A DNA stretch of 48,482 nucleotides. Origin: a virus (Duplodnaviria > Caudoviricetes). This document shows, one piece after another, positions 1-48,482 of this stretch; within the stretch, counting starts at the first letter, position 1; each line of letters starts with the position of its first letter. The notes under the pieces were generated by a model. That model did no database searches. It worked only from the letters and a program-made list of their open reading frames with translations, and was not told the DNA's origin. Both the position numbers and the translations under genes were made by a program. The stretch lies in IMG/VR virus record IMGVR_UViG_3300020043_005195, positions 1 to 48,482 of that record; one strand, 5' to 3'.

Positions 1-121
1 GGTGGCTTGTGTTAAGTAAGACGGATGTCGCGAACTTAGCATTAGGCTACCTAGCTTCAAGTCAAGCGTTGACAGATTTAGATGCAGACAATTCAGTAGC
101 TGCAAAAATCCTAAGACGATT
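1..121. repeat. 121-bp direct terminal overlap (copy at 48362-48482)
   Basis: Bases 1-121 are identical to 48362-48482. The repeat falls inside a gene, and the purine-rich RBS (AAGGGGG) of ORF 9..629 is found only at the right end, consistent with assembler circularisation. Confidence 0.95.
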
Positions 122-629
122 TGCCGATGTATCATTAAGAAAATTTCTCGAAAGTCACCAATGGAAAATCGCTACTAAGTATGCGGCTTTGACTTTAGTG
201 TCGGAGTCTCCTGACAGCGGCTGGAACTACGAGTATGGGGTTCCTTCTGACTATCTAGTACCTAGAAGAATAGCTGCGGAAAAAAGCTTCCAGAATCAAT
301 ACGAAGAATACGATCACGAGATGAATAGATTCGACGAGATCCTATCTAACAGCGGTATCCGTATCCACTGCGATATGCCTGATTGCTGGCTAGAGTACAC
401 TCGTCTAATCCCTATTAATGCTACCTTCCCCGAGTATTTTGCCAGCGGATGGGCAGCTCAATGGGCTGAGGAAATTGCTCCACAGATCATCACGAGTAAT
501 TATGCCAAAGTAAAAAACACACTAATATCGGATCTTAAAACGATCAGAGAAGATGCTATTTCAAAAGACATCATTCGAAGCCCTCGCAAGAAAGATCCCG
601 AATCGCCATTCATTAAAGCGAGGTACTAA
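9..629 (+). CDS. Tail tubular protein A / adaptor (T7 gp11-like)
   Basis: 206 aa, GTG start; N-terminal 'DVANLALGYL', 'HQWKIATK', 'WNYEYGVPSD' pattern; follows capsid genes and precedes tail tube B. Confidence 0.8.
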   Translation: MLSKTDVANLALGYLASSQALTDLDADNSVAAKILRRFADVSLRKFLESHQWKIATKYAALTLVSESPDSGWNYEYGVPSDYLVPRRIAAEKSFQNQYEEYDHEMNRFDEILSNSGIRIHCDMPDCWLEYTRLIPINATFPEYFASGWAAQWAEEIAPQIITSNYAKVKNTLISDLKTIREDAISKDIIRSPRKKDPESPFIKARY

Positions 630-3409
630 TGGCCTCAGGAAAACAAGTATCATTCAGCTACGGAGAGATAAGCCCATCGAAGCAATTTGCCTCTAATGAA
701 GCTTCTTTCTCGCAAGGCTTGTCCAAGCTAAGGAACGCCTATGTTCGCGCTCAGGGAGGCGTTTCCAATCGTGTGGGCTTTAAATATTTAGTCACTCTAT
801 CAAGTGCTGTTACAGATCCCGGGCTTCTCTATCAAAATCAAAAGAGTAAGCTGCTTTCTGTAAGAGTCGATGAGGGGGAGAATCGAAATAGAATTTTAGG
901 GTACTCCAGAATTCTTCGGTACGTAAACCCTACTTATGCAGAGGGATCCTCTCCTGCATCTGCAGGCTCTTTTATTATGTGGGACCGGAACGGGGGAGAC
1001 ACGACAGTATTTACTGCAGGTGGAACTGCGCAAGATTTACTAGACTTCCCCAGCGGAGAAAGATCAGTCGGAGGAAATCCTAGGAAGGCTCAGGCGACTC
1101 AGGTAGGAGATAACGTAATTTGCACCTTCGGAGACGTTCTCGCTTCAGTGAGAAACTATGTCTATACGATCGAGTGGAATGGGTCTGTTTACGGTAGGAA
1201 TCCGTTTAGGGTACGCTTTAGCCCTGCAGGTTTTACTTTAAGTGGAGCGGCACATACCTGCTCAGGAAATGCACCCACCAATTTAGCTGTAAGATATATT
1301 TTCATGGTGGAATTTGACGACGGGAAAGAGTTATACCTCGCCGACTTTGCAGGAGCAGGACATCCGCACGGAACAGCTAGTGGAAGGCTTACATACTCTA
1401 CTTTCACCTACCCCACCAATCTTAAATCCGTGAACGTATATCGATCCGCTGGAACGATAAACAGCGCATTTTCTCTAGTGGGAAAAGTCCCCATAAATGA
1501 TTCGACAATATCTACAATAGACTTCTACGACTATGTTATCGTCGGCGACATAACCAATGGGCCACCAATAAATGAAAGGCTGTGGGGCAAGCAATACGGA
1601 GCTTCTCCTGCCACAAATTTTAAAGGCAATTTTGCTTTAAGCTCAGCTCGAAGAGTAATGAGTTTTCAGCAAAGATTATTTGTAGCCTACGACCCTAATG
1701 AGAATACTGATATGCCTGAAGGAACCATAGGAGTTTCTAGGCTAGGGGTTCCTAACCAGCTTCACTCTCCAGATATACCTTCAGCGATAGATGCGTTTGA
1801 GTTCAAGATTCCAGTCCCTACTGGAGCTAAAATCCTGCACATGATTCCAATGGAGAGAGGGCTAATCTTCACAAGCTCTAACGTGATAATGCTTAAGGGC
1901 TCAGGGGAGCAAGGCTTTGTCACCGCCACTGAAGTAAATCCTTCGGTCATATTCTTCGAAGGTGCCTCCGAGTGGATAACTCCGGCAGTGTCTGGAAGCT
2001 TCTGTTTCTTTGTTACGCCTGATCACGGAAAGGTTATGGCCATACAGATGGAAGGCAACCAGTACAAGATAGTAAACATCTCGGCCATGAGTGACCACCT
2101 CCTAAAACAGGACATCGTAGAAATGCAGGTCACTAATGCCAAAGAGGTAACGTTGTGGCTCCTTCGACGGGATGGTAAAATTGTATCCGTAACCCTTGGA
2201 GAAGCTTTCGGATTCGCACTTCACGAGACGGACGGGCTTATAACTTCTATTGCGAAATTTGAGCGAAGAGTAGAGTTCAATACTGAAGTGGAGTACATAT
2301 CCTCAGGGTACACCTCGAACATATTTGACTACAACAAAGCAGACGAAGAATGTTTAGCGGTTCAAGTTCTCCGCGATATTAATGGGCAAAGAAATCTATA
2401 TTTAGAATCTCTTGTTCCACGAATAGATGAGGATCTTAAAGAGGAAGGTTTTACTTTTAGCGATTCGTTCGTGACTAGAGGAGTGCAGCTGTCGCTAAAT
2501 CAGAATGGGAAATATTGCGGCAGTGGATCTGAGGAGGGATGGGACCACGGGATATATTTTCTCCAGACTGAAAGACCTAGGGTTAATATTCAAGATGGGA
2601 CAGACTATGCAGATGGGGATCCAGTAAATCTTAGATGCGAAACTAACTATGAACTTCTCGGAATAGTTCCTCACGTCGACTTCTATTATGATGAGACAGT
2701 CGCCGATGAGCGTGATGGCGGCACCATAACCATTAAGCGAACAATTCGATTCACCCGCACAGGCGCAGGCGTGTGGGATGGGGTGAAGCTTTTAGTTCCG
2801 GGGTATTTTGAGCAGCAAGTTCCGGCAGAGCTGCAAGACTCAACTGCACTCGCAGCAAGTAATGTAGCTACTATCCAAACTAGATATTGCTTCCCGACTA
2901 AAGTCGTGACCGTGGCACATCTAGCAGGAAAGGAAGTTTCTGTGTTTGCTGACGGTAACGTGATCAGTTCTCCTAATAGCCCTGATGATGAAATGCCTAC
3001 ACTAACAGTCGACGGCAGCGGCAATTTAGATCTAGGTGCGTACTATGGATATGCCATTATAGGGCTACCATACACGACCACCATTGAGAGCTTAGACATA
3101 GAGACTTCAGACAACAGAACTCTCACCGATAGCAGCAAGCTAGTGACTGAGATCGGCGTGGCTTTTGAAAATACCCGAGGAGGATACTTTGCTACCTCCG
3201 GCGCAAAGTTGGACGATTCTAAGTTTCAAGCCTTCGAATATAGGGACAGTGAAGCATTTGACCACCCAGACAGAAATTATAATGGTTACGCTAAGATAGG
3301 CGTTCAAGGCTGCTATGATGCCAAAGGACGCACCGTAATTCGTCAATATGATCCTCTTCCTATTTCCGTACTTTCGATATATCCTAAAGGGGTATCATCG
3401 GGAGAATAG
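629..3409 (+). CDS. Tail tubular protein B / nozzle (T7 gp12-like)
   Basis: 926 aa; starts 'QVSFSYGEISP', has 'FQQRLF', 'IGLPYTTTIESL' and C-terminal 'RQYDPLPISVLSI'. Confidence 0.85.
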   Translation: MASGKQVSFSYGEISPSKQFASNEASFSQGLSKLRNAYVRAQGGVSNRVGFKYLVTLSSAVTDPGLLYQNQKSKLLSVRVDEGENRNRILGYSRILRYVNPTYAEGSSPASAGSFIMWDRNGGDTTVFTAGGTAQDLLDFPSGERSVGGNPRKAQATQVGDNVICTFGDVLASVRNYVYTIEWNGSVYGRNPFRVRFSPAGFTLSGAAHTCSGNAPTNLAVRYIFMVEFDDGKELYLADFAGAGHPHGTASGRLTYSTFTYPTNLKSVNVYRSAGTINSAFSLVGKVPINDSTISTIDFYDYVIVGDITNGPPINERLWGKQYGASPATNFKGNFALSSARRVMSFQQRLFVAYDPNENTDMPEGTIGVSRLGVPNQLHSPDIPSAIDAFEFKIPVPTGAKILHMIPMERGLIFTSSNVIMLKGSGEQGFVTATEVNPSVIFFEGASEWITPAVSGSFCFFVTPDHGKVMAIQMEGNQYKIVNISAMSDHLLKQDIVEMQVTNAKEVTLWLLRRDGKIVSVTLGEAFGFALHETDGLITSIAKFERRVEFNTEVEYISSGYTSNIFDYNKADEECLAVQVLRDINGQRNLYLESLVPRIDEDLKEEGFTFSDSFVTRGVQLSLNQNGKYCGSGSEEGWDHGIYFLQTERPRVNIQDGTDYADGDPVNLRCETNYELLGIVPHVDFYYDETVADERDGGTITIKRTIRFTRTGAGVWDGVKLLVPGYFEQQVPAELQDSTALAASNVATIQTRYCFPTKVVTVAHLAGKEVSVFADGNVISSPNSPDDEMPTLTVDGSGNLDLGAYYGYAIIGLPYTTTIESLDIETSDNRTLTDSSKLVTEIGVAFENTRGGYFATSGAKLDDSKFQAFEYRDSEAFDHPDRNYNGYAKIGVQGCYDAKGRTVIRQYDPLPISVLSIYPKGVSSGE

Positions 3410-3411
3410 CC

Positions 3412-4266
3412 ATGGCAATTTCGACTTCTCAAGGAGTTAGACCTTTACGTAGAGTAGCCTCTCGGCATGAGAGGTCAAAAGCCGTTGAGGATGACGGCGG
3501 TAAAGCCGTCGTAAAATCCTATCAATATGGCGGTAAATCTGTGGTGGACAGTGACATCATAGATATCTCTGGGAACGTTCCCACCACGAAACCCACATCT
3601 TTACAGATAGGTAAGGAAGGGATCTTTCAATACGAACCTATAGAGATAAATACTGTTAAGGACGCCACCACAGGCGCTGCAGCCGCAGTCTCTTCGAGTG
3701 CTGCACTTTCTACGCCTGCCACTAAGTCGAAGGCTGTGACAGGCACTGACGCTCAATGGGCCCAAGCCGAAGCTACTAGAGGTATTGAGGAGCAGATGAG
3801 GGAGAACTCTCAGCAAGCTACTAATGCTAGAATGTCGGCGGCAGGTGCAGGATTGTTCCTTGATATCATGAACGCAAATTCTAAGTATGAAGCTGTTAAA
3901 GGTGAAGCTGGACTCAATATTTATTTAGCTCAGCAAAGCGCCAATGATGCCATCGCAAGAGGAAAGACTCGCGCTAACATGAGAGTCTCTGAAGGGATGC
4001 AGCAAGGTGAGCAGGCTTTAGTTTATTTAGCTGCTCAAGGCTTGGATGTTAATTCTGTAGGGGCAGATAGAATCGCCGCTTCACAGGAGGCAATGGGACT
4101 CTATAATGGCATGATGGAAGAAATTAATTCTCATCGTGAAGCTATGGGATACGAGTTAGAAGAAGTTCAACTAAACTATATGGTACGCCAAGCGGAAGTT
4201 GAACGAGACACCGCTGTCCTAGGTGGAATTATTAACTTCGGCGCTAATGCGTTAGTCGCCTTCTAG
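3412..4266 (+). CDS. Internal virion (ejection) protein, small
   Basis: 284 aa, Ala/Gly-rich helical; 'ANDAIARG', 'AAQGLDVNS'; position after nozzle. Confidence 0.6.
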   Translation: MAISTSQGVRPLRRVASRHERSKAVEDDGGKAVVKSYQYGGKSVVDSDIIDISGNVPTTKPTSLQIGKEGIFQYEPIEINTVKDATTGAAAAVSSSAALSTPATKSKAVTGTDAQWAQAEATRGIEEQMRENSQQATNARMSAAGAGLFLDIMNANSKYEAVKGEAGLNIYLAQQSANDAIARGKTRANMRVSEGMQQGEQALVYLAAQGLDVNSVGADRIAASQEAMGLYNGMMEEINSHREAMGYELEEVQLNYMVRQAEVERDTAVLGGIINFGANALVAF

Positions 4267-4274
4267 GAGCTTTT

Positions 4275-6059
4275 ATGGCGATTACACTACCTGAAAATTC
4301 AAACAAAATAGACACCATCGCAGCAATGCCTTCCGCTAGACTCAAGGGCGTATACGCTCCACAGATCAGCGGCGAGTTCATTAATACTATAGCTAAAGAC
4401 GTAGTCGGAACTCTCGACAAAAGAAACACTGAACTTGAAGCAGAACTTAAAAAGCGTAAAGAGCAGTCACTTGAGTTCCAAGAGAAACGATACAAGAACG
4501 AGATAGCTAATCTCACAGTGGAAGCTAAAGCTAAAGTCGCCGAATCTAAAGGGACTGGAGCAGTGGAGATTGCAGCCCGTACTAGAAAAGAGCTTCAAGA
4601 GGAGATGGATAAAAGGCTAGGCAATGTACCGCCAGAGCTAAAAGAAAGATTCGCAAGCATAAATGATTCGGCGGCACTTGAATATAATAGCACGGCTATC
4701 CCGCATGAGTATCGCGAGATGGGTAAGATCAGAGATGAGACCTACGCTGTAGATACTAAAAACACCATGAACCGCGCTCTAGGCACAGCTATTAATGATG
4801 AGGCTTTTGCTTTGAGCTTAAGCGAAGTGGCTAAGTCTGCAAGGGATCACGCCAAGGTTAAGTATGGCGACGGGACTGAAGAAGCCGTGACTCTCGGAAA
4901 CTTCCACGTAAAGAATACTGTATCCGCTACTATCCTTGGAGCTATTGCAAGGAAGGCAGAGTTCGGCGACACTGAAGGCGCTGAGAATACTTCTAAAAAA
5001 TTCATGGAGCTTCTCACCCCTGAAGATCAAATGAAGGCTAATGATCTTCTTGAAAAGTCTAAAGTTGACTCAAAATATACCGATGCACTAAGAGAAGCCA
5101 GACAAGCCAAGACTATTTTTCCGGGGGATATAGAAGCTCAGAACCGATACCTGCAAGCTATCTTTAGCGATCGTGGCGACGCCTATGTGACTGCAGTGGA
5201 CATGGTTAAGACCATGGATTCCATTGAGGATAGAGCTAAGAAGAGAGAGCGAGATGCACAGCTTGAAGATACCTACAATGAGATAGCCGATCTCATCAAT
5301 AAGCATGGAGAAGTTCCTCCTGACATGATCGGAAGAATATTGCAGAACGCTCCGACTGGAACGCAGACGGAGATTAATAACTATATAAAGGCTAGAGCTA
5401 ACGTAGAGTCTGACCCTGATGTTTATAACTCACTGGTGGATCTACACTCGAAGGACCCAGACTCTTTCGTTAATACCTATAAGCTTCAGCGCGGTCAGTT
5501 AAGTAAAGAGGACTATAAGCAGCTAAGTAATATGGCCACTGCGCACACCAAGAAAGAAACTTCCGCAAAAGAAAAATTAAATTCCATGACCTATAAGTCA
5601 GTGAAGAAAGAAGTCGACATATTCATGGAGAACAGAGCTATCTCTGATCCTGCCGTGAGAAGAGAACTCTACAATAAAGTCAACAGTGAAGTCGAAGCTC
5701 TTAAAGATATTCCTGGGATTACTCCACTAGAAATTGAACAGCGAGTGATTCAGTCACTTAATGATTCTGAGATTGAGGAAGGAACCAAGGACGTAGAGGG
5801 TACAGGCTGGACAGTACCTATACTTGGATGGACATTTGGGGAAGACGAAGTTCCTGCGCTGGAAGGCACTGAAACTATCAAGGTCGACAAGACTCCTATT
5901 CCGGGAGAGGAACCTGACGTCCACCCGTCCATTATTCAGTGGCTACAAAAAGGCTCCATAGATAAATTCGGTCGGGCATTTAACGCCAACGAGTTAAGAC
6001 AGAGAGTCGAAGCACTTAGGAAAAAGATCGATGTTACTCAACCAATTAGCGTTAAATAA
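4275..6059 (+). CDS. Internal virion (ejection) protein, medium
   Basis: 594 aa charged helical protein between the small and giant ejection genes; 'SDPDVYNSL' motif. Confidence 0.55.
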   Translation: MAITLPENSNKIDTIAAMPSARLKGVYAPQISGEFINTIAKDVVGTLDKRNTELEAELKKRKEQSLEFQEKRYKNEIANLTVEAKAKVAESKGTGAVEIAARTRKELQEEMDKRLGNVPPELKERFASINDSAALEYNSTAIPHEYREMGKIRDETYAVDTKNTMNRALGTAINDEAFALSLSEVAKSARDHAKVKYGDGTEEAVTLGNFHVKNTVSATILGAIARKAEFGDTEGAENTSKKFMELLTPEDQMKANDLLEKSKVDSKYTDALREARQAKTIFPGDIEAQNRYLQAIFSDRGDAYVTAVDMVKTMDSIEDRAKKRERDAQLEDTYNEIADLINKHGEVPPDMIGRILQNAPTGTQTEINNYIKARANVESDPDVYNSLVDLHSKDPDSFVNTYKLQRGQLSKEDYKQLSNMATAHTKKETSAKEKLNSMTYKSVKKEVDIFMENRAISDPAVRRELYNKVNSEVEALKDIPGITPLEIEQRVIQSLNDSEIEEGTKDVEGTGWTVPILGWTFGEDEVPALEGTETIKVDKTPIPGEEPDVHPSIIQWLQKGSIDKFGRAFNANELRQRVEALRKKIDVTQPISVK

Positions 6060-6070
6060 GGATACGGACG

Positions 6071-9000
6071 ATGCTCGAATATAACGATGATATAGTTAAT
6101 GAGATTAAAAAATCAGAAGGCTTTGCCAGTAAGCCATATAAAGACACAACTAAAATGGCCATTGGCTACGGTCAAAACGATTTTGATCCCAAGATAAAAT
6201 CTGTGACTGAGAAGCAAGCAGACAAGATGCTCAGGTCTCACATGGATAAACTAAGTAAAGAGATTAATGCTGAACTTAAAGTCTCGGACTTTACTCCGGG
6301 ACAAGTGAAAACTATCTACGACTTCGCTTATAATATGGGCGTTCCTAAGATGAAAAAGCATGGGCTTTTTAAAAAGCTTAACGATGGAGACCTCGAAGGA
6401 TTCGGAAACGCTATTAAGAAATTCACTAAAGCCACGTACTACAAAACTGACAGATTCGGTCGAGAACTTAAAGATAGAAGAGGGAATCCTATCCCAGTAC
6501 TTAAAGAAGTTCCTGCACTCGTTAAACGCAGGGATGAGCGTTTAAAGTGGTGGAACGAAGGAACTCCAAAGACTCAATCCAACAACAGCCTAGACTTTGA
6601 TTTTAATTCTTTTGAAAATGAGTTTGAAAAAAGTTTACCCGAGCAAGAAAGAAATAGGCTTCAAGGTGCTTCGACTGCATTGCAGGCGGTAGCTCCGGAA
6701 CAGTTAAAGGGAGACGTAGCTCCGGAACTAGACTTTGATGCTTTTGAAAGTCAGTTCAACAGTGCAGATCCAAATACCCCAACTAGAAACATGAGAGGCC
6801 AAATATCTCAAGCCGCTAGAGGCGGGGATGAAACTCGTGTCTTAGCGGAAGAGGAAGCTTTCAGACTTCATAAGCAATACGGAGTACCCCTTGAAGAGGC
6901 TAAACAGAAACTAAGAGGGCAATCATTCGACGACATCATATCTGGAATTGATATTGATAATGTTACGCAGACTAATCCTAGAACTGCAGAGTTCATAACT
7001 AATCCCGATAACTATGTAATGTACCGCCAAGATCCTGAGACCATGAAAAAATTGGATGAGGGAGTATCTTACTTCAGTGAGTTTGGAACTGCCGCAATGA
7101 GAAGTTTTAGGGACTCGGTTCCTGAGACTGCTTACATCATGGCTGAAGTTAATGGCATGATGTCCAGAGAGGACATGATCCGTGAGCTTCAAACAATTCA
7201 GAAACGCAAGAACTCCGATGAGGCATTAAGCTATGATGCAGACATCGCTGAAGTTAATAGAGTAACTGAGTCCAGTAAAAAGAAACTGGCCAAGGGATTG
7301 CAGGGGATTGAAGATTTTTACGATCTAGAAAACAACCCATCTACAAATTTTAAACAGCTAGTTCAACAATATAAAGACGGTATTGAGTCAGGGATTATGA
7401 CTGCAGAGAGCGTCTACGACTTGATGAAAGCATACATTACCCACCCCGGAGCTTCAGGGATAATGCTAGGTAAAAGTGCTGCAGGCATGGCAATACCTAT
7501 TGCTGCCGGAGTCGTAGGAACTAAAGCTGGTATCTGGGCCGGTGCCCCTATGGGACCAAAAGGCTCCCTCGTATTAGGAACAGTCGGTGGGATCGGAAGT
7601 ACTTTTGTATCTTCTGCCGTGATGTCCTATTCAAGCTACATATCTCAAGAGATGGAAAAGTACCGTCAGAAAGATGGAACGATAGATTATAATGCATTTT
7701 TCAGTAAAGAAAATTATCCTGTAATTAAAGATGCAGCTTTTAGATATGCTGTAGCTCAAGGTGCGCTAAGCTCTATTCAAATTAAATTACTCGGACAATT
7801 CTTCGGCAGAACAGTCGGAGCAGAGACAGCTAAGGCAGTAGCCAAGGAAGCGGTAAAGACTCCAGTCAAAAGCATATTAGTCTCTTCACTAGGTAAAGTT
7901 AAAACTGCCGCCACTGGAGTAGCTAAAGAAGCCGTCTCGCAAGGTGCCAGTGAGTTTGCTGAGGAAGCTATCCCTTCTTATATCGCACGTAGAGCCCGTA
8001 CAGATCTAGGGGAGCTTACCGTAGAAGACTATGCTGACAACTTTATTAACTCAGTCTCAGAAGGATACCTAGGCGCTAAAGCCGGTTCTGTCATCGGACC
8101 TGTAGCCGCAGCTTTTAAATACCCAGAGAGATTCAAGCAAAAGAAAAAAGAGGAGAAAGCGAAAGCTGCTTCTGAGAGAGTTAAAGAGCGAACCGACAAG
8201 AAAGCCGCAGATACCCAGTCAACTATTAAGACCGAATCAGAACTTCGAAGTAAAGTGGCATCGGTTGTCAATACAGTCGAAGAAGCTACGAACTCAATCC
8301 GCTCATTTGAGCAGTCTCAAGAAATTAGAGAGACCTTAAAAAACAGTAAGACTAAAAATAAATACCCTGAGAAAACTAGAGAATTTATCAACAGTATTCT
8401 TAATCCAAAGCCTGAGGTTAAACCTGCCGAAACTGTAGTTCCTGAGGATATCGGTAAAGTTGATGATGCCATTGCTGTAAAAGAGTTTGACGACGAGGTT
8501 GTAGGAAAAAATCCATACGTATCAATATCTGCAGAAGACCTCGCCGATATCTTATTAATGCAAGGTAAGAGCCCTGATAAAGTAGTTAAGCTCATGGGCA
8601 CTAATATTTATGCTGACTACGGTAAAGCTAAAGAGAATCGCGGCGACATAGAGATACCTATCGCAGATTGGTATATGGCCACGGAAGAACATCCCGAGCT
8701 AGAAGTCGCAGCACGATACAACGGGGCTAAGTTCAGCCCACTCGAAGCCGAGTCAGTTCTTAATCAATTTGGAGATAACCCTTTCACAATGTTCAGTGAA
8801 GGAGAGATGGACGGGGACGTACCGCCTCCAATTCCGGGCACTGGGACTCCTCCTAGTTCAGGAGAGGTTAGAATAGAGCCGCCATCAGAGAAGCCATCTA
8901 TACACGCCAGTGGCGACGTGAGCATCGCTACTGCAGATGCGGATCCTAAGACTCAGGATACTCAATTTATCGAAGACGGACCGACCCCCGGACCGTATGA

Positions 9001-12000
9001 CAAAGAAACTAATCTTAAGCCTGTATCTGTTTTCGGAAGATTCAAGAACGCAGGCGAGCGCGAAGTACATAAGAAGATCCATCAACAATTATCTCTAGCT
9101 CTAGCTGAGACAAACATGGACGACGCTGAGATTCGCATAGCCGCCGATATCCAATTCAATCGTGTTCGCTATAGGGCTCAAGTTTTAGGCAAAGATATTC
9201 GAGACATTAAGGACAGATTCACCTTCAAGAAGATGTCGGCGGATGAGGCTAAACTTAGACCTAACTCCGTAGCCTTCGCGGATCCACTACCTAATAACTC
9301 TTATTTCGATTTTAGAGTAGTCTTTAGAAGAGACTCAAAGATCAATACGGTCATGCACGAATTTGGCCATACGTGGCTCTACGAGATGTCAGAAGATTGG
9401 GAACTGATGCACTCTATCCCTGAAGAATCTCTAACTCCGGAGCAGAAAGATTACAAAGAGGCAATGGATACTCTTAACGGTATATTCCAAGAGAAGGGAT
9501 TTCTCCCTGCCAACGAGACTATAGCATCTATAAATAACGTAGAATGGTTCAGCCTGCCAGAGAGCCACCCAAAAAGAATTGAAGAGATTAAGAAACGTAA
9601 ATTAATACACGAGACTTTTGCTCAGTCTGCAGAGAAATTCTTCCTTGAGGGAGATTTTGAAAATACTAAGATGAAGAGAGTACTAGAGGTATTCAGAAAA
9701 TTCTTCACTCGAATGGCCGAGTTTGTTGGTAGGGCTTACGAAAGACAAGGAATATTCCCGCTACAGATTAGTCCTGAAGTTCAAAGAGTTTTCAAAGCTA
9801 TTCTTGATCTTAACCAAAAGCAGGAAGAGATCCTATACCCTATGCTGTCGGAGCCCACGTTCGACTCTAAGATCCTAGGGGCTAGAGCTGGCGCTCACAT
9901 GGAAGCAGTTAAAGCTGCCCATGACCACACTATCGGTAAGTTCTACAACGAAGCCTTCAGACAGAAGCTCTCGGAGCGCGAGAAAGAAATTAAGAAGATG
10001 CAAGCCTTCGCCGAGAAGACTGCCGCTGAAAGAGTGGATTCACTCCCTTCTATGCAGATGCTTCGAGATTTCTACAGTGCAGCTGAGGATTTTAGAAACG
10101 GCAATGCAGAGTCTAGTCCTACAATATCTCACGAGTCTTTTGTCCGCGATCTATTTGACGGCAACGAAGCTGCAGCGATGGAATATAAAAAGCAGATCAG
10201 TTCCCTCTTTGTTGCAGGTAAAAAGAAAGGCGGAGCTGACGCCCGCGAGATCATGGCTAACTACAATATAGGAAGTAAAAAAGCTATGGTTGACGCCATG
10301 GTTGAGGCTTCAGCACGTGATAGATTAATCGACGAGGAGGCTAACGCCATATACGAGAAGATGCTTCCTACCCTCAAAACTAATGAGGAGCTACATGATC
10401 TAGCAGTCGAAGCAGTTCAAAATAAGAGCAAAGAGAAATACCTAAGACTTGAGATGGAATTTTTAATGGACATGGCACGCCCACAGTTCAAGCAAATGAT
10501 GGGGACAGTAGCCGCGCCTGCGGGAGACATAGCCAAGAAGATATCTCCTGAGTTTATTGAGGGGGCGGCAGATAAGATAGTTCGAGATACCAGAGTGAAA
10601 GCTCTTAGACCTATGACCTTCATTAATCGCTCCGACAGATTCGGGCGAAGTGCCTCTAAGAAGTTTCAGGCTGGTGATTTTATCGGAGCTTTTGAAGATA
10701 AGCAGATGCAGGCAGTATATTTCGAAGCGTTCAAGAGATCTGAAAAGCAAAGAAAGATCTTAGCCAAGACACGTAAACAAGTGGAGCGATTAACTCGGAG
10801 AAGTTTAAAGACTCTAAGCAAGAGCTATGATGAAGACGTAGTAACGTATCTGCGTGGTGTGATTCAGATGATCCGCATGAATCAGGTTCAAGCGATCCCA
10901 CATCTTAATGCTGAGAACTTTCACAACTCATATATTATAGCTGACCACCAAGTTGAGAGTATTAACGCTACTCTTGACAGCTTTAAGTCTCTCATGATGG
11001 GCAAGTACGTGGGAGATCCTACAGTCGAAGCGTGGCTAGAACTCTCTAATTTCCAGAATCAAGTTATGTCTTTAGCTGATGGAACTCTGTCAGTTCAGCG
11101 TGACCTCAAGAAAGTTAAACTTCTGGAGAGCGTAACTGAAGGGGCCAAGCAGATTATTACGGGTCAATCTGATACCAGTGGAATAGGCAACGATAATACT
11201 GGAGCTGCTATGTTAGCAGATGCCTACGAGAAGATAGTTCAGCAAGCAGGGCTCAACAAGTACCTTCAAAGTGTTCTCTATATCCGATCGATCTTCGCAT
11301 CTATGTTTAAATCTGATGCAGACTTTGTGAAGTCGGAACTAGGGAAGCAGTACTATGAGACAGTCGACGCATCTTCGACTTTCGATAATGCTTTCAGTGA
11401 GGAGATGGCGTCGATAGAGAAGATGGTTCGTAAAGTTATTCGCCAAGATAAAGGGTTAGCTAAAGTCTACGGTCCTCTTCTTAGAGCAGCTCCGATAGAT
11501 AAATTTAAAAAGACTCCAATAGTGTCGGAGCATTTGGGTGTTACGTTCGAAGATAAGTCAGAGATCATAATGCTCATGCTGTACATGGGCTCTGAGTCTG
11601 GAAGGATCAAGGTTTTATCGGGAGGCTATAAAGGTCAGAAGCTTGGGCGATTAGATGTCATGGCCCAGATCGATAAGAACGGCGAAGCTAACATCGTAGA
11701 GGTTCAAGCCGCGATAGATGCTCTAATCGACGAGGGTGTGATTACTCAAGCCGACTTAGATTTTGTGCAGGCAATTTTCGATACCTTTGCCAAGTACCAT
11801 GAAGACGTTAAGAGCGCGATCAAATATACCGACGGGTATACTCCGGGGACTATCGAAGCTAAGTCTTTCGAAACTAAACTGGGAACTATTAAAGGCGGGT
11901 ACATCCCTCTAGCTTCTGACGGTAACTACCTTAGTGACCGAGAGAAACGGGATGATGTTTTAAATCTTGATGCAGATTCGAAGTACATCATGGATCTATA

Positions 12001-13399
12001 CCCAATGCAGAATACCAGTATGGCTAAGTCAAGAACTAGCGATCAGTACAATTTGAATTTTAATTTATCTCGAATTACCTATGATCTTCAGAACCACATG
12101 AAGGTAGCTCTAATGCGTAAAACTCTCCACGATACTGGAAAATTCCTAAGCCATCCAATGATCAAAGAGACTATCTCTAAGCACCGTAAAGATATCTACT
12201 CTCAGATAATTCGCCCATGGTTCGAGCGTACTGCGCTCCAGAGATACTCTGCTGCCGGAGTTCCCTTCTTTGATGGGGTCTTTAACATTCTTAGACGAGG
12301 GACTTATATGAAAGCCTTCCTCTTTAACTTTAAGAGTATGGCCAAGCAGTACCTAGGTCTTGTTCCTGTGACGAAGGAAGTAGGCGCACTTCGAGTTGCT
12401 CATCAGATGCTAAAAAATCTTCACTCTCCTTCAGGCTATAGAGCAGCCAGAGATAGAGTTTCCAGTATGTCGCCTTCAATGAAAAACAGATTGGCAAGAC
12501 ACTACTCTAACCTTCATAGAGATCTAGATGAGCTGTCGAAGTCAGGTGGGTGGATAGCGGATACAAAAAACTGGGCGAACAGAATGTCTAGTTTACTTAT
12601 CCAAGCGGCACAAGGAACAGTCGACGTCGTAGTATTCGAAGCAGCTTACGACAAGGCTTTAGACTTAGGACTCAAGGGTCAGGACGCCACTAACTACGCT
12701 TACGACGTGGTAGTTAAGACACAATCATCGACGAATATAGCGGAAGCTCCTCGTGCATTTTTTGGCACTGGAACGGAGAAGCTCTTTGTTCAGTTTGCTA
12801 CCTATAACGTAGCAGCGTTTAATCAGTACTACATGGCTTACTCTAGAAACAGAGACAGCAAATGGGGCGCAGGATGGGCGCTAATAACTACTTCAGCTAT
12901 GGTCTCTATGCTCCCTCTTCTTTTAGAAAGTGCGCTGTTCTCCATGCTTCCTGAGATGCTAGGGATGGGCGACGATGAAGACGAGAAGAAAAAGAAGAAA
13001 GATAAATCAGTGACCGATGAAGTTCTAACTCGCTCAGCTCTAGGCATGATGTCTCACACTGCTCCGATAGTAGGGGACATAGCAGGTCGGGTAATGTTCG
13101 GGGAGAATAGAGTACGCCCGTTCCCTGCCGCTGCAGTATTTGACGATGCCATGACAGTTCGGAGAGCCATAGATAAGAAAGGCTACGGCGTGGATATGAC
13201 AGATAAAGAGTTCAGAACCATGATGGACTTTGGAACGACTTGGCTTAACCTTCCGCTCAATATTGTCAATAAGACTATGGATCTTGGAGACACCATAATG
13301 CCAGACTCCAGACAGGAAAAAGCTAGAGCTAAGATGAAGAGAAAAGCTCAGCTTAAGCGGGCGAGACTCCTGAAAAAGCGCGAAGATAATAGAAGATAG
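6071..13399 (+). CDS. Large internal virion protein with N-terminal GH24-type lysozyme and internal HExxH domain
   Basis: 2442 aa; 'SEGFASKPYKDT..MAIGYG' and 'DFAYNMG' lysozyme motifs; 'MHEFGH...HETFA' zincin-like motif. Confidence 0.8.
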   Translation: MLEYNDDIVNEIKKSEGFASKPYKDTTKMAIGYGQNDFDPKIKSVTEKQADKMLRSHMDKLSKEINAELKVSDFTPGQVKTIYDFAYNMGVPKMKKHGLFKKLNDGDLEGFGNAIKKFTKATYYKTDRFGRELKDRRGNPIPVLKEVPALVKRRDERLKWWNEGTPKTQSNNSLDFDFNSFENEFEKSLPEQERNRLQGASTALQAVAPEQLKGDVAPELDFDAFESQFNSADPNTPTRNMRGQISQAARGGDETRVLAEEEAFRLHKQYGVPLEEAKQKLRGQSFDDIISGIDIDNVTQTNPRTAEFITNPDNYVMYRQDPETMKKLDEGVSYFSEFGTAAMRSFRDSVPETAYIMAEVNGMMSREDMIRELQTIQKRKNSDEALSYDADIAEVNRVTESSKKKLAKGLQGIEDFYDLENNPSTNFKQLVQQYKDGIESGIMTAESVYDLMKAYITHPGASGIMLGKSAAGMAIPIAAGVVGTKAGIWAGAPMGPKGSLVLGTVGGIGSTFVSSAVMSYSSYISQEMEKYRQKDGTIDYNAFFSKENYPVIKDAAFRYAVAQGALSSIQIKLLGQFFGRTVGAETAKAVAKEAVKTPVKSILVSSLGKVKTAATGVAKEAVSQGASEFAEEAIPSYIARRARTDLGELTVEDYADNFINSVSEGYLGAKAGSVIGPVAAAFKYPERFKQKKKEEKAKAASERVKERTDKKAADTQSTIKTESELRSKVASVVNTVEEATNSIRSFEQSQEIRETLKNSKTKNKYPEKTREFINSILNPKPEVKPAETVVPEDIGKVDDAIAVKEFDDEVVGKNPYVSISAEDLADILLMQGKSPDKVVKLMGTNIYADYGKAKENRGDIEIPIADWYMATEEHPELEVAARYNGAKFSPLEAESVLNQFGDNPFTMFSEGEMDGDVPPPIPGTGTPPSSGEVRIEPPSEKPSIHASGDVSIATADADPKTQDTQFIEDGPTPGPYDKETNLKPVSVFGRFKNAGEREVHKKIHQQLSLALAETNMDDAEIRIAADIQFNRVRYRAQVLGKDIRDIKDRFTFKKMSADEAKLRPNSVAFADPLPNNSYFDFRVVFRRDSKINTVMHEFGHTWLYEMSEDWELMHSIPEESLTPEQKDYKEAMDTLNGIFQEKGFLPANETIASINNVEWFSLPESHPKRIEEIKKRKLIHETFAQSAEKFFLEGDFENTKMKRVLEVFRKFFTRMAEFVGRAYERQGIFPLQISPEVQRVFKAILDLNQKQEEILYPMLSEPTFDSKILGARAGAHMEAVKAAHDHTIGKFYNEAFRQKLSEREKEIKKMQAFAEKTAAERVDSLPSMQMLRDFYSAAEDFRNGNAESSPTISHESFVRDLFDGNEAAAMEYKKQISSLFVAGKKKGGADAREIMANYNIGSKKAMVDAMVEASARDRLIDEEANAIYEKMLPTLKTNEELHDLAVEAVQNKSKEKYLRLEMEFLMDMARPQFKQMMGTVAAPAGDIAKKISPEFIEGAADKIVRDTRVKALRPMTFINRSDRFGRSASKKFQAGDFIGAFEDKQMQAVYFEAFKRSEKQRKILAKTRKQVERLTRRSLKTLSKSYDEDVVTYLRGVIQMIRMNQVQAIPHLNAENFHNSYIIADHQVESINATLDSFKSLMMGKYVGDPTVEAWLELSNFQNQVMSLADGTLSVQRDLKKVKLLESVTEGAKQIITGQSDTSGIGNDNTGAAMLADAYEKIVQQAGLNKYLQSVLYIRSIFASMFKSDADFVKSELGKQYYETVDASSTFDNAFSEEMASIEKMVRKVIRQDKGLAKVYGPLLRAAPIDKFKKTPIVSEHLGVTFEDKSEIIMLMLYMGSESGRIKVLSGGYKGQKLGRLDVMAQIDKNGEANIVEVQAAIDALIDEGVITQADLDFVQAIFDTFAKYHEDVKSAIKYTDGYTPGTIEAKSFETKLGTIKGGYIPLASDGNYLSDREKRDDVLNLDADSKYIMDLYPMQNTSMAKSRTSDQYNLNFNLSRITYDLQNHMKVALMRKTLHDTGKFLSHPMIKETISKHRKDIYSQIIRPWFERTALQRYSAAGVPFFDGVFNILRRGTYMKAFLFNFKSMAKQYLGLVPVTKEVGALRVAHQMLKNLHSPSGYRAARDRVSSMSPSMKNRLARHYSNLHRDLDELSKSGGWIADTKNWANRMSSLLIQAAQGTVDVVVFEAAYDKALDLGLKGQDATNYAYDVVVKTQSSTNIAEAPRAFFGTGTEKLFVQFATYNVAAFNQYYMAYSRNRDSKWGAGWALITTSAMVSMLPLLLESALFSMLPEMLGMGDDEDEKKKKKDKSVTDEVLTRSALGMMSHTAPIVGDIAGRVMFGENRVRPFPAAAVFDDAMTVRRAIDKKGYGVDMTDKEFRTMMDFGTTWLNLPLNIVNKTMDLGDTIMPDSRQEKARAKMKRKAQLKRARLLKKREDNRR

Positions 13400-13484
13400 T
13401 TAGTAAGCGCGGCGTCAACAGCTTTAATGCGAGACACGCGCGAAATTTTTATTTACAATTTAAGAAGCTTAATTAGGAGAATCC

Positions 13485-16400
13485 ATGTCTATTTCTGAGG
13501 CCACCGACTCGATCGTAAAATATCTCGGCAACGATACTGCAGACACGTTCTCTATTACATTTCCAACTTACGACGACACTGATATCGAAGTTCAAGTTGA
13601 GGACGAAGCTACAGGGTTGCTCACTGATCTAGTGAAGGACACAGACTACACACTAGACAACGTAGGGATCCCAAACACTAATGCCTCACTCACACTAATC
13701 GATGCAGGTCAGGACTGGATATTTCCTACGACAAATAACCTCGCCGATGGTTACAGAATTATAATCAGGTTTTCAGAAGATCCATATCAGACTTCTAATA
13801 TGCAAAACCTTGGCCGCTTCTCAGCTTCAGTTTTTGAGATGGCTTTAGATAGAGCTACCATGTTCATTAAGGCACTATTCACAAAGCTAGGTAGAGCCCC
13901 ACTAATGAGCCACAAGGACATCGACGCGGGCTTTGATCCATCTATCCCTCAAATAACAGGGAACGGCACTAAGGTACTAAGAATCAACGCTACAGAGGAC
14001 GCTTGGGAGTTCGCTGCTCCAGCCGCTGGTCCTACAGGACCACAAGGTATTCAAGGCGATCCCGGTCCTACTGGGCCCACAGGTCCTACTGGTCCTACTG
14101 GTCCTACTGGTCCTACGGGCGCGACTGGTGCCACAGGTGCTACTGGTGCGACGGGTGCTACTGGTGCGACTGGGCCCACAGGTCCTGCCGGTCCTACGGG
14201 CGCGACGGGTGCCACAGGCGCGACTGGTCCGCAAGGTATTCAAGGAGATCCGGGCGAAGGCGTAGCGGCAGGCGGAACGGCAGGGCAAGTACTGTCGAAG
14301 ATTGATGGCGTCGACTATAATACACAGTGGGTAACTCCGACTGCCATAATCACAGATCACACTGCTTTATCTAACATCGGAACTTTCACCCACGCGCAGA
14401 TAGATACTCATATCGGAAGTACTTCGAATCCTCACTCGGTTACGGCAGATCAAATTCTGCCTACGCAGACCGGGAACAATGGAAAATATTTAACCACTGA
14501 CGGTTCTAACAGCTCATGGGCTACAGTATCTGGCGGAGGAGGAACACCGGGCGGATCAGATACACAAGTGCAGTTCAATGATGGAGGCTCTTTTGGCGGT
14601 GATGCTAATTTAGTTTTCGATAAGACGAATGACTCACTAAATATTCAAACTACTTTAAAGCAGCACCCAATACATGCTAACGCAGCCACTGGTCAGACAA
14701 TTAATAACGTGACCACGGCAAGCGTAAGTCAAACCACTGAGTCGCTTAACTCTTCCCCTACAGGCACCATTACTCTGATATCGGAGTTCGTAGCTCCTTC
14801 AGGTTCTGGGGCTACTCAAGATACAATGGGTTCTGGGTATAGTGCTTCAGGACAGGTTGTAGATTATAATATTTACGCTGTAATACTCGCAGACGGAAAT
14901 TATTATAAGTCTCAATATTTTGAGTCTATCTCGTTTACGGATACTTTAAATGATGCCAGCCCATTTGCTATAGAGCTTACGTTTCCTGTAGCCGCTTCGG
15001 AGCAGACACATTGGTATATAGAGAAGCAGGTGAACGGTGGCGGATATAACGACTCTATCCTTGTGGCAATTGGCGGAGGATACACTGATAGTGCTTGGTC
15101 AGGGACAGTATCGACAAACGCATGGCCTACATATTACACACTAACTTACACTACACCAACCGCTCCGAGTGCTGATTCTGCTCAAGAAATAAATATAGGG
15201 TTCGGAAACCTCACCGAGAACGGTACTACCTATTCATGGGAAATACGCTCAGCTTCTAACGTATCAAGCACATACTATTGTGAACAGACAGGGCTTACTG
15301 GAAACTCTTTCACAGATGCCAACGCTGCTAACACCTTTGACCTTCAGATTGATTGGACTCCGGGAGCAGGCGACGAACAAGTAATCAGAATATCTCTTGA
15401 TGGAGGCTCTAACTGGACTTACCACTTTGTAGGTTCAATGACAGGTCAGTTTGTTTATACAGGACAATCTAACGATTCCGGAGCTACTACAGCATGGTCT
15501 AATGATATCGCGTCTGTTCAAAAGCAATATGCTTTTAAATGTTATGGAGCTACATTGGCACCTAGTGGTAGCTCCTTAGTTTATAACCCAACCGCCTCTA
15601 CGTATTACGGAACGATAACTACTCCTAACATTGCTTATATATTTAGGCACGCTCTTGCAGGACTTCCGGGTGCAGGAGGAAAGATAATAGCGGACTACAA
15701 TACAGGAGTGTCTAACGGTAAAGTAGTCACCGCTGACTTTGTAGATGTGGGGTATAACACTTGGGCTGATGGTACAACCATAACTCCAGACCATTTCGGA
15801 TTCACTGGCACAGCGCAAGTCAGAGAGTATAAGCTTTATGGGTACTCAGGTTCTTTACTTATCTACTCTGCGACTGCTTACACTGTCTCTACTTCTGATA
15901 CAGGTGGGTATAAATATAACACCGTCTCATTCTCATTTCCTTCAGGTGTGACTACAGTGAAGATCACTAGAGGTATTAATGGAGCCGCTCACAATGCAGC
16001 TGCAATAATAAACTCTCCATCGACCTCTATTATCGACGATGCTTTATCTTCCTCTTGGGGGCAATCAACAACTGTATCTCCGACTACATCAGTTCCTACC
16101 ACAGTCAGATTTGACCATGCTAGACCTGCTATTGGACAAGCCACCGATAACCTACTTATCTGCGATACATCTGGCTCAGGTACTCGCTATCCTTCTATAG
16201 CTTTCTCGGTAGCAGCCAATACGACATCAGCTCATTCTTCTGCATTTTCAAGGATTGTGGCTAACTCATCTACAGGTAGACTACTGTTAGGAGCAGGTGG
16301 AATAGAAGGCTATAATAGCTCTATCCTAGGTACACAAATATTTAACCTTGGACACTCTAACGATTTTAACTTACAAAAATCTTCTACAGTACACGCGACT

Positions 16401-17306
16401 TTTTGGGCTAACGATGCGTCTAACCCCCTAGCCTACTTCTATAGTGCAGGCGACTCGAATCGCGGTACGGCTTACTTCGGTCAAAACTCAGTAGCCTTCG
16501 GTGGGACATCTAAGGTATGTATCGCACCAACGGCAGGAGGTACTACAGCCCTACACTTCAGAAGAACTTCTGGGTTCTCAGGTGACAATATTTTAATAGA
16601 TGAAGCAGGGTCTTTTAAAGCAGGCTGGGGCGCGGCTGGTAGAATGTTCTTAAACTCTACAGCTGTATCATCTACTACATATCTTTTGATCGGTGGACTA
16701 AGCTCAGGGTCACAGATGAGACTAGCCGCTTCGACTACTAGCCCATCTGTCGAAGGTGACATCTGGAACGACGGTACTCAGAAATGCTTAGCTGCTTACG
16801 TTGATGGAGTAAGGCAGTTTGACTCTAGAGTTTTATTTACTCAGACAGCTACAGGCACTGCAGCCAATACAGCATCAGAGACAACTATCTCTAGTACAGG
16901 CGTGGGAACGCTTACTCTTCCAGCTAACTTCTTTGTAGCTGGTAAGACGCTTAAGCTTAAAGCTTATGGATTCCATAGCTCAGTCTCTAACCCTAACTTA
17001 ACTATTAAAGTTAAACTAGGTTCTACTGTAATCTGTACTACAGGCGCTCACGCTGTTCACAACGGTACTAACCACTCAATTGAAATCGAGGCGATGATAA
17101 CTTGCAGGACTGCCGGAGTAAGTGGAACAGTATTTGGTCAGGGGATGGTTCACGATAACACTGACAATATCCCTATGGTGAATACTGCAGCTACTACACT
17201 AAATACAACTACTTCTCAGGCGCTAACTGTGACAGCTCAATGGAGTGCTGCGAGTGCGTCGAATACCATATCACTAACAAATTTAGCATTAGAGGTTTTA
17301 GCATGA
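13485..17306 (+). CDS. Tail fibre 1 with collagen-like segment
   Basis: 1273 aa; T7 gp17-like N-terminal adaptor ('[15 protein letters not shown]'), Gly-X-Y run, '[13 protein letters not shown]', Thr/Ser/Gly-rich beta domains. Confidence 0.85.
14028..14252 (+). repeat. Collagen-like Gly-X-Y repeat (25 triplets, 9-bp period)
   Basis: GPT/GAT repeats bracketed by two GPQGIQGDP units. Confidence 0.95.
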
Positions 17307-17566
17307 GTTGGATTAAATCAATTGCGAGAGAAGATAACGGAGCGGTCGCCACTTACTGGGACGTCATCAGTGTAGTTTACAATCACAGAGAGCAGCTCAG
17401 TAATCTAACTGTAGGTGGATGGGTTGACGAGGAAGCCTACGCTAGTAATCTACAGCCTCTAATTCTGAAAGAGTGGATTATACCTGCAGGATTAAATCCT
17501 CAATTAGCCGCTGGTGCAGTAGCTTTTGTGTCGGGGTATGCTCAGTCTCAGCCTGAGTTTCAATAG
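17303..17566 (+). CDS. Small protein after fibre 1, possible fibre chaperone or accessory
   Basis: Start moved to ATG 17303 (ATGA overlap with fibre stop, GAGG upstream); 87 aa. Confidence 0.55.
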
Positions 17567-17584
17567 TAAAAGAAAGGGGATTTT

Positions 17585-19267
17585 ATGGCAGTAGCACAGG
17601 GAACAGATTCAATAGTAAAATACACAGGTAATGGGAGCACTGATACTTTCGCTATCACTTTCCCTACCTTCGATGATACCGATATCGAGGTTCAGGTTGA
17701 GGAGATAGCCACCGGGCTTCTAACTGATCTGTCGCAGGGAACAGATTACACGCTTGACGACGTAGGCATCCCAAACACTAATGCCTCCTTGACTCTAGTC
17801 GATGCTAGTCAGGCTTGGGTTGATGGGGACGGGGATCTCATCACAGGGTACAGGCTCATAATTCGATTCTCAGAGGAAGCTTATCAGTCGACGAATCTTC
17901 AAAGTCTAGGGCGCTTCTCGGCTGCAAGTTTTGGAAATGCGCTGGACCGAACAGTTATGTTCATAAAGTCTTTACTCACTAAGCTCAACAGGATGCCAAT
18001 CATCAGCTACAAGGACATCGATGCGGGCTTTAATCCTGAACTCCCAGTCGTAGAGGCCAGTAAGTTTATAAAAATAAATAATGATGGAGATGGCTTTGAG
18101 TATGCGGAAGCCTCACTAAATAATATCGATAATGCTTCCATATCTAACACCGCTAATATAGCTAGGTCCAAGCTTGCCAGTGGAACTGCTAGTCACGTAT
18201 TGATAAATGACGGATCCGGAGTGATGAGTAGTGAAGCCACTCTCGCTAAATCTCGCGGAGGCGCAGGAGCCTCTATGACCTCAGTGACCTTCCCTTCTAC
18301 CGGGACTATAGCTACTCTTGCGGGAGTAGAGGCGCTCACCAACAAAGACATCGATGGAGGGACAGCCTCTAACACTAGCCGAATTACAGTGCCTAAAGCT
18401 GCCACCGCTACTCTGTCGGCGCTAACGAGAAAGCAGGGAACGATAGTTTACGATACTACGACGAATAGATTGTTTGCTGATAACGGTTCTAGTCTTCAGT
18501 CATTAAACGGTCTCAATGTAACTTCAAAGACTACGACGTATGTCGCTACTGTGGCTGACGACGTTATCCTGTGTGACGGTAGCGGCGGATCCTTCGTGGT
18601 CACTTTACCTCCTTGCTCTGGGCTGGCTGGAAAAGTGTTCATGTTTAAGCGTACTGATACGACGTTCACTAACTCCGTAACCATAGCGGCGGATAGTGAA
18701 TCAATCGACGGATTCGGATATAAACTTCTATACACTCAGAACGAGACAATTCGCATTGTGTGTGATGGCCTTAATTGGTATGTACTCGATAGATACTTCT
18801 ACGGTCCATGGCAGACAGGTGGAGTGCTGACAATTACGGGCACCACCACTAATCCGACTAAAGGCACGACGTCAAGGGATTCATCTTGGTGGAGGAGAGT
18901 CGGCGATTCAATTGAGCTTAGAATGGAATACCTACAGACTGCAGCGGGAGCCAACGGATCAGGGGACTATCTAATCGCTTTACCTACAGGTCTACAAATA
19001 GCTTTAAGTAGAGTGGCGGAATACTCGGCAGTAGAGGGAGCAGGAGTATGGCTAGTTCCTAACTGTGTAGGGACTTGTTTACTAGGGAACGGAACAGCCA
19101 ATGCAGTCGGTGGAGTGTTTGTACATGATGCCACTACGATCAGGCTGGCCACTGTCAATACGGCCCCGGGCGCGGGAGTTCTGGGCTCAGCCTACTTCTC
19201 TCTTGGAACTACGAACATATCTATATCGGCAAATATGACATTACCTATATCAGGATGGGACGCATGA
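17585..19267 (+). CDS. Tail fibre 2
   Basis: 560 aa; N-terminal ~165 aa paralogous to fibre 1; 'VTLPPCSGLAGKVFMFKRTD' and 'WRRVGDSIELR' fibre-type motifs. Confidence 0.85.
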   Translation: MAVAQGTDSIVKYTGNGSTDTFAITFPTFDDTDIEVQVEEIATGLLTDLSQGTDYTLDDVGIPNTNASLTLVDASQAWVDGDGDLITGYRLIIRFSEEAYQSTNLQSLGRFSAASFGNALDRTVMFIKSLLTKLNRMPIISYKDIDAGFNPELPVVEASKFIKINNDGDGFEYAEASLNNIDNASISNTANIARSKLASGTASHVLINDGSGVMSSEATLAKSRGGAGASMTSVTFPSTGTIATLAGVEALTNKDIDGGTASNTSRITVPKAATATLSALTRKQGTIVYDTTTNRLFADNGSSLQSLNGLNVTSKTTTYVATVADDVILCDGSGGSFVVTLPPCSGLAGKVFMFKRTDTTFTNSVTIAADSESIDGFGYKLLYTQNETIRIVCDGLNWYVLDRYFYGPWQTGGVLTITGTTTNPTKGTTSRDSSWWRRVGDSIELRMEYLQTAAGANGSGDYLIALPTGLQIALSRVAEYSAVEGAGVWLVPNCVGTCLLGNGTANAVGGVFVHDATTIRLATVNTAPGAGVLGSAYFSLGTTNISISANMTLPISGWDA

Positions 19268-19446
19268 GCGAGAAAATTGATTACATCTATGAGGAAGTTA
19301 AGGGTATGCGAGATGATCTTAAGGAGCTTCGTAAAGAGGTGATAATCCTTAAGACAGAGAAGAAGGTGAGCATTGCTTTCTTGACTGTTATAGTCTCTAC
19401 TATCTCAACTTTGTTTTTTAAATTTCTTGATGGTATTATCAAGTAA
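19264..19446 (+). CDS. Coiled-coil plus C-terminal TM protein, putative holin/antiholin
   Basis: ATG 19264 overlaps fibre 2 stop; one hydrophobic C-terminal segment. Confidence 0.5.
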   Translation: MSEKIDYIYEEVKGMRDDLKELRKEVIILKTEKKVSIAFLTVIVSTISTLFFKFLDGIIK

Positions 19447-19464
19447 ACCTAAGGAGGGTTTTAT

Positions 19465-19815
19465 ATGGTTAAGTTTTTACTATTTACATTTATCGCTTTT
19501 ATCGGAGTGGCCATTGGTCAAGAAGTTCCTTACGAGATCCCTGCGGAACTATCTACAATCTTAGCAGTTATGGGTCCATTACTTGGGGGCTTCGCACTTA
19601 AGTATCCTGTCATCGGCGATATTATCGGCATCATGATTACTTGTCGTATTATCATTAAGCCTTTGATGTCTGCATTGATTACAATAGCAGGGGATACTAA
19701 CATTAAGTTCTTAGATGATATCGCTAAGTTCGCTGATGGGAAGATCTACAAGCTTGTAGCTTTTATTCTTGACTGGGTATTCTCTATTAAGCTTCCTAAG
19801 AAGCCAGTGGTGTAA
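19465..19815 (+). CDS. Membrane protein, putative holin
   Basis: Strong SD (AAGGAGG), several hydrophobic segments, basic C-terminus. Confidence 0.5.
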   Translation: MVKFLLFTFIAFIGVAIGQEVPYEIPAELSTILAVMGPLLGGFALKYPVIGDIIGIMITCRIIIKPLMSALITIAGDTNIKFLDDIAKFADGKIYKLVAFILDWVFSIKLPKKPVV

Positions 19816-19817
19816 TC

Positions 19818-20048
19818 GTGGGTATCACGGAATCATTGATTAAGGCCCTTCAAGCGGGCCTTTCTATTTGGGATAACAAAGAGAAGACTAAGTACATAGA
19901 TAAGCTTCTCAAGCTTCGTAAGGAGTATTATGAAGAGTATAACAAAGATCGCCCTGATATGGCTCGCCTCGACAATATTAATTTTGAGCTGCAGCTTATC
20001 AGCGAAGTCTTTAGTTCCCAAGTTGGAATTAAGACGGCTCCGAATTAG
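19818..20048 (+). CDS. Small helical protein, possible i-spanin-like partner
   Basis: 76 aa, GTG start, overlaps the lipoprotein gene by 119 bp; lacks a clear TM helix. Confidence 0.4.
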   Translation: MGITESLIKALQAGLSIWDNKEKTKYIDKLLKLRKEYYEEYNKDRPDMARLDNINFELQLISEVFSSQVGIKTAPN

Positions 20049-20208
20049 TGTCGATAAACCGGGGTTCGAGTACGATTACTGCCTCAAGTACAAGTGGATC
20101 GGGGACGAGTGTAAAGAATGGGTAACGGAGTTCTTCGACTTCACTGATGAAAAGACTCGCCTTCATCTTAAGGCGCTTGGGTTCAAGCTGATAGTTGATA
20201 AGCCCTAA
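19930..20208 (+). CDS. Lipoprotein, putative o-spanin (Rz1-like)
   Basis: AAGGAG SD; signal peptide with lipobox-like 'ILS-C'; two further Cys; last gene of the lysis block. Confidence 0.55.
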   Translation: MKSITKIALIWLASTILILSCSLSAKSLVPKLELRRLRISVDKPGFEYDYCLKYKWIGDECKEWVTEFFDFTDEKTRLHLKALGFKLIVDKP

Positions 20209-20219
20209 TTTTACATATC

Positions 20220-20534
20220 CCATAACATCCTTTTATGGTGAGGGCGTGGTGAGATTATTTACCGATCGCCGCCCTCATGCTAACCAGAGGAGTAGTCGCC
20301 GTAGTTCGACTGCCGCATCCCACCCAACGTATGCATCACATAGACGGAACTCTTGCCACAAATCCTTTTGTGGTAGTTAGTTTAGGAAACCCAGAAAGGA
20401 TAAAACAAGTCTCCCGTAACTAAATTATAAGTATGAATTTCGTTGAGTTCAAGATAATATGCGTCCGAGTGGATCTGTCAGATTCTTACTGTCTATCCTT
20501 ATCGTCCAGCCGGTAAAGCTGGCAGATTCATTCG
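20220..20534 (+). ncRNA. Candidate structured non-coding RNA
   Basis: Dense hairpins, including a 16-bp helix 20466-20481/20519-20534; non-Watson-Crick positions are G-U on the + strand. Confidence 0.55.
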
Positions 20535-22607
20535 CTAGATAAAGGTTGACAAGCCCCCGAGTTCTCTCTTCTCCCATATCCTAGTTCCGTTAGACGAATC
20601 AAAAGCTTCCTCTAAGAAGCAGCCTCTAAGTGCTTTCTCGATTCTCTCGTAGGTTCTCTGATTTAATCCTTTGGCAAGGTAGCCTTGAGAGATTAGGAAT
20701 TGGTAGATCTCGTCGAGTCGCCACTTAGTTTTCTCACTGCTACTAACTAGCGATAGGACGGGAGAGGTTAAAGGCTCTACAGTGTTCTTCTCGTTTACTA
20801 TTCTGTCATGCTCATCGGAAGGCACCTCATAGAAGCTCTCTCCATTTTTAAATCTAACTATCCCTTCAGCGAATAGTTGATCGCGAACAGCGCCTATTGC
20901 CGTAGTGTTAATCACGACATTCGAAGGAACTACTATGGGCCAGAATCTTCTACCGCCCATTCCACCCTCAAGATATTTTGAGTCGTTAGTCGTACCGATT
21001 AGAATGAAACCGCGTTGACACTTCTTAGCTTTTCTCGCATACAGTCCGCGTATCATGTCCGTACTGTTAGAGATAAAACCTTTCACTAGATTGGCGTCTT
21101 GCCCCTTTAAACCGATTAGTTCGGGAAGCTCTACCACTATTGACTGATGCATCTTTCGAAGCTCATCAAGATCTTTAAAAGCCGCACTGTTAGTAGGAGA
21201 GTATGAGTACTCCCCTCCTATAGCTTGGACCAGCGTCGACTTCCTTACCCCCTCACTCCCCTCGAAGACTATCACGTGATCGAACTTAGTTCCGGGGTGT
21301 AGCCCACGTGCAGCCAGAGCTATCCACATATTTTTAGACACTGCCCTTGTGTACTCAGTGAAAGGTATTCCGACGTAGTCCCTCAGGAACGTATCGATCC
21401 TAGGTACCCCATCCCACACTAACTCTTTAAGATATTTTTTATGCGGGTCAATCTGTCTCACGGCCATGAGTACATCAAGGGCTCCGCCGATGGTGGCCTT
21501 CTTAACTCGCTGAAGTCCTAGCCCGTGATTTACTGACTGGATCATGGGGCTCAAGATATTGGCCAGCTCAGCGTCAGAATAGTGTACGCCTTTGAATACA
21601 TACATATCTATTCTTACGTCATGGAATAATTCTTCCAGAGAGAACATTGCGCCTAAAAGTGCAGCGACGTTAGTTTCAGATGCGATGATAGATACTTTGC
21701 CAGCATTGTCGAAGGCCACGGGAACAGCGGATCGATCAAAGATTTCCTGAATAGAGAAGGGAGTCGCAGTATTGGTAGCGCCTTCTCTCATCATAGACTC
21801 TTTAATGATGGCGAATATTGTACCCGGTCCGACACTTCCATACTTCTCAGCGCGAGCTACGATATCCTGAGCTTTCATTTCATCGCCCGGGATATAGTTT
21901 CTATTGTGGGTCCACATCTCCACTAACTCGTCGAGTAATACAGGATCATCGATGCCCGCTTTCAGAGCGAACAGCCCGTCTCTCCACTCGGAGTAGCTAG
22001 GCTTACCGTTTATCTGGAACCACTCGATGCGAGCTTTCAGATCTTTAATTTGGGCTTCTGAGTAGGGACTGTGTAGATTAACCAGAGCGTGCGCAGGAGT
22101 ATCGAATGTTTTCACATCATCAGGTCGTCCCTTTGCGTGCATTAGTGCGTCGAGTAGTGCTTCGGGAGCTTCAGCTATTTGCTGAACATTTCCCCACTCG
22201 ATAGAGTAACCTCGCGAAGGCGGAGCAGCTACCCATCCGTTATAAACTACGTCCACTCCGGGAGCTAGTCGCGCAGGTGGGCTGAAGAATCTCTCGTCGA
22301 TAGATAAGGGTAGATAGTAATAGAAGTGAAAGCCTCCGGATCTAGTTCGCACAGTGTAGGTAGGTGCAAGCCCAGCCTCCATGCAGAAATTAGTCCACCA
22401 CTCGCGACCATCACTCTTATGACCTTCGCCATTGGAGCCCGCAGCGTCCACATCTATGATTACAAGTCGGTTAGGTTTTGCAGGAATCCCAATAGCGGGA
22501 AGCTGCTTTTCGATTAGATCTTTATAGGAGAAGGTCTCTACAGTTTTCCCCGAGTAGTCATGGGATATCTTTGTACCTTCTACGAATCGTATTGCTTTTA
22601 AATCCAT
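20535..22607 (-). CDS. Primase-polymerase (Prim-Pol) fused to PriCT-like linker and VirE/VapE-like P-loop helicase
   Basis: 'IIDVD', 'RTRSGGFHFYY' AEP motifs; 'SYSEWRDGLFALK'; 'WDGVPRI', 'GSEGVRKST', 'IGTTND', 'GRRFWPI'. Confidence 0.9.
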   Translation of the reverse strand: MDLKAIRFVEGTKISHDYSGKTVETFSYKDLIEKQLPAIGIPAKPNRLVIIDVDAAGSNGEGHKSDGREWWTNFCMEAGLAPTYTVRTRSGGFHFYYYLPLSIDERFFSPPARLAPGVDVVYNGWVAAPPSRGYSIEWGNVQQIAEAPEALLDALMHAKGRPDDVKTFDTPAHALVNLHSPYSEAQIKDLKARIEWFQINGKPSYSEWRDGLFALKAGIDDPVLLDELVEMWTHNRNYIPGDEMKAQDIVARAEKYGSVGPGTIFAIIKESMMREGATNTATPFSIQEIFDRSAVPVAFDNAGKVSIIASETNVAALLGAMFSLEELFHDVRIDMYVFKGVHYSDAELANILSPMIQSVNHGLGLQRVKKATIGGALDVLMAVRQIDPHKKYLKELVWDGVPRIDTFLRDYVGIPFTEYTRAVSKNMWIALAARGLHPGTKFDHVIVFEGSEGVRKSTLVQAIGGEYSYSPTNSAAFKDLDELRKMHQSIVVELPELIGLKGQDANLVKGFISNSTDMIRGLYARKAKKCQRGFILIGTTNDSKYLEGGMGGRRFWPIVVPSNVVINTTAIGAVRDQLFAEGIVRFKNGESFYEVPSDEHDRIVNEKNTVEPLTSPVLSLVSSSEKTKWRLDEIYQFLISQGYLAKGLNQRTYERIEKALRGCFLEEAFDSSNGTRIWEKRELGGLSTFI

Positions 22608-22624
22608 GGTGTCACCTAGTTAAA

Positions 22625-23101
22625 TTAAATAAAACTCTCTAGCTTTAATGAAAACTCTTCTGTCTCGTCTACCCTGAAGTCCTTATTGTTTTGTACCTCT
22701 GGCACTTTTAAAGTGGAGGCTAGACCGTAAGCTATTTCGAGAAGGGTGACAAACTTCTGAAACGGAATAACGGCCATAGCCTCCATTCTAATCCCTTTAG
22801 TGACTAGAACTGGAATATCTTTTTTATCTTTAAGTCTTACTTCATAAATCTTTCCGATAGGTGCGTAGTTCTGATAGTTCTTGCACTGTATTTTAAAGAT
22901 GTCAGTGCCCTGTATATCGACGCCCACGACTGAGGAAGCTTGCATTTCAAGCTGTCTCTCTGCCTCCGGAAAAATATGAGAAAGCTGGTTAGCGATCTCA
23001 CGCTCAAACTGTTTTCCTTTTGCTGCCCCATTAACTTTCTTTTTCTTAGATGAAGTCGCTAAGCTGGATGTCTTTTCCGCCGCTGGTTTTTTCGTTGCCA
23101 C
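22625..23101 (-). CDS. Holliday junction resolvase-like PD-(D/E)XK nuclease
   Basis: 'KGKQFEREIANQL...VDI...IQCK'; probable GTG start 23101 after AAGGAG. Confidence 0.75.
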   Translation of the reverse strand: MATKKPAAEKTSSLATSSKKKKVNGAAKGKQFEREIANQLSHIFPEAERQLEMQASSVVGVDIQGTDIFKIQCKNYQNYAPIGKIYEVRLKDKKDIPVLVTKGIRMEAMAVIPFQKFVTLLEIAYGLASTLKVPEVQNNKDFRVDETEEFSLKLESFI

Positions 23102-23324
23102 CGTTCTCTCCTTGATAAATTTCAATAATACTTTTGCCTAAAAATTTCTCGATCCATAAGAGGTGATGGGCGTTGAATCTTCGTCCTGCTAAAATACCTT
23201 TAATAGTACCTAGCTGCTCCTTCGCAATTCTTGATAGATCGTGGATAGATATGCTCTGATTCCTGAGTTCATTTGTCAAAAGCGTTGCAATAAGTTTATA
23301 AAACTTTTCATGTCTTTTATTCAT
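23046..23324 (-). CDS. XRE-like helix-turn-helix protein
   Basis: 'ISIHDLSRIAKEQLGTIKGILAGRR' HTH pattern; ATG overlaps the polymerase stop. Confidence 0.6.
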   Translation of the reverse strand: MNKRHEKFYKLIATLLTNELRNQSISIHDLSRIAKEQLGTIKGILAGRRFNAHHLLWIEKFLGKSIIEIYQGENGGNEKTSGGKDIQLSDFI

Positions 23325-26059
23325 TTTAGATATCTCCTACCTGTATCTACTGATGCACCGATTCTCATATCGGTACACCATGATGGATTAATACACATTA
23401 AACGCTCAAATTCAGCCTCTCGCCCCTTGACTGCTTGGGCCCACATTTCATCATGGATTAAGGTCAGAATGTCAAAGCCTGCCTGTTCCAAGCGGTAGAT
23501 AGCAGGGACTAGAATGTCCCTTGCAGTCGCCGATGTTACGTGCTCGGTTAGTAGCCCGCCGTATAGCTTCTTTCTAAATACTGCACCACCGTCGTCAGCT
23601 AAATAGGTTAGCCCTTCATGATCGATCTTGACATCGTGGTAAAATAGTTCCCCTCCACTCGGCAATCGGATCCTAACTCCGACAGCTCCGGGCTTAGGGC
23701 ACGACATTCGCATCACGTGAAGCTTGTTGTTGCATAGCTGAGTCGTAGTCCCGTACTGTGCGGCTGCCTTCATTGCGTACTCTAAGTTAGTCCATAGGTC
23801 AGTGATCTGGGGGTATTTATTTCTATAGGCATACACCGCTTGCTTGGCTAAGTTCTCAGTGATTCGAAGCCCTATCTTTTTAAAGACATCGACTCTGAAT
23901 TTGGCATGGCCCATTCCGTAACCACAATTATGGACTAGCCCTGATGAAGTCAAATACCTGTTCAGGTTCCCGCAGTCTTTTATGTCGTACACTGGGACGA
24001 TTTTTGTTATTAGTCGATTGGCTGACCACTCGAAGGTTTCCGGCCTCATAGTGTCCATCATTATTAATCCGGTCAATCGTGAAGCCCCATTGGTCAAACC
24101 CATCCAACGTAATGATATGTTCCAAAAATTCGCGAAAGGATTTGAATCGTACCTCAATTCCTCTACCGCCGTAGCGTGACCAATCTTTGTCCATGGTATT
24201 TTCACACCGTTTTCTTGCATTATGGTAGCAAGCGTTCCATCTTTTTCTAATCCTTGGGTCAGGAACCAAGTCGCTGCAAGCATCGGGTTTCGTATTTGTT
24301 CTGGCCCTAAGAGAGTTCGCGCAGTTAATACAAGTTCTGGCTCTGCCTCGCCAGAGTTTATCCACGCGAACAGACGCTTCAGTCCCGCATACGCAGCGGA
24401 CAGGGACATGACGTTCGACACCACGTTTGAACTCGTCTCCCACAACAGTCCATCCTCCAAAAGTTTGTCCCAGTATAGGGCTTTCGTATCCTCGCTTAGA
24501 GCCATTTCCACGGCGGTTAGCCACCCTTGGTTCGACAGTATTAAGTGATCCGGAGTCAATTCTATATTCAGTCTCTCGATCCGCATAACGCTCTTCATAC
24601 CGTTTACTGATAGTCCTCCGTGGCGGACAAACTTCTCCCCGTCCCATATTAAATCCTCCGATAATATATCCTCTATCGCGATAAGCCCGCGCTCAGTAAA
24701 CACTCTTGTCCATCCTGCCACGCACCCCAATGCCGCCGACTTACCAAGCTGTCTTTCATCGGAGTCTTTCTTTACTGTGCTAACGTCTATGCTGTAGATC
24801 GTAGCTGCCATATCTTCGTACCATCCGTCGGGTATAGGACCTAAGCCTACAAGCCAGAAGAGAACTGTAGGTTCAATACGAGACCAGTCACCACAGTAAA
24901 ATTCTAGCCCGTGATCAGGGATCCATATACGTCGAAGTAGGTTCTTTATAAAACCTAAAGGATCTTGCAGCGATGGGCGCTTGATCTTAAGTGGGGTAGT
25001 TATGTCGTCTGCGTTTAGATCGAAGTCAATCTTGTCGGGCTTCTTTCTATCCACTCGTGGGAAGTTTTGAATCTGAACTCCGCGACCTGCCCAGCGTTTA
25101 GTCTGAGCATAATGGTAGGCGAGGAGGTTATAGATTCTCCCGTTGTACATAATAGATTTAGCTGTATCTACTTTAGCTAAGCTTGTGGATCCTGCGAGGT
25201 CCTTAATCTCTAGTGCCTCTTTAGCAAAGGTAGGAATTTCAGGGCGATCATCAAGCATCATTTCCCTGATAGTATCAGCCTGCATATTTTCAATCCAAGG
25301 GTAGTACTGGCTGAACCACTCCTTCGTTTTAGTCGGAGAGTTTAATTTAACCTTGCCACCTACAAGTCGATCGAACTTAGCTGTGAGTGTAGGCATCTCT
25401 TCTTTTATAATTTTATCCATCTCATTGATAAGATCTGTATCAACTCTAATACCTCGAAGGTTTCTCCTGAAGGTCCACTCCCAAGCGAAACGCTCAGGTG
25501 CAGGGAGGGCAGGGCACAGATAGTATATATCTCGAAGCAGTCTAGTGTCGGTGCGCCCGTAGATCTCGAACTGTTCCCACTCATTCTCGTCAAGCTCAAT
25601 GAACTGTCCGGTTCTAGGGTTAGGCTTACACTGCTTGAGCATTAATTTTCTGCCCTCTTTATCTTTGTTGTATGGCATACCTAAGATATCAGCGGCACGT
25701 CCAAGACTTGCGCCGACTCTATAGTGGCAGGTGAGTGCCATGTTATCTTCTATGTTCTCAATCTTGGGATTCTCAATACAGCCAATGACTTTATTTTTGA
25801 AAGGGATCGTCCATATCAAGTAATCGAAGCCTATATTGTGCGCGATAAAATTATATTTGTGTGGGTTCATGGCGACTTCAATTAAGTCTTCATGAATATG
25901 CTGACCTTTGCGCCAAGCTTTCACGATACCAGTGCGACCGAAACACCAAGTTAGTAAGGTGGCTTCCGTCGAAGGGTGAAGGGCATAATTGATTGAGTCT
26001 ACCTCAGTAAGGTCAGCATGACTGCGGGTCTCAAAGTCGAAAAAGAAATCTATCTTCAT
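23321..26059 (-). CDS. Family A DNA polymerase containing an intein (912-aa precursor, 646 aa after splicing)
   Basis: ExoI 'FDFET', ExoII 'AHNIGFD', 'TKRWAG..VQIQNFP', motif A 'DWSRIE', motif B 'RQLGKSAALG/CGYG', motif C 'IHDE'. Confidence 0.95.
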   Translation of the reverse strand: MKIDFFFDFETRSHADLTEVDSINYALHPSTEATLLTWCFGRTGIVKAWRKGQHIHEDLIEVAMNPHKYNFIAHNIGFDYLIWTIPFKNKVIGCIENPKIENIEDNMALTCHYRVGASLGRAADILGMPYNKDKEGRKLMLKQCKPNPRTGQFIELDENEWEQFEIYGRTDTRLLRDIYYLCPALPAPERFAWEWTFRRNLRGIRVDTDLINEMDKIIKEEMPTLTAKFDRLVGGKVKLNSPTKTKEWFSQYYPWIENMQADTIREMMLDDRPEIPTFAKEALEIKDLAGSTSLAKVDTAKSIMYNGRIYNLLAYHYAQTKRWAGRGVQIQNFPRVDRKKPDKIDFDLNADDITTPLKIKRPSLQDPLGFIKNLLRRIWIPDHGLEFYCGDWSRIEPTVLFWLVGLGPIPDGWYEDMAATIYSIDVSTVKKDSDERQLGKSAALGCVAGWTRVFTERGLIAIEDILSEDLIWDGEKFVRHGGLSVNGMKSVMRIERLNIELTPDHLILSNQGWLTAVEMALSEDTKALYWDKLLEDGLLWETSSNVVSNVMSLSAAYAGLKRLFAWINSGEAEPELVLTARTLLGPEQIRNPMLAATWFLTQGLEKDGTLATIMQENGVKIPWTKIGHATAVEELRYDSNPFANFWNISLRWMGLTNGASRLTGLIMMDTMRPETFEWSANRLITKIVPVYDIKDCGNLNRYLTSSGLVHNCGYGMGHAKFRVDVFKKIGLRITENLAKQAVYAYRNKYPQITDLWTNLEYAMKAAAQYGTTTQLCNNKLHVMRMSCPKPGAVGVRIRLPSGGELFYHDVKIDHEGLTYLADDGGAVFRKKLYGGLLTEHVTSATARDILVPAIYRLEQAGFDILTLIHDEMWAQAVKGREAEFERLMCINPSWCTDMRIGASVDTGRRYLK
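23927..24724 (-). mobile_element. Intein (266 aa, residues 446-711) in polymerase motif B
   Basis: Block A 'CVAGWTRV', block B 'LTPDHLI', block F 'VYDI', block G 'LVHN' followed by +1 Cys; removal restores 'KSAALGCGYGMG'. Confidence 0.93.
23928..24647 (-). CDS. HNH-type homing endonuclease nested in the -1 frame of the intein
   Basis: 'GQTFGGWTV', 'RCVCG..TCINC', 'YGGRGI', 'IDRINNDGHYEAGNLR...NNKNR'; GGAGG 7 nt before the ATG. Confidence 0.88.
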   Translation of the reverse strand: MGRGEVCPPRRTISKRYEERYADRETEYRIDSGSLNTVEPRVANRRGNGSKRGYESPILGQTFGGWTVVGDEFKRGVERHVPVRCVCGTEASVRVDKLWRGRARTCINCANSLRARTNTKPDACSDLVPDPRIRKRWNACYHNARKRCENTMDKDWSRYGGRGIEVRFKSFREFLEHIITLDGFDQWGFTIDRINNDGHYEAGNLRVVSQSTNNKNRPSVRHKRLREPEQVFDFIRASP

Positions 26060-26283
26060 ACGGTGAACTCCGCGTCTACATCTCTCATAAAATCTTTCAT
26101 ATAATTTTTTAGCTCTCCATCCCCATTAACTTTAGCAATGCAACCATCGAGGTCAGTGGATAGCTCTAAGTAGGTAAAGTTCTCTAGCCCGAAGACAGTG
26201 AAGACCTGATCATTCTTTTCCGCCCCAGATGAGGTGTTCCAGAACGTATACCAGTTTGAATTTTGAAATCTTGAATAACTCAT
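26056..26283 (-). CDS. Hypothetical protein
   Basis: 75 aa, AGGTGACA RBS, stop overlaps the polymerase ATG. Confidence 0.7.
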   Translation of the reverse strand: MSYSRFQNSNWYTFWNTSSGAEKNDQVFTVFGLENFTYLELSTDLDGCIAKVNGDGELKNYMKDFMRDVDAEFTV

Positions 26284-26376
26284 TGGTTGTCACCTAGTTT
26301 AAAGCGGGAGTCTTTCCTCCCTGTCACGCACTTATTTTATAATGGAGGGACACTTGCGGATCCTCCCGGCTGAAAT

Positions 26377-26847
26377 CTAAATAAAACTAACTGGAGCTTG
26401 TTGAGCTGCACCTAGCGTAGGAAGTTTTTCCATGAGCAAAGGTACAATAAGATTCAACTGAGCATCCGCTAACTCAGAGAGTTTCCCCGGAGCAATGTTA
26501 CAAGAGTTGAACACGTTCGCCACGACCTGAGTAATCTCTGGACCGGGAACGCCTCTTTGAGAAGCAGCATTAATCGCAGCGATAACGCCCGATAGTGCCG
26601 CGTCTCTATTGAACACTACTGCAGCCGGAGCAGCTACTGGAGCAGCCGGAGCAGCTACTGGAGCAGCCACAGGAATAGCTTGAGCAGCAGTCTGTACTGG
26701 CATAGGCGCTGGCTCTGCTTTCGCTTTAGCTTTCGCAGGTGCTTTAGGTGCAGCTTCTACTACAGTCGAAGGTACTGCGACTGTCTTGCCGTTTACGAAA
26801 TTTTGTAATTCTTCAAGTGTCTTAAACTCTACAGTAAACTTATACAT
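26377..26847 (-). CDS. Ala/Pro-rich linker protein of the replication module
   Basis: 156 aa, AAGGAG SD; short N-terminal domain, PAPVAA linker, helical C-terminal domain. Confidence 0.7.
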   Translation of the reverse strand: MYKFTVEFKTLEELQNFVNGKTVAVPSTVVEAAPKAPAKAKAKAEPAPMPVQTAAQAIPVAAPVAAPAAPVAAPAAVVFNRDAALSGVIAAINAASQRGVPGPEITQVVANVFNSCNIAPGKLSELADAQLNLIVPLLMEKLPTLGAAQQAPVSFI

Positions 26848-26856
26848 AAACTCTCC

Positions 26857-27546
26857 TTACATGAACGTCGATGGTGTCATCGGCTGATTATATTGTTGTG
26901 GTTGTGCGGGCTGAGCAGGTGCAGTCGGAGGCCATGTGACTGTTCCTGCAGGTGCAGCTACGGGTTGAGCTATACCCATGTCTGCAGCGAATGATCCAAA
27001 CACTTGGTTCACGTCGACTTGAGGTATTCCTCCCTCTTTCTCTCCACCCGGCATAATCATAACAGCAAGTAGGTTAGCACTTAAACCTTTCTTCTCTCCA
27101 GTGAGAGCGTAGAAACTAAAGCTAACTACCGCGTTCATTCCAGAGTAGACCTTTGCTGGATCCATTAAAGGCTGACGATTATGATCAACGATTAACGGTG
27201 GGAATTGATCGCCCGACGACAGGTTAATCCAATAAGAATCTTTAAGGAAAGCGTGATTAGGCTTCCCATCAGTGCGCTGATAAACGCCCCACTTCTTAAT
27301 CGGATTCACGAAATACTGGTCAGGGATAGTAGGAAAAAATTTCTGCTTTGACTCAGCTAAAAACGCTCCCACTTGCGCTGTCATAGCTGCGTTCTGCGGA
27401 GAGTTCATAGGCCATGAGAACATCGCGCTGTACTTCAATCTCTCCCCCGGCTTTCTCGCCTTAGGCTGAAGTAGATCAGGGAAAAATACTCGTCCCTGAA
27501 AGGTAAATTTCTTGTCGTAGAAAAAAGACTTCATCTCGTTTGACAT
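26857..27546 (-). CDS. Single-stranded DNA-binding protein (DUF2815/Enc34-like)
   Basis: 'RVFFPDLLQP...KYSA', 'VYSGMNAVVS..FYA..KKGLSANL'; sits between DUF2800 and PolA; start placed after AAGGAGG. Confidence 0.8.
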   Translation of the reverse strand: MSNEMKSFFYDKKFTFQGRVFFPDLLQPKARKPGERLKYSAMFSWPMNSPQNAAMTAQVGAFLAESKQKFFPTIPDQYFVNPIKKWGVYQRTDGKPNHAFLKDSYWINLSSGDQFPPLIVDHNRQPLMDPAKVYSGMNAVVSFSFYALTGEKKGLSANLLAVMIMPGGEKEGGIPQVDVNQVFGSFAADMGIAQPVAAPAGTVTWPPTAPAQPAQPQQYNQPMTPSTFM

Positions 27547-27556
27547 AAGTTCCTCC

Positions 27557-28813
27557 TTATTCAATTGTTACAGTTTCTTCAAAAGCAGCAAAAGCAGACA
27601 ATATCTCTTGCACTTTTTCGTCTAACACTATTAATTCTTTCGATACAGGTTTTACAGTAAGCACGTCGCATTTATTTTTACCGACTAATTTCTCTACTTC
27701 AGTGATGGTGATCAGTTTCTGCACCATCCTTACAGGTTCTACCTTAGGAAAAGTTTCTTTAATTCTTTTCGCCATATCTTCAATGTCATCATTAACCCAG
27801 CGTCTGCGACCTTCTTTATCTCGAAGAACTACGCCCTGTAAAGCCTCTCCCTGCGCCAGTCTAAAAGTCAATTCGCTCTTAGCATCTTCCGCCATCTTTG
27901 ACAGTAGCGGAGCAAGACTTATAATTTTTATCAATGCTTTATCTCTCTTAGCTTCTTTCTCTGGATCCACTAATGCAGAGTCAGTAGGTCGAACAGCTTC
28001 CATGGTTTTAAAAAACTCATTAAAGTTTTGATTGGCCATATCTACAGCTTGCTGTTTTATCATAGGACATTTAAGTGCAGGGTCTTTAGTTCTTTTGGCA
28101 GGACACCAGAAGCAGTGAGATCCGCCGACGGGTTCCTCATCTAGCTTGCTTCTCTTTATCGCAGTAACCACTTCATCTTCAAGAACTTCAAGGTCAGCTA
28201 TTGTATAGTCGTCGACCTTAGGGATCACTGCCATTCTAGGCTGGTGAACTACGGCAAAGAACATATAGTCTTCAGGAATATTTTCTAAGTTTCTCATCAC
28301 TCCAAGTGCATACTGTTTTAACTGAACACTGCCTTTCTTAACTTCTTTGCCTTTACCGTATTTAAAATCTAAAACTACAGTTCCAAGGGTTCCTATGATA
28401 AGGAAGTCAGCGGTCCCAAAACATTCATCCTCTAAAAATATAGGGATCCCCACTTCTTGACCGAACCAAATAACCTCCCCGAGTATGTCGTCGCGCTTTA
28501 ACCACGCAGTAACTACGTCAAGGAATTGATGGGCACAGTCTAGCATCTCTTCACCTTGATCAGGTAAATGCGCGAGCTGCATATTTATGTGAGGAGGAAA
28601 ATCAATTCCAAAATAGTCACGACGAAATACTGCTTCGCAAACTGAGTGAGCTAGAACTCCCTCCTTAGCGTAGGAAGAGGTCTCGTTCGGTATGTCTGCT
28701 GATAATTTAATACTGGCAGGGCAAGCCATCCATCTCTCGCTTGCACTTGGAGAGTAAACGCTGTGCTCTGATGGACGAACATAGTCCAGTAAAGCTTTCT
28801 TAATTGTAATCAT
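27557..28813 (-). CDS. DUF2800 Cas4-like PD-(D/E)XK exonuclease
   Basis: 'HSVYSPSASERWMACP', 'GTADF', 'DFKYGKG', 'QLKQYALG', 'HCFWCPAK'. Confidence 0.88.
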   Translation of the reverse strand: MITIKKALLDYVRPSEHSVYSPSASERWMACPASIKLSADIPNETSSYAKEGVLAHSVCEAVFRRDYFGIDFPPHINMQLAHLPDQGEEMLDCAHQFLDVVTAWLKRDDILGEVIWFGQEVGIPIFLEDECFGTADFLIIGTLGTVVLDFKYGKGKEVKKGSVQLKQYALGVMRNLENIPEDYMFFAVVHQPRMAVIPKVDDYTIADLEVLEDEVVTAIKRSKLDEEPVGGSHCFWCPAKRTKDPALKCPMIKQQAVDMANQNFNEFFKTMEAVRPTDSALVDPEKEAKRDKALIKIISLAPLLSKMAEDAKSELTFRLAQGEALQGVVLRDKEGRRRWVNDDIEDMAKRIKETFPKVEPVRMVQKLITITEVEKLVGKNKCDVLTVKPVSKELIVLDEKVQEILSAFAAFEETVTIE

Positions 28814-28839
28814 TTGTCACCTATCCTTATCGTTCGACG

Positions 28840-28868
28840 ATATTAATCACGTTAAATAAAAGTGTCAA
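28840..28868 (-). promoter_or_regulatory. Sigma70-type promoter TTGACA-N17-TAATAT for the exonuclease-SSB-Pol operon
   Basis: Perfect -35, 17-bp spacer, followed by a leader shared with the 33733-33761 promoter. Confidence 0.75.
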
Positions 28869-30192
28869 GATCCAGAACTCCGAGGTTCTTGGTATTCTCA
28901 TATAGTAATTCGTTGATGGTCTCCGCATCTTCTTTCTTGCGCATAACCTTTCCAAGTATTTGCCGATCGTTCTCGCCGCTTGTAAGAAAATAATGGAGAG
29001 TTCTTCTTGTCTGTCCTCCCCGGTGCGTTCGTGCCATAGCTTGAGCCACCTTGGCGTAAGTCCACGGATAGCCATGGTATAGAGAGCAAGCTGCGTTCTG
29101 CAAGTTTAGTGCTTCAGCTCCTGCGCCATAGGTAAGTCCTAAGACTTTAAGTTTTCCTTGTTGAAATTTCTGAAGTATGGCACTCCTCTCATCATTGCTT
29201 TGTGCTCCAGTAATCAGCTCCATTTTCCCTGCGAAGGTAGCCTTAGCTTCTTGCAAAGGGAAAAGATAATTGGAGAACACTACTAGCTGCTCAGTCGAAG
29301 TATGTAAATAATCTCTAATCCAATCTAACATATAAGGCGTCTTAGCCCGAGCAAGTTTCTCCAGTAATTCCATGTAGGCTTCTGGATGCTCAATGTCGGC
29401 GTCGGCAAGTAGCCTATCGTCGTCAAGTTTAAGATCGATAGCTATCTCTTGCTTAGCAGGTAGATCAATACAATCTTCTACTGCGACATAATGAATGACT
29501 GGATTTAAAAGCTGAGATAACATCTCCGCGTTCTGTATCCCTTCGTGAGTAGCTCCTTTCTTTTTCCCATCTCTATAGGTAGACCACTCACGCTCCTTTC
29601 TCTGAGCAAAAGTAAGCTTCCATTTCTCAAAGCGTTTCACGTCAATAATTCTTTGTGCGCTTTCTTCTATAGTCTGTGCTGCCGTTATTGCCCACGAGGT
29701 ATAGTATTCTTGTGCCCCGTTAGTCATTGGAGTTCCGGAGAGTAGAATAATCTTTCCACCTTTAAAAGAGTTCTGCGACTTATGAATAGTCATGAACAAG
29801 GCTGAAAGATTTTTAGATCTCTCAGTGTCAGGGTTCTTTACGAAGTGTGACTCGTCCATGACCACTGCTCTAATGTCGTGGTAAAAACAAATTTGTGCAG
29901 CCTTGTGGATCTGAGAGTAAGGGATAAGTAAAAGGCTACGATACATCTCAGGTATAAACTTATTGCACTCTTGCTGCCATGTCGTGTGCGCTGACTTAGG
30001 AATTATCACTAAAGCTTTGGGAGTCGCCGACTGTCCGCTGCTCCTGAGCTTAGCGAAGTGCTCCTGTAAAAAGTGCAGCGTGGTTAGAGTCTTTCCGCTT
30101 CCCATGCCGTGCTGAGCTAATGCTCCAATGTAGGGAGTCTTAGTCACAAAAGAAATAAATTCGTTCTGGTGGTTTCTTAAAGTATATTTCAT
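28852..30192 (-). CDS. SNF2-like superfamily 2 helicase
   Basis: 'GMGSGKT', 'MDESH', 'LSGTP', 'AEALNLQ', 'QAMARTHRGGQ'. Confidence 0.9.
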   Translation of the reverse strand: MKYTLRNHQNEFISFVTKTPYIGALAQHGMGSGKTLTTLHFLQEHFAKLRSSGQSATPKALVIIPKSAHTTWQQECNKFIPEMYRSLLLIPYSQIHKAAQICFYHDIRAVVMDESHFVKNPDTERSKNLSALFMTIHKSQNSFKGGKIILLSGTPMTNGAQEYYTSWAITAAQTIEESAQRIIDVKRFEKWKLTFAQRKEREWSTYRDGKKKGATHEGIQNAEMLSQLLNPVIHYVAVEDCIDLPAKQEIAIDLKLDDDRLLADADIEHPEAYMELLEKLARAKTPYMLDWIRDYLHTSTEQLVVFSNYLFPLQEAKATFAGKMELITGAQSNDERSAILQKFQQGKLKVLGLTYGAGAEALNLQNAACSLYHGYPWTYAKVAQAMARTHRGGQTRRTLHYFLTSGENDRQILGKVMRKKEDAETINELLYENTKNLGVLDLDTFI

Positions 30193-30704
30193 AGATCGTC
30201 TTCTTTGATCTCGCCCAACTTCGCAGCTCTCTCCGGACCTAAAGTCTTCAGAACATTATCGTAAAAAATCTTCTTAAAAAACGAAGCAGGGCGGTGCTTA
30301 TACTCTGGAGGTCGTATCCACGTGCGATATCTAGGGTATATCTTATCTCTTCTTAGGGTAAATTTTAGTCCGGCAAATTTCAGTATGTTTGTGACGTGGT
30401 TTAGCTCCCATCTTTTAGGCGCTAGAATCCCTGCTTGAACAGCAGTATTAAAAGCGTTAGCGGTAAGTGTCACTGGATATCCTTGCCTGAATCTTTTATC
30501 ACACTCGACGACGTGATCGATCATGGCATAGGCTTTATCCATGAACTGACAGTATATAAGTTTATCCGCCATCTTTAGTAGTGGAAACTTATCGTACTCC
30601 TCTGTAATGTCAAAGTTCTCTAGGTAGCCTACGAGATACTCAACTACTTCGGGTTCGTATTTACTTATAACCCCTACTATTCTATTGATTAGATCTTGAT
30701 TCAT
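30189..30704 (-). CDS. Hypothetical protein
   Basis: Start placed at ATG 30704 after AGGTGACA; stop overlaps the helicase start. Confidence 0.7.
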   Translation of the reverse strand: MNQDLINRIVGVISKYEPEVVEYLVGYLENFDITEEYDKFPLLKMADKLIYCQFMDKAYAMIDHVVECDKRFRQGYPVTLTANAFNTAVQAGILAPKRWELNHVTNILKFAGLKFTLRRDKIYPRYRTWIRPPEYKHRPASFFKKIFYDNVLKTLGPERAAKLGEIKEDDL

Positions 30705-30725
30705 GGTTGTCACCTTTAAAATTTA

Positions 30726-31220
30726 TTAAGCTAGTCTGCGGTAGGCAAGTAGCTGCTCCCTTGGGTAGCGAGAAATATTAACTTGGTTGTTTTGGTTTCC
30801 GCCCAGAACATAAATATATTCTGCGTCTTCACGGACATAAAACGCTACGTGCCCAGTGCTGGCTTTCCGGTCTCCTCTCCAAAAAACTACAACGTCTCCT
30901 GCCATAGGGTTTTTGAATACAGGTAAGCCCCACACTAAGAATGATCTGGCCAGTGCGGAATGAGTTCCTTCGACTCCTGCCTGCTTAAGGCACCAATTTA
31001 CAAACGAAGCACACCATGGAACTTCATCAGTCGAAGCCTTAAGTGAGGTAGCTTTGTGATACTCGATGACTCTAGGATTGTGAGTGCCCCCGGGAATTTC
31101 AGTAACACCTAGTTCGTCTTTAGCAATCTGATAATGCTTAGGCGTGATAGGCTTAAAAGGTTTTATAGCTACGGGCTTCGACTCTTTCTTTTTGAATAAA
31201 TTTAGTATCCACTTAAACAT
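30726..31220 (-). CDS. TIGR02594-like NlpC/P60/CHAP peptidoglycan hydrolase (probable endolysin)
   Basis: 'DEVPWCASFVNWCL', 'GDVVVF', 'GHVAF', 'LGGNQNNQV'. Confidence 0.88.
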   Translation of the reverse strand: MFKWILNLFKKKESKPVAIKPFKPITPKHYQIAKDELGVTEIPGGTHNPRVIEYHKATSLKASTDEVPWCASFVNWCLKQAGVEGTHSALARSFLVWGLPVFKNPMAGDVVVFWRGDRKASTGHVAFYVREDAEYIYVLGGNQNNQVNISRYPREQLLAYRRLA

Positions 31221-31229
31221 GATTGACTC

Positions 31230-31856
31230 CTACTTATTTACGGCTTTAATTGCCATAGTTGATTTTTTATTTTCACCTACATTTTGTCGCAAAACGGACC
31301 AATAACGCGCTCCGCCAAGCCACTGGTCTCCCACTTTGCCAGCAATTCTTTTATCGCGAGACACCCAACGATTGAGTATCCGTACTCCACACTCAAGGTT
31401 AAGCTTAGGATCGTGCAGGTATTCTGCCACGGGTAGTGGGCATCCGTATCCCTTCGCCGACTCTATTGATAGCTGGAGAAGTCCGCGAGAAATTATATAC
31501 TCCCCTTTTTGATCTTTAAATGATTCTTTATATTGAGTGAAAGTCTTCCACCCTGACTCGTAGTATGCCATCTCTACTATGATCTTAGCCCAGAACTTTA
31601 CGCGCTCATCATGGGTCTCAGGGAAGCTATTGGAGAAGTCTTTCCAGTCGGTAGGCTTAACCTCTAATAGATCTCTGCCGTAAATAACTAAGGCTTTAAT
31701 GAGGTGAGTATCGTAGGTCGTATTATTCCAGCGCCCTTTAAAGTCTATAGTCTCCTGCTCAGTGGGGGTAGGGGTAAATGTAGGGCTACCCGTCGGAGTA
31801 GGCACGGGATCTTGACTGCACGAAATAAACAAAAATAAAATAACTAACTGCTTCAT
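31230..31856 (-). CDS. Lipoprotein with SLT-type lytic transglycosylase domain
   Basis: Lipobox-like 'FIS-C', Pro/Thr linker, 'YES', 'SRGLLQLS', 'DPKLNLECGVRIL'. Confidence 0.8.
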   Translation of the reverse strand: MKQLVILFLFISCSQDPVPTPTGSPTFTPTPTEQETIDFKGRWNNTTYDTHLIKALVIYGRDLLEVKPTDWKDFSNSFPETHDERVKFWAKIIVEMAYYESGWKTFTQYKESFKDQKGEYIISRGLLQLSIESAKGYGCPLPVAEYLHDPKLNLECGVRILNRWVSRDKRIAGKVGDQWLGGARYWSVLRQNVGENKKSTMAIKAVNK

Positions 31857-31942
31857 AATACCCTCGGTTAATAAAAATTAAGAATCTTAGTCCTTGGCAA
31901 AACGCTACACTAAAAGCTTGTAACAATCAAATGAGGTGCCCA

Positions 31943-32203
31943 ATGAAATTCTTACTTATGTCTTTACTCCTAGTATCCGTCACCGCCTGTGACCTATTTA
32001 ATAAGCCAGAAGAGGACGGAGGAACTGCAGTTAAAACTCCCGGTCGCTGCATCGATGGTGCCACTGCTATCGCAGAGGGCTTCGACTTATCTAAACTTGA
32101 TCCTAAGCACAAAAACTGCGCTCCTACATCCGCTAATCCTGACAAGTGCTTCTGTGTGACTGACCAAGCCTGCCACACAGCAAGTAAATGTCCTAGTAAC
32201 TAA
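31943..32203 (+). CDS. Cys-rich small lipoprotein
   Basis: ATG 31943 after GAGGTG; 'MKFLLMSLLLVSVTA-C'; six further Cys; fills the gap between - strand genes. Confidence 0.75.
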   Translation: MKFLLMSLLLVSVTACDLFNKPEEDGGTAVKTPGRCIDGATAIAEGFDLSKLDPKHKNCAPTSANPDKCFCVTDQACHTASKCPSN

Positions 32204-32206
32204 GCT

Positions 32207-32464
32207 TTACTTTTTTACTTTCTTAGCAACGGGCTTCTTAACTGAAGCCTTAGCTTTTTTCTTCACTGTCTTAACTTCAGCCGGAAGTATTTTAAAAATA
32301 ATATCTACTTTTCGACCGTCTTCTCTTTGGATAAGCATACTAAATTTTCCAATAGCTTCTTTTCCGAAAAGTCTTACTATATCATCCGCATAAGTAACGC
32401 TCATGCCCTCCACCATATCCTGAATAAATTTTGGAATGTTCTGTTTGGTTAAAGTCTTTTTCAT
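32207..32464 (-). CDS. Hypothetical protein with Lys-rich tail
   Basis: 85 aa, AAGGAG SD, coupled to upstream gene. Confidence 0.7.
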   Translation of the reverse strand: MKKTLTKQNIPKFIQDMVEGMSVTYADDIVRLFGKEAIGKFSMLIQREDGRKVDIIFKILPAEVKTVKKKAKASVKKPVAKKVKK

Positions 32465-32742
32465 TTTATCTCCTTAGGTTTCTCAAACCCACAGACGCAA
32501 GACTTATATCTTACGTGGTTAATGTTATCGCAGTCATCGCAGTCCCAGTATAAATTAGGAAATGCTTCAGCTTTCTTCTCTTTTTCTTTTCGTCCAATGA
32601 TCTTAGACCTGCACCTTTTACAGTGCGATCTAAGCCTACTGCCTAGCCCGTCGACGAACGAGAACATTCGACTTGGTAGAATCTCTAAGCAATTCGTACA
32701 GGCTTTACGGTCTACAGGAGAGTATTTAATTTCATAGTTCAC
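32461..32742 (-). CDS. Zinc-finger protein
   Basis: CTNC, CKRC, CDDC and CVC clusters; GTG start. Confidence 0.65.
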   Translation of the reverse strand: MNYEIKYSPVDRKACTNCLEILPSRMFSFVDGLGSRLRSHCKRCRSKIIGRKEKEKKAEAFPNLYWDCDDCDNINHVRYKSCVCGFEKPKEIK

Positions 32743-33073
32743 GTGTCTCCTCCATCATTCTATCAATAATAAGTCTCAGCTCTAGCTCTACAGGCAGAGC
32801 TGACCAGTCAATGCCCACAATATTTTTGAATCCGAAAGCAGTCGGTTCTTTAGATACGAAAGAAGCTTTAAGCTTAAAGTGCTTCGATATCCAGTCAAGT
32901 CTACGCTTATCTCGCTCAAGCCTGTCGTTTTCAACTTTCAGCTCGTCAACGTATTTGTGCCATAAATGACTCTCTAGTGCTTCGTAAGATCTCTTATCGC
33001 CTTTGTCTCTGAGGTCATAAATTTTATCGACCATTACATTTGTGTAATAGTTTTCAGAATGTGTCATGCTCAT
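32732..33073 (-). CDS. Hypothetical protein
   Basis: 113 aa, overlapping start/stop chain. Confidence 0.65.
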   Translation of the reverse strand: MSMTHSENYYTNVMVDKIYDLRDKGDKRSYEALESHLWHKYVDELKVENDRLERDKRRLDWISKHFKLKASFVSKEPTAFGFKNIVGIDWSALPVELELRLIIDRMMEETREL

Positions 33074-33351
33074 GATTCGACTCCCATCAATTCAGCTTTT
33101 AGCTGCTTAAATCTTGCATCCCATAGCGGAACTTTCTTAGAGACAAGGTAAGTCCCGTCGCGCCTTGTTCTTGCTAAGTACATATCGATGCAGCGTAGGC
33201 AATTAACCTCGTCGACTTTAGTTGAGTAGCGATAGTCGAACTTATTTACTCCGCATGGTGTACGCTTAATCGTTCGGTTATTAGTACCTATATGAATTAT
33301 AGTCGCAGCCCTCAAGATATCTTTAGCTGAAATAAAACTTTTCGCTTTCAT
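33070..33351 (-). CDS. Hypothetical protein, possible Zn-binding (H..C..CxxC)
   Basis: 93 aa, 'IH...PCG...VNCLRC'. Confidence 0.6.
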   Translation of the reverse strand: MKAKSFISAKDILRAATIIHIGTNNRTIKRTPCGVNKFDYRYSTKVDEVNCLRCIDMYLARTRRDGTYLVSKKVPLWDARFKQLKAELMGVES

Positions 33352-33467
33352 AGCTCATCATCCTTGTCGGGATAGCAGCCCTTAGACCCTCTCATGAAAG
33401 CAGCAATGCCCATGACTAAAGTTATATAGACGACTGCGGCTATTGCCATTTCAAGTATCGTTTGCAT
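33348..33467 (-). CDS. 39-aa single-TM protein (not in the ORF track)
   Basis: AGGAG SD, MQTILEMAIAAVVYITLVMGIAAFMRGSKGCYPDKDDEL, TGA overlaps the next ATG. Confidence 0.7.
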   Translation of the reverse strand: MQTILEMAIAAVVYITLVMGIAAFMRGSKGCYPDKDDEL

Positions 33468-33474
33468 AAATCTC

Positions 33475-33705
33475 CTAGTTCTGAAGCTTATGCGCCCACA
33501 GAGCGCGTGCTTGATTAATGTCGTCGACTGTTAGCATAGGGGAGAACTCGAACTTAAATCCCTGCTCCTCTTCTAGCTCAGCCTTAGTGCATCTGACGCT
33601 CTTAAACGAGTATAGAAAGCAGTCGTAGGTTTTATCCCTGCCATGTCTAGGCTTACATTTCTTTTTTGCTACCCTTATCGTGGGTATTCCTGAATTTAAA
33701 ATCAT
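33475..33705 (-). CDS. Hypothetical protein
   Basis: 76 aa, first gene after the promoter at 33733-33761. Confidence 0.7.
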   Translation of the reverse strand: MILNSGIPTIRVAKKKCKPRHGRDKTYDCFLYSFKSVRCTKAELEEEQGFKFEFSPMLTVDDINQARALWAHKLQN

Positions 33706-33732
33706 AGTGTCACCTATCCTTATCGTTCTAAA

Positions 33733-33761
33733 AATCTAGTGTAGCCAATTCGAATTGTCAA
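33733..33761 (-). promoter_or_regulatory. Sigma70-type promoter TTGACA-N17-TAGATT
   Basis: Perfect -35, 17-bp spacer, same downstream 21-bp block as the 28840-28868 promoter. Confidence 0.75.
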
Positions 33762-34004
33762 CTAATCCACTTGATGATCGGGGTCGTTAGCGCAGCCCTG
33801 CCCATTATGCCCACAAAGCATCTCAGTAGTGCCGCAGTGAGGGCACTCATCTATAGCGTCGTAGGCTTCTAGAATATGCTGTAATAGTTGGGCTTCCCTA
33901 AGCCTATCGTGCTTAATTATCGCCCGTAGAGTTAGCCCTGCCTCTTTATGACAGCGCCTGATCATTTTATTTATTAAGTGTTTTTGCTCTTTACTTAGAT
34001 TCAT
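33762..34004 (-). CDS. Hypothetical protein with Cys cluster
   Basis: 80 aa, 'CPHCG..LCGH..GC'. Confidence 0.6.
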   Translation of the reverse strand: MNLSKEQKHLINKMIRRCHKEAGLTLRAIIKHDRLREAQLLQHILEAYDAIDECPHCGTTEMLCGHNGQGCANDPDHQVD

Positions 34005-34012
34005 GTTCGTCC

Positions 34013-34216
34013 CTAGATAAAAGTTGATAGATCAATGTCGCTTCGATTAACTGAACTATTGCGAATAAATCTTTCGCGTTTCCATTTTCTATAGTGTTCT
34101 CTGATCATGTCAAGGGCACAGGTCAGCATAAAAAATAAAACCAGTACTGCCCACAGACTGGCTAAGAATATTAGTAGCTCGCCTCTCATTTCTTGATTAA
34201 AATAGCTCATTTCCAA
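34013..34216 (-). CDS. Small single-TM membrane protein
   Basis: Hydrophobic stretch then basic tail ending IDLSTFI. Confidence 0.65.
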   Translation of the reverse strand: MEMSYFNQEMRGELLIFLASLWAVLVLFFMLTCALDMIREHYRKWKRERFIRNSSVNRSDIDLSTFI

Positions 34217-34407
34217 AACTCCTTTAGTAGCTCTATGTATACCGCTAAATATTTAGGTCTAAGTTTATTCATTTGTGCATCGGTTATTGCCTCATATCCG
34301 TTTGCTATATAATGAAAATCCCAGAACTCTTCAAATGTCATACTGATTATCGAAGCTGGCGCGTGGTGAGCTAAAGCCTCAGTCTTTATGTCTGCAATAG
34401 TTATCAT
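34207..34407 (-). CDS. Hypothetical protein
   Basis: 66 aa, packed in operon. Confidence 0.6.
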   Translation of the reverse strand: MITIADIKTEALAHHAPASIISMTFEEFWDFHYIANGYEAITDAQMNKLRPKYLAVYIELLKEFWK

Positions 34408-34643
34408 AATTTCATGCCCCTTTTCGTCGATATCTTTTCAGCTCCATCAATCAATTCATCTAGGCGCTGTCCGGTAAGGTTAATAAAAATCAAATTGATT
34501 CTTGCCTGCTCGGTACTTGTCGCACTGTCGAATAGCTCTTTAATTCTTTCCGATTTTATATCGGGCTTAACTGCCATCATAAGCGCAGTAGACAAAGGGC
34601 TTGCCAGCGTCGAGTAGTTTGGTTTTTTGTTCATAGTTTTCAT
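34404..34643 (-). CDS. Hypothetical protein
   Basis: 79 aa, packed in operon. Confidence 0.6.
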   Translation of the reverse strand: MKTMNKKPNYSTLASPLSTALMMAVKPDIKSERIKELFDSATSTEQARINLIFINLTGQRLDELIDGAEKISTKRGMKL

Positions 34644-34655
34644 TCCTTGGTAGTG

Positions 34656-34913
34656 TTAAAAAGGGATATCATCGGCACAAAAATCATGCTTAAGTACATT
34701 GTCCGCTATTTCCTCGTATGCTCCGAACTTTTCTTTATTCCACAGATTGCGTCTGTCACCGTCGACGACCTTAATCACGTCCAAGAATTTTCGCAGTAGC
34801 GTGTGGTTAGTCATCGGTCGATCGATCTCAAGCTTTGCCAAGTATTCTAGTACGTCCTGACATTTTTGCAAGTCTTCACTATGAATTGTTTGCTCGGTTA
34901 GTTTAGTATCCAC
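34656..34913 (-). CDS. Hypothetical protein ending in an SSB-like DDIPF tail
   Basis: GGAGG SD, GTG start, C-terminus ADDIPF. Confidence 0.7.
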   Translation of the reverse strand: MDTKLTEQTIHSEDLQKCQDVLEYLAKLEIDRPMTNHTLLRKFLDVIKVVDGDRRNLWNKEKFGAYEEIADNVLKHDFCADDIPF

Positions 34914-34925
34914 AATTGCCTCCGG

Positions 34926-35483
34926 TTAAAATTCTAAAATGTCGTGCTCAATTAGTAGCGCCAAGGCTTTTTTATATTTAGCACGCCAAAAAGCTGCACT
35001 ATCACTATGCAAGTTTTCAATTTTAGCCTCGGGCTGGCTGTTATTAGTGAGGTAGATATCTTTGACAGTGTATCCATCCGGCAAGGCTAAGGGCTTCAGT
35101 GTTCTACTGCTAAGATCTTTAAGCTTTAAAAACCCATGTACTTTATAGTTTGAAATATTAGTCATTTTGCAAATGTCAGCGATAGAAAATCCCAGCTTAC
35201 GCTTGTTAATGATCTCTTCTTTCTGGCTATCGGAGAGATTAAAGCTATTGGAAAATGCTCGGCTAACTGCTCTCAATTGACTGCGCTGCTTTTTAGCCTT
35301 TCGCTTTTTACGTAGCAAATTGCCGACTTGATGTACAGTAGCGCCAATTTCCTGCGCTATATCGATGTAATATTTTCCCTCCCTGCTTAGCCTTTTAGCC
35401 TCTATTTTTTGAGTGCGACTCAAAGGCTTGGAGTAAGTTCGTTTAATGTTCTTGTCTGCTGTGTTCTCGTTTAATTCTTGCAT
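34926..35483 (-). CDS. Tandem helix-turn-helix protein
   Basis: Two HTH-like units: 'GKYYIDIAQEIGATVHQV' and 'GFSIADICKMTNISNYKV'. Confidence 0.65.
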   Translation of the reverse strand: MQELNENTADKNIKRTYSKPLSRTQKIEAKRLSREGKYYIDIAQEIGATVHQVGNLLRKKRKAKKQRSQLRAVSRAFSNSFNLSDSQKEEIINKRKLGFSIADICKMTNISNYKVHGFLKLKDLSSRTLKPLALPDGYTVKDIYLTNNSQPEAKIENLHSDSAAFWRAKYKKALALLIEHDILEF

Positions 35484-35510
35484 AATTGCCTCCGGTTAAT
35501 AGTTATTTAG

Positions 35511-35813
35511 TTAATAGTTTCGTGCAAAAGATACTCTTATAATATAGTCGCTTGCGTTTCCTGCTTCGGGCGCTAAGTACATATCGAAAACGTCAAGTGA
35601 AGACGTAAACCAATGCCCACAACAATCACGGGCGCAGCCGCAGCTTTTCCCCCAGCCAAATTTCTCAGCCGCCCACGACATGATAGCTTCCTTAGTCGCA
35701 GTACTTTCCAGCCTATAAAACGCATAGCCTCGCGGTGACTCAGCTTCCAGTGTTAGATAGCTGTACTCCTCGCCTGTAGGTTCCTCGATATACACTTTTT
35801 TAGATTCGCTCAC
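35511..35813 (-). CDS. Hypothetical protein with CGCxxDCCG motif
   Basis: 100 aa, GGAGG SD, GTG start. Confidence 0.65.
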   Translation of the reverse strand: MSESKKVYIEEPTGEEYSYLTLEAESPRGYAFYRLESTATKEAIMSWAAEKFGWGKSCGCARDCCGHWFTSSLDVFDMYLAPEAGNASDYIIRVSFARNY

Positions 35814-35995
35814 TTATCGCCTCCGGTTTTAACGTATTCTTTAATCATATTAATTTTCTCTAGTATCGCGTCCCAATTATCTAAGTCAGTGCAATCCCAC
35901 ATTGAGCAGGTCGAATCGTTTTCTAATGCCCTTATTTGCTGTTTTATGTCTCGTTGTAGGCTGTTAATCGATAATATTACTTCTGTCTTTTTCAT
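35810..35995 (-). CDS. Hypothetical protein
   Basis: 61 aa, overlapping start/stop chain. Confidence 0.6.
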   Translation of the reverse strand: MKKTEVILSINSLQRDIKQQIRALENDSTCSMWDCTDLDNWDAILEKINMIKEYVKTGGDK

Positions 35996-36483
35996 GCTAT
36001 CTTCCCCGACTCATAAAATTCATAGTCGTTAGCCTCGCAAAGGTCGCTAATGTAATCATCGCCCAGCATTGCCTCGTACTCCGAATGAATAGATTTTAGA
36101 TATTCGTTAAGTGCAGTCTTAATAGAATCAGCCGATAAGAAAGGCTTAACTAGGTGTTCTAGTAGATCAATGTCATAAGTGCAGCCGGTCAACGGGCAAT
36201 CGTCAATTTTTAGCACTAACTCGAATAGGTGGGCATAATTAAAATCATCATGCGTAGGCTTGATAGTTATATGCTCGCCACGATCGGGGACACAAGAAAT
36301 TGAGTAATCCAATTTGCCGTCGATTGCCTTTGCAAAAGCTTTTAAAGTTTCGATTCGTTCCTGCATACAATGATCATATAAATAGCTGGATAAATTATCG
36401 ATGATTTTATCTTTTAGGTCTCTGCTGGCTTCCTCGAACTTATAAATTTTATACTCTTTTATCACTGTTCTCATTTTAAACAC
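35992..36483 (-). CDS. Acidic early phage protein
   Basis: 'IYKFEE' N-terminus and 'CEANDYEFYESG' C-terminus, a pattern I recognise from mobile-element hypotheticals; function unknown. Confidence 0.65.
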   Translation of the reverse strand: MFKMRTVIKEYKIYKFEEASRDLKDKIIDNLSSYLYDHCMQERIETLKAFAKAIDGKLDYSISCVPDRGEHITIKPTHDDFNYAHLFELVLKIDDCPLTGCTYDIDLLEHLVKPFLSADSIKTALNEYLKSIHSEYEAMLGDDYISDLCEANDYEFYESGKIA

Positions 36484-36682
36484 TCCCTTTCATGAATTTT
36501 TTATTTTTAGTTATCTTGATAGATTCAACGGCATTAAACGGCATTAGTTGATCTTTCATAGCGTATTTAATCGCCATTAAAATATTGCTCGCCAGCTCTA
36601 CCCCGTCGTCGGCTTCAGTGTAAGGCTTAACGATGCGCGTGCCGTTTGAAGTTTTTATTTCTATTCTATAGATTGTTTTCAT
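36476..36682 (-). CDS. Hypothetical protein
   Basis: 68 aa, packed in operon. Confidence 0.55.
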   Translation of the reverse strand: MKTIYRIEIKTSNGTRIVKPYTEADDGVELASNILMAIKYAMKDQLMPFNAVESIKITKNKKFMKGSV

Positions 36683-36684
36683 AG

Positions 36685-37497
36685 TTAGTATTCCATGCCT
36701 AAGGTTTCTACAATGCGCTTAAGATTCGCTAAAATCATTGGCAATCTTGCCTCCAATTTTTCCTTGGTAAAGTCTTCAAGTGTAGCATCCTCCCATAGAG
36801 CGCAAGCGCGTGCAGCTTCAAGATCGGGAGTTTTTCCCTCCCCGTAAGCACTGGCTTCAGTTTTATAGCTAATCCTGCAAGTTCGCAGCGCCTCTAAAAT
36901 TTGGTATGCTTCGATCTCATCGCTGAAAGGCGCTCCATACCAAGTGCAAGCTCTCTCGTCTTTTCTCCAAGTATGAAAGTCATTAAAAGTATATTTAGGC
37001 GAGAATGAATAGTCTTTTCCCATATAAGGGCACTCTACGACTTGGAGAGTGTTAGCGTCGACGGTTTTAGTAAATTCCACAAATTTCTCGCCATAATCTT
37101 TCATGGGCACTGGGACATCGTTAAAAAACACTCGGGTTTTAAAATTCTTGGGCTCTCCTTTTCGATATCCCCAGCAATCCCGATCACTCGCATGATAAAG
37201 GCTATTGGCTACGTAATGCATAGGGGAGTCACTAGATACAAGGTGGTATTTGATTGCCTCGCGTAGCTCAGGGAAATGCTCGGATATAATGTCATGAATA
37301 CATCCGCCCGTAAGAAAGGCAGAATCCGAGCGCCTGCCTCTCTTGTATACACTGCCCGTAACGGATAAGCTGTTATGCCCATTTCCGCACTCATCGTCGA
37401 ATCTTACCTTAACCACTAAGTCGCAAGGCTTCCCGTCGTATTCGATCTCTTTGGTATACGTTTTAGATTGATTCTTTACTAGTTTACTTGAATTCAT
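36685..37497 (-). CDS. Early phage protein of unknown function
   Basis: 270 aa; 'RFDDECGNGHNS', 'GGCIHD', 'PMHYVAN' His/Cys-rich motifs. Confidence 0.75.
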   Translation of the reverse strand: MNSSKLVKNQSKTYTKEIEYDGKPCDLVVKVRFDDECGNGHNSLSVTGSVYKRGRRSDSAFLTGGCIHDIISEHFPELREAIKYHLVSSDSPMHYVANSLYHASDRDCWGYRKGEPKNFKTRVFFNDVPVPMKDYGEKFVEFTKTVDANTLQVVECPYMGKDYSFSPKYTFNDFHTWRKDERACTWYGAPFSDEIEAYQILEALRTCRISYKTEASAYGEGKTPDLEAARACALWEDATLEDFTKEKLEARLPMILANLKRIVETLGMEY

Positions 37498-37501
37498 AAA
37501 A

Positions 37502-37798
37502 TTATTCTCCCTGCATTTGGCAGATCACTGCCTTTTCGTTTTGCTCGTCTTCACAAAAATCTCTGATAGATTCTTCCTCGTTATCATTGCGCTGTTCGCG
37601 CTCGATATCCGCGTGCTCTAAGTAGGCTTCCTCTTCGACTTCGCTGGCTTCGAAATTGGCACCTATTAAGACGCTATAGGTTTTAGCCGTAGCAGAAGCA
37701 GCCGCCTGGCTTGCCTCCGCTTTAATGCTGGCTAATGCGCTTAAAAGCAGCATGATTAAAATTAGTTCTCTAGTGGCTATGGGTTTAGAGTATTTCAT
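37502..37798 (-). CDS. Exported or membrane-anchored acidic small protein
   Basis: Signal-peptide-like N-terminus ending AEA, Glu-rich body with two Cys. Confidence 0.6.
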   Translation of the reverse strand: MKYSKPIATRELILIMLLLSALASIKAEASQAAASATAKTYSVLIGANFEASEVEEEAYLEHADIEREQRNDNEEESIRDFCEDEQNEKAVICQMQGE

Positions 37799-37800
37799 AA

Positions 37801-38403
37801 TTAACCTCTATTCGCTGAAACTAAATCAGCCTTGTCGAAGGTCACTCCAAAATCCGCATCATCTTTGCCTGATTTAAGAGGCATGATAATCATGAAATTA
37901 TCGGCTTCGAGTACCTCGAAGGTGATAGGGCTTAAGCTTCCGTTAAGCTTAACCACGTATTCAGTGCCATCAGCTAAAGGCTTCAAGAAACTGGCATTAA
38001 TTCGGAACATTAAATTTTCATGCGGTAAGTATTCATTAGAGACTTTGCCCGATTCGTAAAAATAAGCGCGTGGTGGCTTCTGACTTGATCGGTGGGGTTG
38101 ATAGTGGTGGGGTTCAATGCGATAGCTTATTTTAAGTTTATAGCTGGTCGGTATAATAGATGCGACTCGGGGATATTCGCGCTTTACGGTGCATAGAGTT
38201 TTAGGGTTAATAATTAGATCGGCTAAGCTTTGATCATATAGGCACTGCGCGTGCGCTAATATATGCCCATCCGTCGATATAAGCGCCTTGCGCTCCGATA
38301 GGTGGATATAGCCGGCTAAATTCGGTCGCGTTTCGTCCTTCGATATACAATATTGTACTATCTCCAGCATTTTTTCGTAGGGTTTTTTCTGTTTTTTAGC
38401 CAT
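37801..38403 (-). CDS. Truncated DNA polymerase III beta-clamp (DnaN)-like protein
   Basis: 'ISKDETRPNLAG', 'ISTDGHILA', 'EYPRVASIIP', 'INASFL', 'IIMPLK' match beta-clamp domain II/III motifs; ATG 38403 after AGGAG; 200 aa. Confidence 0.7.
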   Translation of the reverse strand: MAKKQKKPYEKMLEIVQYCISKDETRPNLAGYIHLSERKALISTDGHILAHAQCLYDQSLADLIINPKTLCTVKREYPRVASIIPTSYKLKISYRIEPHHYQPHRSSQKPPRAYFYESGKVSNEYLPHENLMFRINASFLKPLADGTEYVVKLNGSLSPITFEVLEADNFMIIMPLKSGKDDADFGVTFDKADLVSANRG

Positions 38404-38502
38404 TTTTTCGTCTCCTATATAGTGGGCAATAGAGCCCGTTAAGTTATTGATTTTACGTTGTAGCGTATATTGCACTGGAATTCGTGTTCCACAAGCATGG
38501 AC

Positions 38503-38531
38503 TTGATAGCTTTTTAAAAAGAGTGTGTCAA
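38503..38531 (-). promoter_or_regulatory. Putative early promoter TTGACA-N17-TATCAA
   Basis: Perfect -35 and 17-bp spacer upstream of the first - strand gene; -10 imperfect. Confidence 0.55.
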
Positions 38532-38616
38532 CTGGAATCTCTTTGGCTGTTTATAACTCAGGGCATAAAATCACTTTGCTGCCTCTGGTATAAATATTTT
38601 ATGAGGTTGTAAGTAT

Positions 38617-38645
38617 TTGAAAGTGTTAGTGTAGTGGGGTATAAT
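38617..38645 (+). promoter_or_regulatory. Sigma70-type promoter TTGAAA-N17-TATAAT
   Basis: 11/12 consensus match with 17-bp spacer; points into the non-coding region. Confidence 0.6.
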
Positions 38646-39328
38646 AAGCATAGTCTATTTATAACAAATTAGGTGAGTTATAGGTGCGCAGGTTCCAGGT
38701 GCAGTAATACGAATTTTAGAAATGTTTGGAAATCAGTACATGCATCTTTGCATAGGCTAGCTACACTATACGACTTTGCTGTTTTTCCACAAAAGTGCCT
38801 ATATATCGTAGTACGCTGCGACGCTCAGCATAGCACACTATACAATTGCATAGCGTGCTATCGTACATAGCGGCATATCGTACTAATAGCAGCTAAAAGT
38901 ACTTAATGCGTATTATCATATTGCGCTATACTCTCCACTTCGCGACTCTATGCCTAGCCTCGCATATACTCGGCGGCGCGGAGAGTTTAACTCCGACTCT
39001 CCGCGTCCAAGCTATTGGGTATTTTTGGCGCTCCTAAATAGCCTTTAAAACGCTTCGAACACTCCAGCCCTGCCCTACGTATACCCTACCGCTCTAAAAG
39101 CTCTCAAATCGAATCCTCGTAAGCCTGCATTGATCCCTGCCACTTAGATCATTGGAGAGTTTAAGGCTTACATGACTTAGCAGTCTACGGGCTTAGATCA
39201 ATAGACTATAGGCTATAGCTGTGCAGGTGCGTTAGAAGCAGCCGCGTCATCGCGCGTGCGTGCGCGTGGTATAGTCATAGGCATATAGACTATAGGTGCG
39301 TGGTGGGTGGGGTAGCAGGTATAGACTA

Positions 39329-39383
39329 GTAGGGTACGCGCGTGAGGTATAGACTGGTAGGGTACGCGCGTGAGGTATAGACT
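39329..39383 (+). repeat. 27-bp tandem repeat x2 (period 28)
   Basis: GTAGGGTACGCGCGTGAGGTATAGACT at 39329 and 39357. Confidence 0.9.
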
Positions 39384-39458
39384 ATGGGTGGGGGAGGGGG
39401 TGGCGCCCCCATTTGTGCGCGGTGTGGCGGGGGATATCCCACCACGTCTCAAAAATTC

Positions 39459-39553
39459 TAAAACTTAAAACCACTACTGCATTGTGTCATAGTATACAGG
39501 TAATAGCTGTAAAACTTAAAACCACTACTGCATTGTGTCATAGTATACAGGTA
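39459..39553 (+). repeat. 44-bp direct repeat x2 (period 51)
   Basis: TAAAACTTAAAACCACTACTGCATTGTGTCATAGTATACAGGTA at 39459 and 39510. Confidence 0.92.
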
Positions 39554-39677
39554 GCATCCCTCCCCCGCTTGAAAATATGGAGATTTTTTGTAACCAAAAC
39601 TACCTAGAAATGGATACAAAAAGTGACCACCCTCCCCACCTTGGAAAAATACATACGAAAAATATTGACTCCTCCGG

Positions 39678-39706
39678 TTGAATATGTCGACGAAACGATT
39701 TAGACT
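39678..39706 (+). promoter_or_regulatory. Putative promoter TTGAAT-N17-TAGACT for terS (leaderless)
   Basis: Six bases separate the -10 from the ATG; no SD present. Confidence 0.5.
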
Positions 39707-39712
39707 GCCCCT

Positions 39713-40294
39713 ATGAGGCTAACAGATAAGGCAAGAGATTTTATTCAATACTATGACGGCGACGACGTGAAATGCATGCGTTTAGCAGGGTACGAAGGTG
39801 CCGATATCTATCTGCAGAAAAAAGCCGAGGAACTGCTCAAGAATCCCATAGTGCAAAAAGCCCTACAGGACAGAGACAAATACTACGAATCGAGAACCCA
39901 AATAGTCGCCGACCGGCAGGAACGACAGGCGTGGTGGACCAGTATCATGCGGAACAAAGATCCTGATGCCGTTCCAGAATACGACGGTAATGGACTCCCT
40001 AAGTCAACAAACGTCCCTCTGCCTACCCGACTAAAGGCATCCGAAATGCTGGGTAAGTCGGAGGGGGATTTTATCGAAAGGCATATTCACGAAGGTAACA
40101 TTACGATCACGGATATCATTCGCCAGAGCTATTCTCTTGACGATCCTGCGGAAGACGTAGAAGCTATAGAAGCGGCGTATCGTGAAATTAAAAATAAGAA
40201 AGAGTTGATCGAAGAGATTACTCCGGTTGAAACTCCAAACACGCCGACGGGGTCAACGGGAGAAACAGAACTAGATATAGCAACATTTTTATAA
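39713..40294 (+). CDS. terS: Terminase small subunit
   Basis: 'LTDKARDFIQYY', 'LAGY', 'LLKNPIV', 'RLKASEMLGK'; first gene of the packaging block. Confidence 0.8.
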   Translation: MRLTDKARDFIQYYDGDDVKCMRLAGYEGADIYLQKKAEELLKNPIVQKALQDRDKYYESRTQIVADRQERQAWWTSIMRNKDPDAVPEYDGNGLPKSTNVPLPTRLKASEMLGKSEGDFIERHIHEGNITITDIIRQSYSLDDPAEDVEAIEAAYREIKNKKELIEEITPVETPNTPTGSTGETELDIATFL

Positions 40295-40305
40295 CGAGGT
40301 AAAAT

Positions 40306-40590
40306 ATGTCAGAACAATCAGTACACGAAAATCAAACTAACTTTAGCTACCCATCGCCGGATGCCTTTGCTGTAACTCCGCACGCATCTAATAACATCGT
40401 CGACTCTAACTCTGTGGTTCGTACTGCCAGAGCATTGTTCATCGGCGTAGGCGGGAACGTGACTCTTGTAACTAAAGCTGGCAATGTGGTTCTGTTTAAG
40501 AACTTACCAAGTGGTTCCATACTCCCTGTATCTTGCATTAGAGTTAATGCGGTAGGGACGGCGGCGACTGACATCGTAGCACTTTTCTAA
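40306..40590 (+). CDS. Head spike base protein (RcGTA Rcc01079-like)
   Basis: 'AFAVTP...RALFIGVGGNV...FKNLPSGSILPV...VNAVGTAATDIVAL' pattern. Confidence 0.75.
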   Translation: MSEQSVHENQTNFSYPSPDAFAVTPHASNNIVDSNSVVRTARALFIGVGGNVTLVTKAGNVVLFKNLPSGSILPVSCIRVNAVGTAATDIVALF

Positions 40591-40599
40591 AGAGGTTTT

Positions 40600-41316
40600 A
40601 TGATCGGAATATCTATAGGGATGAATAGTCGCGTAGGGAGTCAAAATACTCCGTCACTATCGTACCTAACCAATATTACTGCGTGGTATAAATGGGACGC
40701 AGGAGTTCTTAATTCCAGTGACCTGCCTGCGGCCAGTGATGATCCTATAAAGACGTGGCAGGATCAGGTTGGAGGGTTTCATCTTACTCAGGCGACATCA
40801 AATTTTAGACCGCTATTCAAGGGCAATCATTTACTATTCGACGGAACAAACGATCAATTAATTATAACTACTGGATCACTACAGGTTAATGGTGGGGCTA
40901 CTTTTGTTATATGGGAGCCATTGGCGACTGCCACAGGTATCGCCGATATTATCTGTGGTGGGACTAATGACGGGCAGACTTGGCGAGAGGTTAGTCAAGA
41001 CGGAACTTCAGTCAGTGTGAGAATGTATGCAGGGAACTTTGTCAACACTGTTTCCTACGCCTACGGCGTGCCTCATGTAACTTCATTAATCTATGCAGGT
41101 GCGAATTCGGTTCAGAGAAAAAATGGGGTAGAAACGGGACCTGCTAACGCCGGAACCAACTCCGGCACAGGGATGAGTGTCGGAGCTAACCGGAACCCTG
41201 AAGGTGGTAGAGCGTGGAAAGGTAAAATCAAAGAGATTATAGTTTATAGTGTAGCGCCTGCGGGAGCTGACCTCTCAACAGTGGAGTCTTACTTAACGGC
41301 TAGATCTTATCTATGA
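40600..41316 (+). CDS. Head spike/fibre with LamG/concanavalin-like domain
   Basis: N-terminal 'MIGISIGM' anchor peptide; 'TWQDQ', 'FDGTND', 'GKIKEIIVY'. Confidence 0.65.
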   Translation: MIGISIGMNSRVGSQNTPSLSYLTNITAWYKWDAGVLNSSDLPAASDDPIKTWQDQVGGFHLTQATSNFRPLFKGNHLLFDGTNDQLIITTGSLQVNGGATFVIWEPLATATGIADIICGGTNDGQTWREVSQDGTSVSVRMYAGNFVNTVSYAYGVPHVTSLIYAGANSVQRKNGVETGPANAGTNSGTGMSVGANRNPEGGRAWKGKIKEIIVYSVAPAGADLSTVESYLTARSYL

Positions 41317-42854
41317 CGGATATCGGATTTCCTAACATAACCAAGATAGCTAACAAGCCATCGACTCTCCAGCCAGCTCACATGATGAAGCTGTGGAGAC
41401 ATAAGCCTAAAATATTTTTTGAAGATGCCATGGATCTCAAGCTAGATACTTGGCAGGAAGACTGTGTAGAACTCTATATGCACAATCAACGTCTAGCCAT
41501 GATAGCCTCGAAGGGGCCGGGAAAAACTTTCCTACTTAATTGTCTCGCATGGCATTTCTTTATCACGCACCATCAGCCCAAGGTGGCGGCGCTATCAATC
41601 TCGAAGGATCACTTAATGTCCAACCTTTGGGCGGAGCTTTTAAAATGGCGAGCTAAATCTCCCCTACTTAAAAACTCCACTAATGACGGCTTCTCTAAGA
41701 TCACACTTAAAGGGCATGAAGGGTATTCGTTCATTGATGCCAGAGCCTATCCTAAACAATCAGACGAGACCCAGCAGGCTTCGGCTCTAGCCGGTCTTCA
41801 CTCTGACAACGTAGCCTTTATTATCGATGAAGCAGGTATGATCCCTGACGCCGTATTAGCCACTGCGGACGCGGCTCTTTCTACGGGCGATGAGAACGGT
41901 AAGAGAGCTAGACTAATCTGCACCGGCAACCCGGAGTATCCACGGGGTATTATCTATAAAGCTTATCAAGGTAAATCGATTCAGAAGTGGGCGATCTATT
42001 CAGTCTCAGGGGATCCCGACGATCCTAGGCGAGCGCCAAGGGTTTCTAAGCTTTGGGCCCAAGAAATGATTGACACCTACGGGCGGGACCATCCATGGGT
42101 TATGGTCAACGTATTAGCTAAATATCCTAACGTGACAGTAGACTTTTTACTTAACGAACAGGAGATTGATGAGTCGATGAGACTTGAGGTAGCTGACGTC
42201 CTTGTCCAGAACTCTCAGGTTCGCCTAGGAGTCGATGTGGCACGCGGGGGTATAGACTCTACTGTCTTCTCTCGCCGACGTGGAATGAAGGCATATCCTT
42301 TCGTTGAGTACCCATCTACAGATAATGGTCCGACGGTGGCGGGTAACATCGCTTTCCAGTGCCAAGAGAATGGGGTGGAGCGGGTATTCGTGGACGACAC
42401 AGGGGGTTATGGATCTTCGGTCATCGACAGTCTTTTACTCTTCCCCACCATTGACGCGACTGCTATTAAGTATAATGCTTCAGCGCAAGATAAAACTAGG
42501 TACATAAATAAAAGAACAGAAATGTGGGTCAGAATGAGGGATTGGGTTCGTCGTGGCGGGAAATTGCCCAACGATCCAAAGCTCAAAGAAGAACTCATGA
42601 TGCCCAAGATCTACTATAATGGAACGGTCATGCAGCTCGAAAGCAAAGAGCAAATTAAGATCCGACTGGGTCGATCTCCTGATAGAGCCGACGCTTTAGC
42701 TCAGACTTTCTGCGACGTGGAGGAGAAGTCCACCGGAGCTAAGTTCCTTAATGATCGGGGAGAACCAGTCTATACCGCCCCACAAAGGATGCATCTTAGC
42801 GATTCAGCTCACATTGACGGATTGAATCAACCGTATTCTAATTATAGTGCATAA
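41313..42854 (+). CDS. terL: Terminase large subunit
   Basis: Walker A 'KGPGKT', Walker B 'IIDEA', 'GNP', nuclease 'GVDVARGG', 'SPDRADAL'. Confidence 0.93.
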   Translation: MTDIGFPNITKIANKPSTLQPAHMMKLWRHKPKIFFEDAMDLKLDTWQEDCVELYMHNQRLAMIASKGPGKTFLLNCLAWHFFITHHQPKVAALSISKDHLMSNLWAELLKWRAKSPLLKNSTNDGFSKITLKGHEGYSFIDARAYPKQSDETQQASALAGLHSDNVAFIIDEAGMIPDAVLATADAALSTGDENGKRARLICTGNPEYPRGIIYKAYQGKSIQKWAIYSVSGDPDDPRRAPRVSKLWAQEMIDTYGRDHPWVMVNVLAKYPNVTVDFLLNEQEIDESMRLEVADVLVQNSQVRLGVDVARGGIDSTVFSRRRGMKAYPFVEYPSTDNGPTVAGNIAFQCQENGVERVFVDDTGGYGSSVIDSLLLFPTIDATAIKYNASAQDKTRYINKRTEMWVRMRDWVRRGGKLPNDPKLKEELMMPKIYYNGTVMQLESKEQIKIRLGRSPDRADALAQTFCDVEEKSTGAKFLNDRGEPVYTAPQRMHLSDSAHIDGLNQPYSNYSA

Positions 42855-42880
42855 ACTTTAAGCGGGTGTTAGGATAAACT

Positions 42881-43273
42881 ATGGCATTAGGGTTTTTAGA
42901 AGACATTGGCATTAGTAAAGATGGAGTCGTAGGCGGCTTCATAGGTAATGCCGTTGGCGCACTTTTCGGACCTGCAGCGGCGGGAATAGGTGCAGTCGGC
43001 GGCTTTGTGGGCGGCTCGATTAAAAGCATTAAGAAGAAAGCCTACATCGCTAAAGAGAAAGCATATAATGAAGCCGAAGATGCCCGAATAAGATCAGTGA
43101 TGAGAGACTACGGGTCTCAGAAGCAGACCATGGATACTATCTCTGCAGGATTTAAAAGAGGAAAGGTAGGGCGAGGCTCTGCAATTCCCGATCCTATCGC
43201 AGATACCTCAGGGTTTATCGGCGACGGCTTAGATCAAGGCAGTGGAATACCTTCAACTTCAGGAACTTTTTAA
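42881..43273 (+). CDS. Gly-rich hypothetical (possible virion) protein
   Basis: Glycine-zipper N-terminus; lies between terL and portal. Confidence 0.65.
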   Translation: MALGFLEDIGISKDGVVGGFIGNAVGALFGPAAAGIGAVGGFVGGSIKSIKKKAYIAKEKAYNEAEDARIRSVMRDYGSQKQTMDTISAGFKRGKVGRGSAIPDPIADTSGFIGDGLDQGSGIPSTSGTF

Positions 43274-43283
43274 AGGAAAATAT

Positions 43284-43574
43284 ATGGCCGTTAGAAAAAT
43301 CAAAAAGAAAAAAGTATCTCCTCTTGATAAAGCGCAAGGCGTTTTAGAGCAGCAAGAGCTAGAAGACGGGTCTACCGTACTAAGCCTTCTCGAAAGTGGA
43401 GCCTATGATTCCCCTATTGAAAAGCAAAGGGAGGCTAAAATGCGTATAGAAACTCCTAGAATCGACGGTATGGCCGTAGCGGCAGGACAGACTGGAGTGG
43501 TCAGACAACAAGCTGAGATGGATATAGCTGCCAAAAAAGAAGCTAGAAAGAAGAAAGTTCAAAGTAAGAAATAG
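43284..43574 (+). CDS. Hypothetical basic protein
   Basis: ATG 43284 after AAGGA; Lys-rich termini. Confidence 0.6.
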   Translation: MAVRKIKKKKVSPLDKAQGVLEQQELEDGSTVLSLLESGAYDSPIEKQREAKMRIETPRIDGMAVAAGQTGVVRQQAEMDIAAKKEARKKKVQSKK

Positions 43575-43583
43575 GGGTTTAAT

Positions 43584-45365
43584 ATGAGCAGCTCACCTTT
43601 AACCTATTCGGACATAGTACGCCTTAAAGCGTCTATGTACAATAATAGATCTCGCTACCTCGACAAATGGAAGGAAGCTGCACAGTTTTTATCTCCTAAT
43701 CGATTCAATAATAATCCATCAGATAAGCACAACGGATCTAGAAAAGATCAGAAGATCTTTAAGATTAGTGCAAGACTAGCTCTCCGATCTTTTATATCAG
43801 GTATGATGAACGGAGCCACCCCACAGTCAAGACCTTGGTTCAGGTTAGTCGAAGCAGATGCCATCGCCGGTCAGACTAAAGATTCCCGAAACTTTTTTAG
43901 TGCCTGTGAGAAAATTCTTACTTCTTACTTTCAACTATCGAATCTATATAGAGTACTTCCGATGAGCTACAAGGACGTGGGCACGTTTTCTAACAGTGCT
44001 TTCGCCATGCTTGAACACCCTAATACTGGATTCTATTTCTATCCTTTTGCTATTGGATCCTTCGGGTTCTCTAGCAATGCTGAGGGTAGGACAGATACTT
44101 TCTTTAGAGAGTTCTCCCTATCAATAAAGCAAGTGGTACAGATGCACGGCAAGCTTACACCCACAGGGCATATCGACTGGGAAAATTCTTTGAACGCTGG
44201 CATTAAAGCTATGTGGGACTCGGCGAGATATGAGGAATCAATAATCCTCACTAACCTTATTGTTCCGAATCCTAATCCAAAACAGTCACCGCTATACTCT
44301 AAAGATAAAAGATTTCAATCATTCACTTATGTAGATGCCGTCGGGCAGGGAGTCCCTAATCAGACTCCGATGGGTTTTGCTCAGAGCCGAGGCAATTCTA
44401 ATCATGTAAATACCCCGATGAAAGACGGAGAGTTCTTATCGGTTAAAGGCTACGACTACTTTCCTATCATAACTCCAAGATGGGAGGTGTCCCCAGAAGA
44501 GGACTACGGCGTAGACGGTCCGGGTGAAATGGCCATTGCTACAGTTAAAGGGCTCCAAGAGAAAGAGAAATATCGTCAGGAAGCTATCGCTAAATTAGTT
44601 AAGCCTCCTATGGTGGGACCTGCATCCCTTAAGAGACATCAGTCATCCATTCTTGCGGGCGGGATCACCTACATCGACGAGTCGGTGAAAGGTCAGTTCA
44701 GACCTGCTTTCAGCATTGATCCTAGATTGTCGGAGCTAGTGAATAGTGTGAACGAAGACGTGCAGGAAATTAAATCTTGTTTCTTCGAAGATCTATTCAT
44801 GATGCTTGCATACGAGAAGCCAATTTCGCACATTACTAAAGCGGAAATTGATGAGCGTGCCGCTGAAAAAATGCAGGCATTGAATCCTGTACTGGGTCAG
44901 TTAGACTTTGATCAGAACGGTCCTATTATTGAGAACGCATTTCATATTCTTTATAAAAATGGAAAGCTTCCTGAAATTCCTAAATCACTACGTGGAAGAA
45001 AAATCAAGCCAGAATATATTTCTGTTCTTGCTCAAGCTTCTAAAGCAGCAATGGGAGTTTCAGTGGAGAAGGCAGTAGGATTCGTAGGAAGCTACGCGAA
45101 CGCCATGGGAGATCCGACTCTCAATCAAATATTTAATCATGAAGAACTTCTTAAGAGATACTGTATTGAGTACACAGGTATTGATCCTGATCTCATCAGA
45201 GATGATCAAGAGTTTAAGCAGATTAAAGAAAATATTCGCCAACAGCAAGCGATGGCAGCACAGATGCAACGTGCAGCCGGAGAAGCCGCAGTGGCCAAGG
45301 ATCTTAGTCAAGCTCAAACAGGCAATGACTCTCTTCTTGACAGTGTAATGGGCGAACAGGCATAG
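43584..45365 (+). CDS. Portal (head-tail connector), BPP-1-like
   Basis: 'SGMMNGATPQSRPWF', 'PRWE...YG..GPG', 'TKAEIDERAAEKMQALNPV'. Confidence 0.93.
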   Translation: MSSSPLTYSDIVRLKASMYNNRSRYLDKWKEAAQFLSPNRFNNNPSDKHNGSRKDQKIFKISARLALRSFISGMMNGATPQSRPWFRLVEADAIAGQTKDSRNFFSACEKILTSYFQLSNLYRVLPMSYKDVGTFSNSAFAMLEHPNTGFYFYPFAIGSFGFSSNAEGRTDTFFREFSLSIKQVVQMHGKLTPTGHIDWENSLNAGIKAMWDSARYEESIILTNLIVPNPNPKQSPLYSKDKRFQSFTYVDAVGQGVPNQTPMGFAQSRGNSNHVNTPMKDGEFLSVKGYDYFPIITPRWEVSPEEDYGVDGPGEMAIATVKGLQEKEKYRQEAIAKLVKPPMVGPASLKRHQSSILAGGITYIDESVKGQFRPAFSIDPRLSELVNSVNEDVQEIKSCFFEDLFMMLAYEKPISHITKAEIDERAAEKMQALNPVLGQLDFDQNGPIIENAFHILYKNGKLPEIPKSLRGRKIKPEYISVLAQASKAAMGVSVEKAVGFVGSYANAMGDPTLNQIFNHEELLKRYCIEYTGIDPDLIRDDQEFKQIKENIRQQQAMAAQMQRAAGEAAVAKDLSQAQTGNDSLLDSVMGEQA

Positions 45366-45372
45366 TCGATTT

Positions 45373-45798
45373 ATGGACGATACTAAATTAACTGAAAAAG
45401 AAATTGCTAAAGAAGCTTTAGAGAAGATCGATATTCAAAATGTCATGGGCTCTGATAGCGGTCGCCGTTTTGTATGGCGGATCCTAGAGTACTGCGGGAT
45501 CTATCGAGATATCGACGGGGAAAATATTGACGTTTACAAAGCCCTCGGCAATCGCCAAGCGGGGCTTTACATATTAGGAATTGTCTCTGATGTCTGTGAG
45601 GAACAACTGTTTCTCATGATGAAAGAGGCACGTAACAAAAAACTTTTAGAGGAGAGAGATTATGACTACAGCGAATACGGCACCAGCGGAAATAACACCA
45701 GCACCAGCGGCAGTGGCCACACCAGCGCCAGCGACGCCCTCGACCTCGACGGATACTTCGACTCCGGTCGCGCCTTCGACATCGACACCGTCATCTGA
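45373..45798 (+). CDS. Bbp19-like protein
   Basis: 'VMGSDSGRRFVWRILEYCG' immediately after portal. Confidence 0.7.
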   Translation: MDDTKLTEKEIAKEALEKIDIQNVMGSDSGRRFVWRILEYCGIYRDIDGENIDVYKALGNRQAGLYILGIVSDVCEEQLFLMMKEARNKKLLEERDYDYSEYGTSGNNTSTSGSGHTSASDALDLDGYFDSGRAFDIDTVI

Positions 45799-46378
45799 TA
45801 CACCTGCACCGGCTACGCCTCCAGTAGAGGAAAGCGTACTTGCAAAAGTAGATGATCCTGCAGTAGTTCCTCCAGTGGTAGAGCCTGAAGAATATGATCT
45901 AGAACTCAGTGCTGACTCTCCACTCTCAGAAGAGGATCTAGATAACGTAGCTAAGATTGCTGAAGATAGAGGGCTCACAAAAGAGCAAGCCACTAATCTT
46001 TTAAAAAATATGGAGAAAGCATATTCAACTGGAGCTGCGAAGGCGCTAGAAACTTCAAGACTTGAAAACGCAGAGATGAAAAAACAGCTAATTTCTGATC
46101 CACTTTTTAATTCAAAAGAAAAAATAGTTGAGAGTTTGGGAAAAATAAACAATGTTTTAGTTAAATTCGGAGGCGAAAATAGGGCTGAACTTATCAAGCT
46201 TTTTAAGGGTCCAGCGGGCAACAACCTTCACCTAGCTAAACTATTGATATCAATCGCAAATGCGGGCGCTGACGATACCGTGATAACCCCTAAAAATCCG
46301 GGCAATACCATCGTCGAAAGTGACCGTACAAAACAGCTTCGAGAAACCTACCCATCATTTTTTGAGAAAAAAGATTGA
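45662..46378 (+). CDS. Capsid scaffolding protein
   Basis: Pro/Ala/Thr-rich N-terminus, 'PEEYDL', 'GLTKEQA', C-terminal 'YPSFF'; precedes major capsid gene. Confidence 0.8.
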   Translation: MTTANTAPAEITPAPAAVATPAPATPSTSTDTSTPVAPSTSTPSSDTPAPATPPVEESVLAKVDDPAVVPPVVEPEEYDLELSADSPLSEEDLDNVAKIAEDRGLTKEQATNLLKNMEKAYSTGAAKALETSRLENAEMKKQLISDPLFNSKEKIVESLGKINNVLVKFGGENRAELIKLFKGPAGNNLHLAKLLISIANAGADDTVITPKNPGNTIVESDRTKQLRETYPSFFEKKD

Positions 46379-46447
46379 CACAGAAATATATCTCGACGAC
46401 GATATAATTAATTGTAATTAATACCCAATTTAACGGGAAGGTAAAAT

Positions 46448-47458
46448 ATGGCAACTTTAAGTACTTCAGCTCCAACTCTTCTAGACCTTGCGCTCTTACC
46501 AGAGAACAAGAACGCTAAAGATGTTATCAACCTAATGGCAAAGTTCAACCCAATGCTACAGCACGCTCCGGCGTATGAGTGTAACAAAGGGACATACCAC
46601 GAGACTACAGTACTTACTGGTCTTCCTTCTCCTACTTGGGGCCGTTTGTACAAAGGGATTCCTGCTACTAAAGGTTCAAGACAAGTAGTTAAGGACACTC
46701 AGGGGTTCTTAGAATCTGCTGCTGAAGTGGATACTAGATTAGTAGACGTTTTTGAAAAAGCTGAAGATAAAGCATCTATCCGTATGGAAGAAGCTGAAAG
46801 TCACCTAGAGGCAATGGCTCAAGAAGCTGCAAGAGCATTGATCTACCACGATACTCAAGTTGATCCAGAGAAGCCAATGGGCTTTGCTCCACGTTTCAAT
46901 CTTACTACTGCAGAAAACGGTGGCCAGATTATCGACGGTGCAGGTTCGGGAAGTGATAACACTTCAATCTGGATGATCACTTGGGATAAAAAAGCCAACC
47001 ACCTAATCTATCCTAAAGGCTATATGGCTGGTGTGAAGAGACAAGATCGCGGCGCGGTTCCTAAGCTAGACGCCGACAACAATACCTACTTCATGTATCG
47101 TGAAGAATTTACTTGGCACCTAGGGCTGTCGGTTCGTGACTGGAGATATGTAGCTCGCGGGGCGAACATTGATACTTCGGATCTAAGTATCGACGCTACT
47201 ACTGGTGCAAACATTATCAACGTAATGACAAATATGTACTACAAGCATTACGGAAGAAAAGTAAATATGGGAAGCACCTATATGTACGTGAACACTACAA
47301 TCATGAAGTACCTTGACTATCAAGCAAGAACTACTCCAGCTAAGCTTCAGCTTACTTATGCTCAAGCAGGCGTGAACGCTTCTGAGGTTTTACACTTCAG
47401 AGGGATTCCAGTGATTGAGAGTGATGCGATACTGAACACAGAAGATCACGTCCTTTAA
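46448..47458 (+). CDS. Major capsid protein (BPP-1 Bbp17/epsilon15 gp7-like)
   Basis: 'TGLPSPTW..LYKG', 'GLSVRDWRYVAR.ANID', 'FRGIPV..SDAILNTE'. Confidence 0.93.
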   Translation: MATLSTSAPTLLDLALLPENKNAKDVINLMAKFNPMLQHAPAYECNKGTYHETTVLTGLPSPTWGRLYKGIPATKGSRQVVKDTQGFLESAAEVDTRLVDVFEKAEDKASIRMEEAESHLEAMAQEAARALIYHDTQVDPEKPMGFAPRFNLTTAENGGQIIDGAGSGSDNTSIWMITWDKKANHLIYPKGYMAGVKRQDRGAVPKLDADNNTYFMYREEFTWHLGLSVRDWRYVARGANIDTSDLSIDATTGANIINVMTNMYYKHYGRKVNMGSTYMYVNTTIMKYLDYQARTTPAKLQLTYAQAGVNASEVLHFRGIPVIESDAILNTEDHVL

Positions 47459-47475
47459 TTAGGGACGTGGTTTTT
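47447..47475 (+). terminator. Rho-independent terminator after the capsid gene
   Basis: CACGTCCTT/AGGGACGTG stem followed by GTTTTT. Confidence 0.75.
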
Positions 47476-47517
47476 GAATTTATAAACTAATTACCGGCGA
47501 GTGTCGGGAGGTATAAG

Positions 47518-47952
47518 ATGATTTTAGATAATAGAGCGATATTCTCAGACCAACAAGCAATCACAGCTACTGCAGCCTCGACTAACGTCATGGACCTTCA
47601 GGCGCTTGGATTAACCTATGACCTTGTTCAACTAAAAAGACGTCAAGGGATTAAAGACATTCCTTTGTTCTTGAAAGTGACTGAGGACTTCGATGCTCTT
47701 ACTTCTCTTACTATCGCGATTGAAACTTCTGATGCAGAAGGTTTCGGTTCAGGCGTAGTGACAGTGTTCAGCGTATCGGTTCTTCTCGCTGACTTGGTCG
47801 TAGGATATAAATTTCCTCTTCCTTACTTGCCAAAGAATATCACTAAAAGATATGTAAGATTCAAATATACTGTATCAGGTTCTAACCCTACTGTAGGGAA
47901 AATCAGCTCAGGCTTAACTTGTGGATCTGCAGACGAGTCTTACGTAGGTTAA
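47518..47952 (+). CDS. Capsid cement protein (Bbp16-like)
   Basis: 'MILD...FSDQQAITATAASTNVMDL', 'RYVRFKYTV', 'GKISSG'. Confidence 0.85.
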   Translation: MILDNRAIFSDQQAITATAASTNVMDLQALGLTYDLVQLKRRQGIKDIPLFLKVTEDFDALTSLTIAIETSDAEGFGSGVVTVFSVSVLLADLVVGYKFPLPYLPKNITKRYVRFKYTVSGSNPTVGKISSGLTCGSADESYVG

Positions 47953-47970
47953 TTTTTGGAGAGGTTTTAA

Positions 47971-48348
47971 ATGGCTAAGGTTGTGGCATCAGAAAAAAGT
48001 ACTGTGAAGGTTGTCCCTAAAGAGACAGCCATTCGCGTAGTAGCTATCACAGAAGGCTACTATATGGGAAGAATCATTCAGAAAGGGCAAAAGTTCACCT
48101 ATAGAGGAGCCCTTAAGAAAGACGGTGGTCTTCCACTATGGGTAGTTGCTGAGAAGGCTCTGGCTGTAGTTAAAGAAAAAAATGTGGTCTCAGACGGATT
48201 AGATATCGAAGATGCCGGAGCAAGCTCTGAGGATCTTCATAATCTTCAACAAGAAAAAAACGCGGAAGCGGATGAGAAACTTAGACAAGAGGTTGCAAAA
48301 CTTCCGGGCTCTGGGGTCGAATCTTCTCCCGCTAAAAATCTCGTCTAA
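47971..48348 (+). CDS. Hypothetical virion-module protein
   Basis: 125 aa; 'GYYMGRII..GQKF...W' motif; between cement and tail tube A. Confidence 0.65.
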   Translation: MAKVVASEKSTVKVVPKETAIRVVAITEGYYMGRIIQKGQKFTYRGALKKDGGLPLWVVAEKALAVVKEKNVVSDGLDIEDAGASSEDLHNLQQEKNAEADEKLRQEVAKLPGSGVESSPAKNLV

Positions 48349-48482
48349 TACTTAATAAGGGGGTGGCTTGTGTTAAGTAAGACGGATGTCGCGAACTTAG
48401 CATTAGGCTACCTAGCTTCAAGTCAAGCGTTGACAGATTTAGATGCAGACAATTCAGTAGCTGCAAAAATCCTAAGACGATT

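Follow-up and report, generated by a model that had tools for sequence, protein, structure and literature searches.

The window, which is the whole 48,482-nt stretch of DNA analysed here, carries end repeats and represents a complete virus record of 48.5 kb; its PHROGs and Pfam matches identify it as a podophage. According to those matches, the + strand carries the structural and lysis genes, from 39713 round to 20208, and the - strand an early/replication arm, from 38475 to 20535, which encodes a helicase, a DUF2800 exonuclease, an SSB, a family A polymerase, a resolvase and a Prim-Pol/VapE primase. The arms converge on a 326-nt gap that contains the hairpin described below, and the last gene of the replication arm, the Prim-Pol/VapE primase-helicase gene (20535..22607, -), runs toward that hairpin. 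The conserved predicted target of the hairpin is the DUF2800/PD-(D/E)XK exonuclease gene (27557..28813, -), and the window's second predicted target is a 76-aa ORF (33475..33705, -) that matches no known family. Among the 56 ORFs scanned in the window, no match to an integrase, repressor or antirepressor was found, and the hairpin-bearing clade is apparently lytic. Scans of the window found no tRNA or tmRNA. A host search found no primase relative in the genome collection and capsid relatives of only 34-45% identity, and no close cultured phage was found.

Several other features of the genome stand out. The first gene of the early arm (37801-38475, -) resembles a sliding clamp (DNA polymerase III beta), with weak matches. 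The DNA polymerase gene (23321-26059, -) carries an insertion of ~265 aa (residues about 446-711) that is absent from all aligned relatives; it begins with a Cys and ends with His-Asn followed by a Cys, and from such hallmarks we take it to be a likely intein. Two tandem duplications between the early and late arms (28 nt at 39317-39372 and 44 nt at 39459-39553) mark a possible origin or packaging region. Two tail-fibre genes (13485-19267, +) have a common 244-nt N-terminal repeat, and in the first a 9-nt repeat of collagen-like type spans 14019-14237. In eight genomes the major capsid start is preceded, at 36-44 nt, by a TTGAC-17-weak -10 site (about 46375-46447, +, in the window), which makes this site a candidate conserved late promoter that may need an activator.

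The candidate small RNA is a single 67-nt hairpin on the + strand (20467..20533) in which a basal stem of 15 bp and an inner stem lead up to an apical loop of 13 nt. Its predicted 5' end is 6 nt past a -10 element, and its stem stops 1 nt before the primase stop codon. The folding z-score was -2.86 for the + strand versus -0.10 for the - strand, values that are inflated because the limits of the hairpin were set by hand. The candidate promoter (20433..20460, +) consists of a -10 TAATAT (20455-20460), a 16-nt spacer and a weak -35 ATGAAT; because this -35 is weak, transcripts that run on from the lysis genes may supply part of the RNA in the window. No U-tract terminator follows the hairpin in the window or its relatives and neither side has a U-tract, which led us to reject an intrinsic terminator as its identity. 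Elsewhere on the - strand, a terminator-like hairpin with a U-tract lies in the last primase codons (20605-20620). Rfam searches of the window and seven relative loci gave nothing at gathering score; hits at E up to 10, which included weak ones to lncRNA and snoRNA models, were judged to be chance. The 3' arm of the hairpin contains a conserved motif, UCUUCCGAAAG.

The loop is connected to the early genes by the 13-mer ACGATAAGGATAG, which has exactly three exact copies in the window, all on the - strand (20493-20505, 28821-28833 and 33714-33726), and near-copies at 33669-33681 (one mismatch) and 44251 (two mismatches). The chance expectation for one exact 13-mer is 0.0009 per strand, and five matches at two or fewer mismatches were reached in 0 of 100 shuffles. 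The first-pass annotation had placed this sequence in the terminal loop, which holds for 11 of its 13 nt: the predicted mostly unpaired loop spans 20495-20507, and positions 20493-94 are weakly paired. The same annotation had described complementarity to two - strand leaders that begins at the seventh base past the -10 hexamer, the predicted +1, and at both sites the match is exact. Its extension into the Shine-Dalgarno (SD) sequence can involve three G-U pairs (20490-20492) rather than the two first counted, which gives a seed (20490..20505, +) of 16 contiguous pairs, 13 Watson-Crick and three G-U, with either leader. The predicted duplex covers the SD, and predicted net binding after opening both RNAs is -5.1 and -6.4 kcal/mol for the two leaders. 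For loop pairing, the exonuclease and 76-aa ORF starts rank 1 and 2 of the 56 called starts; for the whole hairpin, the best contiguous duplex is with a + strand stretch inside the primase gene (22303), not with a leader. As previously noted, no promoter-like site lies directly ahead of the 20505 copy on the - strand. The primase stop is only 30 nt upstream of this sense copy, and therefore read-through could place it in a 3' UTR.

Both target leaders consist of a common 21-nt repeat that runs up to the start codon and contains a split SD (TAAGGA..GGTGA). Leader 1 (28815..28835, -) precedes the exonuclease start, with a promoter-like TTGACA-17-TAATAT (28868-28840, -) within the helicase 3' end, and leader 2 (33708..33728, -) precedes the 76-aa ORF, with a promoter-like TTGACA-17-TAGATT (33761-33733, -) ahead of it. 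The message of the 76-aa ORF has a second seed site 45 nt downstream of the first (33669..33681, -; codons 9-13), where 12 of 13 nt match and the changed base gives a G-U pair. These targets lie 8.3 and 13.2 kb from the hairpin, and the exact match to each is 13 nt. The exact 20-nt leader occurred in no other viral contig searched, and TTGAC is conserved before the exonuclease gene in nine of the 11 tested genomes. Within the exonuclease gene itself, a perfect TTGACA-16-TATAAT (27898-27925, +) lies antisense to the gene.

A separate structured element (20202..20380, +) lies upstream of the hairpin. Three - strand loops that display AGGA had been reported, and all three exist (ATCCT at 20227, 20362 and 20495), two of them in this separate element. 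The element is absent from L001, L002, G001 and G002, and as judged from sequence it is not required for the hairpin. It also occurs in L094, L095, L096, L097, L099, L100 and L151, just 5' of the hairpin promoter. In the window and at these loci it combines an AGGAG motif with a terminal hairpin (CYTTGC..loop..GYAGTTRG) whose + strand fold includes G-U pairs. A 5' CCC stretch co-varies with a GGG hairpin loop in G004, G005, G006, G007 and G009 (GCCC/GGGC, ACCCC/GGGGT, GACCC/GGGTC and GCCCC/GGGGC), which suggests that the element forms a pseudoknot; it has no Rfam match. The only RNA-run record in the hairpin region is a 133-nt insert (20255-20387) on this element. Between the element and the hairpin, 20394-20402 (+) is a sense copy, AAAGGATAA, which could pair with an ATCCTT loop in a longer transcript. 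In L093 (10881-11210), L098 (12367-12696), L139 (2893-3222) and L145 (3547-3876), dissimilar structured non-coding stretches fill the same slot before the hairpin promoter, and the arm junction seems to be a small-RNA hot spot.

Primase and exonuclease searches yielded 18 distinct relatives (41-53% primase identity) with sequence past the primase stop, 13 of them records that were read whole. In 14 of the 18, the primase end is closely followed by a single hairpin of 60-77 nt, and three scans found no recognisable hairpin in G009, G012 and the fragments G013 and L147. None was found in the distant L015, which is excluded from the counts. The comparison covers 41-53% primase identity, the two closest exonuclease relatives (66% and 57%) not being placed on DNA, and a scan for the promoter-plus-loop pattern gave 46 stretches and no new clade member. 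With the window included, all 15 loci have one hairpin with one apical loop, and the stem ends 1-7 nt from the convergent stop codon in nine of ten same-orientation genomes. Stem covariation is based on the four alignable copies: among their 13 basal pairs, 0 of 52 cells were broken and eight pairs showed two-sided changes, and their apical 30 nt vary at one position only. Folding z was better on the promoter strand in 13 of 15 hairpins (with hand-set limits, which inflate z), and the reverse strand was equally or more stable by energy in six of 15. In a FastTree tree with weak inner support, the window groups with G003 and G012; the window, G003 and G007, whose loops are distinct, each sit on a separate long branch.

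A related strain contig is consistent with constraint on the hairpin. This one contig (depth 4.1) has 11 changes in the 72 spacer nt at 20392-20463, none in the promoter hexamers, and two in the 67 hairpin nt (20489 and 20490; Fisher p 0.018), with the loop and basal stem untouched. By pairing rules, the latter two changes preserve the inner stem, one C-G pair becoming U-G and one U-G pair becoming C-G, and they add two Watson-Crick pairs with the leader, counted against the window's own leader. In RNA run X15, three short records were found in 6.6 kb, none on the hairpin; such contigs cannot show strand or absence.

In relatives, the hairpin has its own predicted sigma-70-type promoter: 13 of 14 relatives have a TTGnnn-17/18-TAnnnT sequence at a constant spacing ahead of the stem, and L145 and the window lack the TTG. 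G011 and L139 carry the cassette inverted onto the primase strand, and the order is still promoter, then anti-leader loop. The choice of the + strand as the likely RNA strand is thus supported, since the relatives' promoter precedes the anti-leader strand in these two inverted cassettes as well. The description of the RNA as late is not supported as a property of the clade, because the hairpin has its own predicted promoter in relatives and, in G011 and L139, shares a strand with the replication genes.

The first-pass annotation had proposed loop/leader covariation in relatives as a check on the antisense reading, and the loop and exonuclease leader do co-vary across 11 genomes. The longest exact matches between a loop and its own exonuclease leader were ACGATAAGGATAG in the window, TGAGGGGATGA in G002, GAGGGGATGA in G008, TGAGGGGAT in G001, GAGGAGACA in G007, CTTTGAGGG in G010, TGAGGGAAT in G011, CTGAGGGA in G004, GGTGACA in G003 and GAGGGGA in G006; the G005 loop had no match at the RBS of its exonuclease leader, which ranked 31 of 57. 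Duplexes with the phage's own leader averaged -17.0 versus -12.7 kcal/mol for other phages' leaders (permutation p 3e-4), and the longest exact match averaged 8.9 versus 6.0 nt. This advantage persisted without the window (p 0.003) and in four subsets that keep one of three near-identical loops (p 0.0003-0.008), although the permutations remove relatedness only partly and their null is not tree-aware. Among the 51-69 starts of each genome, exonuclease leaders ranked 1, 2, 2, 6, 2, 31, 2, 2, 2, 3 and 9 with their own loop (1-3 in eight of 11). Taken together, these comparisons support the view that loop-leader pairing is under selection.

The match is confined to a few starts. Resolvase leaders matched their own loops (p 0.007), and helicase, SSB, polymerase and primase leaders showed no own-loop match (p 0.24-0.71). 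The first annotation had inferred a shut-off of the replication and middle operons; control of whole operons is not supported, as only the first promoter-proximal cistrons match, along with the resolvase start in several relatives. The 16 - strand starts behind a TTGAC promoter, nine of which are exonuclease starts, had a median rank percentile of 0.05 versus 0.52 for the 587 starts that lack one, by a rule fixed after the data were seen, and of the seven non-exonuclease starts in this group, four fall in the top tenth and two near the bottom. Eight TTGAC-led capsid leaders had no loop match (percentiles 0.13-0.95). Specificity is incomplete: only three of 11 loops pair best with the leader of their own phage, and several loops pair better with the leader of another phage, because most loops share a GAGGG core. 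Some top partners are structural-arm + strand genes (G007, G006, G004 and G005), and in just three of 11 genomes does pairing with the replication arm as a whole exceed that with the structural arm. An 8-nt match between the L139 loop and the L137 exonuclease leader was left uncounted, as these are separate contigs.

We weighed four other explanations for the hairpin and its loop match. The loop could act as a generic anti-SD RNA that mimics the tail of 16S rRNA and lowers the output of many messages, including those of the host, with the match to the leaders reflecting the strong RBS that each phage favours. That reading, which we regard as rather unlikely, would account for the C/U-rich loops that are complementary to a purine-rich RBS core in 14 of 15 hairpins (the L145 loop is not anti-SD-like), for their good pairing with other phages' leaders and for the structural-arm matches. 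However, the loops have only 4-7 nt in common with the consensus 16S tail, and a generic anti-SD sequence ranks the exonuclease leader at 4-44, where the own loop mostly ranks it at 1-3. Furthermore, the match in the window reaches +1, past the SD, and the own-phage advantage is present in the replication arm (p 1e-4) and absent from the structural arm (p 0.18). We consider it quite improbable that the - strand is the functional one, with A(N)GGA loops, carried either by a small RNA or by the 3' end of the replication message, serving as a decoy that titrates CsrA/RsmA or a phage leader-binding repressor. Decoy RNAs of the CsrB/RsmY type display several GGA motifs in hairpin loops of the transcribed strand, and two upstream hairpins of the window do show AAGGAU(G) in - strand loops, with TTGAAC-17-TATAAT at 20452-20424 (-) and a terminator-like site at 20175-20158 (-); the leaders also carry AGGA over the SD, and a common protein site would likewise give loop-leader co-variation. 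Yet the three GGA-bearing loops of the window are not repeated in relatives, where extra upstream copies of the loop core number one in G002, within a gene, and none in the other 13. The main hairpin of the window folds poorly on the - strand, the complement of the G003 loop lacks GGA, and a fixed host protein needs no site that varies between phages. The conserved promoter reads the anti-leader strand even where the cassette is inverted, which disfavours the decoy reading, including the CsrA/RsmA alternative that the first-pass annotation had based on the AGGA loops.

A role as a boundary element between the convergent units, as a 3'-end stabiliser or stop signal, or a promoter that produces a longer antisense RNA into the primase 3' end, would make the loop match a side effect. 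We find this very unlikely as a full account: the position of the stem next to the convergent stop codon, the folding on both strands in many relatives and an RNA that has no closing terminator are in its favour, but both sides lack a U-tract, the loop is most conserved while the stem varies, and loop-leader co-variation is left unexplained. A boundary role may be a second role of the hairpin rather than a rival. We give the least credence, and very little, to the 13-mer as a DNA operator bound by a phage repressor just past +1 at three promoters, including that of the RNA gene itself. In its favour, each of the three copies closely follows a promoter-like site, and an HTH-type gene, below the Pfam cut-off, is present at 34926-35483. 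Against it, the 13-mer lacks symmetry, overlaps the SD, has the opposite orientation with respect to the third promoter, and is found in every case at the tip of a stem that G-U pairs help to keep.

We therefore return to antisense control, for which known systems offer partial parallels. IS10 RNA-OUT folds as a single stem-loop whose loop pairs first with the mRNA 5' end. The hairpin described here, at 60-77 nt and with predicted pairing over the initiation region, resembles it. RNA-OUT, an antisense RNA of ~69 nt, has its own promoter, pairs with the translation-initiation region and blocks ribosome binding, and its control increases with copy number; it is encoded opposite its one target, with a 35-nt perfect match (PMC5006887). 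In contrast, the present hairpin lies 8-13 kb from several predicted targets with exact matches of 7-13 nt. Its promoter-like site, present in 13 of 14 relatives, has a weak -35 in the window, and its ends are predicted. The P4 CI RNA likewise uses a loop to pair in trans with RBSs on messages of its own phage. C4 of P1/P7 is described as folding into three stem-loops, with two pairing loops named a' and b'. RNase P releases it from a precursor, and it acts in the immunity of temperate phages (PMC5320573). The likeness to C4 and CI drawn by the first-pass annotation holds at the functional level: these are phage RNAs of similar size with loops that pair in trans (here by prediction) at RBSs of the phage's own messages, and their specificity varies between phages. 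It does not extend to the structure or setting, as the element has one hairpin and one loop rather than three stem-loops, no Rfam match, its own predicted promoter 6 nt before the stem in most relatives, replication-arm genes as targets and, in the window, no accompanying integrase, repressor or antirepressor match. By sequence, predicted fold and position, the hairpin is a member of neither C4/CI nor RNA-OUT.

Two further comparisons concern the leaders and the mode of action. Cluster K mycobacteriophages carry SAS, an asymmetric 13-bp extended RBS repeated in 11-19 copies before non-structural genes and conserved past the needs of 16S pairing; the authors left an RNA or protein binder open, and the portion of the article available names none (PMC3203893). 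The leaders described here are likewise a repeated extended RBS before non-structural genes, but differ in sequence, number 2-4 per genome (two among the 56 called starts of the window) and have a matching hairpin. PreS of lambda and VpdS are phage sRNAs that base-pair in trans in the lytic cycle of temperate phages, and PreS works via Hfq, mostly on host messages (bioRxiv 10.1101/2024.10.31.621285). The candidate RNA differs from them in lacking a U-tail terminator and in being predicted to target leaders of the phage that encodes it. A literature search that covered few subscription papers found no description of this hairpin element; the part of the PMC10690425 supplements searched gave no match, and the element may be among the 10,006 candidates of that study. 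The candidate cassette is stand-alone, promoter-led and invertible.

Based on these observations, we consider it probable that the hairpin of 67 nt (20467-20533) constitutes an antisense RNA that stands alone, acts in trans, resembles IS10 RNA-OUT in build and blocks the RBS of promoter-proximal early genes. Host sigma-70 RNA polymerase would transcribe it from the promoter 6 nt before the stem, and its paired 5' end and long basal stem would stabilise the RNA, which would therefore accumulate as infection proceeds and genomes multiply. The open loop would then capture the unstructured 5' end of a new message, and the helix would spread through the weak inner stem and cover the SD sequence. 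The covered ribosome-binding site would lower translation of a few promoter-proximal early messages, with the exonuclease gene as the conserved target and the resolvase start and small early genes as targets in some phages. Direct control by the RNA would reach first cistrons only. Because action in trans would scale with genome number, by analogy with multicopy inhibition by IS10, the RNA would probably serve as a timer, or as a gene-dose brake that limits nucleases and early proteins, during replication.

A broader and more doubtful reading, which we put forward tentatively, is that each phage of the clade marks its promoter-proximal early messages with a private extended RBS code that is read in trans by a freely reprogrammable one-loop RNA. 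Such a protein-free gene-dose timer would shut early and nuclease translation as genomes multiply and could discriminate co-infecting relatives. If true, this reading would supply the missing partner of SAS-like repeats in other phages. Most known cases in which a phage controls its own messages by antisense RNA in trans come from the immunity systems of temperate phages. Here, in an apparently lytic clade, the loop tracks the phage's own early leaders across about 50% protein divergence. If the proposed mechanism holds, the element would be an RNA-only timing device for the replication phase; it would then allow a direct test of the purpose of repeated start-associated sequences and make natural loop-leader pairs available as small, protein-free translation switches.

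Follow-up and report, generated by a model that had tools for sequence, protein, structure and literature searches.

The window, by which we mean the whole 48,482-nucleotide stretch of DNA analysed, is a complete BPP-1-like podophage genome (48.5 kb) in which eight unrelated proteins, most of them acting on DNA, from a primase-helicase to the terminase small subunit (TerS), end in a common hydrophobic C-terminal tag. A phage-wide docking code, proposed in a first-pass annotation of this DNA, gains support from conservation of the tag across a clade of related genomes, from selection at the level of the protein, and from tag residues that switch in step within genomes; on these sequence patterns, the tag is probably a private docking plug for one phage-encoded pocket of the replication module. 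The host is likely a member of the Bdellovibrionota. A GTDB prophage search for the host gave no close match, and Aequorivita, the only NCBI name among the helicase homologues (a MAG contig), is not taken as host because the phage genes use Shine-Dalgarno sites.

A shared C-terminal tag and its conservation

All eight C-termini were found where the first-pass annotation had placed them, together with the weak case FDIDTVI (Table 1); six of the eight fit the pattern [LI]-x-[TSD]-F-[IL], and the gene labels (Prim-Pol + VapE, resolvase phrog_244, SSB PF10991, SNF2, TerS, Bbp19) hold in Pfam and PHROG searches. The enrichment check that it called for gave a clear result, since 8 of the 55 curated open reading frames (ORFs) of the window end in [TSD]F[ILM], where internal tripeptide frequency predicts 0.06 (P 2.7e-15), and, as a control for a motif chosen post hoc, only 5 of 100,000 simulations (5e-5) produced six identical terminal dipeptides among 55. 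Ser or Thr stands at position -2 in 7 of the 8 window tags. Class I PDZ ligands have the form [ST]-x-hydrophobic-COOH; a Pfam search of the 55 window proteins found no PDZ domain. The C-terminal peptides of HslU and FtsZ, considered as look-alikes, were set aside, since both require residues that the tag lacks.

Table 1. Tagged proteins of the window, weaker variants, and untagged or clamp-like proteins discussed in the text.
Protein	Position	Strand	C-terminus	Tag	Match or remark
Primase-helicase (Prim-Pol + VapE)	20535..22607	-	GGLSTFI	class A (full-length)	
RusA-like Holliday-junction resolvase	22625..23125	-	LKLESFI	class A	phrog_244 (E 2e-11)
Small HTH-like protein	23046..23324	-	IQLSDFI	class A	
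Family A DNA polymerase	23321..26059	-	RRYLK	untagged	phrog_17; candidate reader by T7 analogy
26377 protein	26377..26847	-	QAPVSFI	class B (short)	adjoins SSB
T7-type (Enc34/DUF2815) SSB	26857..27564	-	MTPSTFM	class B	PF10991 (E 7e-19)
DUF2800 exonuclease	27557..28813	-		untagged	
SNF2-type helicase	28852..30192	-	LDLDTFI	class A	
Orphan membrane protein	34013..34216	-	IDLSTFI	class A	one predicted membrane helix (hydropathy peak 2.7)
DnaN-like protein	37801..38475	-			PF02767 (E 0.0016)
Terminase small subunit (TerS)	39713..40294	+	LDIATFL	class A	PF03592, phrog_51
Bbp19-like protein	45373..45798	+	FDIDTVI	weak case	PF25181
Bbp15-like protein	47971..48348	+	AKNLV	weak ninth variant	head region, non-annotated

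The HTH-like protein had no match in Pfam and PHROG searches, and a profile built from its family matches repressor-like genes in named isolates. The ninth variant, on the Bbp15-like protein, lies outside the range of the earlier annotation (20535..40294); its family ends in DDLV, SSLV or SDLI in relatives, and the family profile matches bbp15 of BPP-1, which ends in SGGDLV. The orphan membrane protein, whose own ATG overlaps the stop codon of the upstream gene, has no relative in the other clade genomes, so that conservation of the membrane anchor envisaged earlier is unsupported. Among the clients, a membrane protein and a head-region protein look out of place, which counts against a docking code.

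Comparison with a clade of 14 near-complete genomes (15 for some counts) found the tag kept on the same families, more broadly than first noted. The form [TSD]-F-[ILM] stands for the window and fails as a general description, being merely the window's flavour, with 0-7 matches in relatives; the clade-wide consensus is hydrophobic-D-x-[FL]-[IVL]-COOH, with L/I and D at positions -4 and -3 and Asp the commonest residue at -2 (26 of 57 tags). Each genome has 8-12 tagged proteins, orphans included. Under a broad pattern, the tag is carried by the primase and the SNF2 helicase in 13/14 genomes each, the resolvase and TerS in 12/13 each, the HTH family in 11/12, the 26377 family in 11/13, the Bbp15-like family in 8/11, and the SSB in 9/14, its tip being absent or altered in the other 5/14, a point against the preferred explanation below. 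The DUF2800 exonuclease is tagged in 3/14, as well as in BPP-1 and Vibrio phage 1.185.O, and the Bbp19-like tag is poorly conserved (3/14). Only non-virion proteins are tagged in the clade table; the polymerase, large terminase subunit (TerL), portal, scaffold, capsid, Bbp16, two tail tube and two internal proteins score 0/14 each. Among close SNF2 homologues, 76 of 82 end in hydrophobic-x-x-hydrophobic-hydrophobic, 69 with Asp in second place, as against 0 of 11 distant ones.

Selection acts on the encoded peptide

The earlier proposal of protein-level selection is borne out by 57 tags, in which the free third codon positions carry 0.01-0.48 bits of information, the second positions of the three hydrophobic sites 1.36-2.0 bits, and the next start codon lies at distances ranging from -163 to none. 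Ser at -2 is encoded equally by AGY and TCN codons (15 each), W, Y, F and L interchange, flavour is independent of GC content, and some tagged genes have no downstream gene on the same strand; the primase-helicase gene is the terminal gene of its own operon, so its tag serves no start codon downstream. These data rule against a ribosome-binding site and largely refute already the wider reading of a DNA or RNA element (the ribosome-binding region of the next gene, an RNase site or a repeat) that incidentally encodes the tag residues, a reading we regard as barely credible even though certain TerS and helicase stop codons overlap the following start (ATGA) and the 3' end of the HTH-like gene lies within the resolvase gene, overlapping its start in a different frame.

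The tag follows the SSB module

Among named isolates, with ORFs predicted by a codon-trained caller, 22 of 241 ORFs are tagged in the five that carry an Enc34-type SSB and 6 of 599 in the eleven with the same head genes in which none was detected, under a pattern that admitted Phe at the last position after Vibrio 1.185.O had been inspected, which makes the isolate P values partly post hoc. BPP-1 has 6/48 and Vibrio 1.185.O 8/46 ORFs tagged, methylases and an HNH nuclease among them, and Caulobacter phage Jess A has both the Enc34/DUF2815 SSB and the tag. The tag is absent from epsilon15-like phages and from a Salmonella phage taken as an extra negative (0/60), and tag-like ends occur in only 1/39 and 1/71 ORFs of the Bdellovibrio myoviruses phi1402 and phi1422; distant DUF2800 loci are not generally enriched in the pattern (44/1366 ORFs). 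Two isolates count against the preferred explanation: Acinetobacter phage 4316, with 1/46 ORFs tagged despite having the SSB, DUF2800 and PolA, and BcepC6B, with 3/47 under the isolate pattern. The tag is tied to the T7-type-SSB replication module and not to the head module.

This bears on the idea that the tag is a packaging handle, a TerS-type signal for the large terminase or portal that other proteins borrow to reach the motor. That TerS is nearly always tagged and TerL never, that two TerL columns split by flavour, and that TerL of genome G016 has lost 8 conserved basic residues, a number equal to that in the more distant G017, would suit it. Yet the eleven SSB-less isolates leave the same head and terminase genes, TerS included, untagged, TerL of genome G013 itself opens with a tag-like stretch, and the polymerase of G016 has lost equally many basic residues; such losses in G016 and G017 single out no protein. 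We consider a packaging handle very unlikely.

Flavours that switch in step

Each genome has its own tag flavour (e.g., STFI, LDDLI, KYL or LGL). Five unrelated families, with 71 proteins from 15 genomes, were compared over their last five residues. Proteins of one genome share 2.54 of these, a value that 5000 within-family shuffles put at 1.58 (sd 0.07, max 1.87; p 0.0002); the control residues -15 to -11 give 0.37 against 0.33 (p 0.25). Eight proteins have switched in G016, seven to S/Q/T/R/K-Y-L or KY endings and one to KHFI, and six in G017, to LGL or MNL. Flavour tracks phage phylogeny (10 changes against 33 when shuffled). That the tag is kept on the same proteins and yet rewritten in step in each genome makes a private docking code likely. 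The KYL flavour occurs in two distant lineages, which could also be explained by a host-coded reader.

A degron, by which a host protease (Lon, FtsH, ClpXP or a tail-specific one) would recognise DNA-handling proteins other than virion components and keep them scarce or remove them at a set time, would likewise accommodate the recurrence of KYL, together with the free hydrophobic C-terminus on a tail that its sequence suggests is unstructured, the confinement of the tag to non-virion proteins and the one tagged membrane protein. Asp near the C-terminus usually weakens ssrA-type degrons, which counts against this reading, as do the two unrelated Bdellovibrio phages without the tag, the dependence of flavour on phage phylogeny, and the association of the tag with the SSB module over Beta-, Gamma- and Alphaproteobacterial hosts, same-host phages without the module lacking it. 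In favour of it, C-terminal degrons of Lon are reportedly an established class (PMC11986505). Against it, LDDLI, KYL and LGL may be too diverse for conserved host proteases. We hold a degron to be unlikely.

A docking plug and its precedents

The preferred explanation, a docking plug, parallels the shared tails of T7 gp2.5 and gp4. The tag would sit on a floppy tail and plug a pocket of a replication-module partner. Once bound it would form a short amphipathic turn whose carboxylate is free, hydrophobic at -4, -1 and 0 and often Asp at -3. It probably began as the tail tip of the SSB, copied or converged onto the clients, and its docking would pull helicases, resolvase, regulator and TerS onto replicating phage DNA, linking replication and recombination to the onset of packaging. 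Because the reader would be encoded by the phage itself, lineages could drift to their own flavours. Class A tags (primase, helicase, resolvase, HTH, TerS, orphans) and class B tags (SSB, 26377 protein) might be two grades of one code or a two-step chain.

In T7, gp4 tails dock on basic patches of gp5 (PMC12593628), and the terminal Phe of the T7 tail is important, to judge from titles cited in PMC12339929. In crystals (PMC5686142), Enc34 ORF6, two DUF2815 proteins and gp2.5 each place their C-terminus in the beta-sheet groove of an adjacent SSB. The same SSB fold family is present here (PF10991, phrog_112, PDB 4klk and 4jg2), and, as in T7 (PMC12593628, PMC5686142), SSB and primase-helicase share a hydrophobic-ended tail on a flexible linker (STFM and STFI in the window). 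Unlike in T7, the tagged set extends to TerS, resolvase, regulators, methylases and orphans, the SSB tails are short and Q/N/G/P-rich (Q/P-rich in the window) rather than an acidic tract, the tag ends hydrophobic-hydrophobic, its last residue mainly I/V/L/M and mostly Ile instead of Phe, each genome has its own rewritten version, and the candidate reader may differ from the polymerase.

If the docking plug is real, small podophages, as a large group, rely on a portable five-residue plug in place of a sliding clamp to organise replication, recombination and packaging. There would then be a testable account of how TerS locates newly replicated phage DNA, a role for the conserved uncharacterised genes adjoining the SSB, a means of identifying orphan proteins as replisome clients by their last residues, and a set of natural orthogonal tag-pocket pairs (STFI, LDDLI, KYL, LGL). 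Three cultured members, Jess A, Vibrio 1.185.O and BPP-1, would allow direct testing. More speculatively, and with low confidence, the code might be a lineage-private address, in which the 26377 protein or the SSB is a peptide-reading scaffold that gathers about a dozen tagged enzymes, newly acquired methylases and nucleases too, into a replication-and-packaging compartment, pocket and tags switching together and barring co-infecting relatives from each other's machinery.

Candidate readers

Within the docking model, the helical domain of the 26377 protein ranks first as a tentative choice, the OB-fold groove of the SSB second, other proteins including TerL together third, and the polymerase last. 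The 26377 protein, a candidate reader or else an adaptor, is modelled as an N-terminal helix, an A/P-rich linker and a three-helix C-domain (residues 81-147); a fold search with this model returned generic three-helix matches only (best Z 7.0, rmsd 3.5 over 66 residues), and the ESM Atlas gave viral clusters at 0.84-0.85 and no TM >0.38. Residue 102 of the family is G/A in 7/7 aromatic-tag genomes and D/E/T in 7/7 Leu-tag genomes, and D in the held-out L214 of Leu flavour, and the aromatic flavour forms three distinct groups on a replication-gene tree. Against this lead count weak support at key nodes of that tree (0.06-0.84), the E of mixed-flavour G008 and the protein's own tail, which remains S-F-I in most Leu-flavour genomes. 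Across 21 families, flavour divides 15 columns outside the tag; residue 102 is one of them, the others lie in TerL, Pol and tail genes, and statistics do not single it out. No SSB column tracks flavour, and the two columns that two KY-type SSBs have in common are uninformative. Against the polymerase counts Vibrio 1.185.O, whose tags persist although its polymerase belongs to a different family (phrog_1252). A predicted complex of SSB (1-192), 26377 C-domain (74-150) and helicase tail (417-446) scored 0.12, below the mark of 0.32, no controls having been folded, and speaks neither for nor against.

Clamps and host hubs

The T4 gp45 clamp-binding motif and the PCNA PIP box are C-terminal plugs of many DNA-transaction clients. 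The tag resembles them in serving many such clients by a single plug and in its register, hydrophobic-x-x-hydrophobic-hydrophobic, often as [ST]-L-D-x-[FL]-[IL]; unlike them, it has no Gln anchor and always stands at the free C-terminus, in a clade without a conserved gp45/PCNA-like clamp or loader at the Pfam/PHROG level. The only clamp-like gene, encoding the DnaN-like protein that the first-pass annotation had offered as a hub, occurs in 2 of 15 genomes (1 of the 14 other records searched), whereas the tag is clade-wide, and the protein was rejected as a family-wide hub.

A host hub would be the beta clamp, RNA polymerase, or a nucleoid or polar scaffold protein, with flavours that mirror hosts. 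The bacterial clamp-binding motif, QL[SD]LF, is also short, hydrophobic and found at C-termini of DNA-acting proteins, as most clients are, and its two end types resemble [SD]-[LF]-hydrophobic and L-G-L, which counts for such a hub; the tag differs in register and in lacking Gln, only the LGL flavour fitting the motif end. In a phylum sample drawn around a MAG titled Pseudobdellovibrionaceae, which may not be of the host's class, DnaN has diverged strongly (22-55 bits to PF00712 for most) and has altered pocket residues, which would suit a host hub, but MutS ends in Q-x-x-L-F type clamp motifs, in another register and without the tag's Asp or terminal Ile, leaving host clamp mimicry, also suggested earlier, unsupported by the comparison. 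Epsilon15-like phages and Bdellovibrio myoviruses also lack the tag. We judge a host hub distinctly improbable.

Bacterial SSB has a C-terminal tip of the DDDIPF type, to which the tag may be likened as a hydrophobic tip read via its free carboxylate; there, one hub has the tip and many partners have pockets, whereas here many clients have the tip. Clamp-like and host-SSB-like ends are found separately from the tag, on other phage proteins of the clade, as in the window at 34656 (DDIPF), which counts against a host hub.

A C-terminal tag shared by unrelated phage proteins

A short hydrophobic C-terminal tag is a real feature of the window: all eight C-termini listed in the first-pass annotation (on the primase-helicase, RusA-like resolvase, HTH protein, 26377 protein, SSB, SNF2 helicase, 34013 membrane protein and TerS) were found as described, the ending [TSD]F[ILM] occurs on 8 of the 55 curated ORFs versus 0.06 expected by chance (P 2.7e-15), and simulation produced six identical terminal dipeptides in 5 of 100,000 runs. 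The pattern proposed there holds for the window, but its exact form is the flavour of this genome, with 0-7 matches in the 12 other genomes tested.

The window, a complete virus record of 48,482 bases with direct terminal repeats, combines head and tail genes of the BPP-1/epsilon15 type (GP7 capsid, Bbp16, Bbp19, head-tail connector) with a replication module of PolA, Enc34/DUF2815 SSB, DUF2800 exonuclease, SNF2 helicase, RusA-like resolvase and Prim-Pol/VapE primase-helicase. No close named isolate was found (best identities 27% for the helicase and 45% for the capsid), nor any close prophage in GTDB. Since the named homologues of its transglycosylase, among 120 matches listed, are all from Bdellovibrio or Bdellovibrionales, the host is likely a member of the Bdellovibrionota, as judged from this one gene.

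Coordinates of features discussed in the text (in the window unless another genome is named)
Feature	Position	Strand	Observation
Polymerase insertion	23927-24724	-	266 residues, in frame; starts with Cys, ends His-Asn before Cys, intein-like
HNH endonuclease	23928-24647	-	phrog_374, E 9e-28; within the insertion, same strand, other frame
26377 protein	26377-26847	-	Beside SSB
SSB	26857-27564	-	Q/N/G/P-rich tail
CHAP amidase	30726-31220		Early/middle region, apart from lysis cassette
Bdellovibrio-type transglycosylase	31230-31856		Lipoprotein-like start; location as for amidase
85-residue protein	34656-34913	-	Ends DDIPF, resembling host SSB tip
DnaN-like early protein	37801-38475		224 residues; counterpart in relative G013 (37% identity)
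Non-coding region before TerS	~39320-39490		Direct repeats (31 bases x2, 45 bases x2) and G-rich stretch, read from sequence; possible origin or packaging site
DUF2800 region of relative G017	4145-5351		Split into two ORFs (280 and 134 residues), each with tag ending (TNALV, EFLGL)

Conservation in relatives and signal at the peptide level

Relatives comprised 13 near-complete clade genomes (G001, G005-G013, G015-G017), the partial G002, the outgroup G014, which contains Ns, and some fragments. Counted with a broad all-flavour pattern, leaving out G002 and G014 and a few orthologues missed by clustering, the tag is kept on the same families: primase and SNF2 (13/14 each), resolvase and TerS (12/13 each), HTH (11/12), the 26377 family (11/13), SSB (9/14) and a Bbp15-like family (8/11), with Bbp19 and DUF2800 at 3/14 each. 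It is absent (0/14 each) from Pol, TerL, portal, scaffold, capsid, Bbp16, both tail tube proteins and two internal proteins; another internal protein carries it in 1/14 and one small protein in 1/12. In the outgroup, primase and TerS are the sole tagged proteins, and a hydrophobic-x-x-hydrophobic-hydrophobic ending is found in 76 of 82 close SNF2 homologues (69 with Asp in second place) and 0 of 11 distant ones. Every genome also has tagged orphans, including XRE-type HTH proteins, an HNH nuclease, a PAPS-reductase-like protein and others without assignment (Pfam matches at or near cut-off for 4 of 21 proteins submitted). The TerL N-termini of G013 and G017 open with tag-like stretches (SLDDLLG and DIFDLLL), which may be copies of the plug placed at this end of the protein.

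The signal sits on the peptide, as the first-pass annotation had argued from codon variation. In a set of 57 tags (five families, 12 genomes), information content is 0.01-0.48 bits at third codon positions, versus 1.36-2.0 bits at second positions in the codons for the three hydrophobic residues, a result that stands without the HTH family. Ser at -2 (counted from the C-terminus) is encoded equally by AGY and TCN (15 each, eight families), all three stop codons are in use, and the next start may precede the stop by as much as 163 bases or be missing from that strand altogether. One stretch of DNA encodes both the end of the HTH protein and the beginning of the resolvase, and the TerS stop overlaps the TerL start in some genomes. 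A nucleic-acid element as the object of selection is hardly credible, given that third positions are free.

Flavours change in step within a genome. In a comparison across 15 genomes (71 proteins, five unrelated families), proteins from the same genome have 2.54 of their last five residues in common, versus 1.58 when genomes are shuffled within families (sd 0.07, maximum 1.87 in 5000), and control residues -15 to -11 have no such effect (0.37 versus 0.33, p 0.25). Tags in G016 now read SLIGKYL, SLGSKYL, SLEGKYL, LLARYL and similar, with differing synonymous codons, and those of G017 have moved to LGL. Flavour is inherited with a few jumps, since a helicase tree built with tails removed requires 10 changes versus 33 for shuffled labels (minimum 26); KYL appears on it twice. 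The SSB and 26377 tags are shorter, lack the -4 hydrophobic residue and are mostly S/G-F-I/V, Leu-flavour genomes included.

Association with the SSB replication module

Sixteen named isolates sharing the capsid family, hand-picked from 103 records, include five with an Enc34-type SSB, four by PF10991 and BPP-1 by annotation and our own profile. In BPP-1, 6/48 ORFs end [DG]L[VI] (Bbp15, TerS, methylase, DUF2800, SSB, Bbp45); in Vibrio 1.185.O, 8/46 fit the pattern, seven ending S/N-F/W-hydrophobic (TerS, SNF2, DUF2800, HNH nuclease, two methylase-like, one without assignment). Jess A has 4/54 (one a terminal-repeat duplicate), Acinetobacter 4316 has 1/46, and BcepC6B has 3/47, its real shared ending being a different one, GSDLA, on primase and DUF2800. 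From host to host, tagging follows the SSB replication module and not the head genes or the host, because tagged ORFs number 22/241 in these five versus 6/599 in the eleven isolates without a PF10991 match (epsilon15, phiV10, Tyrion, AF, Ab31, HU1, Carin1, CP2, BUCT708, Mel-JY33, BD1; ORFs are non-independent and the pattern was widened once), and the Bdellovibrio myoviruses phi1402 and phi1422 have 1/39 and 1/71. In 74 distant DUF2800 loci general enrichment is absent (44/1366 ORFs); usually an acidic tail is present on the SSB alone, and some loci have shared endings of their own (L039, L042, L047). Distant modules (BPP-1, L387; L042, L043, L047, L070) show a second shared ending, D-F-x-x-hydrophobic. 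It occurs on DUF2800, close to the end of the SSB, and on small proteins such as Bbp41 and Bbp44 of BPP-1.

Proposed mechanism and candidate readers

In T7 the SSB and the primase-helicase have a tail tip in common. We consider it probable that in this clade the SSB tip has spread by copying to 8-12 proteins in each genome, and that a single pocket encoded by the phage reads it. This pocket would lie in the replication module, so that helicases, resolvase and regulators, as well as modifying enzymes and TerS, would gather where phage DNA is being replicated. With plug and pocket both phage-encoded in this reading, each lineage would be free to drift to its own flavour. That the tag is instead a degron, as the first-pass annotation had also entertained, is unlikely. 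The likeness to T7 tail docking is one of working mode: the tag differs from the T7 tails in having neither an acidic tract nor a terminal Phe, and its clients are far more numerous. The tag has the same register as PIP and T4 motifs, but the clade lacks a conserved clamp. A literature search confined largely to open-access papers turned up none that describes a C-terminal tag shared throughout the genome of such phages; its hits concerned T7, Enc34 and phage defence, or an unrelated Stenotrophomonas phage.

The DnaN-like protein, earlier put forward as one possible hub, is ruled out as reader, being present in 1 of 14 other records searched and 2 of 15 genomes of the family table. Docking on a host hub is a still weaker prospect than a degron, and a handle for the terminase seems improbable. 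In most of a phylum sample (61 genomes around G018, a MAG titled Pseudobdellovibrionaceae) DnaN has diverged strongly: residues of the peptide pocket differ and the C-terminal part contains an additional loop (L305-L334). In the same sample many of 30 MutS ends inspected have Q-x-x-L-F-like motifs; as far as tested in this sample, which may not represent the host's class, the tag is not a copy of that clamp motif.

For a polymerase as tail reader PMC12593628 offers a T7 precedent, and the presence of tags in Vibrio 1.185.O beside a polymerase of another family counts against it. The SSB is a second candidate reader: PMC5686142 describes crystals of Enc34 ORF6, of two DUF2815 proteins and of gp2.5 in which the C-terminus lies in a neighbour's beta-sheet groove, and bioRxiv 10.64898/2026.10.21.760695 a defence protein predicted to contact the DUF2815 beta-sheet; no columns of the SSB alignment were found to track flavour.

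The 26377 protein is a third candidate reader. Its C-domain is predicted to form three helices (pLDDT over 90), for which a fold search gave no telling match. Residue 102 of the family, where helix 2 begins, is G/A in 7 of 7 genomes with aromatic tags and D/E/T in 7 of 7 with Leu tags; the held-out Leu genome L214 has D and mixed-flavour G008 has E. This residue is one of 15 flavour-splitting non-tag columns over 21 families, and serves as a lead only. Proteins built like 26377 adjoin DUF2800 in the named isolates, where the 26377 profile did not detect them.

Other features

Clade SSB tails are Q/N/G/P-rich, of low complexity and up to about 130 residues long, in place of acidic tails, and could favour condensates. 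Endings that resemble the DDIPF of the 85-residue window protein also occur elsewhere: APF/IPF/LPF on a different protein family, present in four relatives, and two more in phi1422. The polymerase insertion has no Pfam match and is absent from relatives' polymerases, with the exception of G017, whose polymerase is of equal length. The ShiLan insertion (PMC11855218) likewise holds an out-of-frame HNH; it lacks splicing marks.

Follow-up and report, generated by a model that had tools for sequence, protein, structure and literature searches.

A phage DNA polymerase intein with a predicted homing endonuclease in an overprinted reading frame

Background

Out-of-frame endonucleases of inteins are already in print, in studies from 2025 and 2026 that concern EndoVII-like and LAGLIDADG enzymes. 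Gosselin, Arsenault and Gogarten described actinobacteriophage inteins with an EndoVII-like homing endonuclease (HEN) in frame 3, together with antisense HENs (10.1101/2025.01.02.630785), while Phillips, DeSimone and Gogarten described a cyanobacterial DnaX intein with a LAGLIDADG open reading frame (ORF) in the +2 frame (10.64898/2026.09.14.751524). Related arrangements have been reported by Arsenault and coworkers, in whose account the ‘ShiLan domain’ is an out-of-frame HNH in phage methylases (PMC11855218), and by Dassa and coworkers, who described fractured genes with split inteins (PMC2677866). These precedents bear out a caution in the first-pass annotation of the locus described here, that off-frame endonucleases of phage inteins might have been seen before; the enzyme type at this locus is a different one.

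The locus lies in a window of 48,482 nucleotides, the whole stretch of DNA that was analysed. It resembles the actinobacteriophage inteins (10.1101/2025.01.02.630785) in being a contiguous phage intein with a same-strand frame-3 (+2) ORF and signs of ongoing transfer, and in agreeing with their proposed invasion by a free-standing HEN, but its ORF runs into blocks B and F/G, and no in-frame member was found. With the DnaX intein (10.64898/2026.09.14.751524) it shares a +2 ORF with a putative Shine-Dalgarno (SD) sequence, a disordered in-frame middle, frame-dependent dN/dS and the coexistence of full, mini and empty alleles, whereas the DnaX element encodes a LAGLIDADG enzyme, resides in a chromosomal gene and carries its ORF between the splicing domains. 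ShiLan, as described in the corresponding text (PMC11855218), differs in having no splicing domain, in occupying a non-essential host gene and in that no SD was found. The fractured-gene loci likewise hold an endonuclease gene within an intein locus, overlapping its C-terminal half, an arrangement matched by four split relatives of the present element (L056, L072, L073 and L081); their enzymes, however, are GIY-YIG or Vsr-like and their host gene is broken, whereas the gene considered here is contiguous (PMC2677866). Features known from inteins with out-of-frame HENs were all found: an open alternate-frame ORF, purifying selection, patchy spread, and incongruence of intein and extein. No paper on this family was found in the literature searched (subscription journals, InBase and bioRxiv supplements aside, among them Gosselin Supplemental Table 1, which could list it), and the available passages of publications on the cultured phages discussed below do not mention an overprinted nuclease.

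The polymerase and its intein

The host gene (23321..26059, minus strand) encodes a 912-residue precursor of a family A phage DNA polymerase (PolA), an assignment that rests on a match to PHROG 17 (E = 2.5e-51) and on the lengths of homologues, 77 of 84 of which are shorter than 800 residues. Relative to these, the intein is an in-frame insertion at a conserved site, and 25 of the homologues fit a strict empty-site pattern. The insertion comprises 266 residues (Pol residues 446-711; 23927..24724, minus strand), and its predicted splicing would leave a polymerase of 646 residues. All of the splicing blocks claimed in the first-pass annotation (C1, TPDH, VYDI, HN and C+1) were located in the Pol frame, as C1, T57-x-x-H60, D247, H265-N266 and C+1, and the residues C1, T57, H60, D247, H265 and N266 are invariant across 35 intein sequences.

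An AlphaFold model of the intein has pLDDT values above 90 at both ends and mostly below 50 in the middle, delimiting a predicted N-terminal splicing region (codons 1-80; 24485..24724, minus strand; pLDDT above 90) and a predicted C-terminal one (codons 231-266; 23927..24034, minus strand; pLDDT 85-97). The rows listed by a Foldseek search with that model were all inteins or HINT domains (best E = 1.7e-3), and a profile of the intein matches the Mtu RecA intein (E = 1.4e-4); Pfam gave no match to the intein frame, and TIGR01445 fell below its cut-off. The insertion has the motifs and the predicted HINT fold of a class 1 intein, and protein splicing is suggested by those motifs and by its location in the gene of a replicative polymerase. 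A canonical bifunctional intein, with its endonuclease in the intein frame, is ruled out by a profile search of the Pol frame that gave no nuclease match, in keeping with the earlier remark that the in-frame middle is devoid of nuclease motifs; the profile matches thus link the Pol frame to an intein (Mtu RecA) and the nested frame to an HNH family.

Two open frames over the same DNA

The dual open frames are confirmed, and the observation that both are stop-free over 720 bp stands: along the Pol gene the +2 frame contains 68 stop codons, none of which falls between Pol codons 455 and 709, and the +1 frame has 32 stops within the intein. When nuclease residues 49-215 were recoded synonymously, none of 5000 trials kept the Pol frame free of stops (mean of 7.3 stops); taken separately, the two ends of the nested ORF give weaker evidence, being stop-free by chance in 2.4% (leader) and 5.3% (tail) of cases.

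That two compensating indels in the assembly mask an ordinary in-frame HNH intein is scarcely credible. Contigs of related strains from two other sequencing runs cover 24168-24318, 24332-24633 and 24652-24802 with no gaps, and while the 3' junction (23927-24167) lies outside this coverage, which leaves room for such an error, a 230-nt contig of another run spans the 5' junction, from which it differs by 11 substitutions but by no gap. Seven other, independent polymerases carry an intein of 264-270 residues (33-59% identical, compared at the protein level) at the same site and with the same filler; L001, L015 and L016 have, at the DNA level, an open Pol frame and the nuclease in +2; and the same layout recurs in cultured phages. 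Errors, moreover, would not keep the filler free of stops. The indel check suggested at the outset thus ended with the layout recovered from independent sequences and no assembly error.

The predicted nuclease

The nested ORF, in the +2 (equivalently, -1) frame (23928..24647, minus strand), encodes a 239-residue HNH-like protein with zinc-binding Cys pairs (PHROG 374, E = 9e-28, a match that spans residues 58-220 only). Its top profiles are the HNH families PHROG 374, 3377 and 2081, and Pfam gave no match; an EndoVII-like identity was rejected on these grounds. AlphaFold models residues 51-220 with confidence as the folded part (23988..24497, minus strand) and predicts residues 1-50 to be disordered. 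All conserved Cys and site residues are retained, the latter forming a predicted beta-beta-alpha-metal site, D192-R193...Y200...N204...N213 (24009..24074, minus strand), located by alignment to I-HmuI and to homologues. In the I-HmuI alignment (E = 0.4), the Asp-His of I-HmuI corresponds to Asp-Arg, and this Asp-Arg pair with a downstream Tyr, itself near-invariant, recurs in 117 of 120 nuclease homologues. The general-base His being replaced by Arg, the protein is not a canonical HNH enzyme; its initial description as an HNH protein is borne out by the open frame and the profile match and fails at the catalytic His.

PacI has been reported to cleave with a loop Tyr in place of the His (PMC5714182). 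Set against the available accounts of I-HmuI and PacI (PMC5714182, PMC4081073, PMC3384342), the nested protein resembles the former in motif spacing, although that alignment is weak, and the latter in its missing His and loop Tyr, a likeness by description rather than at residue level, with a weak fold match (Z 4.3, rmsd 7.0, 92 aligned). A PacI-like, Tyr-type nuclease site is suggested by these residues. Foldseek gave no match of the nuclease model to the PDB at E 0.001, and PDB sequence searches with A2 and with the core alone returned chance-level rows only; among viral proteins, that of LPSE1 was the top fold match.

Translation of the nested gene

The nested ATG at 24647 follows, after a spacer of 7 nt, an SD-like GGAGG (24655..24659, minus strand; -9.5 kcal/mol) that is stronger than the sites before 26 of 29 other genes in this phage, a further row on the wrong strand being set aside; both elements are built, as first described, from the intein codons S-E-D-L-I-W. 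A search for a stable hairpin over the SD found none (z -0.87), the folds depending on the folding window. The ATG occupies +2 codon 26, and the family's usual start, identified by comparison of elements, lies five codons downstream at +2 codon 31 (24630..24632, minus strand), where this phage has GTT, which is no start. The codon-31 start is formed before the second Trp of the intein codons W-D-G-x-x-W, a residue that is Phe in this phage.

Starts were compared across 58 elements (24 of the +2 class, 30 of the +1 class and 4 split; duplicates removed, nine cultured-phage loci included, genome loci left out). The +2 frame has no stop from the WDG motif to block B in 22 of 24 +2 elements versus 4 of 30 +1 elements (P 6e-9), and an ATG stands at +2 codon 31 in 15 of 24 versus 4 of 30 (P 4e-4), or a start codon of any kind in 21 of 24 versus 11 of 30; because related elements are not independent samples, these P values overstate the case. 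The SD at codon 31 is of like strength in both classes (P 0.74), which suggests that it arises incidentally from conserved intein codons and was available to an invader. A strong SD at codon 26 is found in two of three elements that have no codon-31 start (this phage and L019) versus 1 of 21 others, a post hoc contrast with P about 0.03 by hand, and is not enriched overall (3/24 in the +2 class, 4/30 in the +1 class). In three elements (L042, L050 and L059) the best SD precedes GTG 68, with stops upstream of that codon in two of them, and the GenBank record of LPSE1 contains a 247-aa CDS from the codon-31 ATG. The present phage likely uses the upstream GGAGG and ATG at 24647, as judged from its sequence.

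The first-pass annotation had also drawn attention to a TAA formed by the terminal His-Asn codons, such that the ORF almost exactly spans the intein. This holds for the present phage and not as a family trait, given the usual start at codon 31 and a His-Asn stop in only 7 of 23 scored +2 elements (L179 unscored), the others ending 22-70 nt earlier; the idea of that stop as a designed feature was rejected accordingly.

Production of the nuclease by a programmed -1 frameshift, which would fuse it to the N-extein and the N-terminal region of the intein with no internal initiation, is very improbable. The +2 frame is by definition -1 and is open through the block B region, as a frameshift would require, but codons 26-100 of this phage contain no slippery heptamer, only 4 of 24 +2 elements contain one (in differing places), one fixed position holds an excess of start codons, and the +1 and split forms have SD-bearing starts of their own. 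A search for a minus-strand promoter-like site found none, so that the gene is likely carried on the polymerase transcript; one terminator-like site was found, at chance level. The earlier proposal that endonuclease expression is uncoupled from that of the polymerase can therefore be argued for translation and splicing only.

Relatives and extent of the family

Scans of IMG/VR with a single sequence of either frame found no relatives, alignments being needed as queries. Among the best 80 nuclease loci, 35 lie inside an intein and 45 are free-standing; the corresponding numbers are 10 and 53 for 63 further loci, and 29 and 51 for 80 genome loci, while all nine cultured-phage loci are nested. 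No in-frame nuclease was found among these intein loci, nor was an in-frame nuclease core found in any of 199 polymerases (control, 120/120). The intein profile matches 2,107 clusters (50% identity) at E 1e-30, a count biased toward out-of-frame members since the profile contains the filler; the best 150 proteins (230 inteins) include one in-frame nuclease piece, and the intein that holds it is a broken second one whose C-terminal block is missing.

Host genes of nested nucleases comprise several PolA sites as well as helicase-like genes. The cultured phages with the layout (Jerseyviruses, EP23 and APSE-1) are mostly unannotated in this respect: the Ent1 record annotates ‘splicing domains’ only, and the APSE-1 record contains a nested P46 with no assigned function, which is a shortened call of the nuclease gene. 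In a tree of splicing domains, the +2 elements fall on one side of a branch with weak support (81/20). In a nuclease tree of 130 rows, from which three +1 elements were omitted, nested genes occur in at least three places, namely a large group that unites +2 elements with the majority of +1 elements, an APSE-like +1 group and a split group, the latter two falling among free-standing genes; this distribution fits repeated invasion.

Selection on the two frames

In the group of this phage, the most variable codon position is the third position of the Pol frame in the exteins (0.69-0.70) and in intein codons 1-25 (0.65), and the third position of the +2 frame in intein codons 73-240; two other groups show this switch too, making three independent ones. 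The per-frame comparison thus places constraint on the Pol frame at the ends of the intein and on the +2 frame in its middle. Between Ent1 and EP23, the Pol frame has a pN/pS of 0.21/0.21 over codons 101-255, as against 0.12/0.51 for the +2 frame, and synonymous change in the Pol frame falls from 0.62 (codons 1-30) to 0.32 (codons 31-66). The +2 frame is open from codon 31 to 278 in all ten intein-bearing alleles fetched from Jerseyvirus, Kagunavirus and Dhillonvirus. These patterns support purifying selection on the nested frame and selection on both frames.

Unlikely, though less so than the other alternatives, is that the layout was inherited from an active lineage and that the nested gene of this particular phage is silent, inactive or begins at an alternative GTG (nested codon 42; 24522..24524, minus strand). 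The codon-31 start of the family is lost here, and in the close group each of the five members has a GTG or ATG at that downstream position. Among variants in related strains (single low-depth contigs), seven of the eight listed for nested codons 19-62 alter the encoded nested protein, so that the leader sequence appears barely constrained, and the TAG inside the nuclease gene of L001, a close relative, indicates that decay does happen. Against this stand 254 codons with no stop, the retention of every conserved Cys and site residue, the strong SD at 24647 as compared with -1.4 kcal/mol and no SD-like site at the GTG, and, in the same low-depth contigs, the fact that three of four variants from nested codon 67 onward are silent in the nested frame.

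Mobility of the intein

The inteins of Ent1 and EP23 are 82% identical in DNA sequence and their exteins 64%, an excess of intein likeness that homing predicts. The EP23 polymerase is itself 93% identical to the empty Maverick allele. Among 658 phage records that match the Ent1 gene, 160 cover at least 80% of it and many others cover 71% in two pieces; four fetched phage alleles are empty at the intein site, and one pair of polymerases (P0006/P0290) shares 655 of 673 residues and differs by a 266-aa intein. L015, whose nuclease is the closest relative, has a polymerase only 29% identical to that of this phage, while empty polymerases are 62-65% identical. In the Pol clade of this phage, 5 of 84 homologues carry the intein and 2 of 84 another intein at a later site, and an extein tree requires at least six changes of intein label (12 with, 25 empty and 54 unlabelled under the strict pattern, on long branches). 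The intein is probably mobile, as these comparisons suggest.

It is improbable that the nested protein is made and is something other than the homing enzyme for this site, whether an inactive DNA binder or an enzyme acting elsewhere, with the intein spreading by ordinary recombination. Such a role would accord with the Arg at the general-base position, with free-standing relatives that share the motif, and with EP23, where the surroundings of the site showed no sign of a co-conversion tract; it is opposed by purifying selection on the nested frame, by the transfer of the intein between genera of such divergent exteins while empty alleles coexist, and by the precedent of PacI catalysis described above.

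Proposed mechanism and implications

The reading that accounts best for these observations, and that we hold to be quite probable, is that of a likely mobile Pol intein whose predicted homing endonuclease is a separate +2 overprinted gene, likely served by its own internal ribosome binding site on the pol mRNA. The Pol frame would yield the 912-aa precursor, which would splice out a HINT domain bearing about 150 residues of filler, kept only stop-free. Ribosomes would also initiate at 24647 on the Pol transcript, giving a 239-aa protein in which a flexible leader is followed by a zinc-containing domain that binds DNA and by a nuclease site of the His-less, Tyr type. That protein may cleave or nick the pol alleles of co-infecting phages that lack the intein, whereupon repair would copy the intein element into the cut allele. 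The arrangement may have originated when a free-standing nuclease gene entered a mini-intein, whose conserved codons came to supply its start.

A broader claim, for which the chances appear evenly balanced, is that overprinting is no rare intermediate but the condition in which one of the largest phage intein families has stably come to rest, with conserved splicing codons doubling as the ribosome binding site and start of a His-less, Tyr-type HEN, a start that migrates between lineages (codons 26, 31 and 68) and an enzyme that never becomes fused in frame. If so, the ‘endonuclease-less’ inteins of Jerseyviruses and APSE, long known, would be fully mobile. In the 2025-26 preprints, out-of-frame intein endonucleases appear as rare and with no bench tests, whereas here the layout is the rule in a large intein family of polymerases and helicases. 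Annotation pipelines miss this functional-looking gene in well over 100 GenBank phage records. The free, +1, +2, split and mini forms would provide a natural series for the gain of endonucleases by inteins, and a Tyr-type homing endonuclease, if real, would open a new class of enzymes to study. Since cultured phages of E. coli and Salmonella show the layout and have intein-free sister alleles, homing by an overprinted nuclease is directly testable.

The phage and its genomic context

The window is an entire virus record of 48,482 bases with direct terminal repeats, and its genes for capsid, head-tail connector, tail and internal proteins are podovirus-like. The polymerase gene is neighboured by primase-VapE, resolvase, SSB, DUF2800 and SNF2-like genes. 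A host search against genomes gave matches at most 52% identical over short stretches, none of them assignable as a host. Freshwater sequencing runs contain short contigs that are 95-99% alike to the phage record.

Insertion sites, host genes and split inteins

The polymerase genes of three loci encoding relatives of the nuclease (L055, L056 and L073) each contain two inteins with a nested nuclease, which belong to different classes; in L055, these are located at 2262-3122 and 3501-4421. The +1 class (nuclease frame +1 relative to the intein) is also found within helicase-like genes (in loci L020, L021, L082, L100, L103, L147, L153 and L163), and the family has therefore changed host genes. 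In two proteins related to the window polymerase (P0279 and P0304), an APSE-like intein occupies a later YGG site, and the site of the window's intein is empty.

Split inteins were found in PolA at four loci: L056 (1823-2832), L072 (2218-3236), L073 (1287-2299) and L081 (2218-3227). The N half of each is terminated by a stop after approximately 106-112 codons and the C half is read in a different frame, such that the nuclease frame is +1 relative to the former and +2 relative to the latter.

In APSE-1 (L178:2385-3053), the P46 gene as called in GenBank starts at a methionine internal to the nuclease, and the open +1 frame continues upstream of that start as far as the codon 68 GTG, taking in the zinc-binding domain.

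Probable decay and possible loss of the nested gene

The nuclease gene of a close relative (L001, 1434-2237) harbors a TAG at codon 128 of the +2 frame, and that element is likely decayed. In protein P0400, the second intein passes over into the frame of the nuclease, and the protein lacks the C-terminal block at its end; the cause is a frameshift or a sequence error. Finally, mini-inteins of 124-164 residues (P0009, P0010, P0012, P0018, P0019, P0023 and P0030) appear to have lost the nested gene, as suggested by a splicing-domain tree that groups them with +1 elements.

Additional features of the window

Within the window's intein, one antisense frame (23927-24724, plus strand) contains only two stops, which is probably a by-product of dual coding. 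A terminator-like hairpin lies within the nested gene (24336-24355, minus strand; one found versus 0.8 expected).

Elsewhere, a plus-strand reading frame of 2,442 amino acids (6071-13399) probably encodes an internal virion protein, the N terminus of which weakly matches an endolysin family. A PHROG 528 gene (45373-45798) and a protease-family reading frame (45662-46378), both on the plus strand, overlap as called by 137 bases.
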